This document shows positions 1 to 64,000 of a DNA stretch of 64,000 nucleotides, in pieces. The notes below the pieces were generated by a model. That model was not told the origin of the DNA and did no database searches. It saw only the letters and a program-made list of their open reading frames with translations. The position numbers were made by a program, and so were the translations under genes. The stretch's first letter is position 1, and each line of letters opens with the position of its first letter. The stretch lies in assembly GCA_041641305.1 (NCBI GenBank), contig JBEPYN010000002.1:608001-672000 (forward strand), given 5' to 3'. This DNA comes from Nitrososphaerota archaeon (GTDB lineage: Archaea; Thermoproteota; Nitrososphaeria_A; Caldarchaeales; Caldarchaeaceae).

Positions 1-239
1 TCTTCAACGTTTCGTGGACATGTGTCGGCCACTTGAACAGCTTCTTCACGGGTTAAGCCTACATCCGTCATGAGCTTCTGGACGAGGAGCTCGGCTTGGT
101 CAGGGGCCAGCTTCGCATATTTTTTGACGTATGTGTAAACCCTCGACTGGAGGGTGCTCAGTTCATCAGCTCTCTGCTCCATCAGCTTGGCGACAGTAGC
201 CATCGGTATCTCTGTTTTAGACAATATTTTACGAGCCAT
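1..239 (-). CDS. rpo4: DNA-directed RNA polymerase subunit Rpo4 (F), 3' end runs off the window
   Basis: Not in ORF track. Manual translation from ATG at 239: MARKILSKTEIPMATVAKLMEQRADELSTLQSRVYTYVKKYAKL...GLTREEAVQVADTCPRNVE. Lies directly downstream of rpl21e, a conserved archaeal gene order. Confidence 0.9.
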   Translation of the reverse strand, partial: MARKILSKTEIPMATVAKLMEQRADELSTLQSRVYTYVKKYAKLAPDQAELLVQKLMTDVGLTREEAVQVADTCPRNVE

Positions 240-242
240 CCT

Positions 243-530
243 CTACTCAACTACCCCACGGATGTGGTCTGGCAGAATGGATAGAGTTTTTCCCTCTTTA
301 CCGACCTTGACCACATAGCCTCTGCCCCGTTTCTCCACGATCACCCCTATCTTGCCGTGATACCGTCTATGTGGTGAGCCTTTCTGTACACTTGGGTCGA
401 TTGCTATAAGGACACGGTCGCCTATTTTGTAGTCCCTCAAGTAGATGTCCGGCCTGGGCCCGCTTCTCGACCCCCGGGGCTTTTTAAGGTATCCTCTCGA
501 TTTCCTACGGAAACCTTTAGACTGCGGCAT
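243..530 (-). CDS. rpl21e: 50S ribosomal protein eL21
   Basis: SKGFRRKSR N-terminus; IDPSVQKGSPHRRYHGKIG motif. Confidence 0.97.
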   Translation of the reverse strand: MPQSKGFRRKSRGYLKKPRGSRSGPRPDIYLRDYKIGDRVLIAIDPSVQKGSPHRRYHGKIGVIVEKRGRGYVVKVGKEGKTLSILPDHIRGVVE

Positions 531-573
531 GACCTGCGTCCGTTAAAGCTGTTTTAAGCTATGATAAAAGCGT

Positions 574-1884
574 TTATGCCTCAACCTTCAGCACGGTCAG
601 CTCCATCGCCGTGGGAACAAGCCCCAACACATCGGCGAAGCTTGGCTTGGTGCGGCCGCCGTCTCCTGTGGCAAGCTCTTTAACATACAGTCCTCCCTGG
701 CAGCTTATCTTGAATAACGCGGTTCTGCTGTCGATGAGCTCCGCCTCCACCGTGTAGACTGTTTTTCTGCGAAGCTTTTCAGCGCGGCGTCTGAGAACCC
801 TCAACGGGGTCAGCTGCTCTACAACTGTGTTTCTGAAACGTGTCTCCAGCTCCTTGACCTTTGCGGGGTCGAGGTCTGCGTCGTAGAATGCCTTGAGTAG
901 GTAGGTTTTTGCGGCTGTTGAGGCTGTTAGCTTAATCTGTCTCACCTGTCGCCGTGTTGTGTATGCTTCGAGAAAGACTGTGACGAGGCCTTGGGTGCTG
1001 GTGTTGATGTGTTGCTGAACCTCTTCGAGTGGGATTTTCCTCCGACGAGGCTGTTTCAGCTCGAGGATAAATGGCCGACCCTCACCCTCCACCAGCGCAT
1101 CAACATCCTCCCGACCAGCGGCATGAAACTTGTAATCAGCCGCTTGGTAAAGGGCTTTGGCCGGTTCTCCGACAAGCTCGGCCACGCTCGTCGGATACAG
1201 TCGCCCAGTGTATCCGCATTCCTGGCATCCGCGTCCCCAGCATTTTTTACAGTGCCAAGGTGACTGGGGCAGCTCCCTGCTGTGCTTGAGGTAGCGTCCG
1301 CTGATGAAGACCGGGTTGGGAATTGCTTCGACCCTGTCTCGGAAAAGGTCAACCGTTATGACGACGTCGGGTGAGCTGTGGTCAATTTTTTTCCCAGTGA
1401 TGTTGGCGAAAACCCTGCTTATTTCACGTTTTATCTCATTTCTGATGTTTTCTCCCTCCGTCAACCCCACCAAGGCCCTGAGCCTGTCCTCTGTGTTGAC
1501 AACTTCTCCGCTTGCCCTCGCCCCCACGAGAAACGTCTCAAACTCGATATCACGCAGCAACTCCACAGCCTTGTCAGCAGCTTTCCTGAACACCGTTTCA
1601 TTCAACAGCCCGTGGCAAAGGCCGCAGACACGCTTCTCAACAATTCTCCCCATCTCCTCAACATACTTCACCGCCTCATCCAACCCACCGTTAGAAGCGA
1701 GAATAAACACGGTGTCCACGTCTCTTCTCTTGACCGCGTCGAGGAGCAGCGCGATCTTCAGTACCCGGCCTTTCTCCCTATTGCTTATCTCGTGATGTAT
1801 GCGTGCAAACTGTCGGCCGAGGCAGTAGTCGCAGAGGGCCTCGCTCCTCAGCAGCAAGAGAGCATCATCCAGTATCGTCGACAA
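574..1884 (-). CDS. pus10: tRNA pseudouridine(54/55) synthase Pus10
   Basis: N-terminal LCDYCLGRQF Zn site, THUMP-like region, catalytic FHAAGREDVD, CQGGLYVKEL...GDGGRTKPS. Confidence 0.95.
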   Translation of the reverse strand: MSTILDDALLLLRSEALCDYCLGRQFARIHHEISNREKGRVLKIALLLDAVKRRDVDTVFILASNGGLDEAVKYVEEMGRIVEKRVCGLCHGLLNETVFRKAADKAVELLRDIEFETFLVGARASGEVVNTEDRLRALVGLTEGENIRNEIKREISRVFANITGKKIDHSSPDVVITVDLFRDRVEAIPNPVFISGRYLKHSRELPQSPWHCKKCWGRGCQECGYTGRLYPTSVAELVGEPAKALYQAADYKFHAAGREDVDALVEGEGRPFILELKQPRRRKIPLEEVQQHINTSTQGLVTVFLEAYTTRRQVRQIKLTASTAAKTYLLKAFYDADLDPAKVKELETRFRNTVVEQLTPLRVLRRRAEKLRRKTVYTVEAELIDSRTALFKISCQGGLYVKELATGDGGRTKPSFADVLGLVPTAMELTVLKVEA

Positions 1885-1885
1885 T

Positions 1886-3217
1886 TTATCCTAGTCCTCT
1901 GGAGGATTTCAGAAGCTGTCTAAGCTGGCGGCTTTTCATCATCTTCTTGGATGCCTGGTAGCTGCGGAGAAGCTCCCGCACATCTTTCTCAAGCACGCCG
2001 GCTCCGTAGGCTATGCGGCGTATTCTTGAGCCGTCGAGGATGCTGGGGTTGGTTTTCTCCTCAGCCGTCATCGACTTGAGTATAGCGTTCCACTTCTTGA
2101 TTCTCTCCTGAGCTTTTTCGAGCTGGTCCTCGGGCAAGGCATCCATGCCCGGGAACGGGAGCCTTGCCAGCAGCTTCTTCAGGGGCCCGAGCTTTGTGAG
2201 GCTGTTAACCTGTTCAACCATGTCCTCGAGAGTGAACTTGCCTTTCAGAATTGCTTCGACCTGTTTCTCGTTGGCGCTTAGCTCAGCGAGCTTAACCCTC
2301 TCCACGATGCTCTCGATATCCGGCATACCGAGAAGCGAGGCGATATATGATGAGGGGTTGAAGGGCTGGAAATCTTCAACAGATTCACCTACTCCGACAA
2401 ACTTGACCGGAGCCCCAGTCTCCGCGACTGCGGCCAACGCTCCACCACCTCTCCCAGATGTGTCAAGCTTGGTGATGATTATCGAGCCAACCGGTGTTGC
2501 CTTGTGAAAAGCCGCGGCATGCACACCTGCCTGCTGCCCGATTGTTCCATCAATAACTAGGATGTTTTCATCGGGCTTCAACTCTTTCTCAAGCATCTTC
2601 ATCTCATCCATCAACTGTTCCTGCTGTCTGTGCCTCCCTGCTGTGTCAATAATCACCACATCCACACCCATCTGCTTAAAGTGCTCAAGCCCTCTTCTCG
2701 CTATCTCGACGGGGTTGTCGTTGTCCGGTTCACCGTAGACAGGTATCTGCCTCGGCTCGAGAAGCTGCTTCAACTGGTGATAGGCAGCGGGCCTGTATGT
2801 GTCTGCGCAGACCACTCCAACCTTGTAACCCTCAACCTTGAGATAGTTGGCCAGCTTCGCGGCCGTTGTTGTTTTCCCGGTTCCCTGTATACCGAGAAGC
2901 ATCACAACATAGGGTTTCTTGCCGCCTGTCGAGAACTTGGCCGGCTTCCCGCCCAGCAGGTTAATCAGCTCCTCGTAAACAATCTTCGCTACACTGTCTT
3001 TCCTGCTGACGCCCGGTGGCAGCTTCTCCTCAAAAGCCCTCGCCCTTATCCTGTCCGAGATTTTCTGAACAAGCTCCACCTTCACGTCAGCCATCAACAA
3101 AGAACGCTGAATACCTCTCACCAATTCCTCGACCGAGGCCTTGTCAGCCGAGGGTGAGGCTAGAAATTTCCTGAAAACCTCTTTCAGAGACTTTCCCATC
3201 GAGAAGACCGAGGACAT
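1886..3217 (-). CDS. srp54: Signal recognition particle 54 kDa protein
   Basis: GIQGTGKTTT, DTAGR, TKLD GTPase motifs; M domain with SRIRRIAYGAG. Start trimmed to ATG 3217 (approximate). Confidence 0.96.
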   Translation of the reverse strand: MSSVFSMGKSLKEVFRKFLASPSADKASVEELVRGIQRSLLMADVKVELVQKISDRIRARAFEEKLPPGVSRKDSVAKIVYEELINLLGGKPAKFSTGGKKPYVVMLLGIQGTGKTTTAAKLANYLKVEGYKVGVVCADTYRPAAYHQLKQLLEPRQIPVYGEPDNDNPVEIARRGLEHFKQMGVDVVIIDTAGRHRQQEQLMDEMKMLEKELKPDENILVIDGTIGQQAGVHAAAFHKATPVGSIIITKLDTSGRGGGALAAVAETGAPVKFVGVGESVEDFQPFNPSSYIASLLGMPDIESIVERVKLAELSANEKQVEAILKGKFTLEDMVEQVNSLTKLGPLKKLLARLPFPGMDALPEDQLEKAQERIKKWNAILKSMTAEEKTNPSILDGSRIRRIAYGAGVLEKDVRELLRSYQASKKMMKSRQLRQLLKSSRGLG

Positions 3218-3293
3218 CCCGTCACATAAGCAGGCCCCGAGGATTGTATTAAACATGCCTCGTTTAAATAAAGGCTTCTAAGACAGGTCGCTG

Positions 3294-4211
3294 ATGAAGG
3301 TGCTGGTTACGGGTTCGGAGGGGTTTGTCGGCAAGCATCTTAGAGAGTATCTTGGTGGACGGGGCTTTGAGGTTGTTGGAGCGGACATTTCGCCGGGAGC
3401 GGATGTCCGCATCGATGTAACAGATTTTGACGCCGTGTTGAAAACTTTTGAACAGCATCGTTTCGACGCGGTGGTTCATCTCGCAGCCGTCGCAGACATT
3501 CCCCTAAGCATGAAGGACCCGCATCGATGCTTCAAAGTCAATGTCTACGGCTCGCTCAACATTTTAGAGGCCTCGAGAAGAATGGGTTTGGATAGAGTGG
3601 TTGTGTTCTCGTCGGCCAACTATTACGGCGCCCCGTTGAAAACACCCGTTACCGAAGACACTCCACCCAACCCGCGGACACCATACGACTACTCCAAAGT
3701 GGCGCTCGAGAACGTTGCATGGAGCTATCATAGAAACCATGGCGTACCCCTCACTGTTCTGAGGCCTTGGAAAGCATTCGGCGAATATGAGCCCGGTGAA
3801 AAGATGGTGCCACGTTTCGTGAGAGCCTGCCTGGCCTCGGAGCCTATCCCATTGTTTAACGGGGGAGCGGATGTCACCGACCCCTACCATGTCGAAAACC
3901 TCTGCCACGCGGTTGAGCTTGGGCTGATAAGAGATGAGGCCGTCGGAGAGGCCTTCAACGTAGGGACAGGCAACGCCTTATCAGTCAGGGAATTGGCCGA
4001 GAAAATCAAACAACTAACAAACTCGTCATCAAGGCTCGAAACCCTTCCTCCCCGCACACCCGCCGAAGCAACCCCGATGAAAAGCATACCCTCAATCGAA
4101 AAGATAAAGACAAAACTGGGCTACACCCCGCAGGTGAGCCTCGAGCAAGGCCTCAAACGCGTGATAAACTTTATAGCCTCAAGACAACAAAACAGCAACA
4201 CGGGCCGGTAG
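3294..4211 (+). CDS. NAD-dependent epimerase/dehydratase (extended SDR)
   Basis: VLVTGSEGFVG Rossmann motif, HLAA, YDYSK (YxxxK). Confidence 0.92.
   Translation: MKVLVTGSEGFVGKHLREYLGGRGFEVVGADISPGADVRIDVTDFDAVLKTFEQHRFDAVVHLAAVADIPLSMKDPHRCFKVNVYGSLNILEASRRMGLDRVVVFSSANYYGAPLKTPVTEDTPPNPRTPYDYSKVALENVAWSYHRNHGVPLTVLRPWKAFGEYEPGEKMVPRFVRACLASEPIPLFNGGADVTDPYHVENLCHAVELGLIRDEAVGEAFNVGTGNALSVRELAEKIKQLTNSSSRLETLPPRTPAEATPMKSIPSIEKIKTKLGYTPQVSLEQGLKRVINFIASRQQNSNTGR
4170..4175 (+). promoter_or_regulatory. Putative TATA box of tRNA-Ala, inside the epimerase CDS
   Basis: TTTATA about 26 nt upstream of the tRNA 5' end, preceded by purine-rich GATAAA. Confidence 0.45.
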
Positions 4212-4275
4212 ATCAGTCTGGAAGATCGTCCGCCTTGCACGCGGAAGGTCCGGGGTTCAAATCCCCGCCGGTCCA
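4202..4275 (+). tRNA. tRNA-Ala(TGC)
   Basis: Cloverleaf: GGGCCGG/CCGGTCC acceptor with G3:U70, anticodon arm TCCGC-CTTGCAC-GCGGA, GGTTCAAATCC T arm; CCA not encoded. Confidence 0.97.
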
Positions 4276-4338
4276 GAAAAATTCTTGTATGTCATGAGAG
4301 TTTATTTGATGAGGACCCATGACAACCTTTGATGGCTA

Positions 4339-4515
4339 ATCTTCAAGCCAGAAAGAATAACATGGTTGACACAACCTACGATGGATAATCCGGGCGAATA
4401 TCTCGTATATGTTATGGACGCCAGTCTCCGCGCATCTGCGAACCCCGCCTTGGAGTATGCGGTTTTTGAGGCAAACAGTCTGGGGAAAAGCGGGTTGTCA
4501 ATTAGAGCATCATAA
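4339..4515 (+). pseudogene. N-terminal remnant of a class II CPD photolyase-like gene
   Basis: Manual translation IFKPERITWLTQPTMDNPGEYLVYVMDASLRASANPALEYAVFEANSLGKSGLSIRAS*. Resembles the class II photolyase start (ERI...G.YVLYWMQASQR...N.ALEYA...AN.L.K). Confidence 0.6.
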
Positions 4516-4565
4516 AGATTAGTATGGTTTTTGATTTTCTCTGCAAAATCTGAATGGTCGATGTT

Positions 4566-5420
4566 CTAGGGGCCGAGTGTTTCACGGAGGCTCAGTGTTT
4601 TTGGGAGATAGGTTGTGTTTTCTATGCCAGAGGAGGTGGTTACAACGTTGTCCTCAATCCTTACCCCGAATCTGCCGGGTAAATAGACGCCGGGCTCAAC
4701 CGTAAATATCATACCATTTTTTAACGGATTCTTGTTTCCGTTTTTGATGTACGGCTCTTCATGCACCTCCAATCCTAAGCCATGTCCTGTTCTATGTATG
4801 AAGTATTCGGCGAGGCCTTCATCGGCTATTATTTTTCTGGCGGCCCTGTCCACGTCTTCAGCTGGAATATCCGGCTTTGCTGTTTCTAGCGCGTTTTGTT
4901 GAGCCTCGAGAACAGTGTTGTAGACTTTGGTCAGGCTGTCTGTCGGTCTGCCCATACATACTGTCCGTGTGATGTCTGCGTAGTATCCTCTAAACGTTAA
5001 AGCCGCGTCGAAGACAACGACATCGTCACTCTTGACGGCTCTTGAGGTCGGTTCCAAGTGTGGCTTAGCGCTGTTGGGCCCTGATTGTATCAGACAATAT
5101 GATGTTTCTGCACCCAGCTCATATGCATGTTTGTGGAACCTAAACATAAGTTCCCTCTCCTTAACGCCGGGACAGAGTTCTGCTAATGTCCTCAGCATAG
5201 CCTCCTGAAGCATCCGGGCCGATTCCCTATGTCTAGACACTTCTTCCGAGTCCTTGCAGACTCTCAAACCCTGCAGAACCTCGTCAACCTCGACGAAACG
5301 CAGACGCACGGCCATTTTTTCAATCTTTTTAAACAATCCAAGGGTCATTCTTCCCTCGACTCCAGTGGGCTTACTCATAGCCTTCCTTGTCCTCAACCAA
5401 CTGTCGGCCTTCGTATTCAA
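4566..5420 (-). CDS. Xaa-Pro peptidase (M24B), N-terminally truncated, possible pseudogene
   Basis: Intact metal ligands (VFDAA, YYADITRT, HRTGHGLGLEVHEEP, TVEPGVY, GVRIED). N-terminal creatinase-like domain incomplete; ORF begins about 60 nt from the tRNA-Glu 3' end. Confidence 0.85.
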   Translation of the reverse strand: MNTKADSWLRTRKAMSKPTGVEGRMTLGLFKKIEKMAVRLRFVEVDEVLQGLRVCKDSEEVSRHRESARMLQEAMLRTLAELCPGVKERELMFRFHKHAYELGAETSYCLIQSGPNSAKPHLEPTSRAVKSDDVVVFDAALTFRGYYADITRTVCMGRPTDSLTKVYNTVLEAQQNALETAKPDIPAEDVDRAARKIIADEGLAEYFIHRTGHGLGLEVHEEPYIKNGNKNPLKNGMIFTVEPGVYLPGRFGVRIEDNVVTTSSGIENTTYLPKTLSLRETLGP

Positions 5421-5482
5421 GATGGGTGATTACAGAGCAACCGTGGCACTCATAAGAGCTGCTCTGGGCATACCCACTTAAA

Positions 5483-5557
5483 TGCTCCGGCCGGGATTTG
5501 AACCCGGGTCTCGGGCTCGAGAGGCCCGCATACTTGACCGGACTATACTACCGGAGC
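5483..5557 (-). tRNA. tRNA-Glu(CTC)
   Basis: Reverse complement GCTCCGG...CGGGC-CTCTCGA-GCCCG...GGTTCAAATCC...CCGGAGCA. Confidence 0.97.
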
Positions 5558-5610
5558 AGTTTAGGCGGCATTTGTTTGTTGGATGCGGCGATATGTAGGT
5601 TTTTCGTTTC

Positions 5611-6087
5611 TTAGCTTTCGCGGGCGTATATGCTGACTATTCCTCTGAACCCTAGGCGTGTGTAGAATTCGACGGCTATTTCGTTGAGTGACGGGAACTC
5701 AGCTGTGATGATTTCAACTCTGTCTTTGAGCTGTTTCACGGCGTAGTCGAGCATATCAGCCCCGTATTTCTTTCTCCTATACTCTGGTAGGAGGTAGAAC
5801 TCGACTATTTTTCCCTCTATTCTCGGCTGGTAAAACAATCGTTCGACTATGTCCGCCTTAAGGAAGCCCACCACTCTGCCGCTGTCCTCTGCAACGATGA
5901 CGAGCGAGTCAGGAGACTTGATGGCTTCTTCAAAGTATTTTTTCGAGGTTTCGGCGATGTCTTCTCTTGTCTTGAAGAGCGGGTCAAACTCCTCGTTAAG
6001 CCGTTTGAGTCGGATGTTCAGCTCCACAAGCCTTGGAATGTCTCTCTCCACAGCTTTCCTGAAAACAAGCTCCGTCATTTCAATCAA
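5611..6087 (-). CDS. GNAT family N-acetyltransferase
   Basis: VAEDSGRVVGF, FYLLPEYRRKKYG (motif A), NEIAVEFYTRLGF (motif B). Confidence 0.9.
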   Translation of the reverse strand: MIEMTELVFRKAVERDIPRLVELNIRLKRLNEEFDPLFKTREDIAETSKKYFEEAIKSPDSLVIVAEDSGRVVGFLKADIVERLFYQPRIEGKIVEFYLLPEYRRKKYGADMLDYAVKQLKDRVEIITAEFPSLNEIAVEFYTRLGFRGIVSIYARES

Positions 6088-7402
6088 CCTTTGGAAGCGG
6101 TTTTATGAACCGCTGATCCATGAGCGACATTAATAGCTTTCGCGACCTTTGGATGATTTTCTTGGCTCGGACAAACTCCTCATCGTAGTTGAGAGGTTTT
6201 CGAGCCACGTTCTCGACTCGGGCCTGTTCGGCGACCGACGCTGCTACATGAACATAGACCTCCCACTCATCCATCGTTGGGATGATGTGGTCAGGGTTTA
6301 GTTTTTCATCTGAAACGTAGTCGGCTAGTGCTTCAGCGGCTTTGAGGGCCATGGTGTCGGTTATTGAGCGGGCTTTTACGTCGAGGGCTCCTCTAAAGAC
6401 CGCGGGGAAGACAAGGCTGTTGTTTACCTGGTTTGGGAAGTCGCTGCGCCCCGTCGCTACCACAGCCGCCCCACCCTCTTTAGCCTCCCAAGGCCACATC
6501 TCTGGAACAGGGTTTGCCAAAAGGAAGACAACAGGGTCCTGCGCCATCCTCTGTATCCATTCTTTCTTTATTCTGCCGGGCCCCGGTGAAGAAGCCGCTA
6601 TCAACACGTCTGCGCCCTCTAGTGCGTCGACGAGTTGGCCCGAGAGCTTGGCACGGTTGGTTTTCAGCGCAAGCTCATATTTCCAAGGATGTTTCAGCAT
6701 AAGCTCGTCCATGTCTTCTCTTTCCGAGTAGAGAATGCCTCTTGTATCGACCAGTATCATCTTAGAGATGTCGGCTCCCGCTTTCTCGAGGAGTCTGGCG
6801 GTGGCTATGTTCGCGGCTCCTGCCCCATATAATACAATCGAAACCTTGTTCAGCTTCTTGTTGGTTAGTTTGAGTGCGTTGATTAGTGCGGCGGTGGTGG
6901 CTGCCGCTGTTCCGAGCTGGTCGTCGTGCCAGACGGGTATGGACATCTGTTGCCGAAGATTCTCGAGTATGTAGAAGCATTCTGGTGAGGAGATGTCTTC
7001 GAGGTTTACCCCTCCCAGGCCTGGCTCGAGCGTCTTAACTGTTTCAACAAACTTCTGCGGGTCTTTCACGTTCAAACAAATAGGAAAAGCATCAACTCCT
7101 CCGAGGAACTTGAAAATAAGCGACTTCCCCTCCATAACTGGGAGAGCGGCCTCGGGGCCTATGTCTCCAAGACCCAAAACTCTCGAACCGTTGGTGACTA
7201 CGGCTATAGTGTTCCACCGCCATGTGTACTCGAAGCTAAGCTCCCTATTCTCACTGATTGCCTTTGACACAGCGGCTACTCCGGGAGTATACCATACCGA
7301 GAAATCCTCAAGAGACTTCACAGGGATTTTGGGCACTATCTCGAGCTTACCCCCATAATAGGGGGCGGATTTCACGGCAAGTTTGCCGTGTTCATCACTC
7401 AT
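6080..7402 (-). CDS. mae: NAD(P)-dependent malic enzyme
   Basis: YTPGVA, VLGLGDIGP.A.LPVMEGK, NLEDI, HDDQLGTA, GAGAA, LANPVPE, TGRSDFPNQVNN. Confidence 0.96.
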   Translation of the reverse strand: MSDEHGKLAVKSAPYYGGKLEIVPKIPVKSLEDFSVWYTPGVAAVSKAISENRELSFEYTWRWNTIAVVTNGSRVLGLGDIGPEAALPVMEGKSLIFKFLGGVDAFPICLNVKDPQKFVETVKTLEPGLGGVNLEDISSPECFYILENLRQQMSIPVWHDDQLGTAAATTAALINALKLTNKKLNKVSIVLYGAGAANIATARLLEKAGADISKMILVDTRGILYSEREDMDELMLKHPWKYELALKTNRAKLSGQLVDALEGADVLIAASSPGPGRIKKEWIQRMAQDPVVFLLANPVPEMWPWEAKEGGAAVVATGRSDFPNQVNNSLVFPAVFRGALDVKARSITDTMALKAAEALADYVSDEKLNPDHIIPTMDEWEVYVHVAASVAEQARVENVARKPLNYDEEFVRAKKIIQRSRKLLMSLMDQRFIKPLPKVD

Positions 7403-7480
7403 GAAGAATTCTTGATAACGCGACTTGATAAAGTTGTTTAGGTTCGCTCATATTTAAAAACAGGATGCCGCGGTATTTCT

Positions 7481-9493
7481 GTGATGGAGCCAATCCGTGA
7501 GACATACATCCTGTTGCCTCCGGGGACGGATCTCCTGATGTATCTTGTCCTCATGCCTTTCGCTGTGGTTTTTGTTTTTGGGGTTGTTTATCGGCTGAGG
7601 CGATTGGGTGCGAGGAGTGCGGATGAATTCTTGTCAAGTCTCTTGAAAGGAGTAGGGTACATGGTTAGGTATGGGTTGTTGCAGCGCAGAGTTGTCGCGG
7701 AGCATTTGGCGGGGGTTATGCATCTTCTGATATACACGGGTATCATCGCTCTCTTCATAGGCACTACACTTGTCTTCATAGACTATGACATTCTACGTGT
7801 TCTCGGTTTTCGTCTCCTCCGCGGAGATTTCTACATCGGTTTCGAGTTCGTGCTTGACGTGATGGGTGTGGCGTTTCTCTTCGGGTTAGCTCTTCTTATC
7901 TACAGGCGGTTCATCCTACATGAGAGGAGGCTTCGGAATAGACTGGAGTATTCCATGGCTTTGGCCGGGCTTCTTTTCATAGGGTTGTCGGGATATGTTT
8001 TGGAGGCGATCAGGCTAACGGTTGAGCCGAGGCCGTGGAGCGGATACAGCTTCGTCGGCAAAGCAGTGTCGACGGCCTTCTTTGTGAACCTGCCGACTGA
8101 GCCGCTCACTCTTCTTTATCAGGGGATCTGGTGGAGCCATGCAGTCGTGGCTTTTGCTATGGTTGCCGTGCTACCTTACTCACCTCTCGGACACGTTTTC
8201 TCCACTCTTCTCAACATCGCGGTCAACGCACCGCGTCAGCTCCCCCTAGGCAAGATGAAAACACCTTTCAGGTTAGACGAGCTTGACCCCTCGGCGGACA
8301 TCAAGCTGGGGTTCAGGAGTTTGGCGGAGCTTGGGTGGATGGAGAGGCTGGGGCTCGACGCCTGCACAGACTGCGGAAGATGTGAAGCCGCGTGCCCCGC
8401 GTATGCGGCCGGTACACCCTTGTCGCCCCGTGACATAGTGCAGAAGCTGCGGAGACAGCTTTGGAGAGGCAACGGCCTCGACGAGGATGTCTTCGCCTCG
8501 GGGTTGATTGACGAGGAGGAGATATGGGCATGCACCACCTGCTCAGCATGCATAGAGGCGTGCCCTGTGTTGATCAGGCCTATGGACTATATTCTTGAGA
8601 TGAGAAGGGCCCTCACTCTCGAGGGTAAGCTGGATAAACGCAAATCAGCGATGTTGACCAACCTTAGCAGATACGGTAACCCATACGGCTTTGACCAAAG
8701 CGAGAAACAGAAGTTTTTCGAGGAACTTGCCGAGATGGGTGTGCAAACCCTTGACGAGAAGCCTGACGCCGAATATATCTACTGGATTGGATGTGCCTCG
8801 ATATATGATGCACGAGGCCGTGAGATAGCCAAAAGCGTTGCAAAAATTTTGCTCAAAGCCGGTGTCTCATTCGCGGTTCTCGGCGTCGATGAAACATGCA
8901 CAGGCGACCCCGCCCGCCGCATAGGGGAAGAAGGCCGCTTCCAAGAACTGGCTCTACAGAACATCGATACGCTTAAGCAGAAATCAGTCAAGAAAATCAT
9001 AGTAAACTGTCCACACTGCTTCAACACTTTGAAGAAAGAGTATAGAGACTTTGGGCTCGAGCTGGAGGTGCGGCATCATTCACAGGTCATCGGCGAGCTG
9101 CTGAGAACAGGCAAAATCAAGCCATCAAGGCCTCTCTCAGAGAAGATAACTCTCCACGATTCATGCTACATCGGGAGGATGAACGATGTCTTCGAGGAGC
9201 CTCGGTTTGCTATAAAGGCTGTTAACGCGGGGGGAAGCTATGTTGAGATGGGTAAGAGCGGGCGTAAAAGCTTCTGCTGCGGTGCCGGGGGAAGCACCTA
9301 CTGGTATGAGGTGAGGAGAACTGATAGGGAGAGCAATATACGTCTGAGACAGGCTTTGGAGACAGGGGCCTCTGTGCTGGCCGTCGAATGCCCATACTGC
9401 ATGCAGATGTTCGCCGACGCAGCCCGTGTAACAGGAGTGGACCAGAGCCTCAAGATAAGGGATATAGCGGAGATCGTGGCCGAAAGCCTTTGA
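7481..9493 (+). CDS. Membrane-bound Fe-S oxidoreductase (NarI-like + 2x[4Fe-4S] + CCG domains; FadF/EtfD-like)
   Basis: N-terminal TM helices with His residues, CTDCGRCEAACP and CTTCSACIEACP, CCG motifs (CTG...CPHC; HDSC...CCGAGG...CPYC); directly upstream of etfB/etfA. Confidence 0.9.
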   Translation: MMEPIRETYILLPPGTDLLMYLVLMPFAVVFVFGVVYRLRRLGARSADEFLSSLLKGVGYMVRYGLLQRRVVAEHLAGVMHLLIYTGIIALFIGTTLVFIDYDILRVLGFRLLRGDFYIGFEFVLDVMGVAFLFGLALLIYRRFILHERRLRNRLEYSMALAGLLFIGLSGYVLEAIRLTVEPRPWSGYSFVGKAVSTAFFVNLPTEPLTLLYQGIWWSHAVVAFAMVAVLPYSPLGHVFSTLLNIAVNAPRQLPLGKMKTPFRLDELDPSADIKLGFRSLAELGWMERLGLDACTDCGRCEAACPAYAAGTPLSPRDIVQKLRRQLWRGNGLDEDVFASGLIDEEEIWACTTCSACIEACPVLIRPMDYILEMRRALTLEGKLDKRKSAMLTNLSRYGNPYGFDQSEKQKFFEELAEMGVQTLDEKPDAEYIYWIGCASIYDARGREIAKSVAKILLKAGVSFAVLGVDETCTGDPARRIGEEGRFQELALQNIDTLKQKSVKKIIVNCPHCFNTLKKEYRDFGLELEVRHHSQVIGELLRTGKIKPSRPLSEKITLHDSCYIGRMNDVFEEPRFAIKAVNAGGSYVEMGKSGRKSFCCGAGGSTYWYEVRRTDRESNIRLRQALETGASVLAVECPYCMQMFADAARVTGVDQSLKIRDIAEIVAESL

Positions 9494-9538
9494 AACACGT
9501 TTTTTAGATAGGCTCGTTCAAGATGTTTCCGAGAACCT

Positions 9539-10324
9539 ATGCCCGATATCGTTGTTTGCGTCAAGCAGACGGTTGACGTTTATCAGCTGAAGCCTCATCC
9601 CGAGACTCTAGCGCCCCAGCTTTCTCAGGCCCAGTGGAAGAACAGCGACTTCGACCTGAACGCGGTCGAGGAAGCCGTCCGCATCAAGGAGAAAAGTGGC
9701 GGAAAGGTCATCGTCGTCAGCGTGGGGCCCGAGGTTAAGCCGCTTCTGGTAAGAGAGTGTCTCGCCATGGGAGCAGATGAAGCCTACATTCTCTCAGACC
9801 CTGCTCTCGCTTCTGCTGACGGCGGGGCAACTGTCAAGGCCCTGGCAGCTGTCATAAAAACAGCTTCACCGAAATGGGACATGATACTATGTGGAGAAGC
9901 TTCTCTGGACCAGAATGCTTACCAGACGGGGCCGCGTCTCGCTGAGATATTCAACGTTCCACATGTTTCATATGTGAACAAGCTGGAGGTGGGCGATGGC
10001 GTGTTGAAGGCATGGAGGACTGTCGAAGACGGTGTGGAGGTTGTTTCATGCAGCTTGCCAGCCGTGGTCACGGTCGGGTTGGAAATCAACACCCCCCGGC
10101 TACCCAGCCTGTTGATGATTAGGGCTGCGCAGAAGAAGCCTCTCAAGGAGCTTTCACTCAACGATGTTGGGCTTACAAAAGACGACCTCAAGCCAAAAGC
10201 CGAGACACTCGAGATTAAGGCTATGAAGACCGAGAGAAGAAGACAGGTTTTCGAGGGAAAGATCGAGGAGTTGGCGGAAAAACTAGCGGAAACAATCATC
10301 TCACACGGTGGTGGAAGAAAATGA
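9539..10324 (+). CDS. etfB: Electron transfer flavoprotein beta subunit
   Basis: IVVCVKQ, DLNAVEEAVRIKE, LAMGADEA, INTPRLPSL. Confidence 0.95.
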   Translation: MPDIVVCVKQTVDVYQLKPHPETLAPQLSQAQWKNSDFDLNAVEEAVRIKEKSGGKVIVVSVGPEVKPLLVRECLAMGADEAYILSDPALASADGGATVKALAAVIKTASPKWDMILCGEASLDQNAYQTGPRLAEIFNVPHVSYVNKLEVGDGVLKAWRTVEDGVEVVSCSLPAVVTVGLEINTPRLPSLLMIRAAQKKPLKELSLNDVGLTKDDLKPKAETLEIKAMKTERRRQVFEGKIEELAEKLAETIISHGGGRK

Positions 10325-11262
10325 AGACACTTGTCATAGGAGAGAAACCGGAACAAGTCATCACAACAGCCAGCTACGCAAAATCACTCAACACAGCACA
10401 AGTCGTCGCAGCGGCCTTCAAACCCTTCACAGAAAACGAGCTGGAGATGCTCGGCGGAGCAGGAGCCGAAAAACTCATCCAACTACCCGAGAAATACCTG
10501 GCATCCGGTGCCGCGGCCTCTGCAGCAGTGTTGGCGGAGCTCGTGAAAAAACTTGATCCCGACCTTGTCCTAATCTATGCGTCGAAGAAAGGTGTCGAGA
10601 TATGTGGCCGTTTGGCGCAGCGGCTTGACATAGCCTATGCATCTGAGGCCTTCGCGGTTGAGAGGGGTGAGAAAGGGTTTGTGGCTAAACGGCTTGTGAT
10701 GGGAGGTGGCTACGTGGCCACTGTTTTGCTTAACAGTAGACCCGCCTTGGCTTCGGTGAAGATATCGACATCAGAGACATCTAGGGGGCCGAAGCCGGCT
10801 GTTGAGGAATTTGACCCTAATGTCGACGCTCCGGCTGTGAAGGTGTTGGAGACCATTAAGCCTGAGAAGACACGTGTGGACCTTGAGAAAGCTGCCTTGA
10901 TTGTGGCTGTTGGCCGAGGTTTCAAGAAAAAGGAGGATTTGTCGCTGGCGGAGGAGCTTGCAAAGGTGATTGGGGCGGAGATTGGGTGCAGCAGGCCTAT
11001 ATCTGGTGACCTCAAATGGCTTGAGGAGGAGCGGCACATAGGATTATCTGGAAAACGTGTGCGACCCACCCTCTACATAGCGCTTGGTATATCCGGTCAG
11101 GTGCAGCATCTCGTCGGAATGCGTGACAGCAAAACCGTCATAGCCGTCAACACAGACCCCAACGCACCCATGGCCTCCGAGTCAGACTACTACTTCGTCG
11201 CAGACCTCTACAAAATCCTCCCCCTCACCATAGAAATTCTCAAAAAGAAACTGGGCAGTTAA
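10321..11262 (+). CDS. etfA: Electron transfer flavoprotein alpha subunit
   Basis: VAVGRG, IGCSRP, IGLSGKRVRPTLYIALGISGQVQHLVGM, AVNTDPNAP. Confidence 0.96.
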   Translation: MKTLVIGEKPEQVITTASYAKSLNTAQVVAAAFKPFTENELEMLGGAGAEKLIQLPEKYLASGAAASAAVLAELVKKLDPDLVLIYASKKGVEICGRLAQRLDIAYASEAFAVERGEKGFVAKRLVMGGGYVATVLLNSRPALASVKISTSETSRGPKPAVEEFDPNVDAPAVKVLETIKPEKTRVDLEKAALIVAVGRGFKKKEDLSLAEELAKVIGAEIGCSRPISGDLKWLEEERHIGLSGKRVRPTLYIALGISGQVQHLVGMRDSKTVIAVNTDPNAPMASESDYYFVADLYKILPLTIEILKKKLGS

Positions 11263-11265
11263 AAC

Positions 11266-11874
11266 ATGCATTACCTAACAACAGTTCTCGCTAACCAGGA
11301 TCCCGGCGGACGCAGAGGCCTCATAAAAATAAACAAGAGGCCAATGATAGAGTATGTGCTCGACTCGGTGCCCGAAGACACAGACGAAATCGTCATCATG
11401 ACCCAGCAGTGTTCGCTGAACGAGTATAGGGACATAGCCGAGGATTATGGTGCGGAGCTGTGGGACGCTGGGCCAAAGGAGCTCGACATCCGTTTCCACC
11501 TCGAGAAGCTTTTCCGCGAGAAAACATGCGACTCTGTGGTCGCCCTCTCCTGCGACACACCTCTAATCAACAGAGAGGTGGTAATGTTTCTACGCGACGT
11601 TGTTACACGATTCTCCGCAGGCATACCGCGACCAGTTTTTGACAAGCCCGAGTTCACACCCGCCTCCTACCGCGTCAAACCATTTCTCCAAGCCATGGAG
11701 CAGTATCCAGAATTGAAGATGAACGAGCTTGTGAAGCATGTTGGAAACGTGCTATACATATCGCTTCAGAGCTTCAAAATCTTTGATGACAAGCTCCGTT
11801 TTCTCGTCAGGGTTCAAACGCAGTCGGATGCTAGGAGAGCTGCTCAGATTCTTCAGTCAGTTGAGGGTGAATAG
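11266..11874 (+). CDS. MobA-like NTP transferase family protein (divergent)
   Basis: GLIKINKRPMIEYVL and LSCDTPLI patterns of the MobA fold; the usual LAGG.S.RMG loop is degenerate. Confidence 0.65.
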   Translation: MHYLTTVLANQDPGGRRGLIKINKRPMIEYVLDSVPEDTDEIVIMTQQCSLNEYRDIAEDYGAELWDAGPKELDIRFHLEKLFREKTCDSVVALSCDTPLINREVVMFLRDVVTRFSAGIPRPVFDKPEFTPASYRVKPFLQAMEQYPELKMNELVKHVGNVLYISLQSFKIFDDKLRFLVRVQTQSDARRAAQILQSVEGE

Positions 11875-11876
11875 GT

Positions 11877-12857
11877 TTGCTTCCGCTTGGTAAGCTTCCT
11901 GAGAAGATTTTGAAAGATGTTGTGCTACGTAGAGTGGGTGCGAGGCGGAGAGATGTAATTCTCTGGCCAAGTTTCGGAGAAGACGCGGGAGCCGTCAAGA
12001 CATCTAACGATGTCTACATAGTCTCGATGGACCCAATAACGGGTTCGAAGAGCTTCGTCGGCTGGCTTGCTGTCCACGCCTCGGCTAACGATGTCGCGGT
12101 ATGCGGTGGAAGACCTCAGTGGTTCTCCTCAACCATACTCTTGCCAAAAGGGTACACACCAGCCGACCTTAAGAAAATCGTTGACCAGATACATCTCGCC
12201 TGTAGAAGGATGGATGTGGCTGTTGTGACAGGGCACTCGGAGGTAGCGCCCTTCTTATCCTCGCCAGTAGTCATTGGACACATGACTGGTAAACTGGTCG
12301 CACCAAAACCCGTCACCACGCGTGGAGCAAAACCGGGAGACGAAATTCTATTGGTAAAGCCTCCGGGGCTTGAGGGAGCAGCAATAATTTCCGCGGACTA
12401 TGCTGATCTGCTTCGGCGTAAGGGATTTACGGAGAGGGAGGTGAGGGTAGGGGCCATGCTCATTAAGAAGACCTCGGTCGTAGAGGAGGCTTTGTCCCTT
12501 GCCTCGACAGGTGTAAACTGTATGCATGACCCGACTGAGGGAGGCCTTCTCGGCGGACTGTATGAAGTGGCTGAAGCCGCCAACGTTGGCTTCGAAATTG
12601 AAAGGTCAAGGGTCCCGATGCATCCACTTGTGCAACGTATCTGCGAAAAAATGGATATCGACCCTCTCAGGCTAATAAGCTCCGGAACCCTTATTGCAAC
12701 AGCGCCACGCTTCAGTAGCAGAGTGTTGGCAAAGGTAGGTGGAAGAATTATCGGGAAAATACTTCCCCGCAGAGAGGGTATGAGGGTAATCGAGGACGAC
12801 CGCGAGGAGAAAATCAAGGGCCCCATACAGGACGAGCTGTGGAGAATCATCTCCTAA
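11877..12857 (+). CDS. AIR synthase-related (HypE/PurM/ThiL superfamily) protein
   Basis: LGKLP, GEDAGAV, DPITG, ANDVAVCG, TGHSEV, MHDPTEGG, ISSGTL. Confidence 0.88.
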   Translation: MLPLGKLPEKILKDVVLRRVGARRRDVILWPSFGEDAGAVKTSNDVYIVSMDPITGSKSFVGWLAVHASANDVAVCGGRPQWFSSTILLPKGYTPADLKKIVDQIHLACRRMDVAVVTGHSEVAPFLSSPVVIGHMTGKLVAPKPVTTRGAKPGDEILLVKPPGLEGAAIISADYADLLRRKGFTEREVRVGAMLIKKTSVVEEALSLASTGVNCMHDPTEGGLLGGLYEVAEAANVGFEIERSRVPMHPLVQRICEKMDIDPLRLISSGTLIATAPRFSSRVLAKVGGRIIGKILPRREGMRVIEDDREEKIKGPIQDELWRIIS

Positions 12858-12894
12858 CCCTACCTTTAAACCTGACCAGAAACACTACTAGGGC

Positions 12895-13404
12895 ATGGAT
12901 GTGTTTGAAGCGATAAGAACCAGGCTGGAGATAAGAGAATTCGCCGACAAACCGGTTCCACGCGAAGTCTTGAAGGAGATTCTCGAGGCGGCGAGGCTTT
13001 CGCCGAGCGGGCGTAACACCCAGCACTGGCGTTTTATCGTTGTTGAGGGAGCGGATGAGCTAAAGAAGTTGGCTGAGATGAGCACTACTGGTAAATGGGT
13101 TGAAAACGCTGCGCTCGCGATAATTGTTCTCACCTCTCCATCGTATCCGTGGCATTTGTTTGACGCCGGAAGGGCAGTCACCCACATGCAGCTCGCGGCA
13201 TGGAACAGGTCTGTCGGCTCACGCATATACACAGGCTACGACGAACAAGCCATGCGCAGAAAATATGGAATCCCGCCAGAATATCACATAGCTTGCGTCA
13301 TAGGATTCGGCTACCCGAAGCGGAAAATAATTGGCCGTAAAAACAGGCAGCCTATCGAGGCTCTTGCCTTCAGCGGCAAGATGGGCAACCCACTTAAACT
13401 ATAG
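12895..13404 (+). CDS. Nitroreductase family protein
   Basis: AIRTRLEIREF, ILEAARLSPSGRNTQHWRFIVV, IGFGYP. Confidence 0.93.
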   Translation: MDVFEAIRTRLEIREFADKPVPREVLKEILEAARLSPSGRNTQHWRFIVVEGADELKKLAEMSTTGKWVENAALAIIVLTSPSYPWHLFDAGRAVTHMQLAAWNRSVGSRIYTGYDEQAMRRKYGIPPEYHIACVIGFGYPKRKIIGRKNRQPIEALAFSGKMGNPLKL

Positions 13405-13406
13405 AC

Positions 13407-13901
13407 TCAGCGGATTGCGTCTAAACCAATCCTCGACAACGCCGTTGACCGAGCCGACCCCTCAACATACTCGCTAGTCAATTCTATCTCCTCAAGCCAC
13501 TTGATACTCTGGTAACACATTTGACTCGCGAATACAAGCCTGAGGGGGCCGCCGTGCTCGGCGGGGATTTCTTTTCCACGATAACGGTAAGCCACAACCA
13601 TCTCCCTTGCTTCTGGAAGTGGAAAACACTCATAATAATGGCCTGACTTGAAGACAGCATACCGTGCATCGGGCAGAACCCCCGCCACCTCGAGGAGAGA
13701 AGCCACTTTAACCCCCTGCCACTCGGTATCTGGCACAACCCACCCCTCGAGACACTTAAAGTCAAAACTCAAGGATACTGGAGGAAGACGCATAAGCTCG
13801 TCAAGCGAAATCTGTACAGTTCTCACTACTTTGCCGCAGATACGGAGAAACTCTCTCCCTTTCCGTTGAGTTGGGAAAGTCGGCAGGTCGTTCAGAATCA
13901 T
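13407..13901 (-). CDS. Molybdopterin-binding oxidoreductase (sulfite oxidase-like domain)
   Basis: DFKCLEGW (Mo-ligand Cys), WQGV, EHGGPLRLV, SIKWLEEIEL. Confidence 0.88.
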   Translation of the reverse strand: MILNDLPTFPTQRKGREFLRICGKVVRTVQISLDELMRLPPVSLSFDFKCLEGWVVPDTEWQGVKVASLLEVAGVLPDARYAVFKSGHYYECFPLPEAREMVVAYRYRGKEIPAEHGGPLRLVFASQMCYQSIKWLEEIELTSEYVEGSARSTALSRIGLDAIR

Positions 13902-13992
13902 GTCTAAACACCCCCGGCAACTGATTTAACTTTTTATCCGCAACCTTTAAAGAGCGAAGGCCTCTGACAGTCTTTCAGGCAGGCTGGAAACC

Positions 13993-16900
13993 ATGACCAC
14001 GCCATCGCTTTCCAAGAGATACGACCCGTTGGCGGTTGAGAAAAGTGTTTCAGAGCTTTGGAAAAAGCTGAACATAGTGGGTAAAGTTCTCGAGGCTAAC
14101 AGTGATGGGCCTCTTTTCTCTTTTCTAGAGGGGCCGCCGACCGTCAACGGATACATGCACATAGGCCACACAAGAGGCCGCGTCTACAAGGACATCGTCC
14201 TCCGATACAAAACCATGAGGGGCTACAATGTCTGGCGACGAGGTGGATGGGACTGCCAGGGGCTGCCCACCGAGATAGAGGTGGAGAAAAGGCTCGGCAT
14301 ATCCAGCAAAAGAGACATCGAGAAAATAGGTCTCGAGAGGTTTGTTGAAGAGGCCAACAAAGTGGTTAACCACTACCTCAGCCACTGGAGAAGGGCGAGC
14401 GAGAGACTGGGGCTTTGGCTGGACTATGATAGAGCATATGAGACCCGGCGGGATGAATACATGGAGCATGTGTGGCATCTGTTGAAGAAAGCTCATGAAG
14501 AAGGGGATCTTGTGGAGAGCCTAAGGGTTGTACCTACTTGTCCACACTGCGAAACAGCGCTGTCGCAGCATGAGATGGCGCAGGGATACGAGGAGGTCTC
14601 CGACCCATCCATATACGTTAAAATGCCTCTCGACGAAGGAGGCTCTGTAATAATCTGGACAACCACTCCGTGGACGCTGCCGGGCAACGAAGCAGTGGCC
14701 GTAAAACCCGACGCCACATACCTTGAGCTCGAAGTTGGGGAAGAAAGATGGTATGTAGCGGAAAACCTTCTACAAGCCTTCACCGAGGCAACCCAGACAA
14801 AAAACGTGAAGATTATTCGAAGGGTTTCCGGTAGCTCGCTTGTCGGAAAAACATACCGCCACCCGCTTCTGGACAAAGTATCAGCTCATAGAGACCACAG
14901 ACACGTGATAGTGGCCTCCGAACACGTATCTCTCGAGGAGGGCACAGGATTTGTGCACATCGCCCCGGGCCACGGACCCGAGGACTATGAAATAGGTGTT
15001 AAAAACGGGTTAAACATCTTTTGCCCAGTCACAACATCTGGAGTATTCACATCCGAGGCCGGCGAGTACGCCGGGCTTTCGGTCTGGGAGGGCTCTGAGA
15101 AAATCATTCAAGATTTGGATGAGAAAAATCTGCTGGTGAAGCGGACTGAGATTGTTCACAGCTATCCGCACTGCTGGAGATGCGGAAGCAAGCTAATCTA
15201 CCTAGCGAGCGTGCAGTGGTTTCTCCGGGTCGACCGTATAAAGCAGCGCATGGTTGAGGAGAACAGGTCTGTGAAATGGTGGCCTGAATGGGCTGGTTCA
15301 AACCGTTTCGGCGACTGGCTTTTGAATGCCCAGGACTGGTGCATAAGCCGCAGCAAAATATGGGGTACACCGCTGAATGTTTGGAGATGCGAGTCATGCG
15401 GCGAGAAACGTGTCGTGGGCTCGCGGGCTGAGCTTGAGGAAGCTGTCGAAAAACCACCTGTCAAACGGCTTCACAGGCCTTGGGTGGATCAATATGTCTT
15501 CAAATGCGGCAAATGCGGAGGAATGATGAAACGTGTTCCCTTTGTCCTCGACACTTGGATTGACTCGGGCGTAGCCTTCTACGCAAGCATCGACGCTCTC
15601 CGTAACACCGAGTTGTTCAAAAAACTTTTCCCATATGATTTCATCACCGAGGCCATAGACCAAACCAGAGGATGGTTCTACACTCTCTTGTTCACATCCA
15701 CCCTCCTTACAGGAAAAGCCCCGTTCAAATCTGTGCTCAACCAAGGTCATGTTCTTGACGAGTTCGGCAAGAAAATGTCCAAGTCCCGTGGCAACGTCAT
15801 ATGGGCTGAAGACGCCTTCAACACCTATGGAGTAGACCCTCTGAGAATCTATCTCGTGAGCAAGGCTGAGCCTTGGAGCACAATAAACTTCGTCCCATCA
15901 GAGGTGAGCGAAACAGCCGAGGACCTGAACATACTGTGGAACATTTTCGCCTTCACCTCAACATACCAGCAGCTCGATAAATTCGACCCACAGAAACACA
16001 AGTTGACCAGCTACCTGCATCTCCTAAGGCCCGAAGACAGGTGGATACTGTCACGGGTTAACGACCTCGTCGCCAAAGTCACAAACTATCTAGAGGAAAT
16101 GGAGATACACAGAGCCGTGAGAGAGATCATGGCCTTCATCGTCGACGACCTCAGCAGAACATATCTCCGGTCTGTGAGGAGGCTCGCATGGACCGAGGCC
16201 GAGACGCCGGAGAAGATGGCTGCCTACGCCTGTCTCGACTACGTGTTGAGAAAGACTCTATTACTTCTAGCCCCATTCGCCCCCTACACCGCCGATATCC
16301 TCTACCAGCTTCAGAAAACCGATGCCGACAAGGAGAGCATACACCTCGAGAAATGGCCCAAGGTGGACACAGAGTTCTACTCGCCGAAAATCATAGAGCA
16401 GATGAATATTGTCAAAGAGGTTTTGACAGCGGTTCTGGCGGCGCGGCAGAAAGGTGGTCGAAAGCTCCGTTCACCTGTCGCACGCGTAGTGGTTGCTGCA
16501 AAGACGGAGGATTGCTTGGAGGCGCTGGAGGAGTTTCACTCGTTTGTCAAGGAGACCGTAAACACAGAGGTTTTAGAGGTTTTGCCTCCCGGGAAAGAGT
16601 TTACCGAGCTCGAGTGGATCGTAGAGGCAGACCTATCTCGTCTTGGGCCCTTGCTGGGTAAAAAACTTCCTGAACTACTCGCATACCTCAAACAAGCAGA
16701 CGGTGCAGCATTAAAACAAGAACTCGATATTGAAAAAGGCCTTCGTATCAAATTCTCGGACATGGAGAGGTTTCTGCCCGCCGAGCTCTTCAAAGTCCAG
16801 GCCAAAACATCATCCAGCTACTCAAGCGTCGACACTTCTGTGGCCACTGTATATGTTGATTTGAGGGTGTCGCGGGAGCTGGAGGCGGTGTCTGCGGCCC

Positions 16901-17184
16901 GTGAACTCATACGCCGCATCCAAGTCATGAGGAAGGAAGCCAACCTCGACATCTTGGAGAAAATAGAATGCATGGTTCAGCTTGACGACCAAGCTTTCAG
17001 AGACCTGTTGACCGAGAAGAAGAACTATATCGAGACAGAAACCCGTTCAACAATAGTTTTCACAGACACGGGTACATCCATTCCCAAAGGATTTATCACG
17101 AGGTCATGGGATGTTGACGGTGTAAACGTGATAATAGGGTTTAGACGATTGGCCGATAACGTTTATAATATGCCGGCCAGGTGA
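13993..17184 (+). CDS. ileS: Isoleucine--tRNA ligase
   Basis: EGPPTVNGYMHIGH, GWDCQGLP, WTTTPWTLPGN, DWCISR, DQTRGWF, KMSKS. Confidence 0.97.
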   Translation: MTTPSLSKRYDPLAVEKSVSELWKKLNIVGKVLEANSDGPLFSFLEGPPTVNGYMHIGHTRGRVYKDIVLRYKTMRGYNVWRRGGWDCQGLPTEIEVEKRLGISSKRDIEKIGLERFVEEANKVVNHYLSHWRRASERLGLWLDYDRAYETRRDEYMEHVWHLLKKAHEEGDLVESLRVVPTCPHCETALSQHEMAQGYEEVSDPSIYVKMPLDEGGSVIIWTTTPWTLPGNEAVAVKPDATYLELEVGEERWYVAENLLQAFTEATQTKNVKIIRRVSGSSLVGKTYRHPLLDKVSAHRDHRHVIVASEHVSLEEGTGFVHIAPGHGPEDYEIGVKNGLNIFCPVTTSGVFTSEAGEYAGLSVWEGSEKIIQDLDEKNLLVKRTEIVHSYPHCWRCGSKLIYLASVQWFLRVDRIKQRMVEENRSVKWWPEWAGSNRFGDWLLNAQDWCISRSKIWGTPLNVWRCESCGEKRVVGSRAELEEAVEKPPVKRLHRPWVDQYVFKCGKCGGMMKRVPFVLDTWIDSGVAFYASIDALRNTELFKKLFPYDFITEAIDQTRGWFYTLLFTSTLLTGKAPFKSVLNQGHVLDEFGKKMSKSRGNVIWAEDAFNTYGVDPLRIYLVSKAEPWSTINFVPSEVSETAEDLNILWNIFAFTSTYQQLDKFDPQKHKLTSYLHLLRPEDRWILSRVNDLVAKVTNYLEEMEIHRAVREIMAFIVDDLSRTYLRSVRRLAWTEAETPEKMAAYACLDYVLRKTLLLLAPFAPYTADILYQLQKTDADKESIHLEKWPKVDTEFYSPKIIEQMNIVKEVLTAVLAARQKGGRKLRSPVARVVVAAKTEDCLEALEEFHSFVKETVNTEVLEVLPPGKEFTELEWIVEADLSRLGPLLGKKLPELLAYLKQADGAALKQELDIEKGLRIKFSDMERFLPAELFKVQAKTSSSYSSVDTSVATVYVDLRVSRELEAVSAARELIRRIQVMRKEANLDILEKIECMVQLDDQAFRDLLTEKKNYIETETRSTIVFTDTGTSIPKGFITRSWDVDGVNVIIGFRRLADNVYNMPAR

Positions 17185-17191
17185 TGACGCG

Positions 17192-17854
17192 ATGGTCAAT
17201 CCGAGACTCGGCATCATATTGGGTGCGGCGGGCGTAGCGATAGTTCTCCTCCCATTACTTGTCCTTTTCGTCACAGGCGGATATGATTCACCTATTCAAA
17301 GGTTCTATGACGCGCCCCTGGCGCCGGGTCTGCCTATGGGGATTTTGGTGTCTGCTGCGGGAGCAGCACTAACAGCCGTCGGGTTACTTTTATTCATAAA
17401 AGGTATGAGAGAGGGCCCCGCGTACCCTGCGGCGACACCAGCCATACGTAGACCCTTTTCTCGACACCGTGAGGAAAACAGAGAACTCGAGCAGATAGAG
17501 CGGGAGATTTCAAACCTGATTGACAGCCAGCCCGCGATGGAGATTAGAACGGTTCAACGTCCTCCGCCTAAACGGGCCCCGGTCAGGCAAAAACCCGCGG
17601 CAGTTGAGGCGAAGCAAAAGGAGGAGGGTATTGTCGTGGTGACGAGAGGTGTTGACATGGTTTGTCAATCCTGTGGAGCTGTTAACCCGCTTGGCTCAAG
17701 GGTGTGCGCATCATGCGGCGGCCAGCTCTATCAGCCCGATGAAAAAGCCCAGCCCTGCCCCGTATGCGGTGCACCACTCGATGAAACATACAAGATAGGG
17801 GAAAACCTAGTCTGCAAAATTTGTTTCAGCGAACTCAAACTAAACGCAAGTTAA
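17192..17854 (+). CDS. Membrane protein with two N-terminal TM helices and C-terminal zinc ribbons
   Basis: Two hydrophobic helices, charged linker, four CxxC pairs (CQSC, CASC, CPVC, CKIC). Confidence 0.75.
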   Translation: MVNPRLGIILGAAGVAIVLLPLLVLFVTGGYDSPIQRFYDAPLAPGLPMGILVSAAGAALTAVGLLLFIKGMREGPAYPAATPAIRRPFSRHREENRELEQIEREISNLIDSQPAMEIRTVQRPPPKRAPVRQKPAAVEAKQKEEGIVVVTRGVDMVCQSCGAVNPLGSRVCASCGGQLYQPDEKAQPCPVCGAPLDETYKIGENLVCKICFSELKLNAS

Positions 17855-17896
17855 AATATGTCTAATGAGATTGTTTAGTTAACCGGTGTTTGGTTC

Positions 17897-18127
17897 TTGG
17901 AAGCCATTAAACCTCTGACGACCTTGATGCGGCAAGTCAACAAACCTGTCAAGGTTTTCCTAAAAAACGATGCACGTTATGAGGGGACTATGGTCGAGTG
18001 CGACGGCTACATGAACATGCTTCTCGAACACGTTGTCGAGTATGTGGGCGACAGCAAAACCGCGGGCTACCCCAAAGTCCTGATAAGAGGAAACAATATC
18101 ATGTACATCGTTTTCACCGAAAAGTAA
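17897..18127 (+). CDS. Sm-like archaeal protein (SmAP/Lsm)
   Basis: Sm1 motif YEGTMVECDGYMNMLL and Sm2 motif LIRGNNI; adjacent to mat. Confidence 0.93.
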   Translation: MEAIKPLTTLMRQVNKPVKVFLKNDARYEGTMVECDGYMNMLLEHVVEYVGDSKTAGYPKVLIRGNNIMYIVFTEK

Positions 18128-18186
18128 CACTGTATAAAGGGTTTAGACCTTAATATTGAGGCTTTTTTAGGAGAAACGAGACAGCG

Positions 18187-19416
18187 ATGAAGCAGTCTTT
18201 CGTAACAGTCGAGCCGCTGGATCGAACTCCTGTCGAAAAGCAGGAGATTGAGATGGTTGAGCGCAAAGGATTGGGCCACCCCGACTACATCATAGACAGC
18301 GCTTGCGAAGAGGCGTCTCTGCTGCTTTCGCAGTTTTATCAGGCAAAGTATGGGCAGATTCTTCACCACAACCTTGACAAGGGTCTGCTCATCGGCGGGA
18401 GGGCGTATAACAGGTTCGGCTACGGCAGGCTTGAGGAGCCGATAACCATCATCATAGCGGGCCGGGCCTCGACATCTGTAAAAACTCCGACGGGCGAGGA
18501 GAAAATACCCTACAGAGAAATAATCACGGATGCTGTCAGGTCGATGATTAAGAGGAATTTCCGGTTTCTCGACTTTGACCAGCATGTAGAGCTTGAAATT
18601 CGTGTGAGAGAGAGCAGCCCTGACCTAAAGGCTGTGGTGGAGATGGGTAAGGATATGCCTCTAGCAAACGACACATCTTACGGTGTGGCGTTTTACCCAT
18701 TTACACCGCTGGAGAACCTTGTCCTCACAACTGAGAGACACCTTAACTCGCCTCAGTTCAAGTCAAAGGTGAGGGAAAGCGGTGAGGATGTCAAGGTTAT
18801 GGGGCTGAGAAAGGGCTCGAAAATAACTCTGACGGTCGCAGACGGCATCGTAAGCACCTTGACCAAGGATAGAGACCACTACATTTCGGTCAAGGAGCAG
18901 ATAAAACAGGAGGTTGAAAATCTGGCGTCCAAGCTGGCGGGCGACCATGACGTCGAAGTTTATGTGAACACCGCTGACAAATATGGGACAAACATCGGCA
19001 ACGAGGTTTTCTACCTCACCTTCACAGGCACTTCTGCGGAGCACGGGGACGACGGCAACACTGGCCGCGGCAACAGGGCAAACGGACTCATTACACCTAA
19101 CAGGCAGATGTCGCTAGAGGCCACCGCTGGGAAAAACCCCATAAGCCATGTCGGAAAAATATACAACGTCTGCGCAGGACTTATCGCCCGCCGCATATAC
19201 GAGGAGACCAAACGAGTTAAGGAGGTTTATGTCAGAATGCTCAGCCAAATAGGGAGGCCGATCAACGAGCCGCTATCAGTGTCTGTGCAAGCCATTCCCG
19301 AGGACAAGATGGACATCGGCTTGGTGAGAGATATCGAGAGCATTGTCTACGACGAGGTCGCAGACATCAGACGCGTCACCGAGTTGATTATCTCGCGGCA
19401 GGTGTCGGTCTTCTAA
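18187..19416 (+). CDS. mat: Archaeal S-adenosylmethionine synthetase
   Basis: EMVERKGLGHPD, HHNLDK, ANDTS, GEDVKVMG, GTSAEHGDDG..GRGNR, AGKNPISHVGKIYN. Confidence 0.96.
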   Translation: MKQSFVTVEPLDRTPVEKQEIEMVERKGLGHPDYIIDSACEEASLLLSQFYQAKYGQILHHNLDKGLLIGGRAYNRFGYGRLEEPITIIIAGRASTSVKTPTGEEKIPYREIITDAVRSMIKRNFRFLDFDQHVELEIRVRESSPDLKAVVEMGKDMPLANDTSYGVAFYPFTPLENLVLTTERHLNSPQFKSKVRESGEDVKVMGLRKGSKITLTVADGIVSTLTKDRDHYISVKEQIKQEVENLASKLAGDHDVEVYVNTADKYGTNIGNEVFYLTFTGTSAEHGDDGNTGRGNRANGLITPNRQMSLEATAGKNPISHVGKIYNVCAGLIARRIYEETKRVKEVYVRMLSQIGRPINEPLSVSVQAIPEDKMDIGLVRDIESIVYDEVADIRRVTELIISRQVSVF

Positions 19417-20135
19417 AAATGTGCATCGAGTCCTTTTTGTTTTCTCAAAATCTCCATACATGTTCGAGGCGTTAGGCACCTGTATTCGAGGTTCATGGTT
19501 TTCATCAGGCTTAGGGCGCGTTTAGTTGCTGAGGGAGCTGCTATTATCCCCCGGGGTCTTCTGCCCAGCTCTTCCTCTAAGCTTTCGAGATAACGTGCCA
19601 GCTGCTTGATGTCCTCCGGTGTGGCTGATCGCCTTTTCAACTCGACCACCGTGAATACCCCGTTTTTGTCCACGCCGAAGACATCGACTTTGCCGGCTCT
19701 CCCGGCGGCCCTCTCCTTAGCCACTGGCCTGAACCCTTCTTCAACAAGCTCGGGCCTCAGTAGAACCGCCTTCTTCATCTCGGCCTCTGAAGCATACATA
19801 ACCATCTCAGCCTCATCCACCAGCTGGTAAACACTGACCTCAGGCTCCCCATGAAACCTAATCTTCAGCACTTCGTTGGCTCGCGCAGCCCTTAGAACCA
19901 CCTCGTCATCCTCTGTGTATAGCTCGATTTTTGAGCCGCTTGGCTGCCAGTTAACAGGCTCATATCCCGAGGGCCTGTGGACCAGCACGCTTCCGTCACG
20001 CTTTATTATGATAAGCCTCTCGCCTTCACCCAGCTCCGACGAAGCACGTCCCACATATGAGATACTGCATCTCCCCGCTATCACAGCAACATGGCCCGCG
20101 GCTATTGCCTGCCGTATCTTCTCGGCCCACTTCAT
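19413..20135 (-). CDS. nucS: Endonuclease NucS/EndoMS
   Basis: YVGRASSEL, IIKRDGSVLVH, PVNWQP, D...VELKR...QLARY nuclease motif; C-terminal PIP-like QKGLDAHF. Confidence 0.95.
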   Translation of the reverse strand: MKWAEKIRQAIAAGHVAVIAGRCSISYVGRASSELGEGERLIIIKRDGSVLVHRPSGYEPVNWQPSGSKIELYTEDDEVVLRAARANEVLKIRFHGEPEVSVYQLVDEAEMVMYASEAEMKKAVLLRPELVEEGFRPVAKERAAGRAGKVDVFGVDKNGVFTVVELKRRSATPEDIKQLARYLESLEEELGRRPRGIIAAPSATKRALSLMKTMNLEYRCLTPRTCMEILRKQKGLDAHF

Positions 20136-20139
20136 CGGC

Positions 20140-21489
20140 CTACCTTGGGAGGTTTAGCAGCTCGAGTATATGTATGTGGGTGTCTGATTTGACGGGGAAG
20201 TAGATGAAGAACCAGATGATCTGGAGAGCTGCTATCCCGTATAAAACGTATCTCGAGAACTTGTCATCCTTCAGCATCACGGAGAGGCCGAGGGCTACTG
20301 CTGGAAGCGTTGGTAGGAAGTAGAAGGTGTAGACCCATCGCTGGAGGAGATGTGCAACGATGAAGTATGGTAGGTAGCTCATCGCCGTCCATGAAAAGAC
20401 GAAGAGCTGCACACTGTCCTCGAACCTTGTTTTCAACACCATGTAGAGCGAGTAAATTAGCACGAGAGCAGTCGTCCACCAGTAGGGGCTGTAAATGCCA
20501 TAGTATGCAATCGGGTGCCAAACCCTTTCACCGGCAGAAACTGCCACAACCATGTAGGGGGCGGCGGCGAAGGGTGATATGGGTGTTATCCAGCTTAGCG
20601 GGAGGTCGACGACAGTTGTGCTGCCGTCTTGGTTGTGTACCGTGCAGCGGAGCGGGAGCTCGAATTCTGCGCAGTTGTATTTGAGCTGGGAGTGGTAGTT
20701 GAGCATGTAGTCGAGGTGTGCGAATGGGCTGCTATAAGCTCCGTAGCCGAGATCATAGACGGTCAGCCCCGCCATGAACACAGCCAACCCAATTAGAACA
20801 GTCTTCTCAAATACCGGTGACCAGTTTTGGATGCTGTCCAAGATTTTCCTATGTCTGCTGTAGGCTGCTAAGAGGCTGAAGAGGAGTAGGCCGCCGACGT
20901 TAAAGACTATGGAGGTCTTTGACAGCAGCGCCAGCCCGAAGACCATGGCTGCGTAGGTGTAGCGGCCTTGTAGAAACAGGTACGTTGCTAGGAAGAGGAA
21001 GAAGAATGCGGGGCCGTCGAGCATGGCGATTGTTCCTATGTTGAAGAACATCACATCGGTGGCTATGAGAAAAGTTGTGAAGAATGTGGCGAATCTGCTG
21101 CGGGTCAGGCGGTGTGCTATGAGAGGTATGAGTGCCACGGCGGCTGAGGAGAGGAGGGAGGGCATTAGTCGCCAGCCGAGGGGGTTGTCGCCGAAAACCA
21201 GCATAGACGCTGCTATCAACAGCTTCGAGAGAGGCGGATGCTCATGGTTCACCGACTCGCCCTGCAACAATTTCCTAACAGCAGGAATGTAGTGTGCCTC
21301 ATCGAATACGAGGCCACCTTCCACCCGTGTCTCTCCATCAATAACTTTGATCTCTGGAGATGGTGAGTTGATAATCATAAGCCTTAGGCCCAGCAAGATG
21401 ATGAAGACAGCTATTGCGAGTTTTTGATCATACCTAAGCCTCTTTACAAACGTGGGGAGAAGGTTCTGAAGCTTCAGCACGGTGTTCAC
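20140..21489 (-). CDS. Dolichyl-phosphate-mannose-protein mannosyltransferase (PMT/GT39)-like glycosyltransferase
   Basis: VFDEAHY, EHPPLSKLLIA, GWRL, AMLD and C-terminal YLPYF...R..Y.FYFLP motifs; multiple TM helices. Confidence 0.85.
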   Translation of the reverse strand: MNTVLKLQNLLPTFVKRLRYDQKLAIAVFIILLGLRLMIINSPSPEIKVIDGETRVEGGLVFDEAHYIPAVRKLLQGESVNHEHPPLSKLLIAASMLVFGDNPLGWRLMPSLLSSAAVALIPLIAHRLTRSRFATFFTTFLIATDVMFFNIGTIAMLDGPAFFFLFLATYLFLQGRYTYAAMVFGLALLSKTSIVFNVGGLLLFSLLAAYSRHRKILDSIQNWSPVFEKTVLIGLAVFMAGLTVYDLGYGAYSSPFAHLDYMLNYHSQLKYNCAEFELPLRCTVHNQDGSTTVVDLPLSWITPISPFAAAPYMVVAVSAGERVWHPIAYYGIYSPYWWTTALVLIYSLYMVLKTRFEDSVQLFVFSWTAMSYLPYFIVAHLLQRWVYTFYFLPTLPAVALGLSVMLKDDKFSRYVLYGIAALQIIWFFIYFPVKSDTHIHILELLNLPR

Positions 21490-22985
21490 CTGTCCTTGAC
21501 CATGTAGGGGCCTTCGAGACGGTATCCTAGCCTTGCATAGTATCCTCTTACACCAGCTCCGCTGATTACTGCCACTCTGCCGAGGCCATGCTCCTCGTAG
21601 ATTATGCGCTCGGCCTCCTGCATCAGCTGTTTGCCTACTCCTCTGTGCTGGGAGGTTGTGTCATCAGCCGGTGTTCCAACGGCTTTCATCGAGCCGTATA
21701 CATGAAGCTCCCTAACCAACCCAGCTTCCTCGAGCTCTGGCCTCATGGTCCTCAGAGGTATGCGCACCCTCACAAACCCGAGAAGGGCATCAGCTTCCTC
21801 ATCCTCAACAGAGACAAAATACTCTAACCCGCCGGAGGCACGGTAAACCAACCTCTTCAAAACACTTCTCCTAATATCCACGGGCGCGTTCCTGTGTCCA
21901 TGTTCTCTGCAGCGGATACATCGGCACATGCCGTTTAGCTCTTTCTCCACGACTTGGCGGAGGTTCGGAATGTGGAGGCCGTCGAGAACCATTTTGAGCG
22001 GGATCTCCCGCTGTATCCTCGCTATCCTCACGTAGGGCGGCACACGTTTCATGAACTCTCGCAGGACATAGACAAGCTCCTCGTCGGAGTAGGGCTTGTA
22101 GAGGCCATGCCGCCACATCGTCTCCAGCCCTGTGTTGGGGAGTACGAGCGTCGGATAGATTTTCAACTGGTCTGGTCTAAACCGGTCGTCGTCGAATAGT
22201 GTGGTGAACATGTTGAGGTCTTTTTGGGGCGAGGAGCCGGGAAGGTTGGGCATTATGTGGTAACATACCTTGAAAGCCGTGTCCTTGAGGTCGGCGGTCG
22301 CCTCAACCACGTCATCAACATTATGGCCTCTGTTCAGCGTTAATAGAATTTTGTCGTCGAGGGCTTGGACACCTATCTCAACCCGTGTAACACCATATTC
22401 AACCAATTTCACAACCGTATCTCTCTTCGCCCAGTCAGGCTTCGTCTCAACAGTTATTCCCGAAACATGTGTCGCGGATGATGAGTTGATGCGCAGCGCC
22501 TCCTCGAGGCTGTTGCTCTGTACACCGTTCAAGACGTCAACACACTCTTTTATTATCCACTGCTGAAAATCTGGAGGACTTGCTGTAAATGTGCCGCCTA
22601 TTATAATCAACTCAACTTTGTCCACCTCGTGTCCCATTTGTCTAAGCCTGTTGACCGCTGCTTCAACCTGTTTCCGCGGATTGTAGCTCAGCTGAGCCGC
22701 GGTCTTAACAGCTGCTTCCTCGCCTGTGTAGCTCTGAGGTGTTCCCAGAGGTGCTCCGCCTGGGCAGTAAATGCATTTACCATGGGGACATGTGTAGAGC
22801 GGTGCAACAACAGTTATGACAGATACGCCGCTGAGTGTTTTGACGGGTTTGCGTGTAATGTTTGTTTTGAGCAGCTTGGCCAAGTCATCGTCTGATGGAT
22901 ACTTCTCCAGCTTGAGACTGAGGGCTAGCTGTTTTTTGAGTTGCTCTACTTCACGCCGTGTAAGTTGTGTCGCGTGGGCTGTCAA
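21486..22985 (-). CDS. elp3: tRNA uridine(34) acetyltransferase Elp3
   Basis: TLSGVSVI, CPHGKCIYCPGG radical-SAM motif, GGTF, CRCIRCRE, VRELHVYG, QHRGVG, ISGAGVRGYY. Confidence 0.96.
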   Translation of the reverse strand: MTAHATQLTRREVEQLKKQLALSLKLEKYPSDDDLAKLLKTNITRKPVKTLSGVSVITVVAPLYTCPHGKCIYCPGGAPLGTPQSYTGEEAAVKTAAQLSYNPRKQVEAAVNRLRQMGHEVDKVELIIIGGTFTASPPDFQQWIIKECVDVLNGVQSNSLEEALRINSSSATHVSGITVETKPDWAKRDTVVKLVEYGVTRVEIGVQALDDKILLTLNRGHNVDDVVEATADLKDTAFKVCYHIMPNLPGSSPQKDLNMFTTLFDDDRFRPDQLKIYPTLVLPNTGLETMWRHGLYKPYSDEELVYVLREFMKRVPPYVRIARIQREIPLKMVLDGLHIPNLRQVVEKELNGMCRCIRCREHGHRNAPVDIRRSVLKRLVYRASGGLEYFVSVEDEEADALLGFVRVRIPLRTMRPELEEAGLVRELHVYGSMKAVGTPADDTTSQHRGVGKQLMQEAERIIYEEHGLGRVAVISGAGVRGYYARLGYRLEGPYMVKDR

Positions 22986-22988
22986 GGT

Positions 22989-23894
22989 TTAGAGCCGCCT
23001 CTTGACTGTCCGACAGATTGAGGCGATGCTTTTAAGGGCTTTCACATATCGCGGCCCGAGAGGCCCCGCGAAAACAACTTCGTCATAACCGATGTCAACC
23101 ACTTCATGAACAAAGTCTCGGAGCTTCTCCGGCTTGCCCCAGACGCTGAAAAAGTCAACCCACTCTCTCCGTGCAACTTGGTAAAGCCTATCCCATCTCC
23201 TGCTCTGCACCAGCTCCTCAACCTCCTTTCGATGAACCTCGTCCACACCTATTCGACTCAAGTAGCTCGGCGACGAACCTGTCATCAAGTAGGCTGCGTA
23301 TGGTACGGCGGTTTTCCACGCCTTCTCAGCATCCTCGTGAACAGATGTCATCAAGTAGGCTGCGCGAGTAAACCCTTTTGGCACGTCATCGCCCAGCAAA
23401 CGTGCAGATTCTTTCAACATCTCAAGGTTAGACCAGTTAACAAGAACACCGTCAGCCTTTGTGGATGCCTTAACCATGCGTGGTCCCTGAGCCCCCACAT
23501 AGACCTTGACATCCGAGACCCGGTAGGTCTCGAGCCTCTCAAAGTATTTCCGCATCTCCGCGACAGCCCACAAAACCTTCTCGACAGGCTTCTCCCTTAC
23601 GTAGCCGAGCTGTTTCAGAACGGATGCATCACCAGCACCGACAGCCATCCTCACCCTATGGGGCGCGAGCTCCCACAATGTGGCAGCAGCCTGAGCCATC
23701 TGAGCCGGATGAAACACATAGGGGTTGACAACCGCTGGGCCGAGCAGGACCCGACGAGTGTAGCGGGCTATGACAGAAAGAGTGATGATGCTGCTTCTGT
23801 TGAAAAAATGATCGCTCACCCACAAGCCGTCAAACCCATGCTTCTCAACCATGACAGCTGCCATCGCAAGCTTCCACAAAGGGTCCTTCGGCAC
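22989..23894 (-). CDS. LLM-class (luciferase-like, Mer-related) oxidoreductase, probably F420-dependent
   Basis: GFDGLWVSDHF, LGPAVVNPYVFHPA, GAGD, YVGAQGPRM, ADGVLVN. Confidence 0.85.
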   Translation of the reverse strand: MPKDPLWKLAMAAVMVEKHGFDGLWVSDHFFNRSSIITLSVIARYTRRVLLGPAVVNPYVFHPAQMAQAAATLWELAPHRVRMAVGAGDASVLKQLGYVREKPVEKVLWAVAEMRKYFERLETYRVSDVKVYVGAQGPRMVKASTKADGVLVNWSNLEMLKESARLLGDDVPKGFTRAAYLMTSVHEDAEKAWKTAVPYAAYLMTGSSPSYLSRIGVDEVHRKEVEELVQSRRWDRLYQVARREWVDFFSVWGKPEKLRDFVHEVVDIGYDEVVFAGPLGPRYVKALKSIASICRTVKRRL

Positions 23895-23917
23895 AACCTC
23901 GACAGAGAACCTGGGTT

Positions 23918-24130
23918 TCAGCGAAACTCACCTCGCAGGGCCAGTCGCGTCTTCTCAGGTTCACAGATACGACAGGCCTTAACAAAAATCTGGAAACCCT
24001 GTTCACTGGACAATTGATGATTAACAAAATATTCAAACACACGCCACCCGAGTTCAGGGGGGACAAGGTTGCTGTTGACACTCGACATCAACACCTCGAG
24101 AAGCTGCTCAGTAATCCTCCTTCTACTCAT
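23918..24130 (-). CDS. Small hypothetical protein (70 aa, CxxC)
   Basis: Fills the gap between two co-oriented genes; GGA-type RBS precedes the ATG; ACRIC motif. Confidence 0.6.
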   Translation of the reverse strand: MSRRRITEQLLEVLMSSVNSNLVPPELGWRVFEYFVNHQLSSEQGFQIFVKACRICEPEKTRLALRGEFR

Positions 24131-24141
24131 TCCAGCTATTC

Positions 24142-24966
24142 TCAGCTCCTTAGAAATCGCAATATAACGTTGTTGAACGACTCCACCCGTTCCTCGTGAA
24201 CGATGTGTCCAGCATTCGGCTCAACGTGTACCTCGGCCCCGATTTTCTGAGCCAGCTCCAAGTTTTTTCGAAACGGCACAACATTATCCATTTCACCGAG
24301 AACAAACAGCTTCGGGCATTTAATCATGTCAACATATTCTGTCCTGAACTCGCGCCATATATTACCAGCCTCGACCAAAACAGGGCCAGACCTCTTTACA
24401 GACTCATAGTAGCCTTCAACAGTTTCATCATCCAGAGCGCTTTTGTCGACAAAGAGGTCGCGTAGAACTCGTTTGATGAAATATTTCCTTACAAGCAATC
24501 GTGTGATTAAGGTGTTGAACAACCTTTTTCTCGCCAGCTCCATTGCCAGAGGCCTGCGGCCGCTGTCAGCTCCGAGCAAGCTTGGGTTAACGAGGACGAG
24601 CTTCTCAACTTTATCGGGAAGGTTTGCCGCCATATACGCCGAAATTGCTCCACCCAGCGAATGACCGACCAAGCTAAACCTCTCAGCACCAAGTTTGTCG
24701 AGGGCTTTCAGCAAAATGTCTGTGACGGTTGAGAGGCTAATGCCTGCCGGAGGCCTCTTTGACAACCCGAAGCCGGGGAGATCAAGCGCCAAGGCTCTGA
24801 AATGTTGTGACACTGTGGGCAGTGTCTTGCGCCAGCTAAAGGAGGATGCAGCCCATCCATGAATAAATACAACAGGCTGTCCAACACCCCGTTCAACATA
24901 GAAAATGTCCACGTCATCCACGGTTATCCTAGAACCATTAGTGACATGCTCGGACCAGCCCACCAA
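24142..24966 (-). CDS. Alpha/beta fold hydrolase
   Basis: VFIHGW, DLPGFGLS, GHSLGG nucleophile, GEMD, AGH. Start trimmed to avoid overlap with the divergent gene (approximate). Confidence 0.92.
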   Translation of the reverse strand: MVGWSEHVTNGSRITVDDVDIFYVERGVGQPVVFIHGWAASSFSWRKTLPTVSQHFRALALDLPGFGLSKRPPAGISLSTVTDILLKALDKLGAERFSLVGHSLGGAISAYMAANLPDKVEKLVLVNPSLLGADSGRRPLAMELARKRLFNTLITRLLVRKYFIKRVLRDLFVDKSALDDETVEGYYESVKRSGPVLVEAGNIWREFRTEYVDMIKCPKLFVLGEMDNVVPFRKNLELAQKIGAEVHVEPNAGHIVHEERVESFNNVILRFLRS

Positions 24967-25060
24967 CTCAGAAAACCCTTCTACCCCTTCAATAAAACAG
25001 TTTTCCTCAGATGTTGAAAGCTGCGAAAAAAATAAATGTCCACGAAGTATGTAGAAGATA

Positions 25061-25768
25061 ATGTCGGGGTTCATCTCCCCGCGATCAAGCATCAAGGGCA
25101 CGGTTTCACCAAACGCCTATGTGTATGGAGCTACGGAGATAGGGGAGGCTACTGTAGTGGATGACGACGTTACAATAGGTTATCCAGCACGCCATCGTCT
25201 TCTACAAACCATAGAAAAGAAGCGCACAGTCATTACCTCCGTGCTGGAGGACGCGAGCCTGGGAAGCTTCATCGGCCCAGGATGCTTGATAAGAAGAGGA
25301 TGCGTAATCTATGACGAGGTTATTATCGAAGGCGATGTAGAGCTCGGGCACAACGTATTGATTCGCTCGGGGACAATGATTCGGAGCGGCTCACGGATAG
25401 GAAGCGGCACGATGCTCGACGGCGCCGTATTGGTCGGCCGCGGCGCCAACATACAGTCCAACGTCTACATCCCACATCTCACGAAAATAATGGATAACGT
25501 CTTCATAGGCCCCAACGTTGTGATGACCAACGACCCCTACCCCGTCGGCTCTCCACTGAAGGGGCCGACAATAGCCACGGGCGCTATCATAGGTGCTGGC
25601 TCAGTTATTCTTCCAGGTGTTGAGGTAGGTGAGGGAGCTGTGGTGGGCGCCGGCTCAGTGGTTACGAGAAACGTCCCGCCGCGGGTGGTTGTTTTCGGGA
25701 ACCCCGCAAAATACGCCTATGACGTGGATGAATACAATAAGAAGAAACAGGCCTATCTGAAGAAATGA
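25061..25768 (+). CDS. Hexapeptide-repeat N-acetyltransferase (WbpD-like)
   Basis: Left-handed beta-helix repeats; FIGPNVVMTNDPYP; IGAGSVILPGV; GAGSVVTRNVP...GNPA. Confidence 0.88.
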   Translation: MSGFISPRSSIKGTVSPNAYVYGATEIGEATVVDDDVTIGYPARHRLLQTIEKKRTVITSVLEDASLGSFIGPGCLIRRGCVIYDEVIIEGDVELGHNVLIRSGTMIRSGSRIGSGTMLDGAVLVGRGANIQSNVYIPHLTKIMDNVFIGPNVVMTNDPYPVGSPLKGPTIATGAIIGAGSVILPGVEVGEGAVVGAGSVVTRNVPPRVVVFGNPAKYAYDVDEYNKKKQAYLKK

Positions 25769-25833
25769 AAACGCCTCAAAACCTTAAAAACAAGCTCTTG
25801 CATAGGAAATTTGGTGAGGCTGAGGAGTAAATA

Positions 25834-26142
25834 ATGGCTGAGATATGCCCCACATGTGGTTTACCACAATCGATATGCGTTTGCGAAACCATAAGCCGCG
25901 AGCAGCAGCGTGTTAAGATTAAGCTTGAGCTGAGAAAATGGAACAAGCCGACGACGGTAATCGAGGGCTTGAACGGTAGCAAAAAGGATTTGCAGGAGAT
26001 AGCTTCGAAGCTAAAGTCCACCCTGGCATGCGGCGGTGTCGTAAAGGATGGAGTAATCCTATTGCAGGGCGACCATAGAGACAGGGTTAGAAAAGCTTTG
26101 GTGGAGCTTGGGCTTTCAGAAGAAAATATAGAGGTAATTTAG
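25834..26142 (+). CDS. sui1: Translation initiation factor aIF1 (SUI1)
   Basis: CPTCGLPQSICVC, LKSTLACGG, LQGDHR. Confidence 0.95.
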   Translation: MAEICPTCGLPQSICVCETISREQQRVKIKLELRKWNKPTTVIEGLNGSKKDLQEIASKLKSTLACGGVVKDGVILLQGDHRDRVRKALVELGLSEENIEVI

Positions 26143-27062
26143 GCGGCCACTGTTTCGAGAACGTCTTTGAGGCCTTTGAAACGGTTTCGCACAGTTACCT
26201 CGGTGACGCCGGCGGCTTTGGCTATGTCTTTCTGCGTAAGTGTCTGCGTTGTTTCTTGGCAGGCCATGTAGAGGGCGGCTGCCGCTATTCCGACCGGGTC
26301 CTTGCCCACGGTTGCTTTTCGTTTGACGGCCTCGTTTAGCAGACGGATAGCCTCCTGAACAGTTCTCTGGTCCAGCCCAACCTTGGCCGCAATCTTGTTA
26401 ACGTATATAGTCGGGTCCGCGACCGGAACCTTCAGACCAAGATGCTTGAGCAAAAGCCTGTAACCCTGAGCAATGGTCTTCCGCTTGACAGCTGGGTAGC
26501 TGCGTTCAAACTCTCGAAGGTCTCTTGGTGTGCCAAGCATCCTGCAGGCGGCGTATGTTGCGGCTGCCATGATGGACTTGATTGATCTTCCTCTTACAAG
26601 CCCTGCTCTGAGCGCTCTTCTGTAAATGAGCATGGCTCTTTCCGCAACCGTCTGGGATAGCCGTAGCTTGTCGACGTATATCTGGAGAATGTTTACAGCC
26701 TGCTGAAGGTTTCGCGTCTCGCTTGAGTTTATCTGAGAGGTGGCGTCGAGCTTTTTCAGCCTAATCATCTTCTCACGTGACTCTTTCGAGAGTTTGCGGC
26801 CTGAAGCGTCTTCGTCAACGCCCTCGATTACGGTTGAGAGGCCGTGGTCTCGATACATGGGTGAAAGCGGTGCTCCTACTCTGCTTCTGCTCCCTTCTTC
26901 GTCGTCAAGGTTTCTCCACTCGGGGCCCATGTCAACATCTTTTTCCTGTATTACGAATCCGCAGACTGAGCATGTTACCTCGCCTGTCCTCTGGTCGGTG
27001 ACCAGCATCTCATTTCCGCATTCTGGGCAAAGTGTTACTTCTCTCCAAGTTTTCCTGACCAA
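26139..27062 (-). CDS. tfb: Transcription initiation factor IIB (TFB)
   Basis: CPECG...CSVCG Zn ribbon, DMGPEWR B-finger, two cyclin repeats, GVTEVTVRNR. Confidence 0.97.
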   Translation of the reverse strand: MVRKTWREVTLCPECGNEMLVTDQRTGEVTCSVCGFVIQEKDVDMGPEWRNLDDEEGSRSRVGAPLSPMYRDHGLSTVIEGVDEDASGRKLSKESREKMIRLKKLDATSQINSSETRNLQQAVNILQIYVDKLRLSQTVAERAMLIYRRALRAGLVRGRSIKSIMAAATYAACRMLGTPRDLREFERSYPAVKRKTIAQGYRLLLKHLGLKVPVADPTIYVNKIAAKVGLDQRTVQEAIRLLNEAVKRKATVGKDPVGIAAAALYMACQETTQTLTQKDIAKAAGVTEVTVRNRFKGLKDVLETVAA

Positions 27063-27209
27063 GTTTTTTCACCTTAATTTTTAGACATATAGGAGAGGCG
27101 TTTTTCCATCCTCTCGCTATAAGTCTTTCGCTCATATGATGTAAAGGGCAATATATAAACTTTCTCACCACAAATGAGATAAATAGCTAATACCAAAACA
27201 AACTACGGT

Positions 27210-28634
27210 TTGATAAAGGTTTTCAACACCTACACACGTAGGCTTGAGGTTTTCGAGCCGCATGTCCCCGGTCACGTGACTATGTATGTATGCGGCCCCA
27301 CTGTTTACGATGTCGCGCATCTGGGTCATGCGCGGACCTATGTGGCGTTTGACGCGGTCATTCGGTTTCTCGAATTCATGGGGTACCGTGTCAAGTATGC
27401 ACGGAACGTGACCGATGTTGGTCATCTGCGTGAAACAGGTGAGGACAGGATGATTGTGGGAGCGGAGCGGCTGAGGAGGCATCCGATGGAAGTTGCTGAC
27501 AAGTACATGATGGAGTTTTTCAGAGACATGGATGCGCTTGGGATAAGAAGGCCCGATATACAGCCGAGAGCGAGCATGCATATCCCCGAAATTATAGAAG
27601 CTGTTGAGAAGCTTGTCGACAAAGGCTACGGCTACGTCATCGACGGAAGCGTCTATTTCGACATAAGCAAATTCCCCGACTACGGCAAACTCTCAAACAT
27701 CAAGCCGGAAGAGCTCGTCATGCATCGCATAGACCCCGACCCACGCAAAAGAAACCCCGCAGACTTTGCCCTATGGAAAGAAGCACCACCCTCCTATCCT
27801 TTCTCGTGGAGAACACCCTGGGGAAGAGGTTTTCCAGGATGGCATATAGAATGCTCGATAATGAGTATGAAGTACTTGGGTGAGCAGATAGATATACACG
27901 GCGGCGGCCAGGAGTTGATTTTTCCACATCACGAGAATGAGATAGCTCAATCAGAGGCCCTGACAGGAAAGAAACCCTTTGTAAAATACTGGATGCACAC
28001 GGGTGAGTTGACTGTCGGAGGACGCGGGATGCATAAGAGCTATGGAAACTTCATCACAATCCAGGACGCGCTCAAAACATATCCACCTGATGCGCTGCGT
28101 CTCTTCATACTCTCCGCCCACTACCGAACACCCTTAGACTATTCCGAGAAAGCAATGGAACAGGCCAAGGAGAACCTCGAAAAACTAACCAACTTTGTCG
28201 AAAACCTCACAATCATAACAGATGAGGCCAAAAATAGGTCACGAGACCATTCCCTTGACGAGCTGGACGAAGTTTTCAGGCGAAGATTCATAGATGCGAT
28301 GTCCGAGGACTTTAACACACCCAGCGCCCTGGCAATCATCTACGACTTCGTCAAACAAGTGAACACGAAGATAGATGACATCGGCTACGAGCAGGCGGCG
28401 CAGCTTCTTCAGCACTTTCTCGATGTATGTAGGGCCCTTGGATTGTTGCAGAAGGTTGAGCGGAGAACCGCGGTAGAGGCCATGGCGCTTGTGAAGATGC
28501 TGGTAGAGGTGCGTAGGGAGCTGCGTAGACGAGGCATGTATGACTTGGCGGACAGGATTAGAAGCATGTTGGCTGAACGCGGCATCGTCGTCGAGGACAT
28601 AAAAGACGGAGAGCGGATAAGAATAGTGAGGTAG
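27210..28634 (+). CDS. cysS: Cysteine--tRNA ligase
   Basis: MYVCGPTVYD..HLGHAR, DFALWK, GFPGWHIECS, FPHHENE; KMSKS appears as GMHKS. Confidence 0.96.
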   Translation: MIKVFNTYTRRLEVFEPHVPGHVTMYVCGPTVYDVAHLGHARTYVAFDAVIRFLEFMGYRVKYARNVTDVGHLRETGEDRMIVGAERLRRHPMEVADKYMMEFFRDMDALGIRRPDIQPRASMHIPEIIEAVEKLVDKGYGYVIDGSVYFDISKFPDYGKLSNIKPEELVMHRIDPDPRKRNPADFALWKEAPPSYPFSWRTPWGRGFPGWHIECSIMSMKYLGEQIDIHGGGQELIFPHHENEIAQSEALTGKKPFVKYWMHTGELTVGGRGMHKSYGNFITIQDALKTYPPDALRLFILSAHYRTPLDYSEKAMEQAKENLEKLTNFVENLTIITDEAKNRSRDHSLDELDEVFRRRFIDAMSEDFNTPSALAIIYDFVKQVNTKIDDIGYEQAAQLLQHFLDVCRALGLLQKVERRTAVEAMALVKMLVEVRRELRRRGMYDLADRIRSMLAERGIVVEDIKDGERIRIVR

Positions 28635-28641
28635 ATGTTCT

Positions 28642-29352
28642 GTGAAGGCTGTTCTCCTCTCAGGTGGCTATGGAAAGCGTCTCAAGCCTCTGACAGAGTC
28701 TCTTCCAAAGCCTTTGCTCGAAGTCGCCGGCAAACCTATTATTGTTTGGCAGATTGAGTGGCTGAAAAAACACGGTATAGACGAGTTTATTGTCTGCGTG
28801 GGCTATTTGCGTGAGAAAATTATTGAGACGCTGGGCAGCGGGCATAGGCTTGGTGTGAAAATCGGTTACTCGGTGGAGGATGAACCGCTCGGCACGGGCG
28901 GAGCCTTGAAGAACGCAGAGCATCTGCTAAAGTCTGACAGGGTTTTCATCGTCGTCAACGGCGACGTCCTTACAACACTGAACCCACTTAAGCTCGTTGA
29001 GAACCTCAACTCATCGATTGCCTGCATGGCTTTGACACGTCTACCATCACCATATGGTATAGTCGAGTTCGACAATGAAACACGTCTGGTCAAAAGGTTT
29101 GAGGAGAAGCCGCGGCTGCCCAACTACATCAACGCAGGCGTCTACGCCTTCACCGCGGATGTCTTAAGCTATCTTCCTGAGAACGGAGACTTGGAGAAAC
29201 AAACGTTTCCCAAGCTTGTTGAGAAAAAATCTCTCATGGCCGTCCTGTATGAAGAGGATGACTGGATAAGCATAGACAGTCACAAAGACCTCGAGGAAGC
29301 AAAGCGTGTTGTCGAGAAGTTCAGCTTGTTAAAGGAAGCTTCACAGCCATGA
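28642..29352 (+). CDS. Sugar-phosphate nucleotidyltransferase
   Basis: LSGGYGKRLKPLT..LPKPL, EPLGTGGA, NGD, FEEKP, INAGVY. Confidence 0.92.
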   Translation: MKAVLLSGGYGKRLKPLTESLPKPLLEVAGKPIIVWQIEWLKKHGIDEFIVCVGYLREKIIETLGSGHRLGVKIGYSVEDEPLGTGGALKNAEHLLKSDRVFIVVNGDVLTTLNPLKLVENLNSSIACMALTRLPSPYGIVEFDNETRLVKRFEEKPRLPNYINAGVYAFTADVLSYLPENGDLEKQTFPKLVEKKSLMAVLYEEDDWISIDSHKDLEEAKRVVEKFSLLKEASQP

Positions 29353-29833
29353 CGTAGGCGTCTTCCCCGTCGGCGTAGTAGCGGCGTTGCACCTCTTTGA
29401 CGACAAACCCGATTTTTTTGTAGAGACTGATAGCGATATGGTTACTCACACGAACCTCGAGAAAAGCCTCCTCACATCCATACTCGTTTGCGAGCGAGTA
29501 GAGGGCTCTGCGGATAAGCTGCTCCCCTATTCCACGGTTGCGGTAGTTTGGGAGAACAGCCACTGAGACAATGTGACCAGCTCGGCGGATCTTGAGGAAA
29601 TCCATTTTTGAGAAGACGCGTTCAACTCTGCACATGATGTAGCCGACCAGCTTGTCGCCCACCTCAGCTACCCAGAAAGCCTTTGGATAATCTTTGGCGA
29701 GCTCGTCAAAAAAGCTGTAAGTATAGTTTTCGGGAAGGCATATTCTGTTGATGTTCATGACGTCAATCAAGTCGGTTTGCGTTACATTCCTGAACACAAC
29801 GTCAATGTCTCCCAGCTTCGAAGCCTGTTGCAT
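29321..29833 (-). CDS. ard1: Protein N-terminal acetyltransferase (Ard1/RimI family)
   Basis: NRICLPENY, VGYIMCRVE, GHIVSVAV, LEVRVSN, YYADGEDAY. Confidence 0.92.
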   Translation of the reverse strand: MQQASKLGDIDVVFRNVTQTDLIDVMNINRICLPENYTYSFFDELAKDYPKAFWVAEVGDKLVGYIMCRVERVFSKMDFLKIRRAGHIVSVAVLPNYRNRGIGEQLIRRALYSLANEYGCEEAFLEVRVSNHIAISLYKKIGFVVKEVQRRYYADGEDAYVMAVKLPLTS

Positions 29834-29871
29834 TCATTTCCGCGTATTACCGCTTTCATATAAGAGTTTAG

Positions 29872-30582
29872 CTACACCAGAACAACAAGCTCCCGCGGAG
29901 ACGTGGGTCTGTATGCGAGCATCTGGCCAAGCCCGCGTGAGACATACAGCCTTCTGCTCCCCCATGTGTACCATCCCCTTGTGTATCGTGAGTTGCTTAG
30001 AATGACGACGCCGTTGAAAACTATTCCGCCGTGAGTATGTCCTGCGAGGATTAAGCAGTCTCCCGAGACGCTGTCGGCCACATGTGGGTCATGTGCAAAA
30101 ACCAAGCCCTTGGCCTGAAGCGGCTCATACAATCTGTCATCACTCCAATCAAATCCATATATCTTGCCGAGGTAACGGCTCAAAACACCGCCACTCACCT
30201 CCCTAAACCCCAAATGCTGCAGGTTTTCACGCAGCCAAACATGGTATCCACTCCAGTAATCATGATTACCCATTACAAAGAACTTCTCAGAACCTGGCAA
30301 CTCTGAAAGAAATTTCTTGACGTAGCCGAGGTCGGTTGTGAGCTCATCCACCACGTCACCCCCCAGAACAACAGCATCCGGCTCCTCTTGGTTCAGCGCA
30401 GAGAGTAGTTGATTGGTTTGGGTGTTTTCGCTGTGTAGATGCAGGTCGGGTAGGAAAACGGCTTTGGCTCCGAGCCCGATGTCGATGATGGTTTTGTCGA
30501 GGCGAGGTGAATCGTCTGTGATGAAGAAAGCGGCGGAGCCTGTGAGCAGAATTGATGCGATGGCTTCTCTTCTCCTCAACAC
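29872..30582 (-). CDS. Metallophosphoesterase (calcineurin-like)
   Basis: DLH, GGDVVD, GNHD, AHDP, GHTHGG, SRGLG. Start trimmed to GTG/TTG before RRREAIASILL. Confidence 0.88.
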   Translation of the reverse strand: MLRRREAIASILLTGSAAFFITDDSPRLDKTIIDIGLGAKAVFLPDLHLHSENTQTNQLLSALNQEEPDAVVLGGDVVDELTTDLGYVKKFLSELPGSEKFFVMGNHDYWSGYHVWLRENLQHLGFREVSGGVLSRYLGKIYGFDWSDDRLYEPLQAKGLVFAHDPHVADSVSGDCLILAGHTHGGIVFNGVVILSNSRYTRGWYTWGSRRLYVSRGLGQMLAYRPTSPRELVVLV

Positions 30583-30627
30583 TCTTTCCAAGTTTTTATC
30601 ATAGAGGATTTTAGGATTTGGTGTAGC

Positions 30628-31628
30628 ATGTTTTCCAGCATATCTGACACGGTTACGGAGTCGCGGTTTTTCGTTATGCCGCATGACAGCAACGCGATTG
30701 GCAGGCTGCATGGCGGCGTGCTGATGGAGTGGATGGTTTCGGCGGCGGCCCTCTGCGGAGTCAGGTTCAGCAAAGGCGAGGTGGTGTTGGCTGCTTTGGA
30801 CGACCTCTTCTTCATGAACCCCGTATCCGTCGGCGACATGGTCGTGGTCAAAGCCTGGATAGAATACGCGGGCCATTCATCGATGGAGGTCGGCGTGGCA
30901 GCCTATGCGTATCCGGGAATAGTCGGAGAACCGCGGCTCACCACCACCTCGCATATGGTTTTTGTAGCGGTTGATAGAGCAGGCTCGCCGAGACCGCTGC
31001 CCACAAAAATCAAACCCACACGAGACGAGGAGCAGCTGTATTCCTTGGCAGAGAAACGGGCTGAGAAAAGGAGAGGCATGCTCGCAGATAGAAAAACCGT
31101 GAGCCTTGACATCTCCGAGTATGGGCCCGACGCCCGCTTCAGGATGAAATCCTCACACCTCGTGTCGCCGTCTGACGCAACCATGGGCGGAATAATGTCG
31201 GGTGGGAAGCTGCTGCATCTTCTCGACGAGATGGCTGGTGCTTTGGCTATCTCCTATGCGAAGACCGTGGCGGTAACAGGGTCCGTCGACTCCACAAGTT
31301 TCCACCACCCTATACGGCAGGGCAGCATCATAGATGTCGAGCTTGTTTTAACCGGAGTGGGCAGATCCTCCGCAGAGATTGCTGCAAAGGTTATAACGGA
31401 AAATCCATCCAGCGGCGTCAGAAGACACGCGGCCACAACATACTTCACCATGGTCGCCGTAGACTCGGGGGAAAACCGGTGCCCATGCCGCCGTTTGAGC
31501 CAGCCAACGAAGGAGAGGAGAAGCGGCTAAAGGCGATGCAGGCTAGACGCGAGGCCAGACAGAGAAGGTTTGAAGAGATACAGGCTTTTGAACCGCTGCA
31601 CGAAGTGATAGGACATGGTAAAAGATGA
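30628..31628 (+). CDS. Double hotdog acyl-CoA thioesterase with a frameshift at about 31467-31471
   Basis: Two hotdog domains (NAIGRLHGG; GGIMSGGKLL). Frame 0 stops at 31530; the -1 frame continues GKPVPMPPFEP...to TGA at 31628. Confidence 0.85.
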
Positions 31629-32604
31629 GGAGCTCGGCCTATGCATCAGAAGCGTAGACCTTACCCCGCAGCAGTTCATCGAAGTAGCTAAACGCGCGGA
31701 GGAGCTGGGTTACAGCTCGCTCTGGATGACTGAGGAAATGGCACGTGCCTCACCGATAATGCTTACGGCAGCCGCTCTCCACACCCGGCGGATAAAACTT
31801 GGAACAGCCATACTCAACATCTTCGCAAGAACACCCATGTCCACCGCCATGGAGGCAGCAACCCTCCAAGAACTCTCACAGGACCGTTTCATCCTAGGCC
31901 TCGGCGTAGGAGGCCCAGACATAACTCGCAGAGGACATGGAGCAGACATCTCCAACCCCGTGCAGAAAATGTCAGAATACATAGAGATAGTGAGAAAATT
32001 TCTCACAGGTGAGCGGCTTCAATACAGCGGCAGACACTACCGTGTCGACGGCGTCCGGCTCTGGCTAAAGAATCCTCGGCCCACCCAAATCTACGTAGCC
32101 GCACTAAACCCAGGGATGCTTACACTCGCCGGGGAAAAAGCAGACGGCTTAATTCTCAACCTCTTCGACCCACGCGCAGCCGACTACGTCAACAAATCAA
32201 TAAACAAAGGCCTCAAAAACTCACACGACCCAAACAGGCCTTTCAAAAAAACATCATTTGTTTTGGCAGCTGCTTCAAGGAAACAGGATTCTCTCGCAGC
32301 TCTAAAGCGGTCTGTCGCATTCTACCTTAGCTCACCAGCTTATCGGAGAATAATGCGTGAAGCCGGACACAGAGATGCTGTTGAAAGATTTGCAGCAGCT
32401 TTGGAGACACGGGGCCGCGACGCCGCATTTGAGTCCCTAGACGAAGATGTAGTCGAAAGTGTGTCAATTTTCTGTGACGGAGACATCGGTGAGCAGCTGA
32501 AAAGATATCGTCAAGCAGAAGTTACGCCCATCATTTATCCGCAGCCCCGCCCAGGCAACGAGTATCAAGACATAATGGCTATCGCTTCAGCGGCCGTCGA
32601 GTAA
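31615..32604 (+). CDS. LLM-class oxidoreductase, probably F420-dependent
   Basis: AEELGYSSLWMTE, LGTAILNIFARTP, RFILGLG, IYVAALNPGM, ADG. Confidence 0.88.
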   Translation: MVKDEELGLCIRSVDLTPQQFIEVAKRAEELGYSSLWMTEEMARASPIMLTAAALHTRRIKLGTAILNIFARTPMSTAMEAATLQELSQDRFILGLGVGGPDITRRGHGADISNPVQKMSEYIEIVRKFLTGERLQYSGRHYRVDGVRLWLKNPRPTQIYVAALNPGMLTLAGEKADGLILNLFDPRAADYVNKSINKGLKNSHDPNRPFKKTSFVLAAASRKQDSLAALKRSVAFYLSSPAYRRIMREAGHRDAVERFAAALETRGRDAAFESLDEDVVESVSIFCDGDIGEQLKRYRQAEVTPIIYPQPRPGNEYQDIMAIASAAVE

Positions 32605-32639
32605 ATCATTTAAATGATAGAACACGTTAGTACTATAGT

Positions 32640-35303
32640 ATGTCTTCAAAGGGTTTGGTCGGGCTCTTTGAGGAGTTCAAAGGCTTGGGCAAGTTTGAGC
32701 TTGGTGGAAAGGGTTACGGACTTGTGCAGATGAGCGCAATTGGTTTACCTGTTCCTCCGGGGATCATTATCCTCACAACAGCCTGTAAAATGTATTACCG
32801 AAAGGGGGGAAAGATTCCGGAGGGGCTGTTTGAAGAACTTATGGAGAAGCTGCGAAAGCTCGAGGAAAAAGTGGGGAAAAAGCTGGGTGACCCGCGTAAT
32901 CCGCTCCTATTATCTGTGAGGTCGGGCGCGCCCTATTCTATGCCGGGAATGATGGACACAATTCTCAACCTAGGCCTCAACGATGAAGTCGCCGAGGGGC
33001 TTGCAAAGCTTACAGGCGACCCGCGATTCGCCTACGACGCCTACCGAAGGTTCATCCAAATGTTTGCACGCATAGCCATGGGTGTCAAAACCGACAAATT
33101 CGAGAAAATTCTTGAGGAGACCAAGCATAGGCTCGGCGTCAAGTTCGACATCGAGATACCTGCGTCGGAGCTTAGGAAAATTGTTGAAGAGTTTAAACGC
33201 GTTGTCAGAGAGGAGGCTGGGGTGGATATTCCACAGGACCCCGTGACACAGCTTAAAATGGCTGTGGAAGCGGTTTTCAGGTCTTGGAACAATCCACGAG
33301 CAATCGAGTACAGAAAGTTCTACAAGATACCTGACGACCTCGGGACAGCGGTCAACATCCAGATGATGGTTTTCGGAAACCTCGGCGAAAACTCTGGCAC
33401 TGGTGTCGGCTTCACCCGCGACCCCTCAACAGGTGAGAAAAAGCTCTTCGGAGAATATTTGCCGAAGGCGCAGGGAGAGGATGTGGTCGCCGGAATAAGA
33501 ACACCTTTCCCACTCTCCCAGGTTGAGCCCCAACTGTATAAACAGCTACTGGAAATGGCTGAGAAGCTTGAGAAACATTTCAGAGATATGCAGGATTTCG
33601 AATTCACGGTGGAGAACGGTAAGCTCTACCTGCTTCAGACAAGAAACGGTAAGAGGACAGCGCAGGCGGCGGTAAAGATCGCTGTGGACATGTTTGAGGA
33701 GAGGTTGATAACGGCTGAGGAGGCTCTTTTGAGGGTGGAGCCGAAGGAGCTTAACCAACTGCTTCACAGACGCATCGACGCATCGTTCAAAGGCAAACCC
33801 ATAGCAAAAGGCCTAAACGCATCGCCCGGTGCAGCGACGGGCAAGGTTGTCTTCGACACCGATGAGGCGGCGGAAAGAGGGAACAAGGGAGAAAAAATCA
33901 TCCTTGTGCGGCCCGAGACAACGCCCGAGGACATCAAGGGGATTATTGCGGCGCAGGGTGTATTGACGTCGCGGGGAGGGATGACGAGCCACGCGGCAGT
34001 TGTGGCACGTGGAATGGGTAAGCCAGCTGTCGTGGGATGCGAAAGCATCAAGATAAACATGGACGAGCAATTTTTCGTAACAGCTGACGGTCTGAAGGTG
34101 CGGCACGACGATGTAATAACCATCGACGGCTCGACGGGAAACGTCTACCTCGGAGAAGCCCCCACCACAGAGCCCGAAATGACCGGGGAGCTCAACAAGC
34201 TTCTCAGCCTCGCAGACCGTTTCAGGAGACTTGGTGTTAGAGCGAACGCGGACACGCCGGAGGCGGCCGCCAAGGCTAGGTCCTTCGGCGCTGAGGGGAT
34301 AGGGCTCTGCAGAACCGAGCGGATGTTCAACGCCCCGGACAGGTTGCCGATTGTCCGCGAGATGATAATGGCGGAAACATCTGAGGAACGGCGCAGAGCC
34401 CTTGAGAAGCTGCTGCCGTTCCAGGTCAGCGACTTCATAGGGATATTCACCGCGATGAAAGGCCTTCCCGTGACCGTGCGGCTGCTTGACCTGCCTCTAC
34501 ACGAGTTTCTACCACCGGCTGAAGAGATACTGAAGGAGATGTTTGAGCTTGTCCAAAAGCCGGGGAATGAGAAGGAAATCGCTGCTAGGCAGGAGCTTCT
34601 ACGAAAAGTTTTGGCCCTTAAAGAGCATAACCCGATGCTGGGACACCGTGGATGCCGGCTAGCCATCAGGTATCCCGAGATATATGAGATGCAGGTACGC
34701 GCTATACTGACGGCCGCTATAGAGGTGCGGAGACGCTATGGCGAGACGGCGAAAATCCAAATCATGCTCCCGCTGGTAAGCGAGAGGAACGAGCTCGCAT
34801 ACCTACGGAAAATAATCGAGGAAACGGCTGAGAAACTGTTCAAAGAGTTGGGTGAGAGAATAGACTACAAGGTGGGAACGATGATTGAGACACCGAGGGC
34901 GGCTTTGACAGCTACGGAGATTGCCGAGGTCGCGGACTTCTTCTCATTCGGTACAAACGACCTCACTCAGACAACCTACGGCTTCAGCAGAGACGATGCA
35001 GAGGCCAAGTTCATGGCCGACTATCTCGAGAAAAACATCGTCCAACACAACCCGTTCGAATCCATCGACACCCGCGGGGTGGGCAGGCTTGTTGAGATGG
35101 CTACAGCCGAGGGGAAGAGGGCTAAGCCCACTCTCGAAGTAGGGATCTGTGGAGAACATGGCGGCGACCCCGACAGCGTCAAATTCTTCCACAAAGCAGG
35201 CCTCGACTACGTCAGCGCCTCCCCATACAGGGTGCCCATAGCCCGGCTTGCAGCCGCACAGGCCGCCATCGGCGAAGAAGCAAAAGTCTCGGCGACCGTT
35301 TAA
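32640..35303 (+). CDS. ppdK: Pyruvate, phosphate dikinase
   Basis: LGGKG, SVRSGA..SMPGMMDT, GGMTSHAAVVARG phospho-His, GIGLCRTE, SFGTNDLTQ, ICGEHGGDP. Confidence 0.98.
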   Translation: MSSKGLVGLFEEFKGLGKFELGGKGYGLVQMSAIGLPVPPGIIILTTACKMYYRKGGKIPEGLFEELMEKLRKLEEKVGKKLGDPRNPLLLSVRSGAPYSMPGMMDTILNLGLNDEVAEGLAKLTGDPRFAYDAYRRFIQMFARIAMGVKTDKFEKILEETKHRLGVKFDIEIPASELRKIVEEFKRVVREEAGVDIPQDPVTQLKMAVEAVFRSWNNPRAIEYRKFYKIPDDLGTAVNIQMMVFGNLGENSGTGVGFTRDPSTGEKKLFGEYLPKAQGEDVVAGIRTPFPLSQVEPQLYKQLLEMAEKLEKHFRDMQDFEFTVENGKLYLLQTRNGKRTAQAAVKIAVDMFEERLITAEEALLRVEPKELNQLLHRRIDASFKGKPIAKGLNASPGAATGKVVFDTDEAAERGNKGEKIILVRPETTPEDIKGIIAAQGVLTSRGGMTSHAAVVARGMGKPAVVGCESIKINMDEQFFVTADGLKVRHDDVITIDGSTGNVYLGEAPTTEPEMTGELNKLLSLADRFRRLGVRANADTPEAAAKARSFGAEGIGLCRTERMFNAPDRLPIVREMIMAETSEERRRALEKLLPFQVSDFIGIFTAMKGLPVTVRLLDLPLHEFLPPAEEILKEMFELVQKPGNEKEIAARQELLRKVLALKEHNPMLGHRGCRLAIRYPEIYEMQVRAILTAAIEVRRRYGETAKIQIMLPLVSERNELAYLRKIIEETAEKLFKELGERIDYKVGTMIETPRAALTATEIAEVADFFSFGTNDLTQTTYGFSRDDAEAKFMADYLEKNIVQHNPFESIDTRGVGRLVEMATAEGKRAKPTLEVGICGEHGGDPDSVKFFHKAGLDYVSASPYRVPIARLAAAQAAIGEEAKVSATV

Positions 35304-35731
35304 ACGGTTTCAAACTCTTTTTGACGAGCCTCTCCATGGGCTATCCTGTAACGTGCCAAGTTTCCGCTGCCTGTCCTCTCCAGCCACCCCCTCTCGGCGA
35401 GCCTCGCCAAGTATGTAGATGCTGTGCTGAGGGGTATTGGTTCGCGGAACTCATACTGATACGCCTCCGCTATCTCGCGGGAGGTGAAGAATGAGTAGGG
35501 GAAATGCTTCTCAATAACGCTCATCAACTTGGTCAGCTTGTTGCCACGGATGTTTTCACTCGGCTCAGGCGCGCCACTCACGAGCTCGAGAAAATCCGCA
35601 AGCTGGTAGAGCTTTTCCCGGGTGAGGGAGCCCTCAAACGTAATGGCTATCTTGTCTCCGTCGCCTGTCTCCATCTCAAACTTGACCTTTTTTCTCCGCG
35701 GCACCAACTCAGCAAGACGCCGATACATCAT
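35300..35731 (-). CDS. Hypothetical protein with C-terminal winged helix-turn-helix
   Basis: FTSREIAEAY...LSTASTYLARLAERGWLER.G....RY wHTH pattern. Confidence 0.7.
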   Translation of the reverse strand: MMYRRLAELVPRRKKVKFEMETGDGDKIAITFEGSLTREKLYQLADFLELVSGAPEPSENIRGNKLTKLMSVIEKHFPYSFFTSREIAEAYQYEFREPIPLSTASTYLARLAERGWLERTGSGNLARYRIAHGEARQKEFETV

Positions 35732-35847
35732 GCCGGTTTTTATCCGTTAGATGGCCAAACTCTTCATCCATCATATCCTGTAAACACCCGCAGAATAGCT
35801 GGGTCATACAATACAAGGATATATTCACCTGTTCACCACTTGACGGC

Positions 35848-36618
35848 ATGAGCGAATCCCAGCCAACCTTCAAGCTAACCCTTCCTTCGGCAGACTACTT
35901 CGCATCCATCGTCAAAGCAATCTCAGCGGTGGTGGATGAAGGCTCCTTCACAGCAGACAGCGAGTCTCTGAAGCTCACGGGAATGGACCCAGCGCACGTA
36001 AGCCTCGTCAACTTTGTCTTCAACCGTGAAGCAGCCGAGGAATACGTTTGCGAGAAACCTGTGGAGATCAAGGTTAACATCTCCACGCTTTACAAGTTTC
36101 TCAAGAGGGCTGGAAACGAATCTCTTACTATCGCGTATGATGAGGATAACAAGCGTCTGACCCTTGTTTTCGCCAATACAGCAGCACGTAAGGAAAGGAG
36201 GTTTGTGATGAGCACTCTTGAGCCGGGCGCTGGGCCTACGCCTGTTCCCAAGCTCACCTTCGAGGCCAAGTGTAGAGTTGACACAGCGGCCTTCTACGAG
36301 GCGGTGGACGATGCAACCATAGTCAGCGACTACGCGCGAATCACCATCACGCCAAACGAGCTGGTCATATCGAGCAAGAGCGATGTCCAGACCCATGTCA
36401 CACGTCTCGAGAAAGACGGCAGCCTCGTCCACGAAATCTCAGCGGACAAAGAGGTCTCAGCCAGCTTCAGCCTCGCCTACCTCGAGAAAATAATGTCAGC
36501 CAGCAAAACTCTCTCAGACGAAACAGGAATAGAGCTTTCCACAAACAAGCCAATCAAACTCAGCTTTCCCCTAACAGGCGGCAAAATAGAATTTCTGATA
36601 GCGCCCCGCCTCGAATAA
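35848..36618 (+). CDS. pcn: DNA polymerase sliding clamp PCNA
   Basis: AISAVVDE, GMDPAHVSLV, FSLAYL, FLIAPR. Confidence 0.96.
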   Translation: MSESQPTFKLTLPSADYFASIVKAISAVVDEGSFTADSESLKLTGMDPAHVSLVNFVFNREAAEEYVCEKPVEIKVNISTLYKFLKRAGNESLTIAYDEDNKRLTLVFANTAARKERRFVMSTLEPGAGPTPVPKLTFEAKCRVDTAAFYEAVDDATIVSDYARITITPNELVISSKSDVQTHVTRLEKDGSLVHEISADKEVSASFSLAYLEKIMSASKTLSDETGIELSTNKPIKLSFPLTGGKIEFLIAPRLE

Positions 36619-36651
36619 ACATATTATACAACCCGAAGAAAGTAGTACACA

Positions 36652-36727
36652 GGGGCCGTGGTCCAGCTTGGTCTAAGATGCGCGGCTCGGGCCCGCGAGG
36701 TCGTGGGTTCAAATCCCACCGGCCCCA
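36652..36727 (+). tRNA. tRNA-Pro(CGG)
   Basis: GGGGCCG/CGGCCCC acceptor, CGCGG-CTCGGGC-CCGCG anticodon arm, GGTTCAAATCC. Confidence 0.96.
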
Positions 36728-36734
36728 TCCATAG

Positions 36735-37721
36735 TCAAATTGTTTCGACGTGTTTCCCGTGCCCGAGTGCGGTGATGTATCTGCGTGGGTTTATCGGGGA
36801 ACGGTTTTTGGCCGACTCGAGCACGCATTCGGCGAGAAGTGTGGCGTTGAAGCCGTCGTGAGCGGTTACGGCTGGTGCGCTGTGGTCTTTCACAGATTCG
36901 ATGAAGTGCTTCAGCTCGTTGCGCAACGGCTCCGAGGTCTTCATGTGGGGGATGATTGTCTGCTCAGCCTTCTCCACAACAACTTCTTGTTCGATAAACT
37001 TCACGGAGATCACGCCGTTTTCTCCAGTTATGTGCATCTCGCGTTTCTTCCTCGGTGTAAGCCAGTTTGCTTCAAGCAAGGCGCTGCGCCCCTCTCCATA
37101 GGAGAGAAAGATTTGGGCATGGTCTTCGTAACTGTGTCGCAGCCGTCCACACATACCGTAAACCTCATCGGGAAGTGTTCGGAAAATCCATGTAACAAGG
37201 TCGAGGTCATGTATGGCCGTGTCCTTGACCACACCCGTGTCACCAATTCTCTCCGGCCACCAGCCAATTCTTCTACCGTAGAAAAGCAGCACGTCACCGA
37301 CCTCTTTCTCCTCAATCAAGCGCCGCGCAAACTGGACAGCGGGGTTAAACCTCTCGATGAAACCGACCATCACAACTCTGCCACTCTCCCGATTTTTCTC
37401 CAAAATTTTCACCGCCTCATCCACAGTTGAGGCCATAGGTTTCTCGATTAGCAGGTCGCAGCCGTGGTCGAGGAGTTTCAGGGCGAGCTCTGCATGTGTT
37501 GTCGAGGGTGTGCATATTGTGACTGCATCGGGATGCGTTTCCTTCAGCATGGTGTCCACGTCGCTGTATGTGTTTCCGACCCCGAACCGTGCAGCAGCTT
37601 TTCTCGCTCTTTCTATGTCTACGTCGCATACAGCAACCACCTCAGCTTCCCCGAGCTCCTTCAACACCCTGATATGGTTAACACCCCAGAACCCTGCGCC
37701 GACAACAGCCACGTCAACCAT
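36735..37721 (-). CDS. Gfo/Idh/MocA oxidoreductase (UDP-GlcNAc(A) 3-dehydrogenase, WbpB/GnnA-like)
   Basis: VVGAGFWG, EKP, VGFIERFNPAV, DTGVVKDTAIHDLD, NWLTP.K.R. Confidence 0.88.
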   Translation of the reverse strand: MVDVAVVGAGFWGVNHIRVLKELGEAEVVAVCDVDIERARKAAARFGVGNTYSDVDTMLKETHPDAVTICTPSTTHAELALKLLDHGCDLLIEKPMASTVDEAVKILEKNRESGRVVMVGFIERFNPAVQFARRLIEEKEVGDVLLFYGRRIGWWPERIGDTGVVKDTAIHDLDLVTWIFRTLPDEVYGMCGRLRHSYEDHAQIFLSYGEGRSALLEANWLTPRKKREMHITGENGVISVKFIEQEVVVEKAEQTIIPHMKTSEPLRNELKHFIESVKDHSAPAVTAHDGFNATLLAECVLESAKNRSPINPRRYITALGHGKHVETI

Positions 37722-37727
37722 GCATCC

Positions 37728-38774
37728 TCACACCACAGGCACAAACCAGACATGTGAAAAACGTTTAGACAACTCTCGCAACACGTCTATCCGCAGCCCA
37801 GCCACAAGAACGCCGTCAAACCCCGTGAAAGAACCCAGCCTCTCAAGCAGCACATCCTCACCATCCAAAACAGAAACCCTCACACGCCTACCCTTCAAAG
37901 CATTCACAAACCTCTGACCAGCAGTCTCCGAAAACGCCACAACAAGAAGCCTAAACTCTCTTCTATACTTTCTCGAAACCTCCCTCACCTGCGCCAGCAC
38001 AGAGGCCTCAGCTCTATAAACCGTTTTACGCATCCTTGTGTAGAGGTTGTTGAGAAGAGGCGTGTTTCTATGCATCTTTAAAGCCTTCACGGCGTCGAGA
38101 TGCTCCTGATAGAGAATAACATCGCGTGGAAAACAATTCATAACAATTTCGTTATGACCGTAGAGGATGGCCATTTCCGCCAGGGACCAAGCCTCAACCG
38201 CCTCCGACAAAACCTTCGACAGAGAAGCCATCTCAGCCAGCTCAGGAGACTTGAAAAATTTGGCACCCAGCTTCTCGAGAACGGGGCTAGGTTTCTCGGA
38301 TGAACACCATGCGGGCAAAAGATTTCTTGTTGTCGAGACTGCTCCGATGTAGCTTGCCTCTGAGGGGTCTGCTTTGGAGCTTCGTGTGAAAAGGTTGAGG
38401 AGGTGTCTGCATTCGCCGGGCTTGGTCAACCCCGCGATGGTTAACCGCTGTGCTTCGAGGAGTTTTTCCCCAACTGTTTTGACGAGGTTTTCAGCAGAGT
38501 GTAGGGTGTCGCGGCCTTCTTTAATTGTGTTGACTGTTATCCAGACTTCTTGGTAGCTGTTTTCGGGTTGGCGTGTGATTAGGAGCTTGTTTTCGGCGCA
38601 TAGCTTGATGAATTCTTGCTTGGATATTCCACGATGTAGGCTGGGGTCATATTCTGCTGCTTTTTTCTCGACGTAGGGGTCAGGTGTGTAGAAGATAGTC
38701 TGAAACCCATGTTTCGCCAGCTTAGCAGCCGCAGGTATGCCTGTCTCATCCATCGACGCCAGCAGAACCTTCAT
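37728..38774 (-). CDS. Highly divergent UDP-glucose/GDP-mannose dehydrogenase-like protein
   Basis: MKVLLASMDETGIPAAAKLAKHGF and SPELAEMASL echo the family N-terminus and central helix; GxGxxG, catalytic Lys and GGxC are not recognisable. Confidence 0.5.
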   Translation of the reverse strand: MKVLLASMDETGIPAAAKLAKHGFQTIFYTPDPYVEKKAAEYDPSLHRGISKQEFIKLCAENKLLITRQPENSYQEVWITVNTIKEGRDTLHSAENLVKTVGEKLLEAQRLTIAGLTKPGECRHLLNLFTRSSKADPSEASYIGAVSTTRNLLPAWCSSEKPSPVLEKLGAKFFKSPELAEMASLSKVLSEAVEAWSLAEMAILYGHNEIVMNCFPRDVILYQEHLDAVKALKMHRNTPLLNNLYTRMRKTVYRAEASVLAQVREVSRKYRREFRLLVVAFSETAGQRFVNALKGRRVRVSVLDGEDVLLERLGSFTGFDGVLVAGLRIDVLRELSKRFSHVWFVPVV

Positions 38775-39021
38775 CCACCTTCTCACCCAGCAGCACACGG
38801 TAGAGCCAAAAAACGGTCAGCCTATGCCATCCAACAACCCACACAATAAAAACCGCAACCCCAACAACCGTCCTCGCAGCAGATACGAGGACAGATGTGG
38901 AGGAGCCGTCAAGCACCGCGAAAACTATGTAGGCTATGGATGAAGACGCAACCAAGAAAAGCAGCCACACCACCGTAACAAGAACCAACATCTTCGGTAG
39001 AGCCCTGCTCACGACACCCAC
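38746..39021 (-). CDS. Small membrane protein (2 TM)
   Basis: Two hydrophobic helices; overlaps both neighbours in an operon-like arrangement. Confidence 0.7.
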   Translation of the reverse strand: MGVVSRALPKMLVLVTVVWLLFLVASSSIAYIVFAVLDGSSTSVLVSAARTVVGVAVFIVWVVGWHRLTVFWLYRVLLGEKVDEGSAGVDG

Positions 39022-39995
39022 CTCCTAATAAACAGGAAATATGTCAAGAGTGAAAGAGCAGCCGAGTATAGGCAGATGAGAAAAAGCCTCCTGACTACCG
39101 CCGGCTCCGTGAGCTTCTCTCCAGCTGTTAGGAGGCGTACAAGAGTTATGGGGGCTTTTCTGTCCACGTTGGCGGTTATGGTGCCGGAGTTTATTATAGT
39201 TGGCCGTGTGGGAGCCTTTTTTCCGCTTCGTAGGCCGCCGAGCGAGTAGATGATGTGAAACTCGTTCATGATGTGTGGAAGAAGGGCTACGATGGCGGCG
39301 ACCTCCATCCGCCCAACTATGGCGACATAGGCTATCACCGAGCCCACAGAGAGGCTGCCTACGTTTCCAGCAAAGACTTTCGCCGGATAAATATTCTTGG
39401 ATAAGAACACGAGCAGCACAGCGGCCGTGATTATGCATAGTGTGAAGATTTCGGATTTTCCTTCGAGGAATGCGATGACTGTTAGTGGCAGTATGGCTGT
39501 GAGGCTTGTGACCGCCATGGAGCCGTTCAAGACGTCGAGGCTGTTGACGGCGTTGCAGACAACCGAGAAACCCAAGAGCACCAGCAGAGGATAAAGTATC
39601 GTCAACCTTGTTGATCCAACGAAAGGTAGAACAGGGTCTGGTGAATAGACACCGGCCAAAACCACGGGAACACCGGCCAGCAGCAGAAGAACAGGCTTCA
39701 GCACGGGGTTAATCTCTCTAAAATCCTCCCACAGGCCCAGCGACGCGGCGACAGCCAGCGACGCAACGAAAGGGAGGATGACAAAAGAGGATGTAGAGGC
39801 TGCGTACACCGCCGCCCCCGTCGCCAGACCAACAGCTATGGCCAATCCACCGAGCTTAGGCACGGGATAGGGATTGGGCTTGTGAACATCCAGACCAACG
39901 GCGCCGCTCCGCCTCGACAGCCACATGCTCACGGGAAGCATCAAAAACGCCATCGCCGCAGCGGCCGCAGCGGCAACGAAACCCGTCTGAAACAT
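39009..39995 (-). CDS. aglH: UDP-GlcNAc:dolichyl-phosphate GlcNAc-1-phosphate transferase (MraY/GPT family, AglH-like)
   Basis: GLDVHKP..VPKLGG, LGLWEDF, NAVNSLDVLNG, PAKVFAGNVG; polytopic. Start trimmed to ATG 39995. Confidence 0.85.
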   Translation of the reverse strand: MFQTGFVAAAAAAAMAFLMLPVSMWLSRRSGAVGLDVHKPNPYPVPKLGGLAIAVGLATGAAVYAASTSSFVILPFVASLAVAASLGLWEDFREINPVLKPVLLLLAGVPVVLAGVYSPDPVLPFVGSTRLTILYPLLVLLGFSVVCNAVNSLDVLNGSMAVTSLTAILPLTVIAFLEGKSEIFTLCIITAAVLLVFLSKNIYPAKVFAGNVGSLSVGSVIAYVAIVGRMEVAAIVALLPHIMNEFHIIYSLGGLRSGKKAPTRPTIINSGTITANVDRKAPITLVRLLTAGEKLTEPAVVRRLFLICLYSAALSLLTYFLFIRRWVS

Positions 39996-40093
39996 AGCTA
40001 AATGCCCGCTGTATCTGAAGGTATTAGTCTTTCCTTTTTCCAGAGAATTATATACCGGATGAGCATGGTTGTTCAACGAGGTGGAAGACCTGT

Positions 40094-41161
40094 TTGGCAA
40101 CTGTTTGGCTGGACATTCTAACGCCTAAGCAGTTCTGGTTTTTTAGAAAGGTTGGGGAGCTTTTCGCCGCGAGAGGGCACAAGGTTATCGCGACGTCACG
40201 CAACTATGAGCAGCTGAGGCCTTTTCTTGAAAACCCCGGGTTCGAGGTCTTCCACGTGGTCGGAGAGTTTGGTGGCGCGGGGCTGCGGGGCAAGCTGGTG
40301 AAGAGTGTTGAGAGGATGCGCGGGCTGCTGGATGTGCTGGAGGATTTTGACTGCGCCGTCTCAAGCGGCTCACCCGAGGCCGCACGCATAGCCTACGGCC
40401 TATCACAGCCCCATGTCCTTGCATCAGACACACCCGAGTCACCTGTCAACCGCCTCGCTGCACCGGTCTCCAAAAAAATCGCGACACCATGGATAGTGGG
40501 GAAACATCCTTGGAAAACCTACGGTGTTAGAGACGGCGACATCAACACATACAGGGCCCTCGACCCAGTCGCCTGGATAAGAGATCACAAGCCGAGCAAG
40601 CAGACGCTCGACGAGCTGGGCCTCATCTCCATGGAATATGTGTTGGTGCGGACGCCGGAGTACAAGTCCTCCTACCTCATCAGGTCCGGTTACCAGCTTG
40701 AGGTGTTCGCGGCTGTTGTTAAACGGGTTGCCGAGAAGCTTAAGCCACGCACCCTCGTGCTGCTTCCACGCTACGTCGATGAAACACTTTATCTCAAGAA
40801 CAGGGTTGGTGACATGGCTTTGGTGGTCGAAAAACCTGTGACAGACCTAACCCTCCTAAGCAGCAGCCTCCTCTTCATCGGAGGCGGCGGAACCATGACA
40901 CAGGAAGCCGCTCTACTAGGCGTTCCATGCCTATCAATCTACCCAGCCACACCACCGAAGGTGATACGATATCTTGTGTCAAAAGGTTTGGTGGAGAGAG
41001 TAAGGGATGTCGAGCATCTTCCGGCGAAGCTTGAGCGTATGATGAGGAACATCGAGAAATTGAGAGAGGTGTCGGAGAAGAGGGCTGGAAAACTTTTGCG
41101 GGGGATGGAGGACCCGGCGCAGAAAGTTGTCTCCACGGTTGAGGCGGCTATGTCCTCATGA
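40094..41161 (+). CDS. DUF354 family GT-B fold protein
   Basis: VWLDILTPKQ, SSGSPEAARIAYGL, FIGGGGTMTQEAALLGVP. Confidence 0.85.
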   Translation: MATVWLDILTPKQFWFFRKVGELFAARGHKVIATSRNYEQLRPFLENPGFEVFHVVGEFGGAGLRGKLVKSVERMRGLLDVLEDFDCAVSSGSPEAARIAYGLSQPHVLASDTPESPVNRLAAPVSKKIATPWIVGKHPWKTYGVRDGDINTYRALDPVAWIRDHKPSKQTLDELGLISMEYVLVRTPEYKSSYLIRSGYQLEVFAAVVKRVAEKLKPRTLVLLPRYVDETLYLKNRVGDMALVVEKPVTDLTLLSSSLLFIGGGGTMTQEAALLGVPCLSIYPATPPKVIRYLVSKGLVERVRDVEHLPAKLERMMRNIEKLREVSEKRAGKLLRGMEDPAQKVVSTVEAAMSS

Positions 41162-42686
41162 GCCTGTCAAAAACCTCGATTACTCTACCAGCCGCTCTCC
41201 TAACCTGTCTCAGATACTCGTCGTAAATCTTCTGGTAGACGGTTCTCGTTATTCTGCCTGCTTTATAGTCCTCGGCTGAGCGGCCTAGGGCTGATATGAT
41301 TGACAAAAGTTCTTCAACCGTTTTCTCTATCTGTGGATATGTTTGAGCCATCTCGGATAGTTTCTTAAGCTCGAGAAGCTCTGTGCGGAGAGACTTGACC
41401 GCTTCATCGCTGACCTTGGTTGTCTTAAGCGGCTTGTCCCCGGGCTTGAGCGTCTCCAGCTCCTTTAGCAGCTTGTCCAAAGCGTTTTCAAGAGATGTCT
41501 GAGCCTTCTTCAGCTGCGGAGACACCGTCCTCCTCGGAGCCGCCGTAGTTTTTACCGCGAGGAAACCGGCCACAACAATTATCGCGGCCAGCAAAACCGC
41601 TGGAACCGGCAGAGTCGAAGCCGGCGAATAAGTGATGGAGACTGTATCACTCCCTGTCAGATACTTGTTCTGATACATGAACGTGATTTCTCTTCTGTTG
41701 TTGTCGAGGACTTTGAGGCTCCAAGGCTCTGTCTCGGCGGATACCTGTGATGCTGGTGGCGTTTTTAGTGTTACGTAGAGGGTTGTGAAGGATGCGTTAA
41801 CGATGTTTGGGAACTTGACCTTCACCCTGTCCCCAGCACGTTCCACAACATCTTTAGCAACATATGTTATGTCTATCCGTGTTCGCTCGTTTCTACCTAT
41901 GCTGTAGAGGAATGTGATGTCGAGGGTGCCTGTCTCAGGTGACCAGCTTGTGCCGAGACTGAAGATGCCTGACTTGGCTGATACAGGTGTCGCGTCTCTT
42001 CCAAGCCGCAGGGATATGGAGTTCATAGACGTGTCCCCGAGGTTTCGCACATACATGGAGATGGAGACGGTGTTTTGCTCGAGGTCGTAAAGGAAAGTGG
42101 CATCCTCCACCGTGTAGCGGAGAAGGTCAGGTGCGTCGAAGGAGATTGAAAGCGTCTTAAACTGTTTAAGCGGTATGTCTTTCACGACACCTTCCGCAGA
42201 TGTTTTGTCGCCGGAGATGCTCAGCTCCGCTCCAGAGACAGAGTTTATCGACGGTGTTCCATCCGCGGAGAAGGTTACAGATATTTCCCTTAAGTCTGTG
42301 TCTCTGATCGGGTTGCTGGGCAGTACGAGCAGATACTTTCCTTGACTAATTTCCACGAGCATGTCCCGCCAGACGGTCACAACCGAAACAGTTCTCCCGC
42401 TCCATCCATTTTCGGGAGAAACCTCCAACCACAAAACATCATCCACTCTCTCGACAAACCTGCCCCGCTCATTTAGCAGATAATATCCTGCGAGGTTTTT
42501 CGCCGAGTCAAGCGGATACCCGAGCTTAACCGTCTCAGTCGCCGAGTTCACAGGCACCGTGTCCACCACGAAGACCAGACCACCGTCGGCAACATGTATC
42601 CGCCTCGAGAAACTATCCTGAGCCGAGACAGATGCAGCGGACAAAACCGTCGCCAGAATCAGCAGAAAAACCGCGTATCTCTTCAC
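41148..42686 (-). CDS. Type I membrane protein (signal peptide, beta-rich ectodomain, one TM, helical cytoplasmic tail); ribophorin-I-like architecture
   Basis: MKRYAVFLLILATVLSAASVSA signal peptide; TM LPVPAVLLAAIIVVAGFLAV; about 130-aa amphipathic C-terminus. Confidence 0.7.
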   Translation of the reverse strand: MKRYAVFLLILATVLSAASVSAQDSFSRRIHVADGGLVFVVDTVPVNSATETVKLGYPLDSAKNLAGYYLLNERGRFVERVDDVLWLEVSPENGWSGRTVSVVTVWRDMLVEISQGKYLLVLPSNPIRDTDLREISVTFSADGTPSINSVSGAELSISGDKTSAEGVVKDIPLKQFKTLSISFDAPDLLRYTVEDATFLYDLEQNTVSISMYVRNLGDTSMNSISLRLGRDATPVSAKSGIFSLGTSWSPETGTLDITFLYSIGRNERTRIDITYVAKDVVERAGDRVKVKFPNIVNASFTTLYVTLKTPPASQVSAETEPWSLKVLDNNRREITFMYQNKYLTGSDTVSITYSPASTLPVPAVLLAAIIVVAGFLAVKTTAAPRRTVSPQLKKAQTSLENALDKLLKELETLKPGDKPLKTTKVSDEAVKSLRTELLELKKLSEMAQTYPQIEKTVEELLSIISALGRSAEDYKAGRITRTVYQKIYDEYLRQVRRAAGRVIEVFDRLMRT

Positions 42687-42735
42687 GACGCCTCAACCAC
42701 CCACCTAACACTCAGCATTTAAATCAATCTTTAAC

Positions 42736-42840
42736 CGGGCCCGGTGGGACTTGAACCCTGTCGGCGGGGCACTTCCGTGCCGCTGCTCACGACCTACGGC
42801 TTAGGAGGCCGCCGCGCTATCCATTCTGCGCCACGGGCCC
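42736..42840 (-). tRNA. tRNA-Arg(CCT) with a 30-nt non-canonical intron (42758-42787) in the T stem, position 51/52
   Basis: GGGCCCG acceptor, GCGGC-CTCCTAA-GCCGT anticodon arm; T stem GTG|intron|GG-TTCAAGT-CCCAC; BHB helix GTCG/CGAC. Confidence 0.93.
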
Positions 42841-42929
42841 GGCGGTGAAAAGTGTTTTGATTGATTTTAACCTATTGATGGTGGGGCGGCATAATGGATT
42901 AAAGGACGGAGCTGTGCTTGGTGTGTGGA

Positions 42930-43415
42930 ATGTCTGAGGAGGGGTCTGGTTCTCTGGAGGAGTTGAGGGCGCAGAATAGGGAGTTGGTGGAGCGGCTTTC
43001 GTATGCGATGGCCGAGGTGGAGAACATGAGGCGTGTGATGGAGAAGGAGGTTAGGCGGGCTGAGCAGGCGGCTGCCGAAAGGCTTCTGAGGAAACTGATA
43101 ACCGTGTATGAGGACTTGGAGAGGGTGGTCAAAGGCCTCGAAACATCGGCTGCTCCTCCAGCTCTGGCACAGGCTGTCGAGATGGTGTACCGCGAGCTCC
43201 AAAACATCCTCGCATCGGAGGGTGTGGAGAAGATGGATGTCGTCGGCAAAGAGTTCAACCCCTTCGACCACGAGGCCGTCGAATACATCGACTCGGACAA
43301 CGTCACCGTCGACACCGTGGCCGAGGCCCTGTCCAACGGCTACCGCATGGGAGACAAAATTCTAAAACCACCTAAAGTCAAGGTCGCGAGGCCCAAGAAG
43401 CAAAGCGGCGATTAG
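42930..43415 (+). CDS. grpE: Nucleotide exchange factor GrpE
   Basis: AEVENMRR, FNPFDHEAV, GYRMGDKILKPPKVKV. Confidence 0.95.
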   Translation: MSEEGSGSLEELRAQNRELVERLSYAMAEVENMRRVMEKEVRRAEQAAAERLLRKLITVYEDLERVVKGLETSAAPPALAQAVEMVYRELQNILASEGVEKMDVVGKEFNPFDHEAVEYIDSDNVTVDTVAEALSNGYRMGDKILKPPKVKVARPKKQSGD

Positions 43416-43512
43416 ACAGGTTTAGTGCATTTTTCGGGGTTTGTATACCGCATTAGCTTTTAATCCAAGCCCGACAACCCATCCGTCGGAGCTATAGGAA
43501 GGTGACTGATGT

Positions 43513-45288
43513 ATGGCTGAGAAAATTATCGGCATAGACTTGGGTACAAGCAACTCGGCTGCCGCGGTGGTAATAGGCGGGAGGCCAACAATCATTCCCT
43601 CCGTCGAAGGTGTAACACTCTATGGTAAAGCATTCCCATCATATGTCGCCATAACCAAGGAGGGTGACCTGCTTGTCGGCGAGCCCGCGAGGAGGCAGGC
43701 GGTTCTCAACCCAGAGGGGACGGTGACGGCGTGGAAAAGAAAAATGGGCACCGATTATCGTTACAACCTGCATGGCAAAGAGTTTACTCCTCAGCAGCTT
43801 TCGGCGTTTCTTCTCCAGAAGATTAAGAGGGATGCCGAGGCTTTTCTCGGCGAGCCTGTGAAAAAAGCCGTCATCACGGTTCCCGCCTACTTCAACGACA
43901 ACCAGAGACAGGCGACGAAGGATGCCGGCGTGATAGCTGGTCTGGAGGTTGTTAGAATAATCAACGAGCCGACCGCCGCTGCTTTGGCCTACGGGCTTAA
44001 CAAGCTGGACCAGGAGATGAAGATACTCGTCTTCGACCTCGGCGGCGGAACTCTTGACGTAACCATCATGGAGTTTGGGCAGGGCGTTTTCGAGGTGTTG
44101 GCAACATCAGGGGATACACAGCTGGGTGGAACAGACATGGACAAGGCCCTCGTCGACTACATCGTGGACACCTACCGCCGAGAAACAGGCATCGACCTCT
44201 CAAACGACAGGTCAGCCATGAACAGGATACGTGAAGCCGCTGAAAGAGCCAAGATAGAGCTCTCCTCGATGACCGAGACAGAGATAAACCTCCCCTACAT
44301 CGCCTACGACTCCAGCGGGCCCAAAAACCTCTACATGCGAATAAACCGCGCAACACTCGAGCAGCTCGTAAGACCTATTGTAGAGAGATGCCGTGGCCCA
44401 ATCATGCAGGCTCTCCAAGACGCCAAGCTCAAGCCCGAGGAAATAGACAAGATAATTCTCGTCGGAGGCCCTACACGGATGCCCATCATCCAGCAGTTCA
44501 TCAAAGATGTGCTGGGCAAGGAGCCTGAACGCGGCGTCGACCCGATGGAGTGCGTTGCGATGGGTGCGGCGATTCAGGCGGCGATAATATCTGGTGAGAT
44601 GAAGGACAAGGACATAGTTTTATTGGATGTTGTCCCGATTTCGCTCGGCGTTGAGACGCTCGGCGGAATATTCACCAAAATCATAGAACGGAACACAACC
44701 ATTCCTGTGCGGAGAAGCGAGATATTCACGACAGCCGCAGACTTTCAGACAAGCGTGGAGATACATGTGCTGCAGGGGGAGAGGCCCATGGCCGCTGACA
44801 ACGTCTCCCTCGGGAGGTTCACGTTATCAGGCATACCGCCGGCGCCGAGAGGCGTGCCCAAGATTGAGGTGACTTTCGACATCAACGCCGACGGGATACT
44901 CACGGTCACCGCCAAGGACCTCGGCACAGGGAAAGACGTCAGCGTCAAGATAACCGCTCCGCATAGGCTGTCTAAGGAGGAGGTTGAGAAAATGATACGT
45001 GAGGCTGAGCAGTTCGCGGAGCAGGATAGGAGGAAGAAGCAGGAGGCGGAGCTGCGGAACGAGGCCGACGGCCTCATCTACACCGTGGAAAAAGCGTTGA
45101 AAGAGTTCGGCGACAAGGTATCCCCCGAGGCCAAGAAAGAGGTTGAAGACGACCTCGCCAAGCTCAAGGAAACACTCAAGGGCAAAGACATACAGGCAAT
45201 CAAAACAGCTCTCGAGAAGCTCAGAACCTCTGCACAGAAAATAGGCACAGCCATCTACGGACAGGGTGAAGGCGAGAAGAAGAGCTAA
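43513..45288 (+). CDS. dnaK: Chaperone DnaK (Hsp70)
   Basis: [49 protein letters not shown]. Confidence 0.98.
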
Positions 45289-45290
45289 TC

Positions 45291-46403
45291 ATGCCCACAA
45301 ACGACAAAGACTACTACGAGATACTTGGCGTTCCACGCAACGCGACCAAGGAGGAGATTAAACGAGCCTACCGTAGGCTCGCCCTCCAATATCATCCCGA
45401 CAGAAACAAGTCACCCGACGCCGAGGAGAAGTTTAAGGAGATAAGCGAAGCCTACGCAGTCCTGATGGACGACGAGAAAAGGAGACTATACGACATGTAC
45501 GGCAAAGCCGGTGTATCGCAGACCTACAGCACCGAGGACATCTTCCGTTCGAGGTGGTTTGACTTTGAAGAGCTTTTCCGCGACCTCGGGTTCGGCGGGT
45601 TTGAAACGCTTTTCGAAAGGCTTTTCGGGTTTGGGAGAAGACGGAGAAGTCCTCAGCCAACGGTCGTCGACGTGGATGTGTCTCTTGAAGAAGTCTACAG
45701 GGGTGGTGTTAGAGAGGTTCCTCTCGAGGTTTATGACACGTGCCAGCGATGCGGTGGAGTGGGAGGGGAGTTGGGCTATGTTGACAAATGTGATGAATGC
45801 GGTGGAACGGGCCAGTCTGTCAAACGTGTTCAAACAGGTTTTCTCTACTTCACATCCGTCCAGCCATGCGGTAAATGCAGGGGGACGGGGAGTGTTGTTA
45901 GGAAAAGCTGTTCGGCCTGCCGTGGAAGGGGTGTTGTCTCGAGGACTGAGAAGGTGGTTGTCAACATTCCGCCGGGTGTGGTCGACGGCGAAACGATTGT
46001 GATGCGTGGACGCGGGCTGTATGACATGGATGCAGGCGCCCGCGGAGACCTCGTCGTCAGGGTGCGTGTAAAGCCTGGACGCTGGTTCAGGTTCGAGGAC
46101 AACAGGCTGGTTATGTTTCTGCCCGTGGCGCCGAGCGAGGTCGCTTCACAACGTGAGGTAACCATCCCGTTTTTCGACGGCGACATCAAGGTCAGGCTGA
46201 GGCGGGAGCTTTTGGACAAGCCTCTTCTGCTACGGGGTAGGGGGCCGCCCGTCGCAGGCGGGAGGAAAAGCGACCTCGAGGTCAGGCTTGTCCTGAAAAT
46301 GCCTGACCAGCTCAGCGGCGAAGCCCTCAAACACTACGCCGAGATTTTGCGCCACGAGTCCGAGCGTATGGACGAGGAGCGGAGACGCTTCTTCTCTCAA
46401 TAA
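45291..46403 (+). CDS. dnaJ: Chaperone DnaJ
   Basis: J domain with HPD; four CxxCxGxG repeats. Confidence 0.96.
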
Positions 46404-46770
46404 TCTTTGAAACATACATGAGGGGATAGCCCAGCGAAGCCACGTACCTTACCTGAGCCACGGCCGTTGCCGAGCCGTAGCTAACCACAACGGATGCTGA
46501 GATGTCTCTCGGCCCGATAGACCCGTATCCATAGGGCCCGTGTCTCCTCTTTTTTGCGCTCAGCCTTAGTTTGACGCTTTTTCTGAAGGGCTGGAGGCTG
46601 AAGCTTTTCTCAAAGGCTGTTTCGAGGCTATGTTTTGTCTCGGTCGTTACAGGGAGGCCGACAAGGCTGTGGAAGAGGGCGCCCAACGCGATGCCCGCCT
46701 CGAAAACCGCCCTCTCGCGGTCGCTGAACTGTTTCGGGAAAAACCTTCTCCCAGGATCAAGCTCAGTCAT
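46327..46770 (-). CDS. mptD: Archaeal dihydroneopterin aldolase (MptD family)
   Basis: [33 protein letters not shown]. Confidence 0.85.
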
Positions 46771-46830
46771 GATGTGCCAAACCAGAGTGACGGTATAAAA
46801 CATTAAACGTGGTGCTGGAAAGGTTTCGCC

Positions 46831-47238
46831 GTGGACGAGGTCGAGAGGTTCATCGAGGCTTATGCCCGTGCGGAGAAGGAGCCGAGCGACGACAACCTGC
46901 TCAACCTACTGCATGCTCTCATGCCCTTTTCACCTGCGGGGATAGAGTGGGGCCTCGAGATAGCTTCGCTCGCGGGCGTCACCTACATGCTCGAGGACGG
47001 CAGAGCCATAGCTGTGAAGATTTCACGCGACGAATTCGGCCCCTTCATGCAGACATCGGTTGCACAGATCTCGCTCAACACAATCCCGGCCGCGGCCCTC
47101 AAAAACATCAAAGACGTAAAAGCATTCGTCAACAGGGTTGCGGAGCATCTCGGGGAATGGGCCAGACGCATGCCAGACACAAATCCCGTGAAGAAACGTG
47201 TCGAAGCTTTGTTGGAGAGGATGAGACAGCTTGATTGA
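46831..47238 (+). CDS. Hypothetical protein
   Basis: 135-aa ORF, first of three overlapping co-oriented ORFs. Confidence 0.65.
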   Translation: MDEVERFIEAYARAEKEPSDDNLLNLLHALMPFSPAGIEWGLEIASLAGVTYMLEDGRAIAVKISRDEFGPFMQTSVAQISLNTIPAAALKNIKDVKAFVNRVAEHLGEWARRMPDTNPVKKRVEALLERMRQLD

Positions 47239-47500
47239 GAAAATTGTTGTGGAAACTGTTGAGGGAGACAGGCTTTTCAAACTTGTCCGTGGACAGGTCT
47301 ATGTCCGTGGTGTGGCGGCGCGGTTTGAGGGGGTGGTTTACCAAAGTGTCGGGGGCCCGAACGTCAGAGCCGTAATAGATTCTGGAGACGCTGAGAAACT
47401 GCGTCAACACGGGATCGGGGCTGAGGATGTTGAGAAGATTGAGCTGATGCTTCAGGAGAAAATCTTGAACGGTGAGGTGGAGATTGGAGAAACAGGCTGA
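47231..47500 (+). CDS. Hypothetical protein
   Basis: 89-aa acidic ORF overlapping both neighbours. Confidence 0.6.
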   Translation: MIEKIVVETVEGDRLFKLVRGQVYVRGVAARFEGVVYQSVGGPNVRAVIDSGDAEKLRQHGIGAEDVEKIELMLQEKILNGEVEIGETG

Positions 47501-47903
47501 GGAAGTTTACCGCGTCGTGGTTGAGGCTATCGAGGCCGGGATAAGAGGCGACGAGGAAGCCTTCAACAGTCTTCACAGCCATGGCTACACAAGGTACAGC
47601 GACCTCCCACCCTATAGGCTACAGAGCAGAGAGGAGGCCCTCAAGCTCAAACTTAGCCTCCTAACCCAGCTCATCGACTTCGAATACAGCCTGGAAAATT
47701 TTCAGACATTTTATCACGGGGATGTTGCTGTTGCCTGTTTTCTGATGCGTTACAGGGGCATGGCTGTTAATGATTATGCTTTTGAGGGCAGGATGGTCGA
47801 GGGGTTGGCGAGATGCACGGTTGTATTGGAGAGAAGCGGCAGCGGCTGGCGTATACTGCATGAGCATCTTTCACGGGTGCCTGAAGGGTTTTCAGCGGAT
47901 TAG
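47472..47903 (+). CDS. NTF2/SnoaL-like (DUF4440-type) protein
   Basis: GDEEAFNSLH, GDVAV, RCTVVLERSGSGWRILHEHLS. Confidence 0.82.
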   Translation: MRWRLEKQAEEVYRVVVEAIEAGIRGDEEAFNSLHSHGYTRYSDLPPYRLQSREEALKLKLSLLTQLIDFEYSLENFQTFYHGDVAVACFLMRYRGMAVNDYAFEGRMVEGLARCTVVLERSGSGWRILHEHLSRVPEGFSAD

Positions 47904-48335
47904 GGAAACAACTTCAGGCGGGTTCTTCCCAATCTCTATGTATCCCTTCAAAATCCTGGCAAGCTCGTAGACGTGGCACCGCGTGGCAGGCGGCCCATCC
48001 AACCCATAGAAGACACCTTTTCCTTCGACATATGTAAGGTTCTCCTCACCTATTTCGCATCTGTGGACAAAGGTGTCGCCGTCCCTGAGCTGGAGAACCT
48101 CGAAGCAGGGCGGCTCACCATGTCTGCATACAAGTAGAACCCATTTCTTTCCATGGTTAAGGTCGGGGAGCATGCCCTCCGTCGAGCTCAGCACATCCGG
48201 GCCCCGAACACCGACACGCAGCACACCACATCTCCGGCAGCGCCAAGCATCAACAACCTTGAGAAGCTCGCTCCGATGATAAATGTTCAACGCACCATAG
48301 TAGAAATAATCATGAGATTCTGGGCAGCTACTCAT
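47892..48335 (-). CDS. Hypothetical Cys/His-rich protein
   Basis: C...H...CRRC plus further C/H residues suggest metal binding. Confidence 0.65.
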   Translation of the reverse strand: MSSCPESHDYFYYGALNIYHRSELLKVVDAWRCRRCGVLRVGVRGPDVLSSTEGMLPDLNHGKKWVLLVCRHGEPPCFEVLQLRDGDTFVHRCEIGEENLTYVEGKGVFYGLDGPPATRCHVYELARILKGYIEIGKNPPEVVSLIR

Positions 48336-48351
48336 CCATCATGCACCGTCT

Positions 48352-49011
48352 TCATGTCTCTTTAACGAGTATCACGGTCTCCCCGCCATACAATCGTTTG
48401 AACGCGTGTGCATCCTGCTCTGACCCGACTATCGCTCCATAATGCATGGGGATGACGACCTTGGCTTGCATGGATTTGGCGGCCTCAGCTGCCTCCGCAG
48501 CGGTCATGACATAGGTTCCGCTCACAGGTAAGAGGGCGACATCCACGCTGAGGCCCTTCATCTCGGGGATGAAGTCTGTGTCGCCCGCGTGGTAGATGGA
48601 GACTCCGCCGAGGGTGAGAACATAGCCCACGCCGCCATACTCTCTCGGGTGAAAAACTTTCCCCGGCTCGCGGAACTTGTTCACGTTGTAGGCGTGCACA
48701 GCCTTCACCTTCGCCTCTCCGACGGAAACCTCGTCACCTGGAGCCACATACTTAACCTCGGCAACACTCAGTTTGCCAATTTTGTTTTGACAGTTTTTCG
48801 CGGCGACAATCGTTGTTTTGCTCGAAACAATTTTCTTGAGGTCGTCGACGCTCAGGTGGTCGAAATGATCATGAGATATGAGGACAAGATCTCCGGCAGG
48901 TCCTCCCCTTATCTGATACGGGTCTATATACACCACAAAGTTTCCACGCGTAATCCTGAAACCGTCGTGTCCAAGCCAAGTAATCTCAACATCCCGAACA
49001 CGGTAACCCAT
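48352..49011 (-). CDS. MBL-fold metallo-hydrolase (UPF0173-like)
   Basis: WLGHDGF, IDPY, SHDHFDH, YHAGDT, IPMHYG. Confidence 0.92.
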   Translation of the reverse strand: MGYRVRDVEITWLGHDGFRITRGNFVVYIDPYQIRGGPAGDLVLISHDHFDHLSVDDLKKIVSSKTTIVAAKNCQNKIGKLSVAEVKYVAPGDEVSVGEAKVKAVHAYNVNKFREPGKVFHPREYGGVGYVLTLGGVSIYHAGDTDFIPEMKGLSVDVALLPVSGTYVMTAAEAAEAAKSMQAKVVIPMHYGAIVGSEQDAHAFKRLYGGETVILVKET

Positions 49012-49013
49012 GG

Positions 49014-49322
49014 CTACAGATTTTTCACCCGCGTCTTTATACTTTTTCCGCCGAAAAGGCCCTTGACCACCTTCACGCCAAGAGCCCGCAGCTCTTTCTT
49101 AAGCTCGTCACGGCCCATGAACAGGAGGTTGAACTCGCTAAACATGCGGGAGAACCTGACATCCGCATTCTCACCTGAAACAGAGACGGTGCAAACCTCC
49201 TTCAGCTCACAATAGCCGCTCCTACAACGCAGCCTAACCAATCCACCAAGTTCATCAGCCACCTTAAGGTCCTCCAACCCCTCAACAGCAGCTCCACAAA
49301 CACACCGCAGCAAATCCGACAA
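49014..49322 (-). CDS. Hypothetical protein with putative Zn-binding Cys
   Basis: CVCG...CRSGYC; co-oriented and 2 nt from the MBL gene start. Confidence 0.6.
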   Translation of the reverse strand: MSDLLRCVCGAAVEGLEDLKVADELGGLVRLRCRSGYCELKEVCTVSVSGENADVRFSRMFSEFNLLFMGRDELKKELRALGVKVVKGLFGGKSIKTRVKNL

Positions 49323-49355
49323 GATAAATAAGAGATAGCCAGTATTTTACGCAGC

Positions 49356-50090
49356 ATGATAGACGTCCACTGCCACCTCACCGAGGAACCCCTCCTATCA
49401 AACCTCGACAAGGTCATAGAAGAGGCGAGGCAATCGTCTGTGAAGGCGATAATCACCTCAGGTATAGGCCCCGCGGATTGTGAGAAAGTGTTGAGCATAG
49501 TTGACGGTGTCTATGTTTATGGCAGCCTCGGCATCGAGCCCTACTCCCTCGAGGGATATGAGCAGGTGATTGAACTGATCATGAGGAACAGGAAACGGGT
49601 TGTGGCCGTCGGCGAGGTTGGGTTGGACTACTACTGGGGCAAGAGGGAGACAAGGGAGATGCAGGCAAAAGTTTTCAGGGATTTCATCGAGCTTGCGAAG
49701 AGCCTCGACCTTCCGCTGGTAATTCACTCGAGAAGCGCGGGAAAATATGCTCTCGACATCCTCTTCGAAGCTGGTGCTGAGAGGGTTGTGATGCATGCTT
49801 TCGACGGCTCTGCAGGCGAGGCAGCCCGAGGCGCGGCGAAAGGCTACTTCTTCTCTGTTCCCCCATCTGTTGTAAGGTCTGAGCAGAAGCAGAAGATGGT
49901 TAAGCGACTGAGGCTGGAAAACCTTCTACTGGAGAGCGACGCCCCCGTCCTCGGCCCCGAGAGAGGCGTGGTAAACAAGCCCTCAAACATCGTAATCTCC
50001 GCCAAAGCCATCGCATCGCTCAAAAACATACCACTCGTGGAAGTCGTTGAGGAGACAACAGAAAACGCTAAAAACATATTCAGGATATAG
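49356..50090 (+). CDS. tatD: TatD family DNase
   Basis: IDVHCH, AVGEVGLDYY, IHSR, MHAF, LLESDAP. Confidence 0.95.
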   Translation: MIDVHCHLTEEPLLSNLDKVIEEARQSSVKAIITSGIGPADCEKVLSIVDGVYVYGSLGIEPYSLEGYEQVIELIMRNRKRVVAVGEVGLDYYWGKRETREMQAKVFRDFIELAKSLDLPLVIHSRSAGKYALDILFEAGAERVVMHAFDGSAGEAARGAAKGYFFSVPPSVVRSEQKQKMVKRLRLENLLLESDAPVLGPERGVVNKPSNIVISAKAIASLKNIPLVEVVEETTENAKNIFRI

Positions 50091-50111
50091 AGGCCGAATG
50101 ACGGTGAAGAT

Positions 50112-51098
50112 GTGTTGTCAGCGGCAGATGCGAAAAACCTGCCATGGGTAGAAAAATATAGGCCGAGAAGGCTCGATGACGTGGTTAATCAGGAGCAGGT
50201 TGTCGAAGCTCTGAAAAACATAGTCGCTACAAAGAATGTGCCTCACATGCTTTTCGCGGGGCCGCCGGGAACTGGTAAAACGGCGACGGCTCACGCGTTT
50301 GCACAGGACCTTTTCGGCCCACGCTACATAGAGGATGGCCACTTCATCGAGATAAACGCCTCCGATGAGAGAGGCATCGAAACCATCCGGGAAAGGGTCA
50401 AGACGTATGCGCGCTCAGTCCCCTTCGGAGGCATCGGGTTCAGGCTACTCCTCCTCGACGAGAGCGACCAGCTCACCGACGCGGCCCAACATGCTTTCCG
50501 CCGTACCATGGAACAGTTCTCGACAACATGCAGATTCATACTCGCAGCCAACTACAGCAACAGAATCATAGAGCCGATACAGTCAAGATGCGCTGTCCTC
50601 AGGTTCAAGCCTCTCAGCAAAGACATGGTGGCCACGATGCTCAAAAAAATAGCCGCGGCCGAAAACCTCCAGCTCGACGACGCGGCCGTCGACGCGATCT
50701 ACGAGTTCTCCATGGGCGATATGAGGAAAGCCATAAACATTCTCCAGTCATCAGCATCAATATCAAAAACAGTTGACTCTAAGACTGTGTACAACGTCAT
50801 GGGTGTGGTGAGCAGAGGCGAGGTGATGAGAATGCTTCAGCTTGCACTCGATGGAAAGTTTTCCGAGGCCCGTGGACTACTCCGTGAACTGATGTATGTT
50901 CAGGGATACCAGGCGACCGACATCGTCTCATCTATAGCCCGTGAGATACCTTCTCTCCCAGTCTCCGAGCAGGATAAGCTGCGTCTGATGGATCTGATAG
51001 GCGAGACCGACTACCGCATATCCGAGGGCGGAACACCGGAGGTTCAGCTACAAGCCTTTCTCGCCAAGCTTGCGTCGATCAAAAGGTCTGGGGCTTGA
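50112..51098 (+). CDS. rfcS: Replication factor C small subunit
   Basis: PWVEKYRP, GPPGTGKT, NASDERGI, LDESD, IQSRC, GDMRKAIN; no intein. Confidence 0.97.
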   Translation: MLSAADAKNLPWVEKYRPRRLDDVVNQEQVVEALKNIVATKNVPHMLFAGPPGTGKTATAHAFAQDLFGPRYIEDGHFIEINASDERGIETIRERVKTYARSVPFGGIGFRLLLLDESDQLTDAAQHAFRRTMEQFSTTCRFILAANYSNRIIEPIQSRCAVLRFKPLSKDMVATMLKKIAAAENLQLDDAAVDAIYEFSMGDMRKAINILQSSASISKTVDSKTVYNVMGVVSRGEVMRMLQLALDGKFSEARGLLRELMYVQGYQATDIVSSIAREIPSLPVSEQDKLRLMDLIGETDYRISEGGTPEVQLQAFLAKLASIKRSGA

Positions 51099-52324
51099 CG
51101 CAGCTCTGGACAGAAAAATACAGACCAAAGAAAGTCTCTGAAATAGTTGGTAACAAGGAGGCTGTCCAAGCTTTCCTCGACTGGATGGCGGGATGGGAGA
51201 AGGGTAAACCATCCAAGAAAGCTGTTCTCCTCCACGGGCCGGCCGGCGTGGGGAAAACCTCCCTTGTGCACGCCTACGCATCTGAGAAAGGATACGAGGT
51301 GATAGAGACCAACGCAAGCGATTTCCGGACACGTGAAAACATCGAGAAAATCGTTGGAGCAGCGTCGGGGATGGCTTCGCTAACCTCGGGCCAGAGAAAA
51401 ATCATTCTCGTCGACGAGGTCGACGGCATAGACGCGAGAGCGGACGCGGGAGCTGTCACAAGCCTCGTAGAAATCATATCCAAAACACATGTCCCCGTAG
51501 TTCTCGTCGCAAACGATCCATGGGACCCGAGGCTGGCCCCACTAAGAGAAGCCTGCCTGATGATACAGTTCAGGAGAATACCCAAGCCATCAGTTGCGGC
51601 ACATCTCAAGAAAATAGTCGCGGCTGAGAATGTTAAGGTGCCGGAGGATATTCTCCGCAGGATTGTGGAGAACTCTGAGGGAGACCTACGGTCAGCTATA
51701 AACGATTTGCAGATGGCTTCGGCGGCTCTCGAGATGGGTCTGGTGACGGCTCCACGGGATAGAAAAGACGAGATTTTCACGGCCTTGGCAACGATCTTCA
51801 ACGCGAAATCCTTCAACACGGCGCAGGAGGCCGCGCGCAACATCGACATCGACCACTCGGAGCTGATGCAGTGGATACTCGAGAACGCGCCGCAGCAGCT
51901 CTCGCCAACAGACTTGGCCGAGGCCCTTGAAAACCTCGCCAAAGCAGACCTCTACCTCCAAAGGATAAACACTAGACAGAACTGGCAGTTCCTCCGCTAC
52001 GCAGTCCCTATCATGACAGCGGGTGTAGCACTTTCCCGAAAAACATCACCATCCAAATTTGTCAAGTTCACTTACCCCGAGGCAATCAAGTTTCTCGGCC
52101 GCACAAAGTCCATGCGTGAATCACTTGCCAGCATAGCGGAAAAAGTTGGGAAGAAGCTTCACATGTCGGCGCGGAAAGCCAGAACCGAGATGATACCCTA
52201 CCTCAAGATAATCATGTCAGGCGACGGTGAAGAATTGGCCGAGTATTTTGAGTTGTCCCCTGCTGAGGTTCAGTTTCTACGCGGCGGCGAGGTGAAGAAG
52301 AAGGGTGCTAGGCGCCGTGGCTGA
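51095..52324 (+). CDS. rfcL: Replication factor C large subunit
   Basis: WTEKYRP, GPAGVGKT, NASDFR, DEVDG, GDLRSAINDLQ. Confidence 0.95.
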   Translation: MTQLWTEKYRPKKVSEIVGNKEAVQAFLDWMAGWEKGKPSKKAVLLHGPAGVGKTSLVHAYASEKGYEVIETNASDFRTRENIEKIVGAASGMASLTSGQRKIILVDEVDGIDARADAGAVTSLVEIISKTHVPVVLVANDPWDPRLAPLREACLMIQFRRIPKPSVAAHLKKIVAAENVKVPEDILRRIVENSEGDLRSAINDLQMASAALEMGLVTAPRDRKDEIFTALATIFNAKSFNTAQEAARNIDIDHSELMQWILENAPQQLSPTDLAEALENLAKADLYLQRINTRQNWQFLRYAVPIMTAGVALSRKTSPSKFVKFTYPEAIKFLGRTKSMRESLASIAEKVGKKLHMSARKARTEMIPYLKIIMSGDGEELAEYFELSPAEVQFLRGGEVKKKGARRRG

Positions 52325-53465
52325 GGCCTTTGACGAGCTCCTGCTCTAATAGCTGCGCCGGTATGCCGGGGAGATAGACATAGGTTTTCCTGCCTCTCGC
52401 GCCCTCGCTCTTGACCGAGAGCCGTAGAAACCCGAGGTCCTGCAGCTGCTGAAGAATCTCCCAGAAACTTGTGTAGCCTTTCGCCTCCTGCCGCAGCTCT
52501 TCACAAACCAGCTTATAGATCTCGTAAACATCCTGCGAAGTTACGCTGGCCTTGTTTCCCAGCATGCTTCGAGCCGTCGAAAGCAGCACAAGCCGTTCAT
52601 CGGGCCTGAGGTATGCCAGGTTTTCGCGGCGAATGGTTGGATAAACGCTTGCGAGAGCCTTTCTCACATGCTCAGCCGTCACCACCGAGCTGCCCTCAGC
52701 CTCAGCATATTTTCCCGACCTCCAGAGAAGGTCGATAGCGTATCTCGCATCCTTTCTCTCAGAAGCAACCTCCGCCAAAAAATCAAGCACCTCATCGCTG
52801 ATGGCGTTTTTCATAAACGCCTCAGAGGCCCTGTAGCGGAGAATCTCGAAGAGCTGGTCACGGGTGTATTCTTCGAGGTGGATGCTGTTACCTCCCATGC
52901 CGCTCAGCGTCTGCCCATCAAGCCTCTCAAGAAAATCTGCTCCACGGAAGATTAAAATGAGTGAGACAAGAGCCCCTGCCTCTATGTCCTCGCTGCTCCT
53001 TGTGAGTAGGTAGATTGCACCCGCCCCCTCTTCTGCGATAAGGGCCTCCACCTCATCGAGGCAGAGGATAAGCCGCGTCTTGTTGAAGCGGAGAAAGTTG
53101 ACGATGATCTCGAGTATCTCCTCGTCTGAGTAGCCTCTTCTCGGAATCTCTACTCCCAAGACGTCGGCTGTTTTGCGGAGAGCTGTGTAAAGAGACTTGT
53201 GTATGCGGCAGTTTACGTGGACAAACCTGATTTTTCTACCCACGCCGACGGCTCGTCGCTCAATCTCTTGGCCGAAAAGTTTGGCCAAGCTCGTCTTTCC
53301 CGTACCCACCGCACCCCATAAAAACACGCGCACATGAAAAGGCTGCTCATCCCTCAACAGCGATGAGAAAAAGGAGAAGAGAAGCTCCAGCTCCCTCTCG
53401 CGGAAAAGAAGCCTATCAGGCACATACTCGGGAGAAAGCTTCTCCTCATGGCTAAAAACAGACAT
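52308..53465 (-). CDS. cdc6: ORC1/Cdc6 replication initiator
   Basis: LSPEYVPDRLLFRE, GAVGTGKT, VNC, LDEVE, DARYAIDLL, C-terminal winged helix GARGRKT. Start trimmed to ATG 53465. Confidence 0.94.
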   Translation of the reverse strand: MSVFSHEEKLSPEYVPDRLLFRERELELLFSFFSSLLRDEQPFHVRVFLWGAVGTGKTSLAKLFGQEIERRAVGVGRKIRFVHVNCRIHKSLYTALRKTADVLGVEIPRRGYSDEEILEIIVNFLRFNKTRLILCLDEVEALIAEEGAGAIYLLTRSSEDIEAGALVSLILIFRGADFLERLDGQTLSGMGGNSIHLEEYTRDQLFEILRYRASEAFMKNAISDEVLDFLAEVASERKDARYAIDLLWRSGKYAEAEGSSVVTAEHVRKALASVYPTIRRENLAYLRPDERLVLLSTARSMLGNKASVTSQDVYEIYKLVCEELRQEAKGYTSFWEILQQLQDLGFLRLSVKSEGARGRKTYVYLPGIPAQLLEQELVKGLSHGA

Positions 53466-53500
53466 TCCCAAGAAACTCCTACGCAGCAGCTGACATAAAA

Positions 53501-53542
53501 GAGCACCTCTTACGTACAGCAGCTGTACGAAAAAGGTGTCTC
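53501..53542. repeat. Imperfect inverted repeat between tRNA-Val and cdc6
   Basis: GAGCACCT-CTTA-CGTACAGC-A-GCTGTACG-AAAA-AGGTG-T-CTC, with an 8-bp perfect core. Confidence 0.7.
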
Positions 53543-53553
53543 TGAGCATCTCA

Positions 53554-53627
53554 TGGGCCGGGGCGGACTTGAACCGCCGACCTCCGCCGTGTGAGGGCGG
53601 CGTCCTACCAGGCTAGACCACCGGCCC
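53554..53627 (-). tRNA. tRNA-Val(CAC)
   Basis: GGGCCGG/CCGGCCC acceptor, CCGCC-CTCACAC-GGCGG, GGTTCAAGTCC. Confidence 0.97.
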
Positions 53628-53680
53628 CCTGTTTCCCGCTATTGGTAAAGCTTTAAGTCTTACCTTGTGGAAGAAAATTC

Positions 53681-53914
53681 ATGGCAATTTCTTTGACGGA
53701 GATCGTCATAATCGCCGCGATTATCCTGATTGCCATCTATATTCTGCCGGGTAAGCTTCCGAAGCTTGCGAAGTCTTTGGGTGAGGCGAAGCGCGAGTTT
53801 GAGAAAACTGCTAAGAGGGAGGAGGTTTTGGAGAGAGCCCGTGAGCTGGGTATCGATGTGACGGGTAAAACGCTTGAGGAGATCGAGGAAGAGATACGTC
53901 GGCACGGTCACTAG
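53681..53914 (+). CDS. tatA: Twin-arginine translocase TatA/E subunit
   Basis: One TM helix followed by PGKLPKLAKSLGEAKREF amphipathic helix. Confidence 0.9.
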   Translation: MAISLTEIVIIAAIILIAIYILPGKLPKLAKSLGEAKREFEKTAKREEVLERARELGIDVTGKTLEEIEEEIRRHGH

Positions 53915-54204
53915 ATGGTTGGGCATTCGCATGGATTAGACCCGCATCTCGGACAGCCTTTTCCATACTTTTTCTGGAACGCGTTCTCGAGGTCTATGGA
54001 GGCGACGTTGCAGAAGCTTAGAAGCCATGCCAGGACGTCTGCAGCCTCTTCATCCAACTGTCCCCGTCCCCTGCCCTTGATGTAGGCGTCTGAAAGCTCC
54101 CCCATCTCCGAGACAAGCCAGAGAAAAGTCCGGTCGAGGCCGCGGGCCCTGTCACGTCTCCCATAAACCTGGTCAAGATGCTGCTGGGCCTCACCTATCT
54201 CCAT
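53911..54204 (-). CDS. MazG-like nucleotide pyrophosphohydrolase
   Basis: WLVSEMGEL, EEAADVLAWL, C-terminal CPRCG..PCEC. Confidence 0.9.
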   Translation of the reverse strand: MEIGEAQQHLDQVYGRRDRARGLDRTFLWLVSEMGELSDAYIKGRGRGQLDEEAADVLAWLLSFCNVASIDLENAFQKKYGKGCPRCGSNPCECPTI

Positions 54205-54257
54205 GAGGTGGATGTTTTACGGAAAAATTTATACATCCTCAGGGCATTTGTATTCAG

Positions 54258-54929
54258 ATGTTCACATTCCCCACAGTTGAGGAAATAGTCTTGACACTTG
54301 CGCTGTTTATCTGGATATTGTTTCTGACATCTTTTGTCACGCGTAAGATATACGGCTGGATGGTCGGGCGAGGAATGGCGCATAACGTCGCGGTTTACTA
54401 CAACCGTAAAATCATACACGTGTTGGCAGGAGGCTTAGCGGCCATAGCCGTGGCCCTTTTCATGAAGAGCTATTTGCCCGTGTTAGCGCTCGTCGCGGTG
54501 TTGGCGGTGGGTAATTATCTACCCCATAGAAGGGGGAGGCTGATGTATTGGTATCAGGTGGAGGACAACATGTATGAGGTTCATTTCGTCATCATGTGGG
54601 GCCTGATAATGGGGCTTGGATTCTATCTCGGCGATGTGAGGCTTGGTCTGCTGCCTATCCTGTTCATGAGTGTGGGCGATGGCGTCACGGGTTTTGTGCG
54701 GAACATGATTTACAGGAGGAGGACAAAGTCGTGGTGGGGAAATTTGGCTATGGCGCTTTTCTGCATACCCGCTGGATACATGTTGTACGGTTTTCTGGGC
54801 ATGGCTGCTGGAGCCGCTGCCTCGTTTGTCGAACGGTTTGAGTTCGGCAGAGTAGACGACAACATAACTGTCCCTCTTGTCTCGTTTGCTTTTCTCGTGG
54901 CTGCGCCTGTGTTGGGCGTGTCTATATAA
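54258..54929 (+). CDS. Dolichol/phytol kinase-like membrane protein (CTP-dependent)
   Basis: NRKIIH, GDGVTG, KSWWG, DDNITVP motifs. Confidence 0.85.
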   Translation: MFTFPTVEEIVLTLALFIWILFLTSFVTRKIYGWMVGRGMAHNVAVYYNRKIIHVLAGGLAAIAVALFMKSYLPVLALVAVLAVGNYLPHRRGRLMYWYQVEDNMYEVHFVIMWGLIMGLGFYLGDVRLGLLPILFMSVGDGVTGFVRNMIYRRRTKSWWGNLAMALFCIPAGYMLYGFLGMAAGAAASFVERFEFGRVDDNITVPLVSFAFLVAAPVLGVSI

Positions 54930-54960
54930 TGCTTATATTACATTATTTTCCTTGAAAATC

Positions 54961-57318
54961 GTGGCTGTAACACGTCTTTTTGGAGCGAAGGTCAAGAGAC
55001 GAGAGGACCCGCGTTTTCTGACTGGACGCGGCAGATACACCCACAACATAAACGTGCCCGGAATGGTTTACGCATGCTTTGTCAGGAGCCCGCATGCGCA
55101 CGCCAAGGTTGTCAGGGTTGATTCCTCGGCTGCTGAGAAGGCTTCGGGTGTGTTGGGTGTTTTCACGGGTGCGGACTTGGATGATAAGCTGGGGCCGATA
55201 CCGTGTGCTTGGCAGATTCCCAACTCCGATATCAAGGTTCCCCGCTACATGCCTCTCGCCGTGGACAAGGTGAGGTTTGTGGGCGACCCTGTGGCGGTTG
55301 TCGTGGCCCGATCCTATGCCGAGGCTTTGGACGCGGCGTCGCTTGTACAAGTCGAGTATGAGAAGCTCCCCGCTGTAACAAGTCCTGAAGAAGCTGTTAA
55401 ACCCGGTGCGCCTCAGCTCTACGACGACGTCGCCAACAACACCGCCTTTGTATGGCGTGCTTCGGGAGGAGATGTTGACAAGGCTTTCGAAAGAGCAGAT
55501 GTGGTGGTTTCGCAGAGGCTTGTCAACAGCAGGCTTCAGCCAACGCCGATGGAGACAAGGGCTGTTCTCGCCGACTACAACCCCACGACAGATGAGGCGA
55601 CTGTTTACCTCACGAGCCAGAACCCGCATGTCCACAGGCTTCTCCTCTCCCTCGTCACAGGTCATCCAGAGCATAGGCTAAGAGTTGTATCCTACGATGT
55701 AGGCGGAGGATTTGGCGCGAAGATCCACCTCTACTCTCCCGAAGTCGTGTTGCTGCATCTCGCAAAAACCCTTCGGAGACCTGTCAAATGGATGGAGACA
55801 AGGACGGAGAACTTCACCGCAACCATTCACGGCAGAGACCACATACAGTATGTGGACCTCGCCGCCGACCGCGGTGGCCATGTTCTTGGACTGCGTGTCA
55901 AATCTTATGCCAACATGGGGGCGTATCTCTCAACAGCTGCACCGGGCATACCCACTATCCTCTTCGGCCCCATGCTGAGCGGGCCTTACCGCATACCCGC
56001 AATCTCGGTAGAGGTTATCGGAGCTTTGACAAACACTGCGCCCGTTGATGCCTACCGTGGAGCCGGTAGGCCTGAGGCGACCTACATTCTCGAGAGGATG
56101 ATGGATATTCTCGCGAGGAGGCTTGGGAAAGACCCTGCGGAGGTGAGGCTGAAGAACTTCATCAAGAAGGAGATGTTCCCCTACACGGCGATGCCCATCG
56201 GCCTCGTCTACGACAGCGGCGACTATGAGAGAGCTTTCATGAAAGCCCTCGAGCTCTCGCGGTACTCGGAGTGGAGGAGGAAGCAGGAGGAGATACGGGC
56301 GAAGGGAAGGCTCATCGGCATAGGGGTCAGCAGCTACATCGAGATATGCGGTCTGGGCCCATCATCGGTTGCGAGGGCCACAGGGTTCGGCCTCGGGCTG
56401 TGGGAAAGCACAGTCATCCGAGTGCATCCAACGGGAAAAGTCTCGGTATACATAGGCGGCCATCCACATGGACAGGGTGAGGAGACAACCTTCGCGCAGA
56501 TAGTGGCTGACAGGCTTCAGATACCGATTGAGGATGTGGAGATTCTTCACGGAGACACAGCCATGGTTCCATTCGGCATGGGCACCTACGGAAGCAGAAC
56601 AACACCTGTGGCAGGAGCCTCCGTGGCCATCGGATGCGACAGAATACTCGAGAAGGCCCGTAAGATAGCGGCTCATCTTCTCGAAGCAAGTGAGAAAGAT
56701 GTGGAATACGCTGGCGGAAAATTCTACGTCCGCGAAATGCCTGAGAAGAGCAAGAGCTTTGCAGAGGTCGCCTACGCTGCTTATGGAGCAGGTGCGAATG
56801 AGCTGCCTCAGGGCCTTGAGCCGGGCCTCGAGACAACCGTCTTTTTCGACCCTCCCAACTTCACCTTCCCCTTCGGCACACACATCTGCGTAACAGAGGT
56901 TGACCCGGAGACTGGAGAGGTGAAGGTTCTCGAATACTATGCGGTGGATGACTGCGGCAACCGGATAAACCCGATGATTGTTGAAGGGCAGATTCACGGC
57001 GGAATAGCCCAGGGTCTTGCACAGGCCCTTTACGAGGAAGCCAGCTACAGCGGCGACGGACAGCTTCTGACAAGCAGTTTATCTGAATACCTAGTGCCGA
57101 CGGCTGTTGAAATTCCTCGCATAGAGACTGATGAAACGGTAACACCTTCGCCAGTCAACCCCATAGGTGTCAAGGGCATAGGCGAAGCGGGAACCATCGC
57201 GTCGACGCCTGCCGTTGTCAACTCCGTCCTCGACGCCATAGCACACCTCGGAATCACACACATCGACATGCCTCTCAAGCCCGAGAAAATCCTCGCCGCC
57301 ATCAAACAAACACGTTAA
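54961..57318 (+). CDS. Xanthine oxidase-family molybdoenzyme large subunit (form II CoxL/CutA-like)
   Basis: RREDPRFLTGRG, RSPHAHA, VGGGFGAK, AYRGAGRPE, HGQG, GTYGSR, KGIGEAG. Start at GTG 54961. Confidence 0.95.
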   Translation: MAVTRLFGAKVKRREDPRFLTGRGRYTHNINVPGMVYACFVRSPHAHAKVVRVDSSAAEKASGVLGVFTGADLDDKLGPIPCAWQIPNSDIKVPRYMPLAVDKVRFVGDPVAVVVARSYAEALDAASLVQVEYEKLPAVTSPEEAVKPGAPQLYDDVANNTAFVWRASGGDVDKAFERADVVVSQRLVNSRLQPTPMETRAVLADYNPTTDEATVYLTSQNPHVHRLLLSLVTGHPEHRLRVVSYDVGGGFGAKIHLYSPEVVLLHLAKTLRRPVKWMETRTENFTATIHGRDHIQYVDLAADRGGHVLGLRVKSYANMGAYLSTAAPGIPTILFGPMLSGPYRIPAISVEVIGALTNTAPVDAYRGAGRPEATYILERMMDILARRLGKDPAEVRLKNFIKKEMFPYTAMPIGLVYDSGDYERAFMKALELSRYSEWRRKQEEIRAKGRLIGIGVSSYIEICGLGPSSVARATGFGLGLWESTVIRVHPTGKVSVYIGGHPHGQGEETTFAQIVADRLQIPIEDVEILHGDTAMVPFGMGTYGSRTTPVAGASVAIGCDRILEKARKIAAHLLEASEKDVEYAGGKFYVREMPEKSKSFAEVAYAAYGAGANELPQGLEPGLETTVFFDPPNFTFPFGTHICVTEVDPETGEVKVLEYYAVDDCGNRINPMIVEGQIHGGIAQGLAQALYEEASYSGDGQLLTSSLSEYLVPTAVEIPRIETDETVTPSPVNPIGVKGIGEAGTIASTPAVVNSVLDAIAHLGITHIDMPLKPEKILAAIKQTR

Positions 57319-57357
57319 AAAAACTTTTAATCCAACCCTGAAAATACGGTCTTCGAG

Positions 57358-57777
57358 ATGTCTTCCATTCCGCGTGGGAAACTCGTCGGGATGCAGGTAT
57401 ACAACCCGGATGGCACGCTTGTCGGCGTTGTTCAGGACATAGAGCTGCCGATTGGAGGAGGCGAGTTTGGGCTGCAGATTCTCTCCAAATACAACCTGGT
57501 TGAGCATGTGCCGTGGAGCATGGTCGCGGCGGCGGGTGACATAATCATTCTCAAGGAGAAAATCGAGCTGAAGCAGCCTGAGGCACCGCCTGTCCAGACG
57601 TTTGTAGCTCAGCCGCAGGCCCCAGTTCAGCAGAGAGGAGGAGTAATCTCAAGCGTCACGTCTAGGCTGCCCTTCGGCAGACGTGAAAAGAACCCTTGCC
57701 CAACATGCGGAAAAGAGCTTTCCTGGATTGAGCAGTATCAGCGCTGGTACTGCTACAACTGTGGAAAATATGTTTAG
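57358..57777 (+). CDS. PRC-barrel protein with C-terminal zinc ribbon
   Basis: LVGMQVYNPDGTLVGVVQDI...VPWSMVAAAGDIIIL PRC barrel; Pro/Gln linker; CPTCG...WYCYNC. Confidence 0.85.
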   Translation: MSSIPRGKLVGMQVYNPDGTLVGVVQDIELPIGGGEFGLQILSKYNLVEHVPWSMVAAAGDIIILKEKIELKQPEAPPVQTFVAQPQAPVQQRGGVISSVTSRLPFGRREKNPCPTCGKELSWIEQYQRWYCYNCGKYV

Positions 57778-58931
57778 AGAAGAGGCCTCTGCACAAGAAG
57801 GTTTTCTCTCTCCAAGCGTTGCACAACTTTTTTGACGTGTTTGTTTGCTGAGAACTTTAGGTATAGATATGATGAGGTAATGGAGACCGTGAACAATAGA
57901 TGCACGATAAATGCGAGAAGTATCATGGCGAGGACGAGGTCGCCGTCGGCCACCGAAAATGTGAAACCTATGGGGGAAAAGATGAAGGTATAGATTTCTA
58001 TCATCTCGTCGGCGAGGCTGTGGATTTTCGGCTCCGTCAAAAACTTTCTTACGGGGTTGAAGACCCTTATGCCGCAGTCCTCGAAGAGCCATAAGACGGG
58101 CCCGACGTAGAGTGAGCCAAGAGCAATCGCGACGATGGATATGAATGCGGCGTCTGCGGTTGCGGAGAACGGGTCTTCGCCGAATAGATTTATTCCCAGC
58201 AGGTCGAGAATGCTCGCCACCGTCGTGGTAACTCCGAGACCAAAGGCCATGGGATAGTAGCTGCGCGAGGCGACGTTGAAGATGGTGGTCTCCTCCGTTT
58301 TAGGCGGCTCGACTGCGACCAAAACAGCCCCCGCTCCCCTCTGTCGTTTAAGCAGCCAAGTGCTGAGCCGGTCTGCGAAAAGATGCCAGATGAGCCATGT
58401 GACCGCGACGGGTAAGACATACCGTATGTAGAAGTTGGGGCTGTTGACCAAAGTGATGAACGGAAGGTAGAGAGCGAGTATGAGCACGACATCAAGCTCA
58501 TCTTCATGCCTGTTTCTCTGCAAAACTATCCCAGCCTTTGATACACGCCTGTTAATCACCAACGAGGCAACGGTTGCTGAGAGAATCAGAGCGGGGCCAA
58601 CGCTCCATGCAAGCGTCATTATCAACTGCTGATATACCCAATTCTCCGCATCGAGTGGTGTGGACCATGAGGCGGCGAATGCAGCCGCAGAAATGATAAC
58701 TCCAAGGATAAGCGAGTAGAGATACCATTTTCTCAGCGGATGCAGGGCGCTGATGATCCATCCGAGGCCAAAAGCAGCCAAAGCAGGGCCAGCGTCAAAC
58801 ATGAAAACAGATTCCCACCAAACCAGCCACAATACACCATGCCCCAGAACAGAGAGCACGTACCCGAGCAACACTATAAAGAAGCCGGCGAACAGAAGAG
58901 CTGCACCAGTTCTCAAAGAAGGCTCCGCCAA
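57774..58931 (-). CDS. Polytopic membrane protein of unknown function
   Basis: About 9-10 hydrophobic helices; TTG start after a GGAGGGG RBS. Confidence 0.75.
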   Translation of the reverse strand: MAEPSLRTGAALLFAGFFIVLLGYVLSVLGHGVLWLVWWESVFMFDAGPALAAFGLGWIISALHPLRKWYLYSLILGVIISAAAFAASWSTPLDAENWVYQQLIMTLAWSVGPALILSATVASLVINRRVSKAGIVLQRNRHEDELDVVLILALYLPFITLVNSPNFYIRYVLPVAVTWLIWHLFADRLSTWLLKRQRGAGAVLVAVEPPKTEETTIFNVASRSYYPMAFGLGVTTTVASILDLLGINLFGEDPFSATADAAFISIVAIALGSLYVGPVLWLFEDCGIRVFNPVRKFLTEPKIHSLADEMIEIYTFIFSPIGFTFSVADGDLVLAMILLAFIVHLLFTVSITSSYLYLKFSANKHVKKVVQRLERENLLVQRPLL

Positions 58932-58935
58932 TTCT

Positions 58936-60258
58936 TCACCCCCTCCTATACAGCACACCTATCCTGTTCAGCAACGCAAGCAGTACAAGAACAGCCAAAA
59001 CCGCTGTCGAGACCGGCGAATTCGACACAAACCTCTCCACAGCAAGGTTTCGAACCATAGCAGCGGGCTGCCTCTCAAGAGCAAGTATGACGGAAAACAG
59101 GCTGCTTCGGAGGAAACGGTTTACATATTCATCGGACTGGACAACAGCTCTCTCAAACAACGGATAGTACCCCGACGCTGTGGAGAGCTTTGAAACAACT
59201 ACTTCAAAAGAGCCTATGTTTTTCGATGTCATTTTACGCAGCGAAGCGAGAGCCGTGGGATAGACGATGTTTACCGCAGATGTCTTCTGCTGAGCCGCCG
59301 CGAAAACCTGCTCAGCAGACGCAGCCGGGTCATAGAGAAGAAGGTTACTCACTTGTGTTTCAACCGTGAGCAACCTATCTCCGACATAGTAGAGTTTCTC
59401 CATTTTCTCCAAAAACCTAAACACGTTCTCCAACGCAGTCGAGGAATAGATGTCCTGCTGGTTCTCCGCAGCATCCACCAGCGCCGCAAACGCTCTACTC
59501 GCAGTTTCAAAATCTGTCTCCGGATTGTTCACAGCCGTCAAGTTGGCCACATAGTCTACGTGAACTCTCCATAGGCCTGACAATTCAATAGGAGCCTCCA
59601 CATCTGCTTCATGCGCTAGAGTCAAGAGACGTGAAAGAGCGGTCAACGACTGTATAAGTTGGCCGTCGTTTTGTGTTGAGAATGCTACTATTTCTTGAAA
59701 ATGGTCCGCATAGCTGCTAACGGCGTATTGTATCTCCTCTTTGTTGACGGAGCCGCCCGTCATCTTAGAGATCCAATTGGCTTGGACGAGCAGCGCAGCC
59801 TTCGAGTAAACTGGTGTCCAGCCCAAGAAGCCTTCGAGGCTATCGCCCAAAATGTTCAAAACCTCCCTGCTCCGTTGGCTACGTGTCAACCCATAGTGCA
59901 ACGCGGCGAAATACGATGTTTGTAGATGCGTGAGAAAATTTTCTGCTGTCGGGATTTTTCCCGTGAACCCGACGTCGACACCGTCTCCCTTTAGAGCCCT
60001 TGTGTTAACCTGCTCCGCTATCTTGTTGAGGAGGTTGAGCGACTCGGCGTCGCCGAGGCCCATGTGGATAGACGCGGCGAAAATACCGTGCAACGCCATG
60101 GCCCTAAGGCTCACGGCCCCGCCTCCAGAAACCTGCTCAACCACATCACGCAAATACTCATAATCACTTCGCAACGCATCTTTCACAGCTGATAACTCGA
60201 AGCCGCTGACCGGAAAAACCAGAGTAGCCAAAAGAAGGCAGACGAGGACTTTTCTCAA
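58936..60258 (-). CDS. Secreted, C-terminally anchored hypothetical protein
   Basis: Signal peptide MRKVLVCLLLATLVFPVSG; C-terminal TM followed by RRG. Confidence 0.75.
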   Translation of the reverse strand: MRKVLVCLLLATLVFPVSGFELSAVKDALRSDYEYLRDVVEQVSGGGAVSLRAMALHGIFAASIHMGLGDAESLNLLNKIAEQVNTRALKGDGVDVGFTGKIPTAENFLTHLQTSYFAALHYGLTRSQRSREVLNILGDSLEGFLGWTPVYSKAALLVQANWISKMTGGSVNKEEIQYAVSSYADHFQEIVAFSTQNDGQLIQSLTALSRLLTLAHEADVEAPIELSGLWRVHVDYVANLTAVNNPETDFETASRAFAALVDAAENQQDIYSSTALENVFRFLEKMEKLYYVGDRLLTVETQVSNLLLYDPAASAEQVFAAAQQKTSAVNIVYPTALASLRKMTSKNIGSFEVVVSKLSTASGYYPLFERAVVQSDEYVNRFLRSSLFSVILALERQPAAMVRNLAVERFVSNSPVSTAVLAVLVLLALLNRIGVLYRRG

Positions 60259-60332
60259 ACTGTTTTACTCCGATTTCTCACTTTAAAATAAACATATCCT
60301 TAAAACTGTCGACGGATAAAGTCGGCCTAACC

Positions 60333-61877
60333 ATGCAGATTGCCGAGAGGAAAACGGGAGAGAGGCTTGTTGTTTATGCTTCAGCCGTTTTTCTGCTCGG
60401 CGTTCTTGTTCTTGTTCCACCTGCGTTGGTGAATGAGGCGCCGTTCTGGGACGACAAGGCATACATCAACAACGCGTTGATAGCGAGCGGTCGGCTGGAC
60501 CCCCGCGATGCTCAGGGGCCTTTTGCGGAGGAAAGGCCTCCTCTCTTTTGGTGGATGCTCACCGGCATCTACCTGCTAAACACACCGGTCGAATATGCTC
60601 GCCTCCTCTCGCCTCTGTTGACCGCCGCAGGCATAGTAGTCATGTTCCTTCTTGTCTCCAAGCTGTTCAACAGCCTTTTGGCGGGCATTTTATCAGCGGT
60701 CTTCACAATCACTCTCAACTATTTTGTCCAGACCACTTCATACATCTTGACCGACTCCTCTGGGTCTGTGCTGGCTTTCCTCGCCCTGCTCACCTTCAGC
60801 CTCGGCCTCAGATATGGGCCGTTTCTCTGGGTCGCGGGAGGGTTGACAGCTGTATCCATAATGGCGAGGGACCAAAACCTTCTCCTGCTTCCCGTCATGT
60901 TACTATCGATGATTTGGATAGCCCGTGTCCCGAGGACTGTGAAGCTGTTCTACTTGTTGTTCCTGGGGGCTGTGGCGGCTGCCGCGGTATGGATGCGGCA
61001 GGAGGTCTTCCTACAAATTCTTTCAGACATCCTAACACCCATCGTCACAGACGTCGTCTACCTTCCGCTGCTGATTGTTTTCACCGCGGCGGTTCTCATA
61101 GCTGTTTACAAAATTCATGAGCAGAAAAACCTTCTATCGAGGCGGCCGAGTATTGAGGAGAGAGCGTTCGACCTCTTGCTAGGCCTCGCTATGATGCTGT
61201 TCATCATGCATCCGTTTTTCCTCGACAACGTGAGGCTTGGCGAAGAGTTCCAAATCGCTGGACGAGGAATTTTCTCGAGACCTGTTGCCCACTCCATCAT
61301 GGTGAGAGACGACATCATCCGGAGCGGGTTAAGTTTTCTGGAAAGAGTACAGTTCTGGGTCGCGGCTTTCCCGAGCCTGCTCACCGCCCCTCTTCTCGCC
61401 GCAGCCGTGGCAGGCGCTTTCCTCACCTTGAGAAACCGTGTCGAAGAAGCCAAGCCCCTCATACTCTGGTTCGCGCTCACAGTAGCATACATCATCCTCT
61501 TCACACACATAGAATACAGGTTCCTGGTCCCCACTGTTCAGCCAGCCGCTGCCCTCGCGGCATATGCTGTCGCACGGCTTTTTTCGATGAATAGGTGGCT
61601 CGCCTTTGTGGCTGTAGGTGTTGTTTTGGTTTATGCGGTTTTTCCAACGCAGTTTTACGGTGTTTTGCCCGAGTTCAGGGAGCCTGTGACGGTTTCGGGG
61701 TGGAGAACCATGCTCGACGGCGGGTTAGGTGGATGGTTGACGGATTATGCAGCTTACCTCAGGGATGTCCAGAAACCGCCAGAGCTCAAAATAGCCGTCA
61801 TCAACCTCTTGGCTGCGTGGACAACAGGGCCTCTTCTCCTCGCAGCTGCTTATGTCGGTGTCAGAAATCCGCTTTAA
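60333..61877 (+). CDS. GT-C fold glycosyltransferase (PMT_2/ArnT-like)
   Basis: WDDKAY, ERPPLFWWML, ILTD, EYRFLVP; many TM helices. Confidence 0.82.
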   Translation: MQIAERKTGERLVVYASAVFLLGVLVLVPPALVNEAPFWDDKAYINNALIASGRLDPRDAQGPFAEERPPLFWWMLTGIYLLNTPVEYARLLSPLLTAAGIVVMFLLVSKLFNSLLAGILSAVFTITLNYFVQTTSYILTDSSGSVLAFLALLTFSLGLRYGPFLWVAGGLTAVSIMARDQNLLLLPVMLLSMIWIARVPRTVKLFYLLFLGAVAAAAVWMRQEVFLQILSDILTPIVTDVVYLPLLIVFTAAVLIAVYKIHEQKNLLSRRPSIEERAFDLLLGLAMMLFIMHPFFLDNVRLGEEFQIAGRGIFSRPVAHSIMVRDDIIRSGLSFLERVQFWVAAFPSLLTAPLLAAAVAGAFLTLRNRVEEAKPLILWFALTVAYIILFTHIEYRFLVPTVQPAAALAAYAVARLFSMNRWLAFVAVGVVLVYAVFPTQFYGVLPEFREPVTVSGWRTMLDGGLGGWLTDYAAYLRDVQKPPELKIAVINLLAAWTTGPLLLAAAYVGVRNPL

Positions 61878-63525
61878 CTCGTAGGTCGACGAGGGCGGGA
61901 ACACCTCTCAACACGTCGTCGACAGCTCTTCTCAAAACCTTGGCAGCCTCCTCATATGTTTCCGCTTGGTAAGATGAGAAACCGATACCGCGTCCAACTG
62001 CCTGGATGTCAAGAGGCTCGGGGAAATCAACACCTTCAACCTTTTTCTCAAAATCTGAGAAGCCTACTTCGGCCATGCTCTTCTTCACATCATACCAGCA
62101 TCCGTCGTTGAAAACAGCCACTAGGATAGGCAGATGATACCATTTTGCCAAAGCCGCGGCTGCGACGGGATTGTTGAAGACGAAGCTGCCGTCGCCGAGA
62201 ACAACGGCTACAAAGGCCTGTGGGTTAGCCATCTTTATTCCGAGGGATGCGCCCAGCCCCCATCCCAGAGAACCGCCCGGAGGCTCCCCGAAATAGGTTC
62301 CCGGCGTGTCGAAGACAAGGTAGTCAGGTTTTAGAGAATACTCGTTGACTATGACCGAGTTTTTTGGGAGCACTTCGCCGAGAAGGTGAGAGGCTAATCG
62401 CTTCGTCAGCGTGTTCCCGAATTTATCTTGGGTAAGGTCTTCTTCGAATGCTTTCCGCCAGTTTCTCCAATCCCTCTCAGCAGCCGCCTTTCTCTCCTCA
62501 AGCAAATCTTTCCTAACCTCTGCCGAGCCGCTCTCAAACAATTCTAGAAGCTTCTCGAGAAAAAGGGAAGTCTCTGAATAGACTGCTTCATCGAAGCCAA
62601 ACCCCCAGACATTCATCCTCGTCTTTAACGGGTCGAGGCCGACTGAGACCCTGTAAACATCTGTGGGCCACTTTTCTGCAGGCAGCCAGGGGACATCCGA
62701 GTCCAGCACCAAGATACAGTCAGCCCGCCCAATCTCAGCAGGCGCGGAGAAGATGCTTGTGTTGGGGAAGTTGACGTAGTCGGCGACGGCGTAGTTAACC
62801 CGGAGACACAGCCTCTCAGCCAACCTCTTCAACAAATGGAAAGCCCTGGCATTTCTTCCAGCAGACCTCGTCAAAACAATTGGGTAGCTTGCTGTGGAGA
62901 GTTTCTCGGCGATTCTCTTGACTACTGAAGGATTTGGTGATGGCGGCTCGGAAACGATGGGCCGGCGATGTTGAACATCTTTCTCCGGCTTGGCGAGAAA
63001 ATGTTCGCGGTAAATTCCGAGGTAGACAGGGCCCTGTGGAGGAGACATGGCGACCTCGGCAGCCCTCGAAACCGCTTCAGGGATCTCCGCAGTTTCGCAG
63101 ACCACATAATCCCATTTGACAAACTGTCTCACCAAGCCGCGTATGTCGCGTACATCTTGGCCCCAGTGGACGCGGATTTTTCGAGACCCGCTGTATCCCT
63201 TGGACGAGTATGAAGTCACGCCCGAGATGAGGATGATGGGTATCTCAGCTGTGTATGCGTTGAAGAGGTTGGGTAACGCGTTTGCCACGCCTGGGACGGT
63301 GTGAACCATGACCGCGGAAGGCTTCTCACCTACGAGGCTGTAGCCGTATGCTGTCGAGACAGCCGTGGTCTCGCTCAGGCAGACAACCATCTCAGGCCTC
63401 TGCAGCGGGCTTAGCTGCATGTAATCCAGCAGAAGACCAGAGTACTCCGTCCCAGAGTTGATGAAAAACTTCTCGACACCGGTTTTCCTGAGAGAAACAA
63501 GCAGCAAACCCCCACCCGACAACAT
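61861..63525 (-). CDS. Thiamine pyrophosphate-binding enzyme (acetolactate synthase/benzoylformate decarboxylase-like)
   Basis: GVEKFFINSGTE, CLSETTAV, HTVPG, GSLGWGLGASLG, GDGSFVFNN. Start trimmed to ATG 63525. Confidence 0.9.
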   Translation of the reverse strand: MLSGGGLLLVSLRKTGVEKFFINSGTEYSGLLLDYMQLSPLQRPEMVVCLSETTAVSTAYGYSLVGEKPSAVMVHTVPGVANALPNLFNAYTAEIPIILISGVTSYSSKGYSGSRKIRVHWGQDVRDIRGLVRQFVKWDYVVCETAEIPEAVSRAAEVAMSPPQGPVYLGIYREHFLAKPEKDVQHRRPIVSEPPSPNPSVVKRIAEKLSTASYPIVLTRSAGRNARAFHLLKRLAERLCLRVNYAVADYVNFPNTSIFSAPAEIGRADCILVLDSDVPWLPAEKWPTDVYRVSVGLDPLKTRMNVWGFGFDEAVYSETSLFLEKLLELFESGSAEVRKDLLEERKAAAERDWRNWRKAFEEDLTQDKFGNTLTKRLASHLLGEVLPKNSVIVNEYSLKPDYLVFDTPGTYFGEPPGGSLGWGLGASLGIKMANPQAFVAVVLGDGSFVFNNPVAAAALAKWYHLPILVAVFNDGCWYDVKKSMAEVGFSDFEKKVEGVDFPEPLDIQAVGRGIGFSSYQAETYEEAAKVLRRAVDDVLRGVPALVDLRVKADF

Positions 63526-63629
63526 ATCTATCCAGATTGGCTTAACAGCGTCAAAAAGTTTTCGAAAAGTTGGAATAACGTATAAAACACGCCCAATAGA
63601 CATCGTGCCCGGGTTAAACAAGTTTGGTG

Positions 63630-64000
63630 ATGCGTAGAAACGGTCGCGGGAGACGTTTCGGCTACATCATAGCCGTTTTCCTCGTTCTGCTGCTATTCAG
63701 TGGTCTTTTCATCAGTTCGTTCATAAACATCTGGCTAAACGTGATGGAGTTTGGAGACCTCTTCATCCGGCCATTCTATTTCTCGTTAATCGGCGGCCTA
63801 ATCCTCTCATTCATCGCCCTTTTCCGCCTCGACTTCGTCTCACGCAAATCCCTAGTCATCTGGTCCTTGCGCACATTCCTAGTTCTAATGCGTGGCGGCT
63901 TCGCCCCACGAATTCTCGACTTTGACAGGTTCAGACTATCTCTACAGACTTTCCTCGCCTGGCAGTTCACGAAACTGCTCGCGGGCACATTCATCTTCTC
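63630..64000 (+). CDS. UPF0182-family membrane protein, 5' part
   Basis: Not in ORF track. Manual translation MRRNGRGRRFGYIIAVFLVLLLFSG...NIWLNVMEFGDLFIRPFYFSLIGGLILSFIALFRLDF..., open to the window end. Confidence 0.7.
   Translation, partial: MRRNGRGRRFGYIIAVFLVLLLFSGLFISSFINIWLNVMEFGDLFIRPFYFSLIGGLILSFIALFRLDFVSRKSLVIWSLRTFLVLMRGGFAPRILDFDRFRLSLQTFLAWQFTKLLAGTFIF

Follow-up and report, generated by a model that had tools for sequence, protein, structure and literature searches.

The locus and its skewed blocks

The window, by which we mean the whole stretch of 64,000 nucleotides analysed here, belongs to the genome of a Ca. Caldarchaeum, a hot-spring archaeon, and carries, among other genes, etfA, grpE, cdc6 and a nucS/endoMS gene, whose position inside it is a coincidence (Table 1). 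Synonymous sites on its + strand are grouped in blocks rich in G/T or in A/C, which are single-copy as well as shorter and weaker than the arms of the RM-brxL module described below. The strongest of them sits within 37746-38300. Such blocks had been pointed out by a first-pass annotation on the basis of hand counts, and the recount returned exactly the same figures, both for the third positions of etfA and for the minus-strand gene 37728-38774 (A+C at 37801-37860, G+T at 38521-38580). The switch that precedes grpE runs from A/C (42489-42723) to G/T (42893-43132), which is the polarity typical of ordinary gaps, and the region around cdc6 and tRNA-Val matches this polarity as well.

Table 1. 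Features of the window (positions within the 64,000-nucleotide stretch; signed values are mean residuals of synonymous G/T choice)
Feature	Position	Strand	Remarks
62 above-threshold blocks, ~130-300 bp each, scattered	1-64000		part of genome-wide field
A/C-rich synonymous block, etfA 5′ end	10289-10520		28/30 third positions A/C; -0.31
etfA	10321-11262	+	Pfam ETF/ETF_alpha
G/T-rich synonymous block, mid-etfA	10744-11042		31/40 third positions G/T; +0.28
A/C-rich block, etfA 3′ end	11098-11294		28/30; -0.32
nucS/endoMS, mismatch-specific endonuclease, candidate filter	19413-20135	-	PF21003 + PF01939
A/C-rich blocks in luciferase-like + strand gene	31768-32271		-0.30, -0.31
A/C-rich (+ strand) blocks, minus-strand gene 37728-38774	37746-38300		44/60 A+C; -0.39, -0.30
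G/T-rich block, minus-strand gene 37728-38774	38307-38685		44/60 G+T; +0.27, +0.30
A/C to G/T switch over divergent gap preceding grpE	42489-43132		-0.28 then +0.36
A/C-rich cdc6 5′ end (- strand), gap with tRNA-Val, G/T-rich tatA-like gene	53364-53914		-0.32 block

A genome-wide field on the keto/amino axis

The blocks are part of a field that is genome-wide, aperiodic and bound to DNA position. Over 243,533 four-fold sites, the choice between G+T and A+C is autocorrelated up to ~150 bp (0.099 below 30 bp, 0.049 at 61-90 bp and 0.026 at 121-150 bp), while shuffling synonymous codons within genes, the control that the annotation had proposed, leaves 0.027. The purine/pyrimidine (R/Y) axis shows an autocorrelation of ~0 at the same sites, and the S/W axis stays near its own shuffle. 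Two 40-kb stretches that cover most of the window have an excess of 0.045-0.050 (z ~24-26). The annotation had spoken of a sub-kilobase oscillation; the alternation of G/T and A/C is real, but it has no period, as the autocorrelation lacks a negative lobe and the power spectrum climbs without a peak to level off at 600-1600 bp.

The skew persists when codon box, flanking codons and gene position are modelled, and it is also present in gene interiors. Amino-acid, codon-context and gene-position effects were consequently rejected as its source, since the signal remains under each control. Coupling is found mostly among free third positions and is far weaker at first and second positions, so that simple compositional feedback was also rejected. 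C/T and A/G boxes shift alike in both directions (-1.87/-1.78 and +1.62/+1.58 ln odds). On the S/W axis, the shift is at most 0.35 ln odds, versus 1.2-2.5 on the keto axis, and the direction of the S/W shift has an autocorrelation of ~0. [quoted passage not shown] The AT gradient together with gaps captures only around one quarter of what is predictable in the field (r2 0.012 vs 0.043). With the same pipeline, the signal is absent from E. coli and many archaea.

Polarity at ordinary gaps

Ordinary intergenic, AT-rich or diverged DNA has A/C on its left and G/T on its right, regardless of gene orientation. Convergent and divergent gaps share one and the same + strand polarity, and non-coding DNA has the polarity of coding DNA. 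At overlapping convergent gene pairs, the gap polarity is absent and the field continues over the strand change (r=+0.23). When the genome is taken in 100-kb segments, 15 of 17 show a two-sided response. These observations agree with the description of the signal in the annotation as strand-asymmetric, locally bidirectional and independent of gene strand and replichore. Weaker switches are also seen: diverged stretches within genes act as such independently of AT content (0.107±0.038), and A-tracts and AT-rich words are weak switch points. The first ~200 bp of genes are G/T-rich on the coding strand. Among the motifs considered as anchors for the switches, none was retained; GGCC scores negative here (z -11.6), and only A-tracts and AT-rich words are weak sources.

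Other known asymmetries were also considered and rejected. Replication-associated skew has one sign per replichore, while here the mean residual per 100 kb remains within ±0.02 and the response is two-sided. In transcription-associated asymmetry, the sign follows the coding strand, while here both kinds of gap are alike and the sign flips inside one operon. An origin beside cdc6 was rejected too, as there is no skew turn and no ORB-like match to the patterns used.

The annotation also held that the signal is fixed in position. This is partly true: ~83% of the field is common to C. subterraneum, and ~35-45% is shared with saturated congeners. Differences between species fall in strand-coordinated clusters, and at 24% divergence A/T and C/G transversions still change in concert with transitions (0.33±0.10 and 0.19±0.06, respectively). 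Polarised rates from a three-genome comparison were rejected because of too few events and possible parsimony bias, and the seven insertions specific to this genome relative to C. subterraneum gave no clear pattern. Close strains are recombinant mosaics (340 SNPs, few assemblies), with two dense, imported-looking tracts at 22449-22647 and 26478-26613 of the window whose directions are mixed and which may be assembly chimeras.

Reversed polarity at exchanged cassettes

Exchanged cassettes have G/T on the left and A/C on the right, the reverse of ordinary gaps. Four of the five CRISPR arrays show this reversal, the left-minus-right values of all five being 0.46, 0.54, 0.63, 0.39 and 0.15, against a random standard deviation of 0.10 and an ordinary-gap mean of -0.11. 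The CRISPR array of C. subterraneum has the same handedness (+0.27/-0.28), as do glycosyltransferase, pilin-like and giant surface-protein loci, the latter two labelled from translations read by eye.

The RM-brxL module is the most extreme case. Third-position G/T falls from 0.84-0.97 in its left arm to ~0.4-0.6 across the restriction-enzyme specificity domain and to 0.00-0.11 in its right arm, and the skew ends near the module boundaries. Counting all positions, G+T amounts to 0.68-0.72 in one arm and 0.14-0.34 in the other, with four-fold skews of 0.5-1.0, and in brxL both boxes are saturated (121 C to 0 T; 96 A to 2 G). The skew even alters the amino acids of the defence protein, in opposite directions within one operon. 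The middle, specificity domain has been swapped, as it has 37-54% amino-acid identity, versus 70-97% in the arms, and no DNA match. For the arms, the sole copy at 82-95% identity belongs to another genome. Two further RM-brxL copies at other genomic sites present the same pattern, one nearly as strong and the other weaker on the left.

Mirror arms were not found in the hsd and rfb cassettes of E. coli, nor mirror skew in the RM-brxL homologues of Caldivirga and Sulfolobus tengchongensis, both nucS-positive. In the nucS-less genome G022 (99% complete), the brxL island is strongly A/C-skewed, with third-position G/T of 0.09-0.25 where the baseline is 0.51; the GC3 of the island is foreign (0.36 vs 0.51), and the skew may have been carried over from a donor.

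The nucS gene and its distribution

Judged by its sequence, the gene at 19413-20135 is NucS/EndoMS. Its product matches P. abyssi NucS (2vld, E 1e-50) and EndoMS (5gke, 9e-47), has the N-terminal PH-like and C-terminal nuclease domains, and keeps the motifs YxGRA, EPVNWQP and D-x13-E-x-K intact. The catalytic D, E and K and the mismatch-binding R and W are present (residues named in PMC4838380 and mapped here by motif spacing), and specificity for keto-keto mismatches is predicted. MutS_I was searched for in the genome and not found. The Thermococcus, Corynebacterium and Mycobacterium enzymes cleave G/T, G/G and T/T, sparing A/C, A/A and C/C (PMC4838380, PMC11551767). In M. smegmatis, NucS strips such alleles from the incoming strand and blocks recombination of diverged sequences; gene conversion in Haloferax requires nucS (PMC11276520); and in C. 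glutamicum a C>T/A>G strand preference disappeared once endoMS was lost (PMC6159521).

Among Caldarchaeales, 16 of the 18 nucS-bearing genomes have the background signal, as against 0 of the 13 where nucS was not found. This contrast has the same direction in three within-family comparisons and amounts to roughly three independent losses, of which two are confounded with GC content. Where nucS-positive genomes additionally encode reverse gyrase, which marks higher temperatures, the signal is stronger; equally hot nucS-less lineages have no background signal. Histones, reverse gyrase and UDG were considered as alternative determinants, and the presence of none of them separates signal-bearing from signal-free genomes. 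Outside Caldarchaeales, 8 of 14 nucS-positive Thermoproteota have little or no signal, and no link to nucS was seen in Actinomycetota (nine samples of 20-40 kb). Thus, nucS alone does not suffice for the skew.

Possible origin of the skew

The field, its two polarities, its tie to exchanged cassettes and its co-occurrence with nucS are observations that any explanation has to accommodate. The annotation had proposed a mutation or repair process, and the evidence does point to repair or recombination. We consider NucS filtering of alleles during recombination the likeliest cause and read the skew as the trace left by strand-polar biased gene conversion along the keto/amino axis, an explanation to which we assign a probability of roughly 0.55. 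According to this model, DNA ends would be resected 5′ to 3′, which would determine the strand contributed by the donor in each arm. On the left of the exchanged segment, the recipient + strand would pair with the donor - strand, and in the right arm the situation would be reversed, both in ends-out replacement and in gap repair. Keto-keto mismatches would be resolved against the donor while amino-amino mismatches would segregate, so that the + strand would become richer in G/T along left arms and in A/C along right arms. Repeated swaps of the RM specificity domain, CRISPR arrays and glycan or pilin genes under virus pressure might then produce near-saturated arms of kilobases. The opposite switch would arise where donor fragments terminate or strand exchange halts, at spacers that are AT-rich or diverged, and the combination of both may give the 100-300 bp patches of the window. 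Rejection of donor alleles in keto-keto heteroduplexes therefore predicts both polarities, and a toy simulation gave the correct sign and axis only when rejection was switched on. Because NucS alone is insufficient, a second, lineage-specific factor would be needed, for instance high recombination relative to mutation or discrimination between donor and recipient.

In favour of the NucS filter we count the keto/amino-only axis, the orientation-independent gap polarity, the cassette reversal and the nucS co-occurrence, together with the equal box shifts, the coordinated transversions, the mosaic strains and, from the literature, PMC5290159. Against it are the nucS-positive genomes without signal, the G022 island, the few nucS losses, the mixed-direction tracts, the small share (about a quarter) of the predictable field captured by AT gradient and gaps, and the heteroduplexes of S. 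acidocaldarius, whose resolution shows no strong strand bias (PMC3367456). A literature search covering keto skew in archaea, GRINS with NucS, CRISPR-flank skew and keto-biased conversion, mostly in papers outside subscription journals, returned no description of such a mechanism. A search for a RadA preference for GT-rich DNA returned nothing.

An unlikely alternative is that single-stranded DNA is deaminated at hotspots of breakage or recombination, in which case C>U and A>hypoxanthine changes in resected 3′ tails would make the tail strand G/T-rich, in a kataegis-like manner, and NucS might only help to fix the lesions. It also predicts G/T on the left and A/C on the right of hotspots such as CRISPR arrays and the RM domain. 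Given that C deaminates far faster than A, G/T fields should elicit a much larger response from C/T than from A/G boxes, with the opposite expected of A/C fields, but the responses are equal, both boxes saturate in brxL, and transversions are coordinated as well. One thermococcal NucS cuts U- and hypoxanthine-containing DNA (PMC7343888), and the stronger signal of genomes with reverse gyrase fits deamination too, but the lack of background signal in equally hot nucS-less lineages does not.

The filter might instead act on replication, an option that we regard as quite unlikely. The error-rich parts of chromatin-phased Okazaki fragments or repair patches would be screened by PCNA-bound NucS, and the new strand would keep only A/C errors. 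The background scale of ~100-200 bp resembles archaeal Okazaki fragments. These have been described as “much shorter than in Bacteria” (PMC12999951), and in C. glutamicum EndoMS and strand-specific errors yield a T/G-rich leading strand (PMC6159521). The nucS association and the AT-gradient dependence also agree with replication. By contrast, skew is absent at replichore scale, and the two-sided response found nearly everywhere would require forks in both directions at every locus; moreover, 2-kb saturated arms bounded by a mobile module and the reversed polarity at AT-rich CRISPR arrays are left unexplained.

Selection on the sequence itself, for histone positioning, hairpin avoidance in mRNA or DNA, or translation speed, is very unlikely. 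The field is partly kept in saturated relatives, and third-position skew can still be weakly predicted from nearby residues that distant genomes conserve. On the other hand, inverted repeats are not depleted beyond local composition, coupling is chiefly among free third positions, polarity is alike in non-coding DNA and on both coding strands, and the amino-acid changes of the defence protein run in opposite directions within one operon. The annotation's suggestion of a chromatin-positioning signal in wobble positions finds no support, in view of the occurrence of histones in the genomes checked both with and without signal (histone-bearing sister lineages have lost it), the non-coding polarity and the lack of periodicity.

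Mutation associated with transcription from sense and cryptic antisense promoters in AT-rich spacers would fit the G/T-rich gene starts and the weak switches at A-tracts and AT-rich words, but it is highly improbable, since the effect is equally strong at convergent gene ends, the sign reverses inside the co-oriented RM-brxL operon and at CRISPR arrays, and the Y/R symmetry opposes it. Finally, chance, amino-acid composition or codon context, a concern because the counted windows were picked by eye, is refuted by z >20 against synonymous shuffles after context control and by the signal-free genomes in the same pipeline.

Comparison with known systems

In GC-biased gene conversion, known from eukaryotes and proposed for bacteria, a fixation bias also derives from mismatch-specific heteroduplex repair. 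It is strongest where recombination is frequent, and it can change amino acids. The present skew differs in its keto/amino axis, its strand polarity, its change of sign across the exchange and its nearly constant GC content; as the S/W shift is so small, this process was rejected.

The leading-strand T/G bias of C. glutamicum depends on the same enzyme family and has the same keto direction (Takemoto et al. 2018, PMC6159521), and in a polymerase mutator it is abolished by endoMS loss. It derives from replication errors at replichore scale, whereas the scale here is 0.1-3 kb. The bidirectional asymmetry of human CpG islands (Polak and Arndt 2009, PMC2817419) and bacterial replication skew share with our field an origin-like, orientation-independent switch at non-coding elements, but they extend up to a megabase rather than hundreds of bases, and the present field has AT-rich sources and the opposite sign at exchanged cassettes.

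The closest known case is that of GRINS, common in actinobacterial PKS clusters (PMC8256042). As observed here, these have intense, correlated GC and TA skews, with abrupt flips and a maximum at third positions, and a shift in amino acids (Gly/Val/Cys/Trp versus Pro/Thr/His/Gln). GRINS are tied to gene conversion, and their actinobacterial hosts use NucS. The RM arms exceed the mean absolute GC and TA skew of 0.15 that defines GRINS, and the swapped specificity domain, CRISPR flanks and mosaic strains may indirectly reflect recombination. GRINS are also defined as duplications of >500 bp at >80% identity in the same cluster or genome, while the extreme arms are single-copy; repeats make up ~1% of the genome (self-BLAST) and lie outside the skewed arms, and the coding repeats listed have skews of at most 0.15. 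Furthermore, the present case differs in its archaeal host, genome-wide extent and fixed handedness rule. Nowhere in the paper on GRINS do NucS, mismatches or archaea appear; it leaves the mechanism open and regards skew as the cause of conversion, not as its product (PMC8256042). A second, polar biased gene conversion on the keto/amino axis in NucS-using prokaryotes could tentatively be proposed as the common cause of these archaeal patches and actinobacterial GRINS.

Implications

A published account credits archaea with little mutation or repair that is strand-specific, and denies NucS any strand-specific action (PMC12999951). In this genome, the strand bias at synonymous sites exceeds 50:1, at scales that whole-genome skew plots average out. 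If the proposed model is true, recombination arms would be written into the genome as a readable map, and recombination hotspots and virus-driven cassette swaps would be legible from a single genome. The model would also provide a testable mechanism for the GRINS question and imply that codon-usage and dN/dS analyses are distorted, and the amino acids of defence proteins changed, by a force that is not adaptive.

Skew at synonymous sites

The K/M feature (K, G or T; M, A or C; always read on the + strand) is real, genome-wide and follows a clear handedness rule. The source genome, G000 (1.66 Mb, 99% complete; 1,802 genes called with a self-trained model), has Ca. Caldarchaeum species as its nearest named relatives, and the closest genome compared, Ca. 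C. subterraneum (G009), shares 90% amino-acid identity with it. The hand counts of K-rich and M-rich blocks in the first-pass annotation were recounted, and every one was exact. Genome-wide, the autocorrelation of the four-fold-site K/M residual declines from 0.099 (<30 bp) to 0.049 (61-90 bp) and 0.026 (121-150 bp); within-gene shuffles give 0.027. Codon context and position do not explain the signal, which persists in gene interiors after both are modelled. In two-fold boxes, C/T and A/G behave alike on the K/M axis, while genome-wide the R/Y axis is flat and the S/W axis gives no more than its own shuffle. The signal is aperiodic, and “patches” is therefore an apt term where “oscillation”, as originally proposed, is not; 62 blocks pass the threshold inside the window.

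A second, shorter autocorrelation component is seen at G000 third positions (codon lags 1-4), at 0.10-0.14 to 12 bp and falling at 15 bp; its size is similar to that of the patches (5-6 bp) that NucS repair is reported to leave in mycobacteria. Additionally, two comparison genomes (G037 and G058) show synonymous-site autocorrelation on the strong/weak axis, not the keto axis (0.019-0.020, z ~8).

Polarity and dependence on position

The K/M field, the local preference at synonymous sites, is a property of the DNA and not of the message. At intergenic gaps of >10 bp, the left side is M-rich and the right side K-rich, with a size of ~0.1 that decays over ~200 bp, and the polarity is the same for divergent, convergent and tandem pairs, so that the phase is indeed independent of gene orientation. 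Overlapping convergent genes show no K/M switch, the field continuing through the strand change (r=+0.23), and a gradient of the same polarity is found in non-coding DNA. Within genes, K is predicted by the AT content to the left minus that to the right, with a slope of 0.73±0.03 (0.54±0.05 in interiors); this effect is two-sided in 15/17 segments and holds for genes on both strands. Replichore skew, already doubted in the first-pass annotation, finds no support, the AT response showing no replichore sign. Locally diverged stretches are weak switches with the handedness seen at gaps. Of the part of the field that can be predicted, gaps and the AT gradient account for roughly one quarter.

Extreme skews and exchanged cassettes

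Extreme skews point to recombination. For instance, in a locus where an Eco57I-like restriction-methylase gene is followed by brxL, third positions are 84-97% K across the first 700 codons, ~40-60% K in the specificity region and 0-11% K from the end of that region through brxL. The amino-acid composition is shifted in opposite ways in the left and right arms, and the skew stops close to the module borders. The K-to-M pattern is repeated in two further copies in other genomic contexts, one in Ca. Caldarchaeum and one on a metagenome contig, 73% identical to the G000 copy; the exchanged part is the middle region. This two-gene pairing of methylase-endonuclease and brxL occupies differing sites in Caldarchaeum and occurs also across Thermoproteota and Nanopusillaceae. 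It is a mobile defence unit, either type IIG or of a reduced BREX-like kind, whose specificity domain can be swapped.

When the strongest 600-bp windows were sought, further K-left/M-right pairs came to light around CRISPR arrays, including those with housekeeping-gene flanks, and on either side of a surface protein of 2,640 residues and of two clusters, one of glycosyltransferase and one of pilin-like genes. The left flank is K-rich in all five G000 arrays (left minus right 0.46, 0.54, 0.63, 0.39 and 0.15; random sd 0.10), and the C. subterraneum array has the same handedness. By contrast, ordinary gaps average -0.11; therefore, swapped non-coding cassettes are opposite in handedness to unswapped spacers.

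The skew resembles GRINS, skewed bacterial repeats tied to gene conversion, in that GC and TA skews are correlated and flip abruptly; a tie to conversion may hold here as well. However, the extreme arms and the window blocks of G000 lack the duplication by which GRINS are recognised, and the skew is consequently not a member. It is also like GC-biased gene conversion in its working, but its axis is different and polar.

Features and their coordinates
Feature	Location	Strand	Observation
nucS/endoMS	window 19413-20135	-	candidate filter
Dense tract	window 22449-22647
Dense tract	window 26478-26613
PCNA, both RFC subunits, cdc6	window 35848-36618 and 50112-53465		within 18 kb; no ORB-like motif near cdc6 matching the patterns tried
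Low-divergence block	window 36699-53578		one public assembly 100% identical
Low-divergence block	window ~36.1-49.2 kb		second public assembly, only 3 differing sites vs ~0.5% elsewhere
348-residue gene	window 37728-38774	-	strongest blocks of the window; adjoins a glycosyltransferase-4 gene and DUF354; no Pfam match
RM-brxL module	G000:C2:206001-211076
brxL island, G022 (Terraquivivens, nucS not found)	L319:280-3802		strongly M-skewed; foreign GC3
16S rRNA gene, single	G000:C2:678829-681974		3,146 bp vs 1,478-position model

Ongoing change

The skew process is active. Where G000 and C. subterraneum differ on the K/M axis, the changes form runs coordinated by strand (0.17 over 1-2 codons and ~0.06 over 6-20 codons; shuffle 0.03), whereas S/W differences form no such runs. 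Transversions of the A/T and C/G types are likewise coordinated with transitions, and the same is true of a closer pair (24% four-fold divergence). Recent substitutions track the existing field, with a cross-genome covariance of 0.046 against 0.024 expected under shared ancestry alone, and saturated congeners retain ~35-45% of it. Close strains are recombinant mosaics in which neighbouring SNPs agree in direction 79:54.

At four-fold sites, A/C plus G/T exchanges between G000 and G009 (7,473) nearly equal transitions (7,951), C/G (2,995) and A/T (1,655) being far below. The two dense tracts (135-200 bp, ~10-15% divergence), each in a single close-strain assembly, are slightly nearer C. subterraneum than G000 and are either short interspecies imports or assembly chimeras; their mixed K/M directions do not fit the mechanism proposed below. 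The low divergence around dnaK suggests that the region was swept recently or that a large block of it was recombined.

Lineage pattern

In a survey through a single pipeline (samples of 12-100 kb), the background signal peaks in Caldarchaeum and its family and is absent from E. coli, Chloroflexi and many archaea. Among Caldarchaeales, it is present (z of at least 2.5) in 16/18 genomes with nucS and lies within ±0.003 in 13/13 where nucS was not found, the sole apparent exception having proved to carry nucS at a contig end; this contrast was partly predicted ahead of the data. Outside the order, nucS-less genomes are flat (6/6) and nucS-positive ones weakly positive in 6/14. As kin are non-independent, the whole is equivalent to some three contrasts. 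The two groups are not told apart by histone, reverse gyrase or UDG, and a search of five genomes yielded no MutS. In Actinomycetota samples, no link to nucS is seen at background level.

The modules of nucS-positive Caldivirga and S. tengchongensis show no mirror skew, and a second factor is therefore needed besides NucS. Heteroduplex resolution in S. acidocaldarius has little strand bias (PMC3367456), which could be that factor. For the skewed G022 island, carry-over from its donor and a NucS-independent cause are both plausible.

Reverse gyrase is present in G000 and C. subterraneum, is ~120 residues shorter in Terraquivivens, and was not found in Caldarchaeaceae G002-G005, G007, G011 and G013. 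The length of the 16S rRNA gene implies ~1.7 kb of insertions, probably introns.

Proposed mechanism

Deamination of exposed single-strand tails would yield the same handedness around break hotspots, but C/T and A/G responses should then be unequal. In either direction the two responses are equal, and brxL has both boxes saturated. EndoMS-dependent T/G strand preference offers a precedent, but at replichore scale (PMC6159521), and a 2026 survey described strand-specific mutation or repair as reduced in archaea (PMC12999951).

EndoMS/NucS favours G/T, G/G and T/T, scarcely affecting C/C, A/C and A/A (PMC4838380); it suppresses recombination of diverged DNAs (PMC5290159) and, in M. smegmatis, recovery of incoming alleles that make the favoured mismatches is >500-fold lower in a nucS-dependent manner (PMC11551767). 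This specificity coincides exactly with the K/M axis.

DNA-end resection runs 5'-to-3'. Given this polarity, the left arm of an exchange would pair recipient + with donor - strand, and the right arm the reverse. Rejection of K·K mismatches against the donor would drive left arms toward K and right arms toward M; cassettes under selection would thus become centres of K-to-M switches, and sites of fragment ends or halted strand exchange M-to-K switches. In a toy forward simulation, informative on sign and axis and not on real magnitude, K declines along the fragment, starting at 0.61 and ending at 0.43, while S and R stay flat, and no effect appears without rejection or with random ends. We put the probability that the skew is linked to recombination at roughly three in four, and lean slightly towards NucS as the filter behind it.
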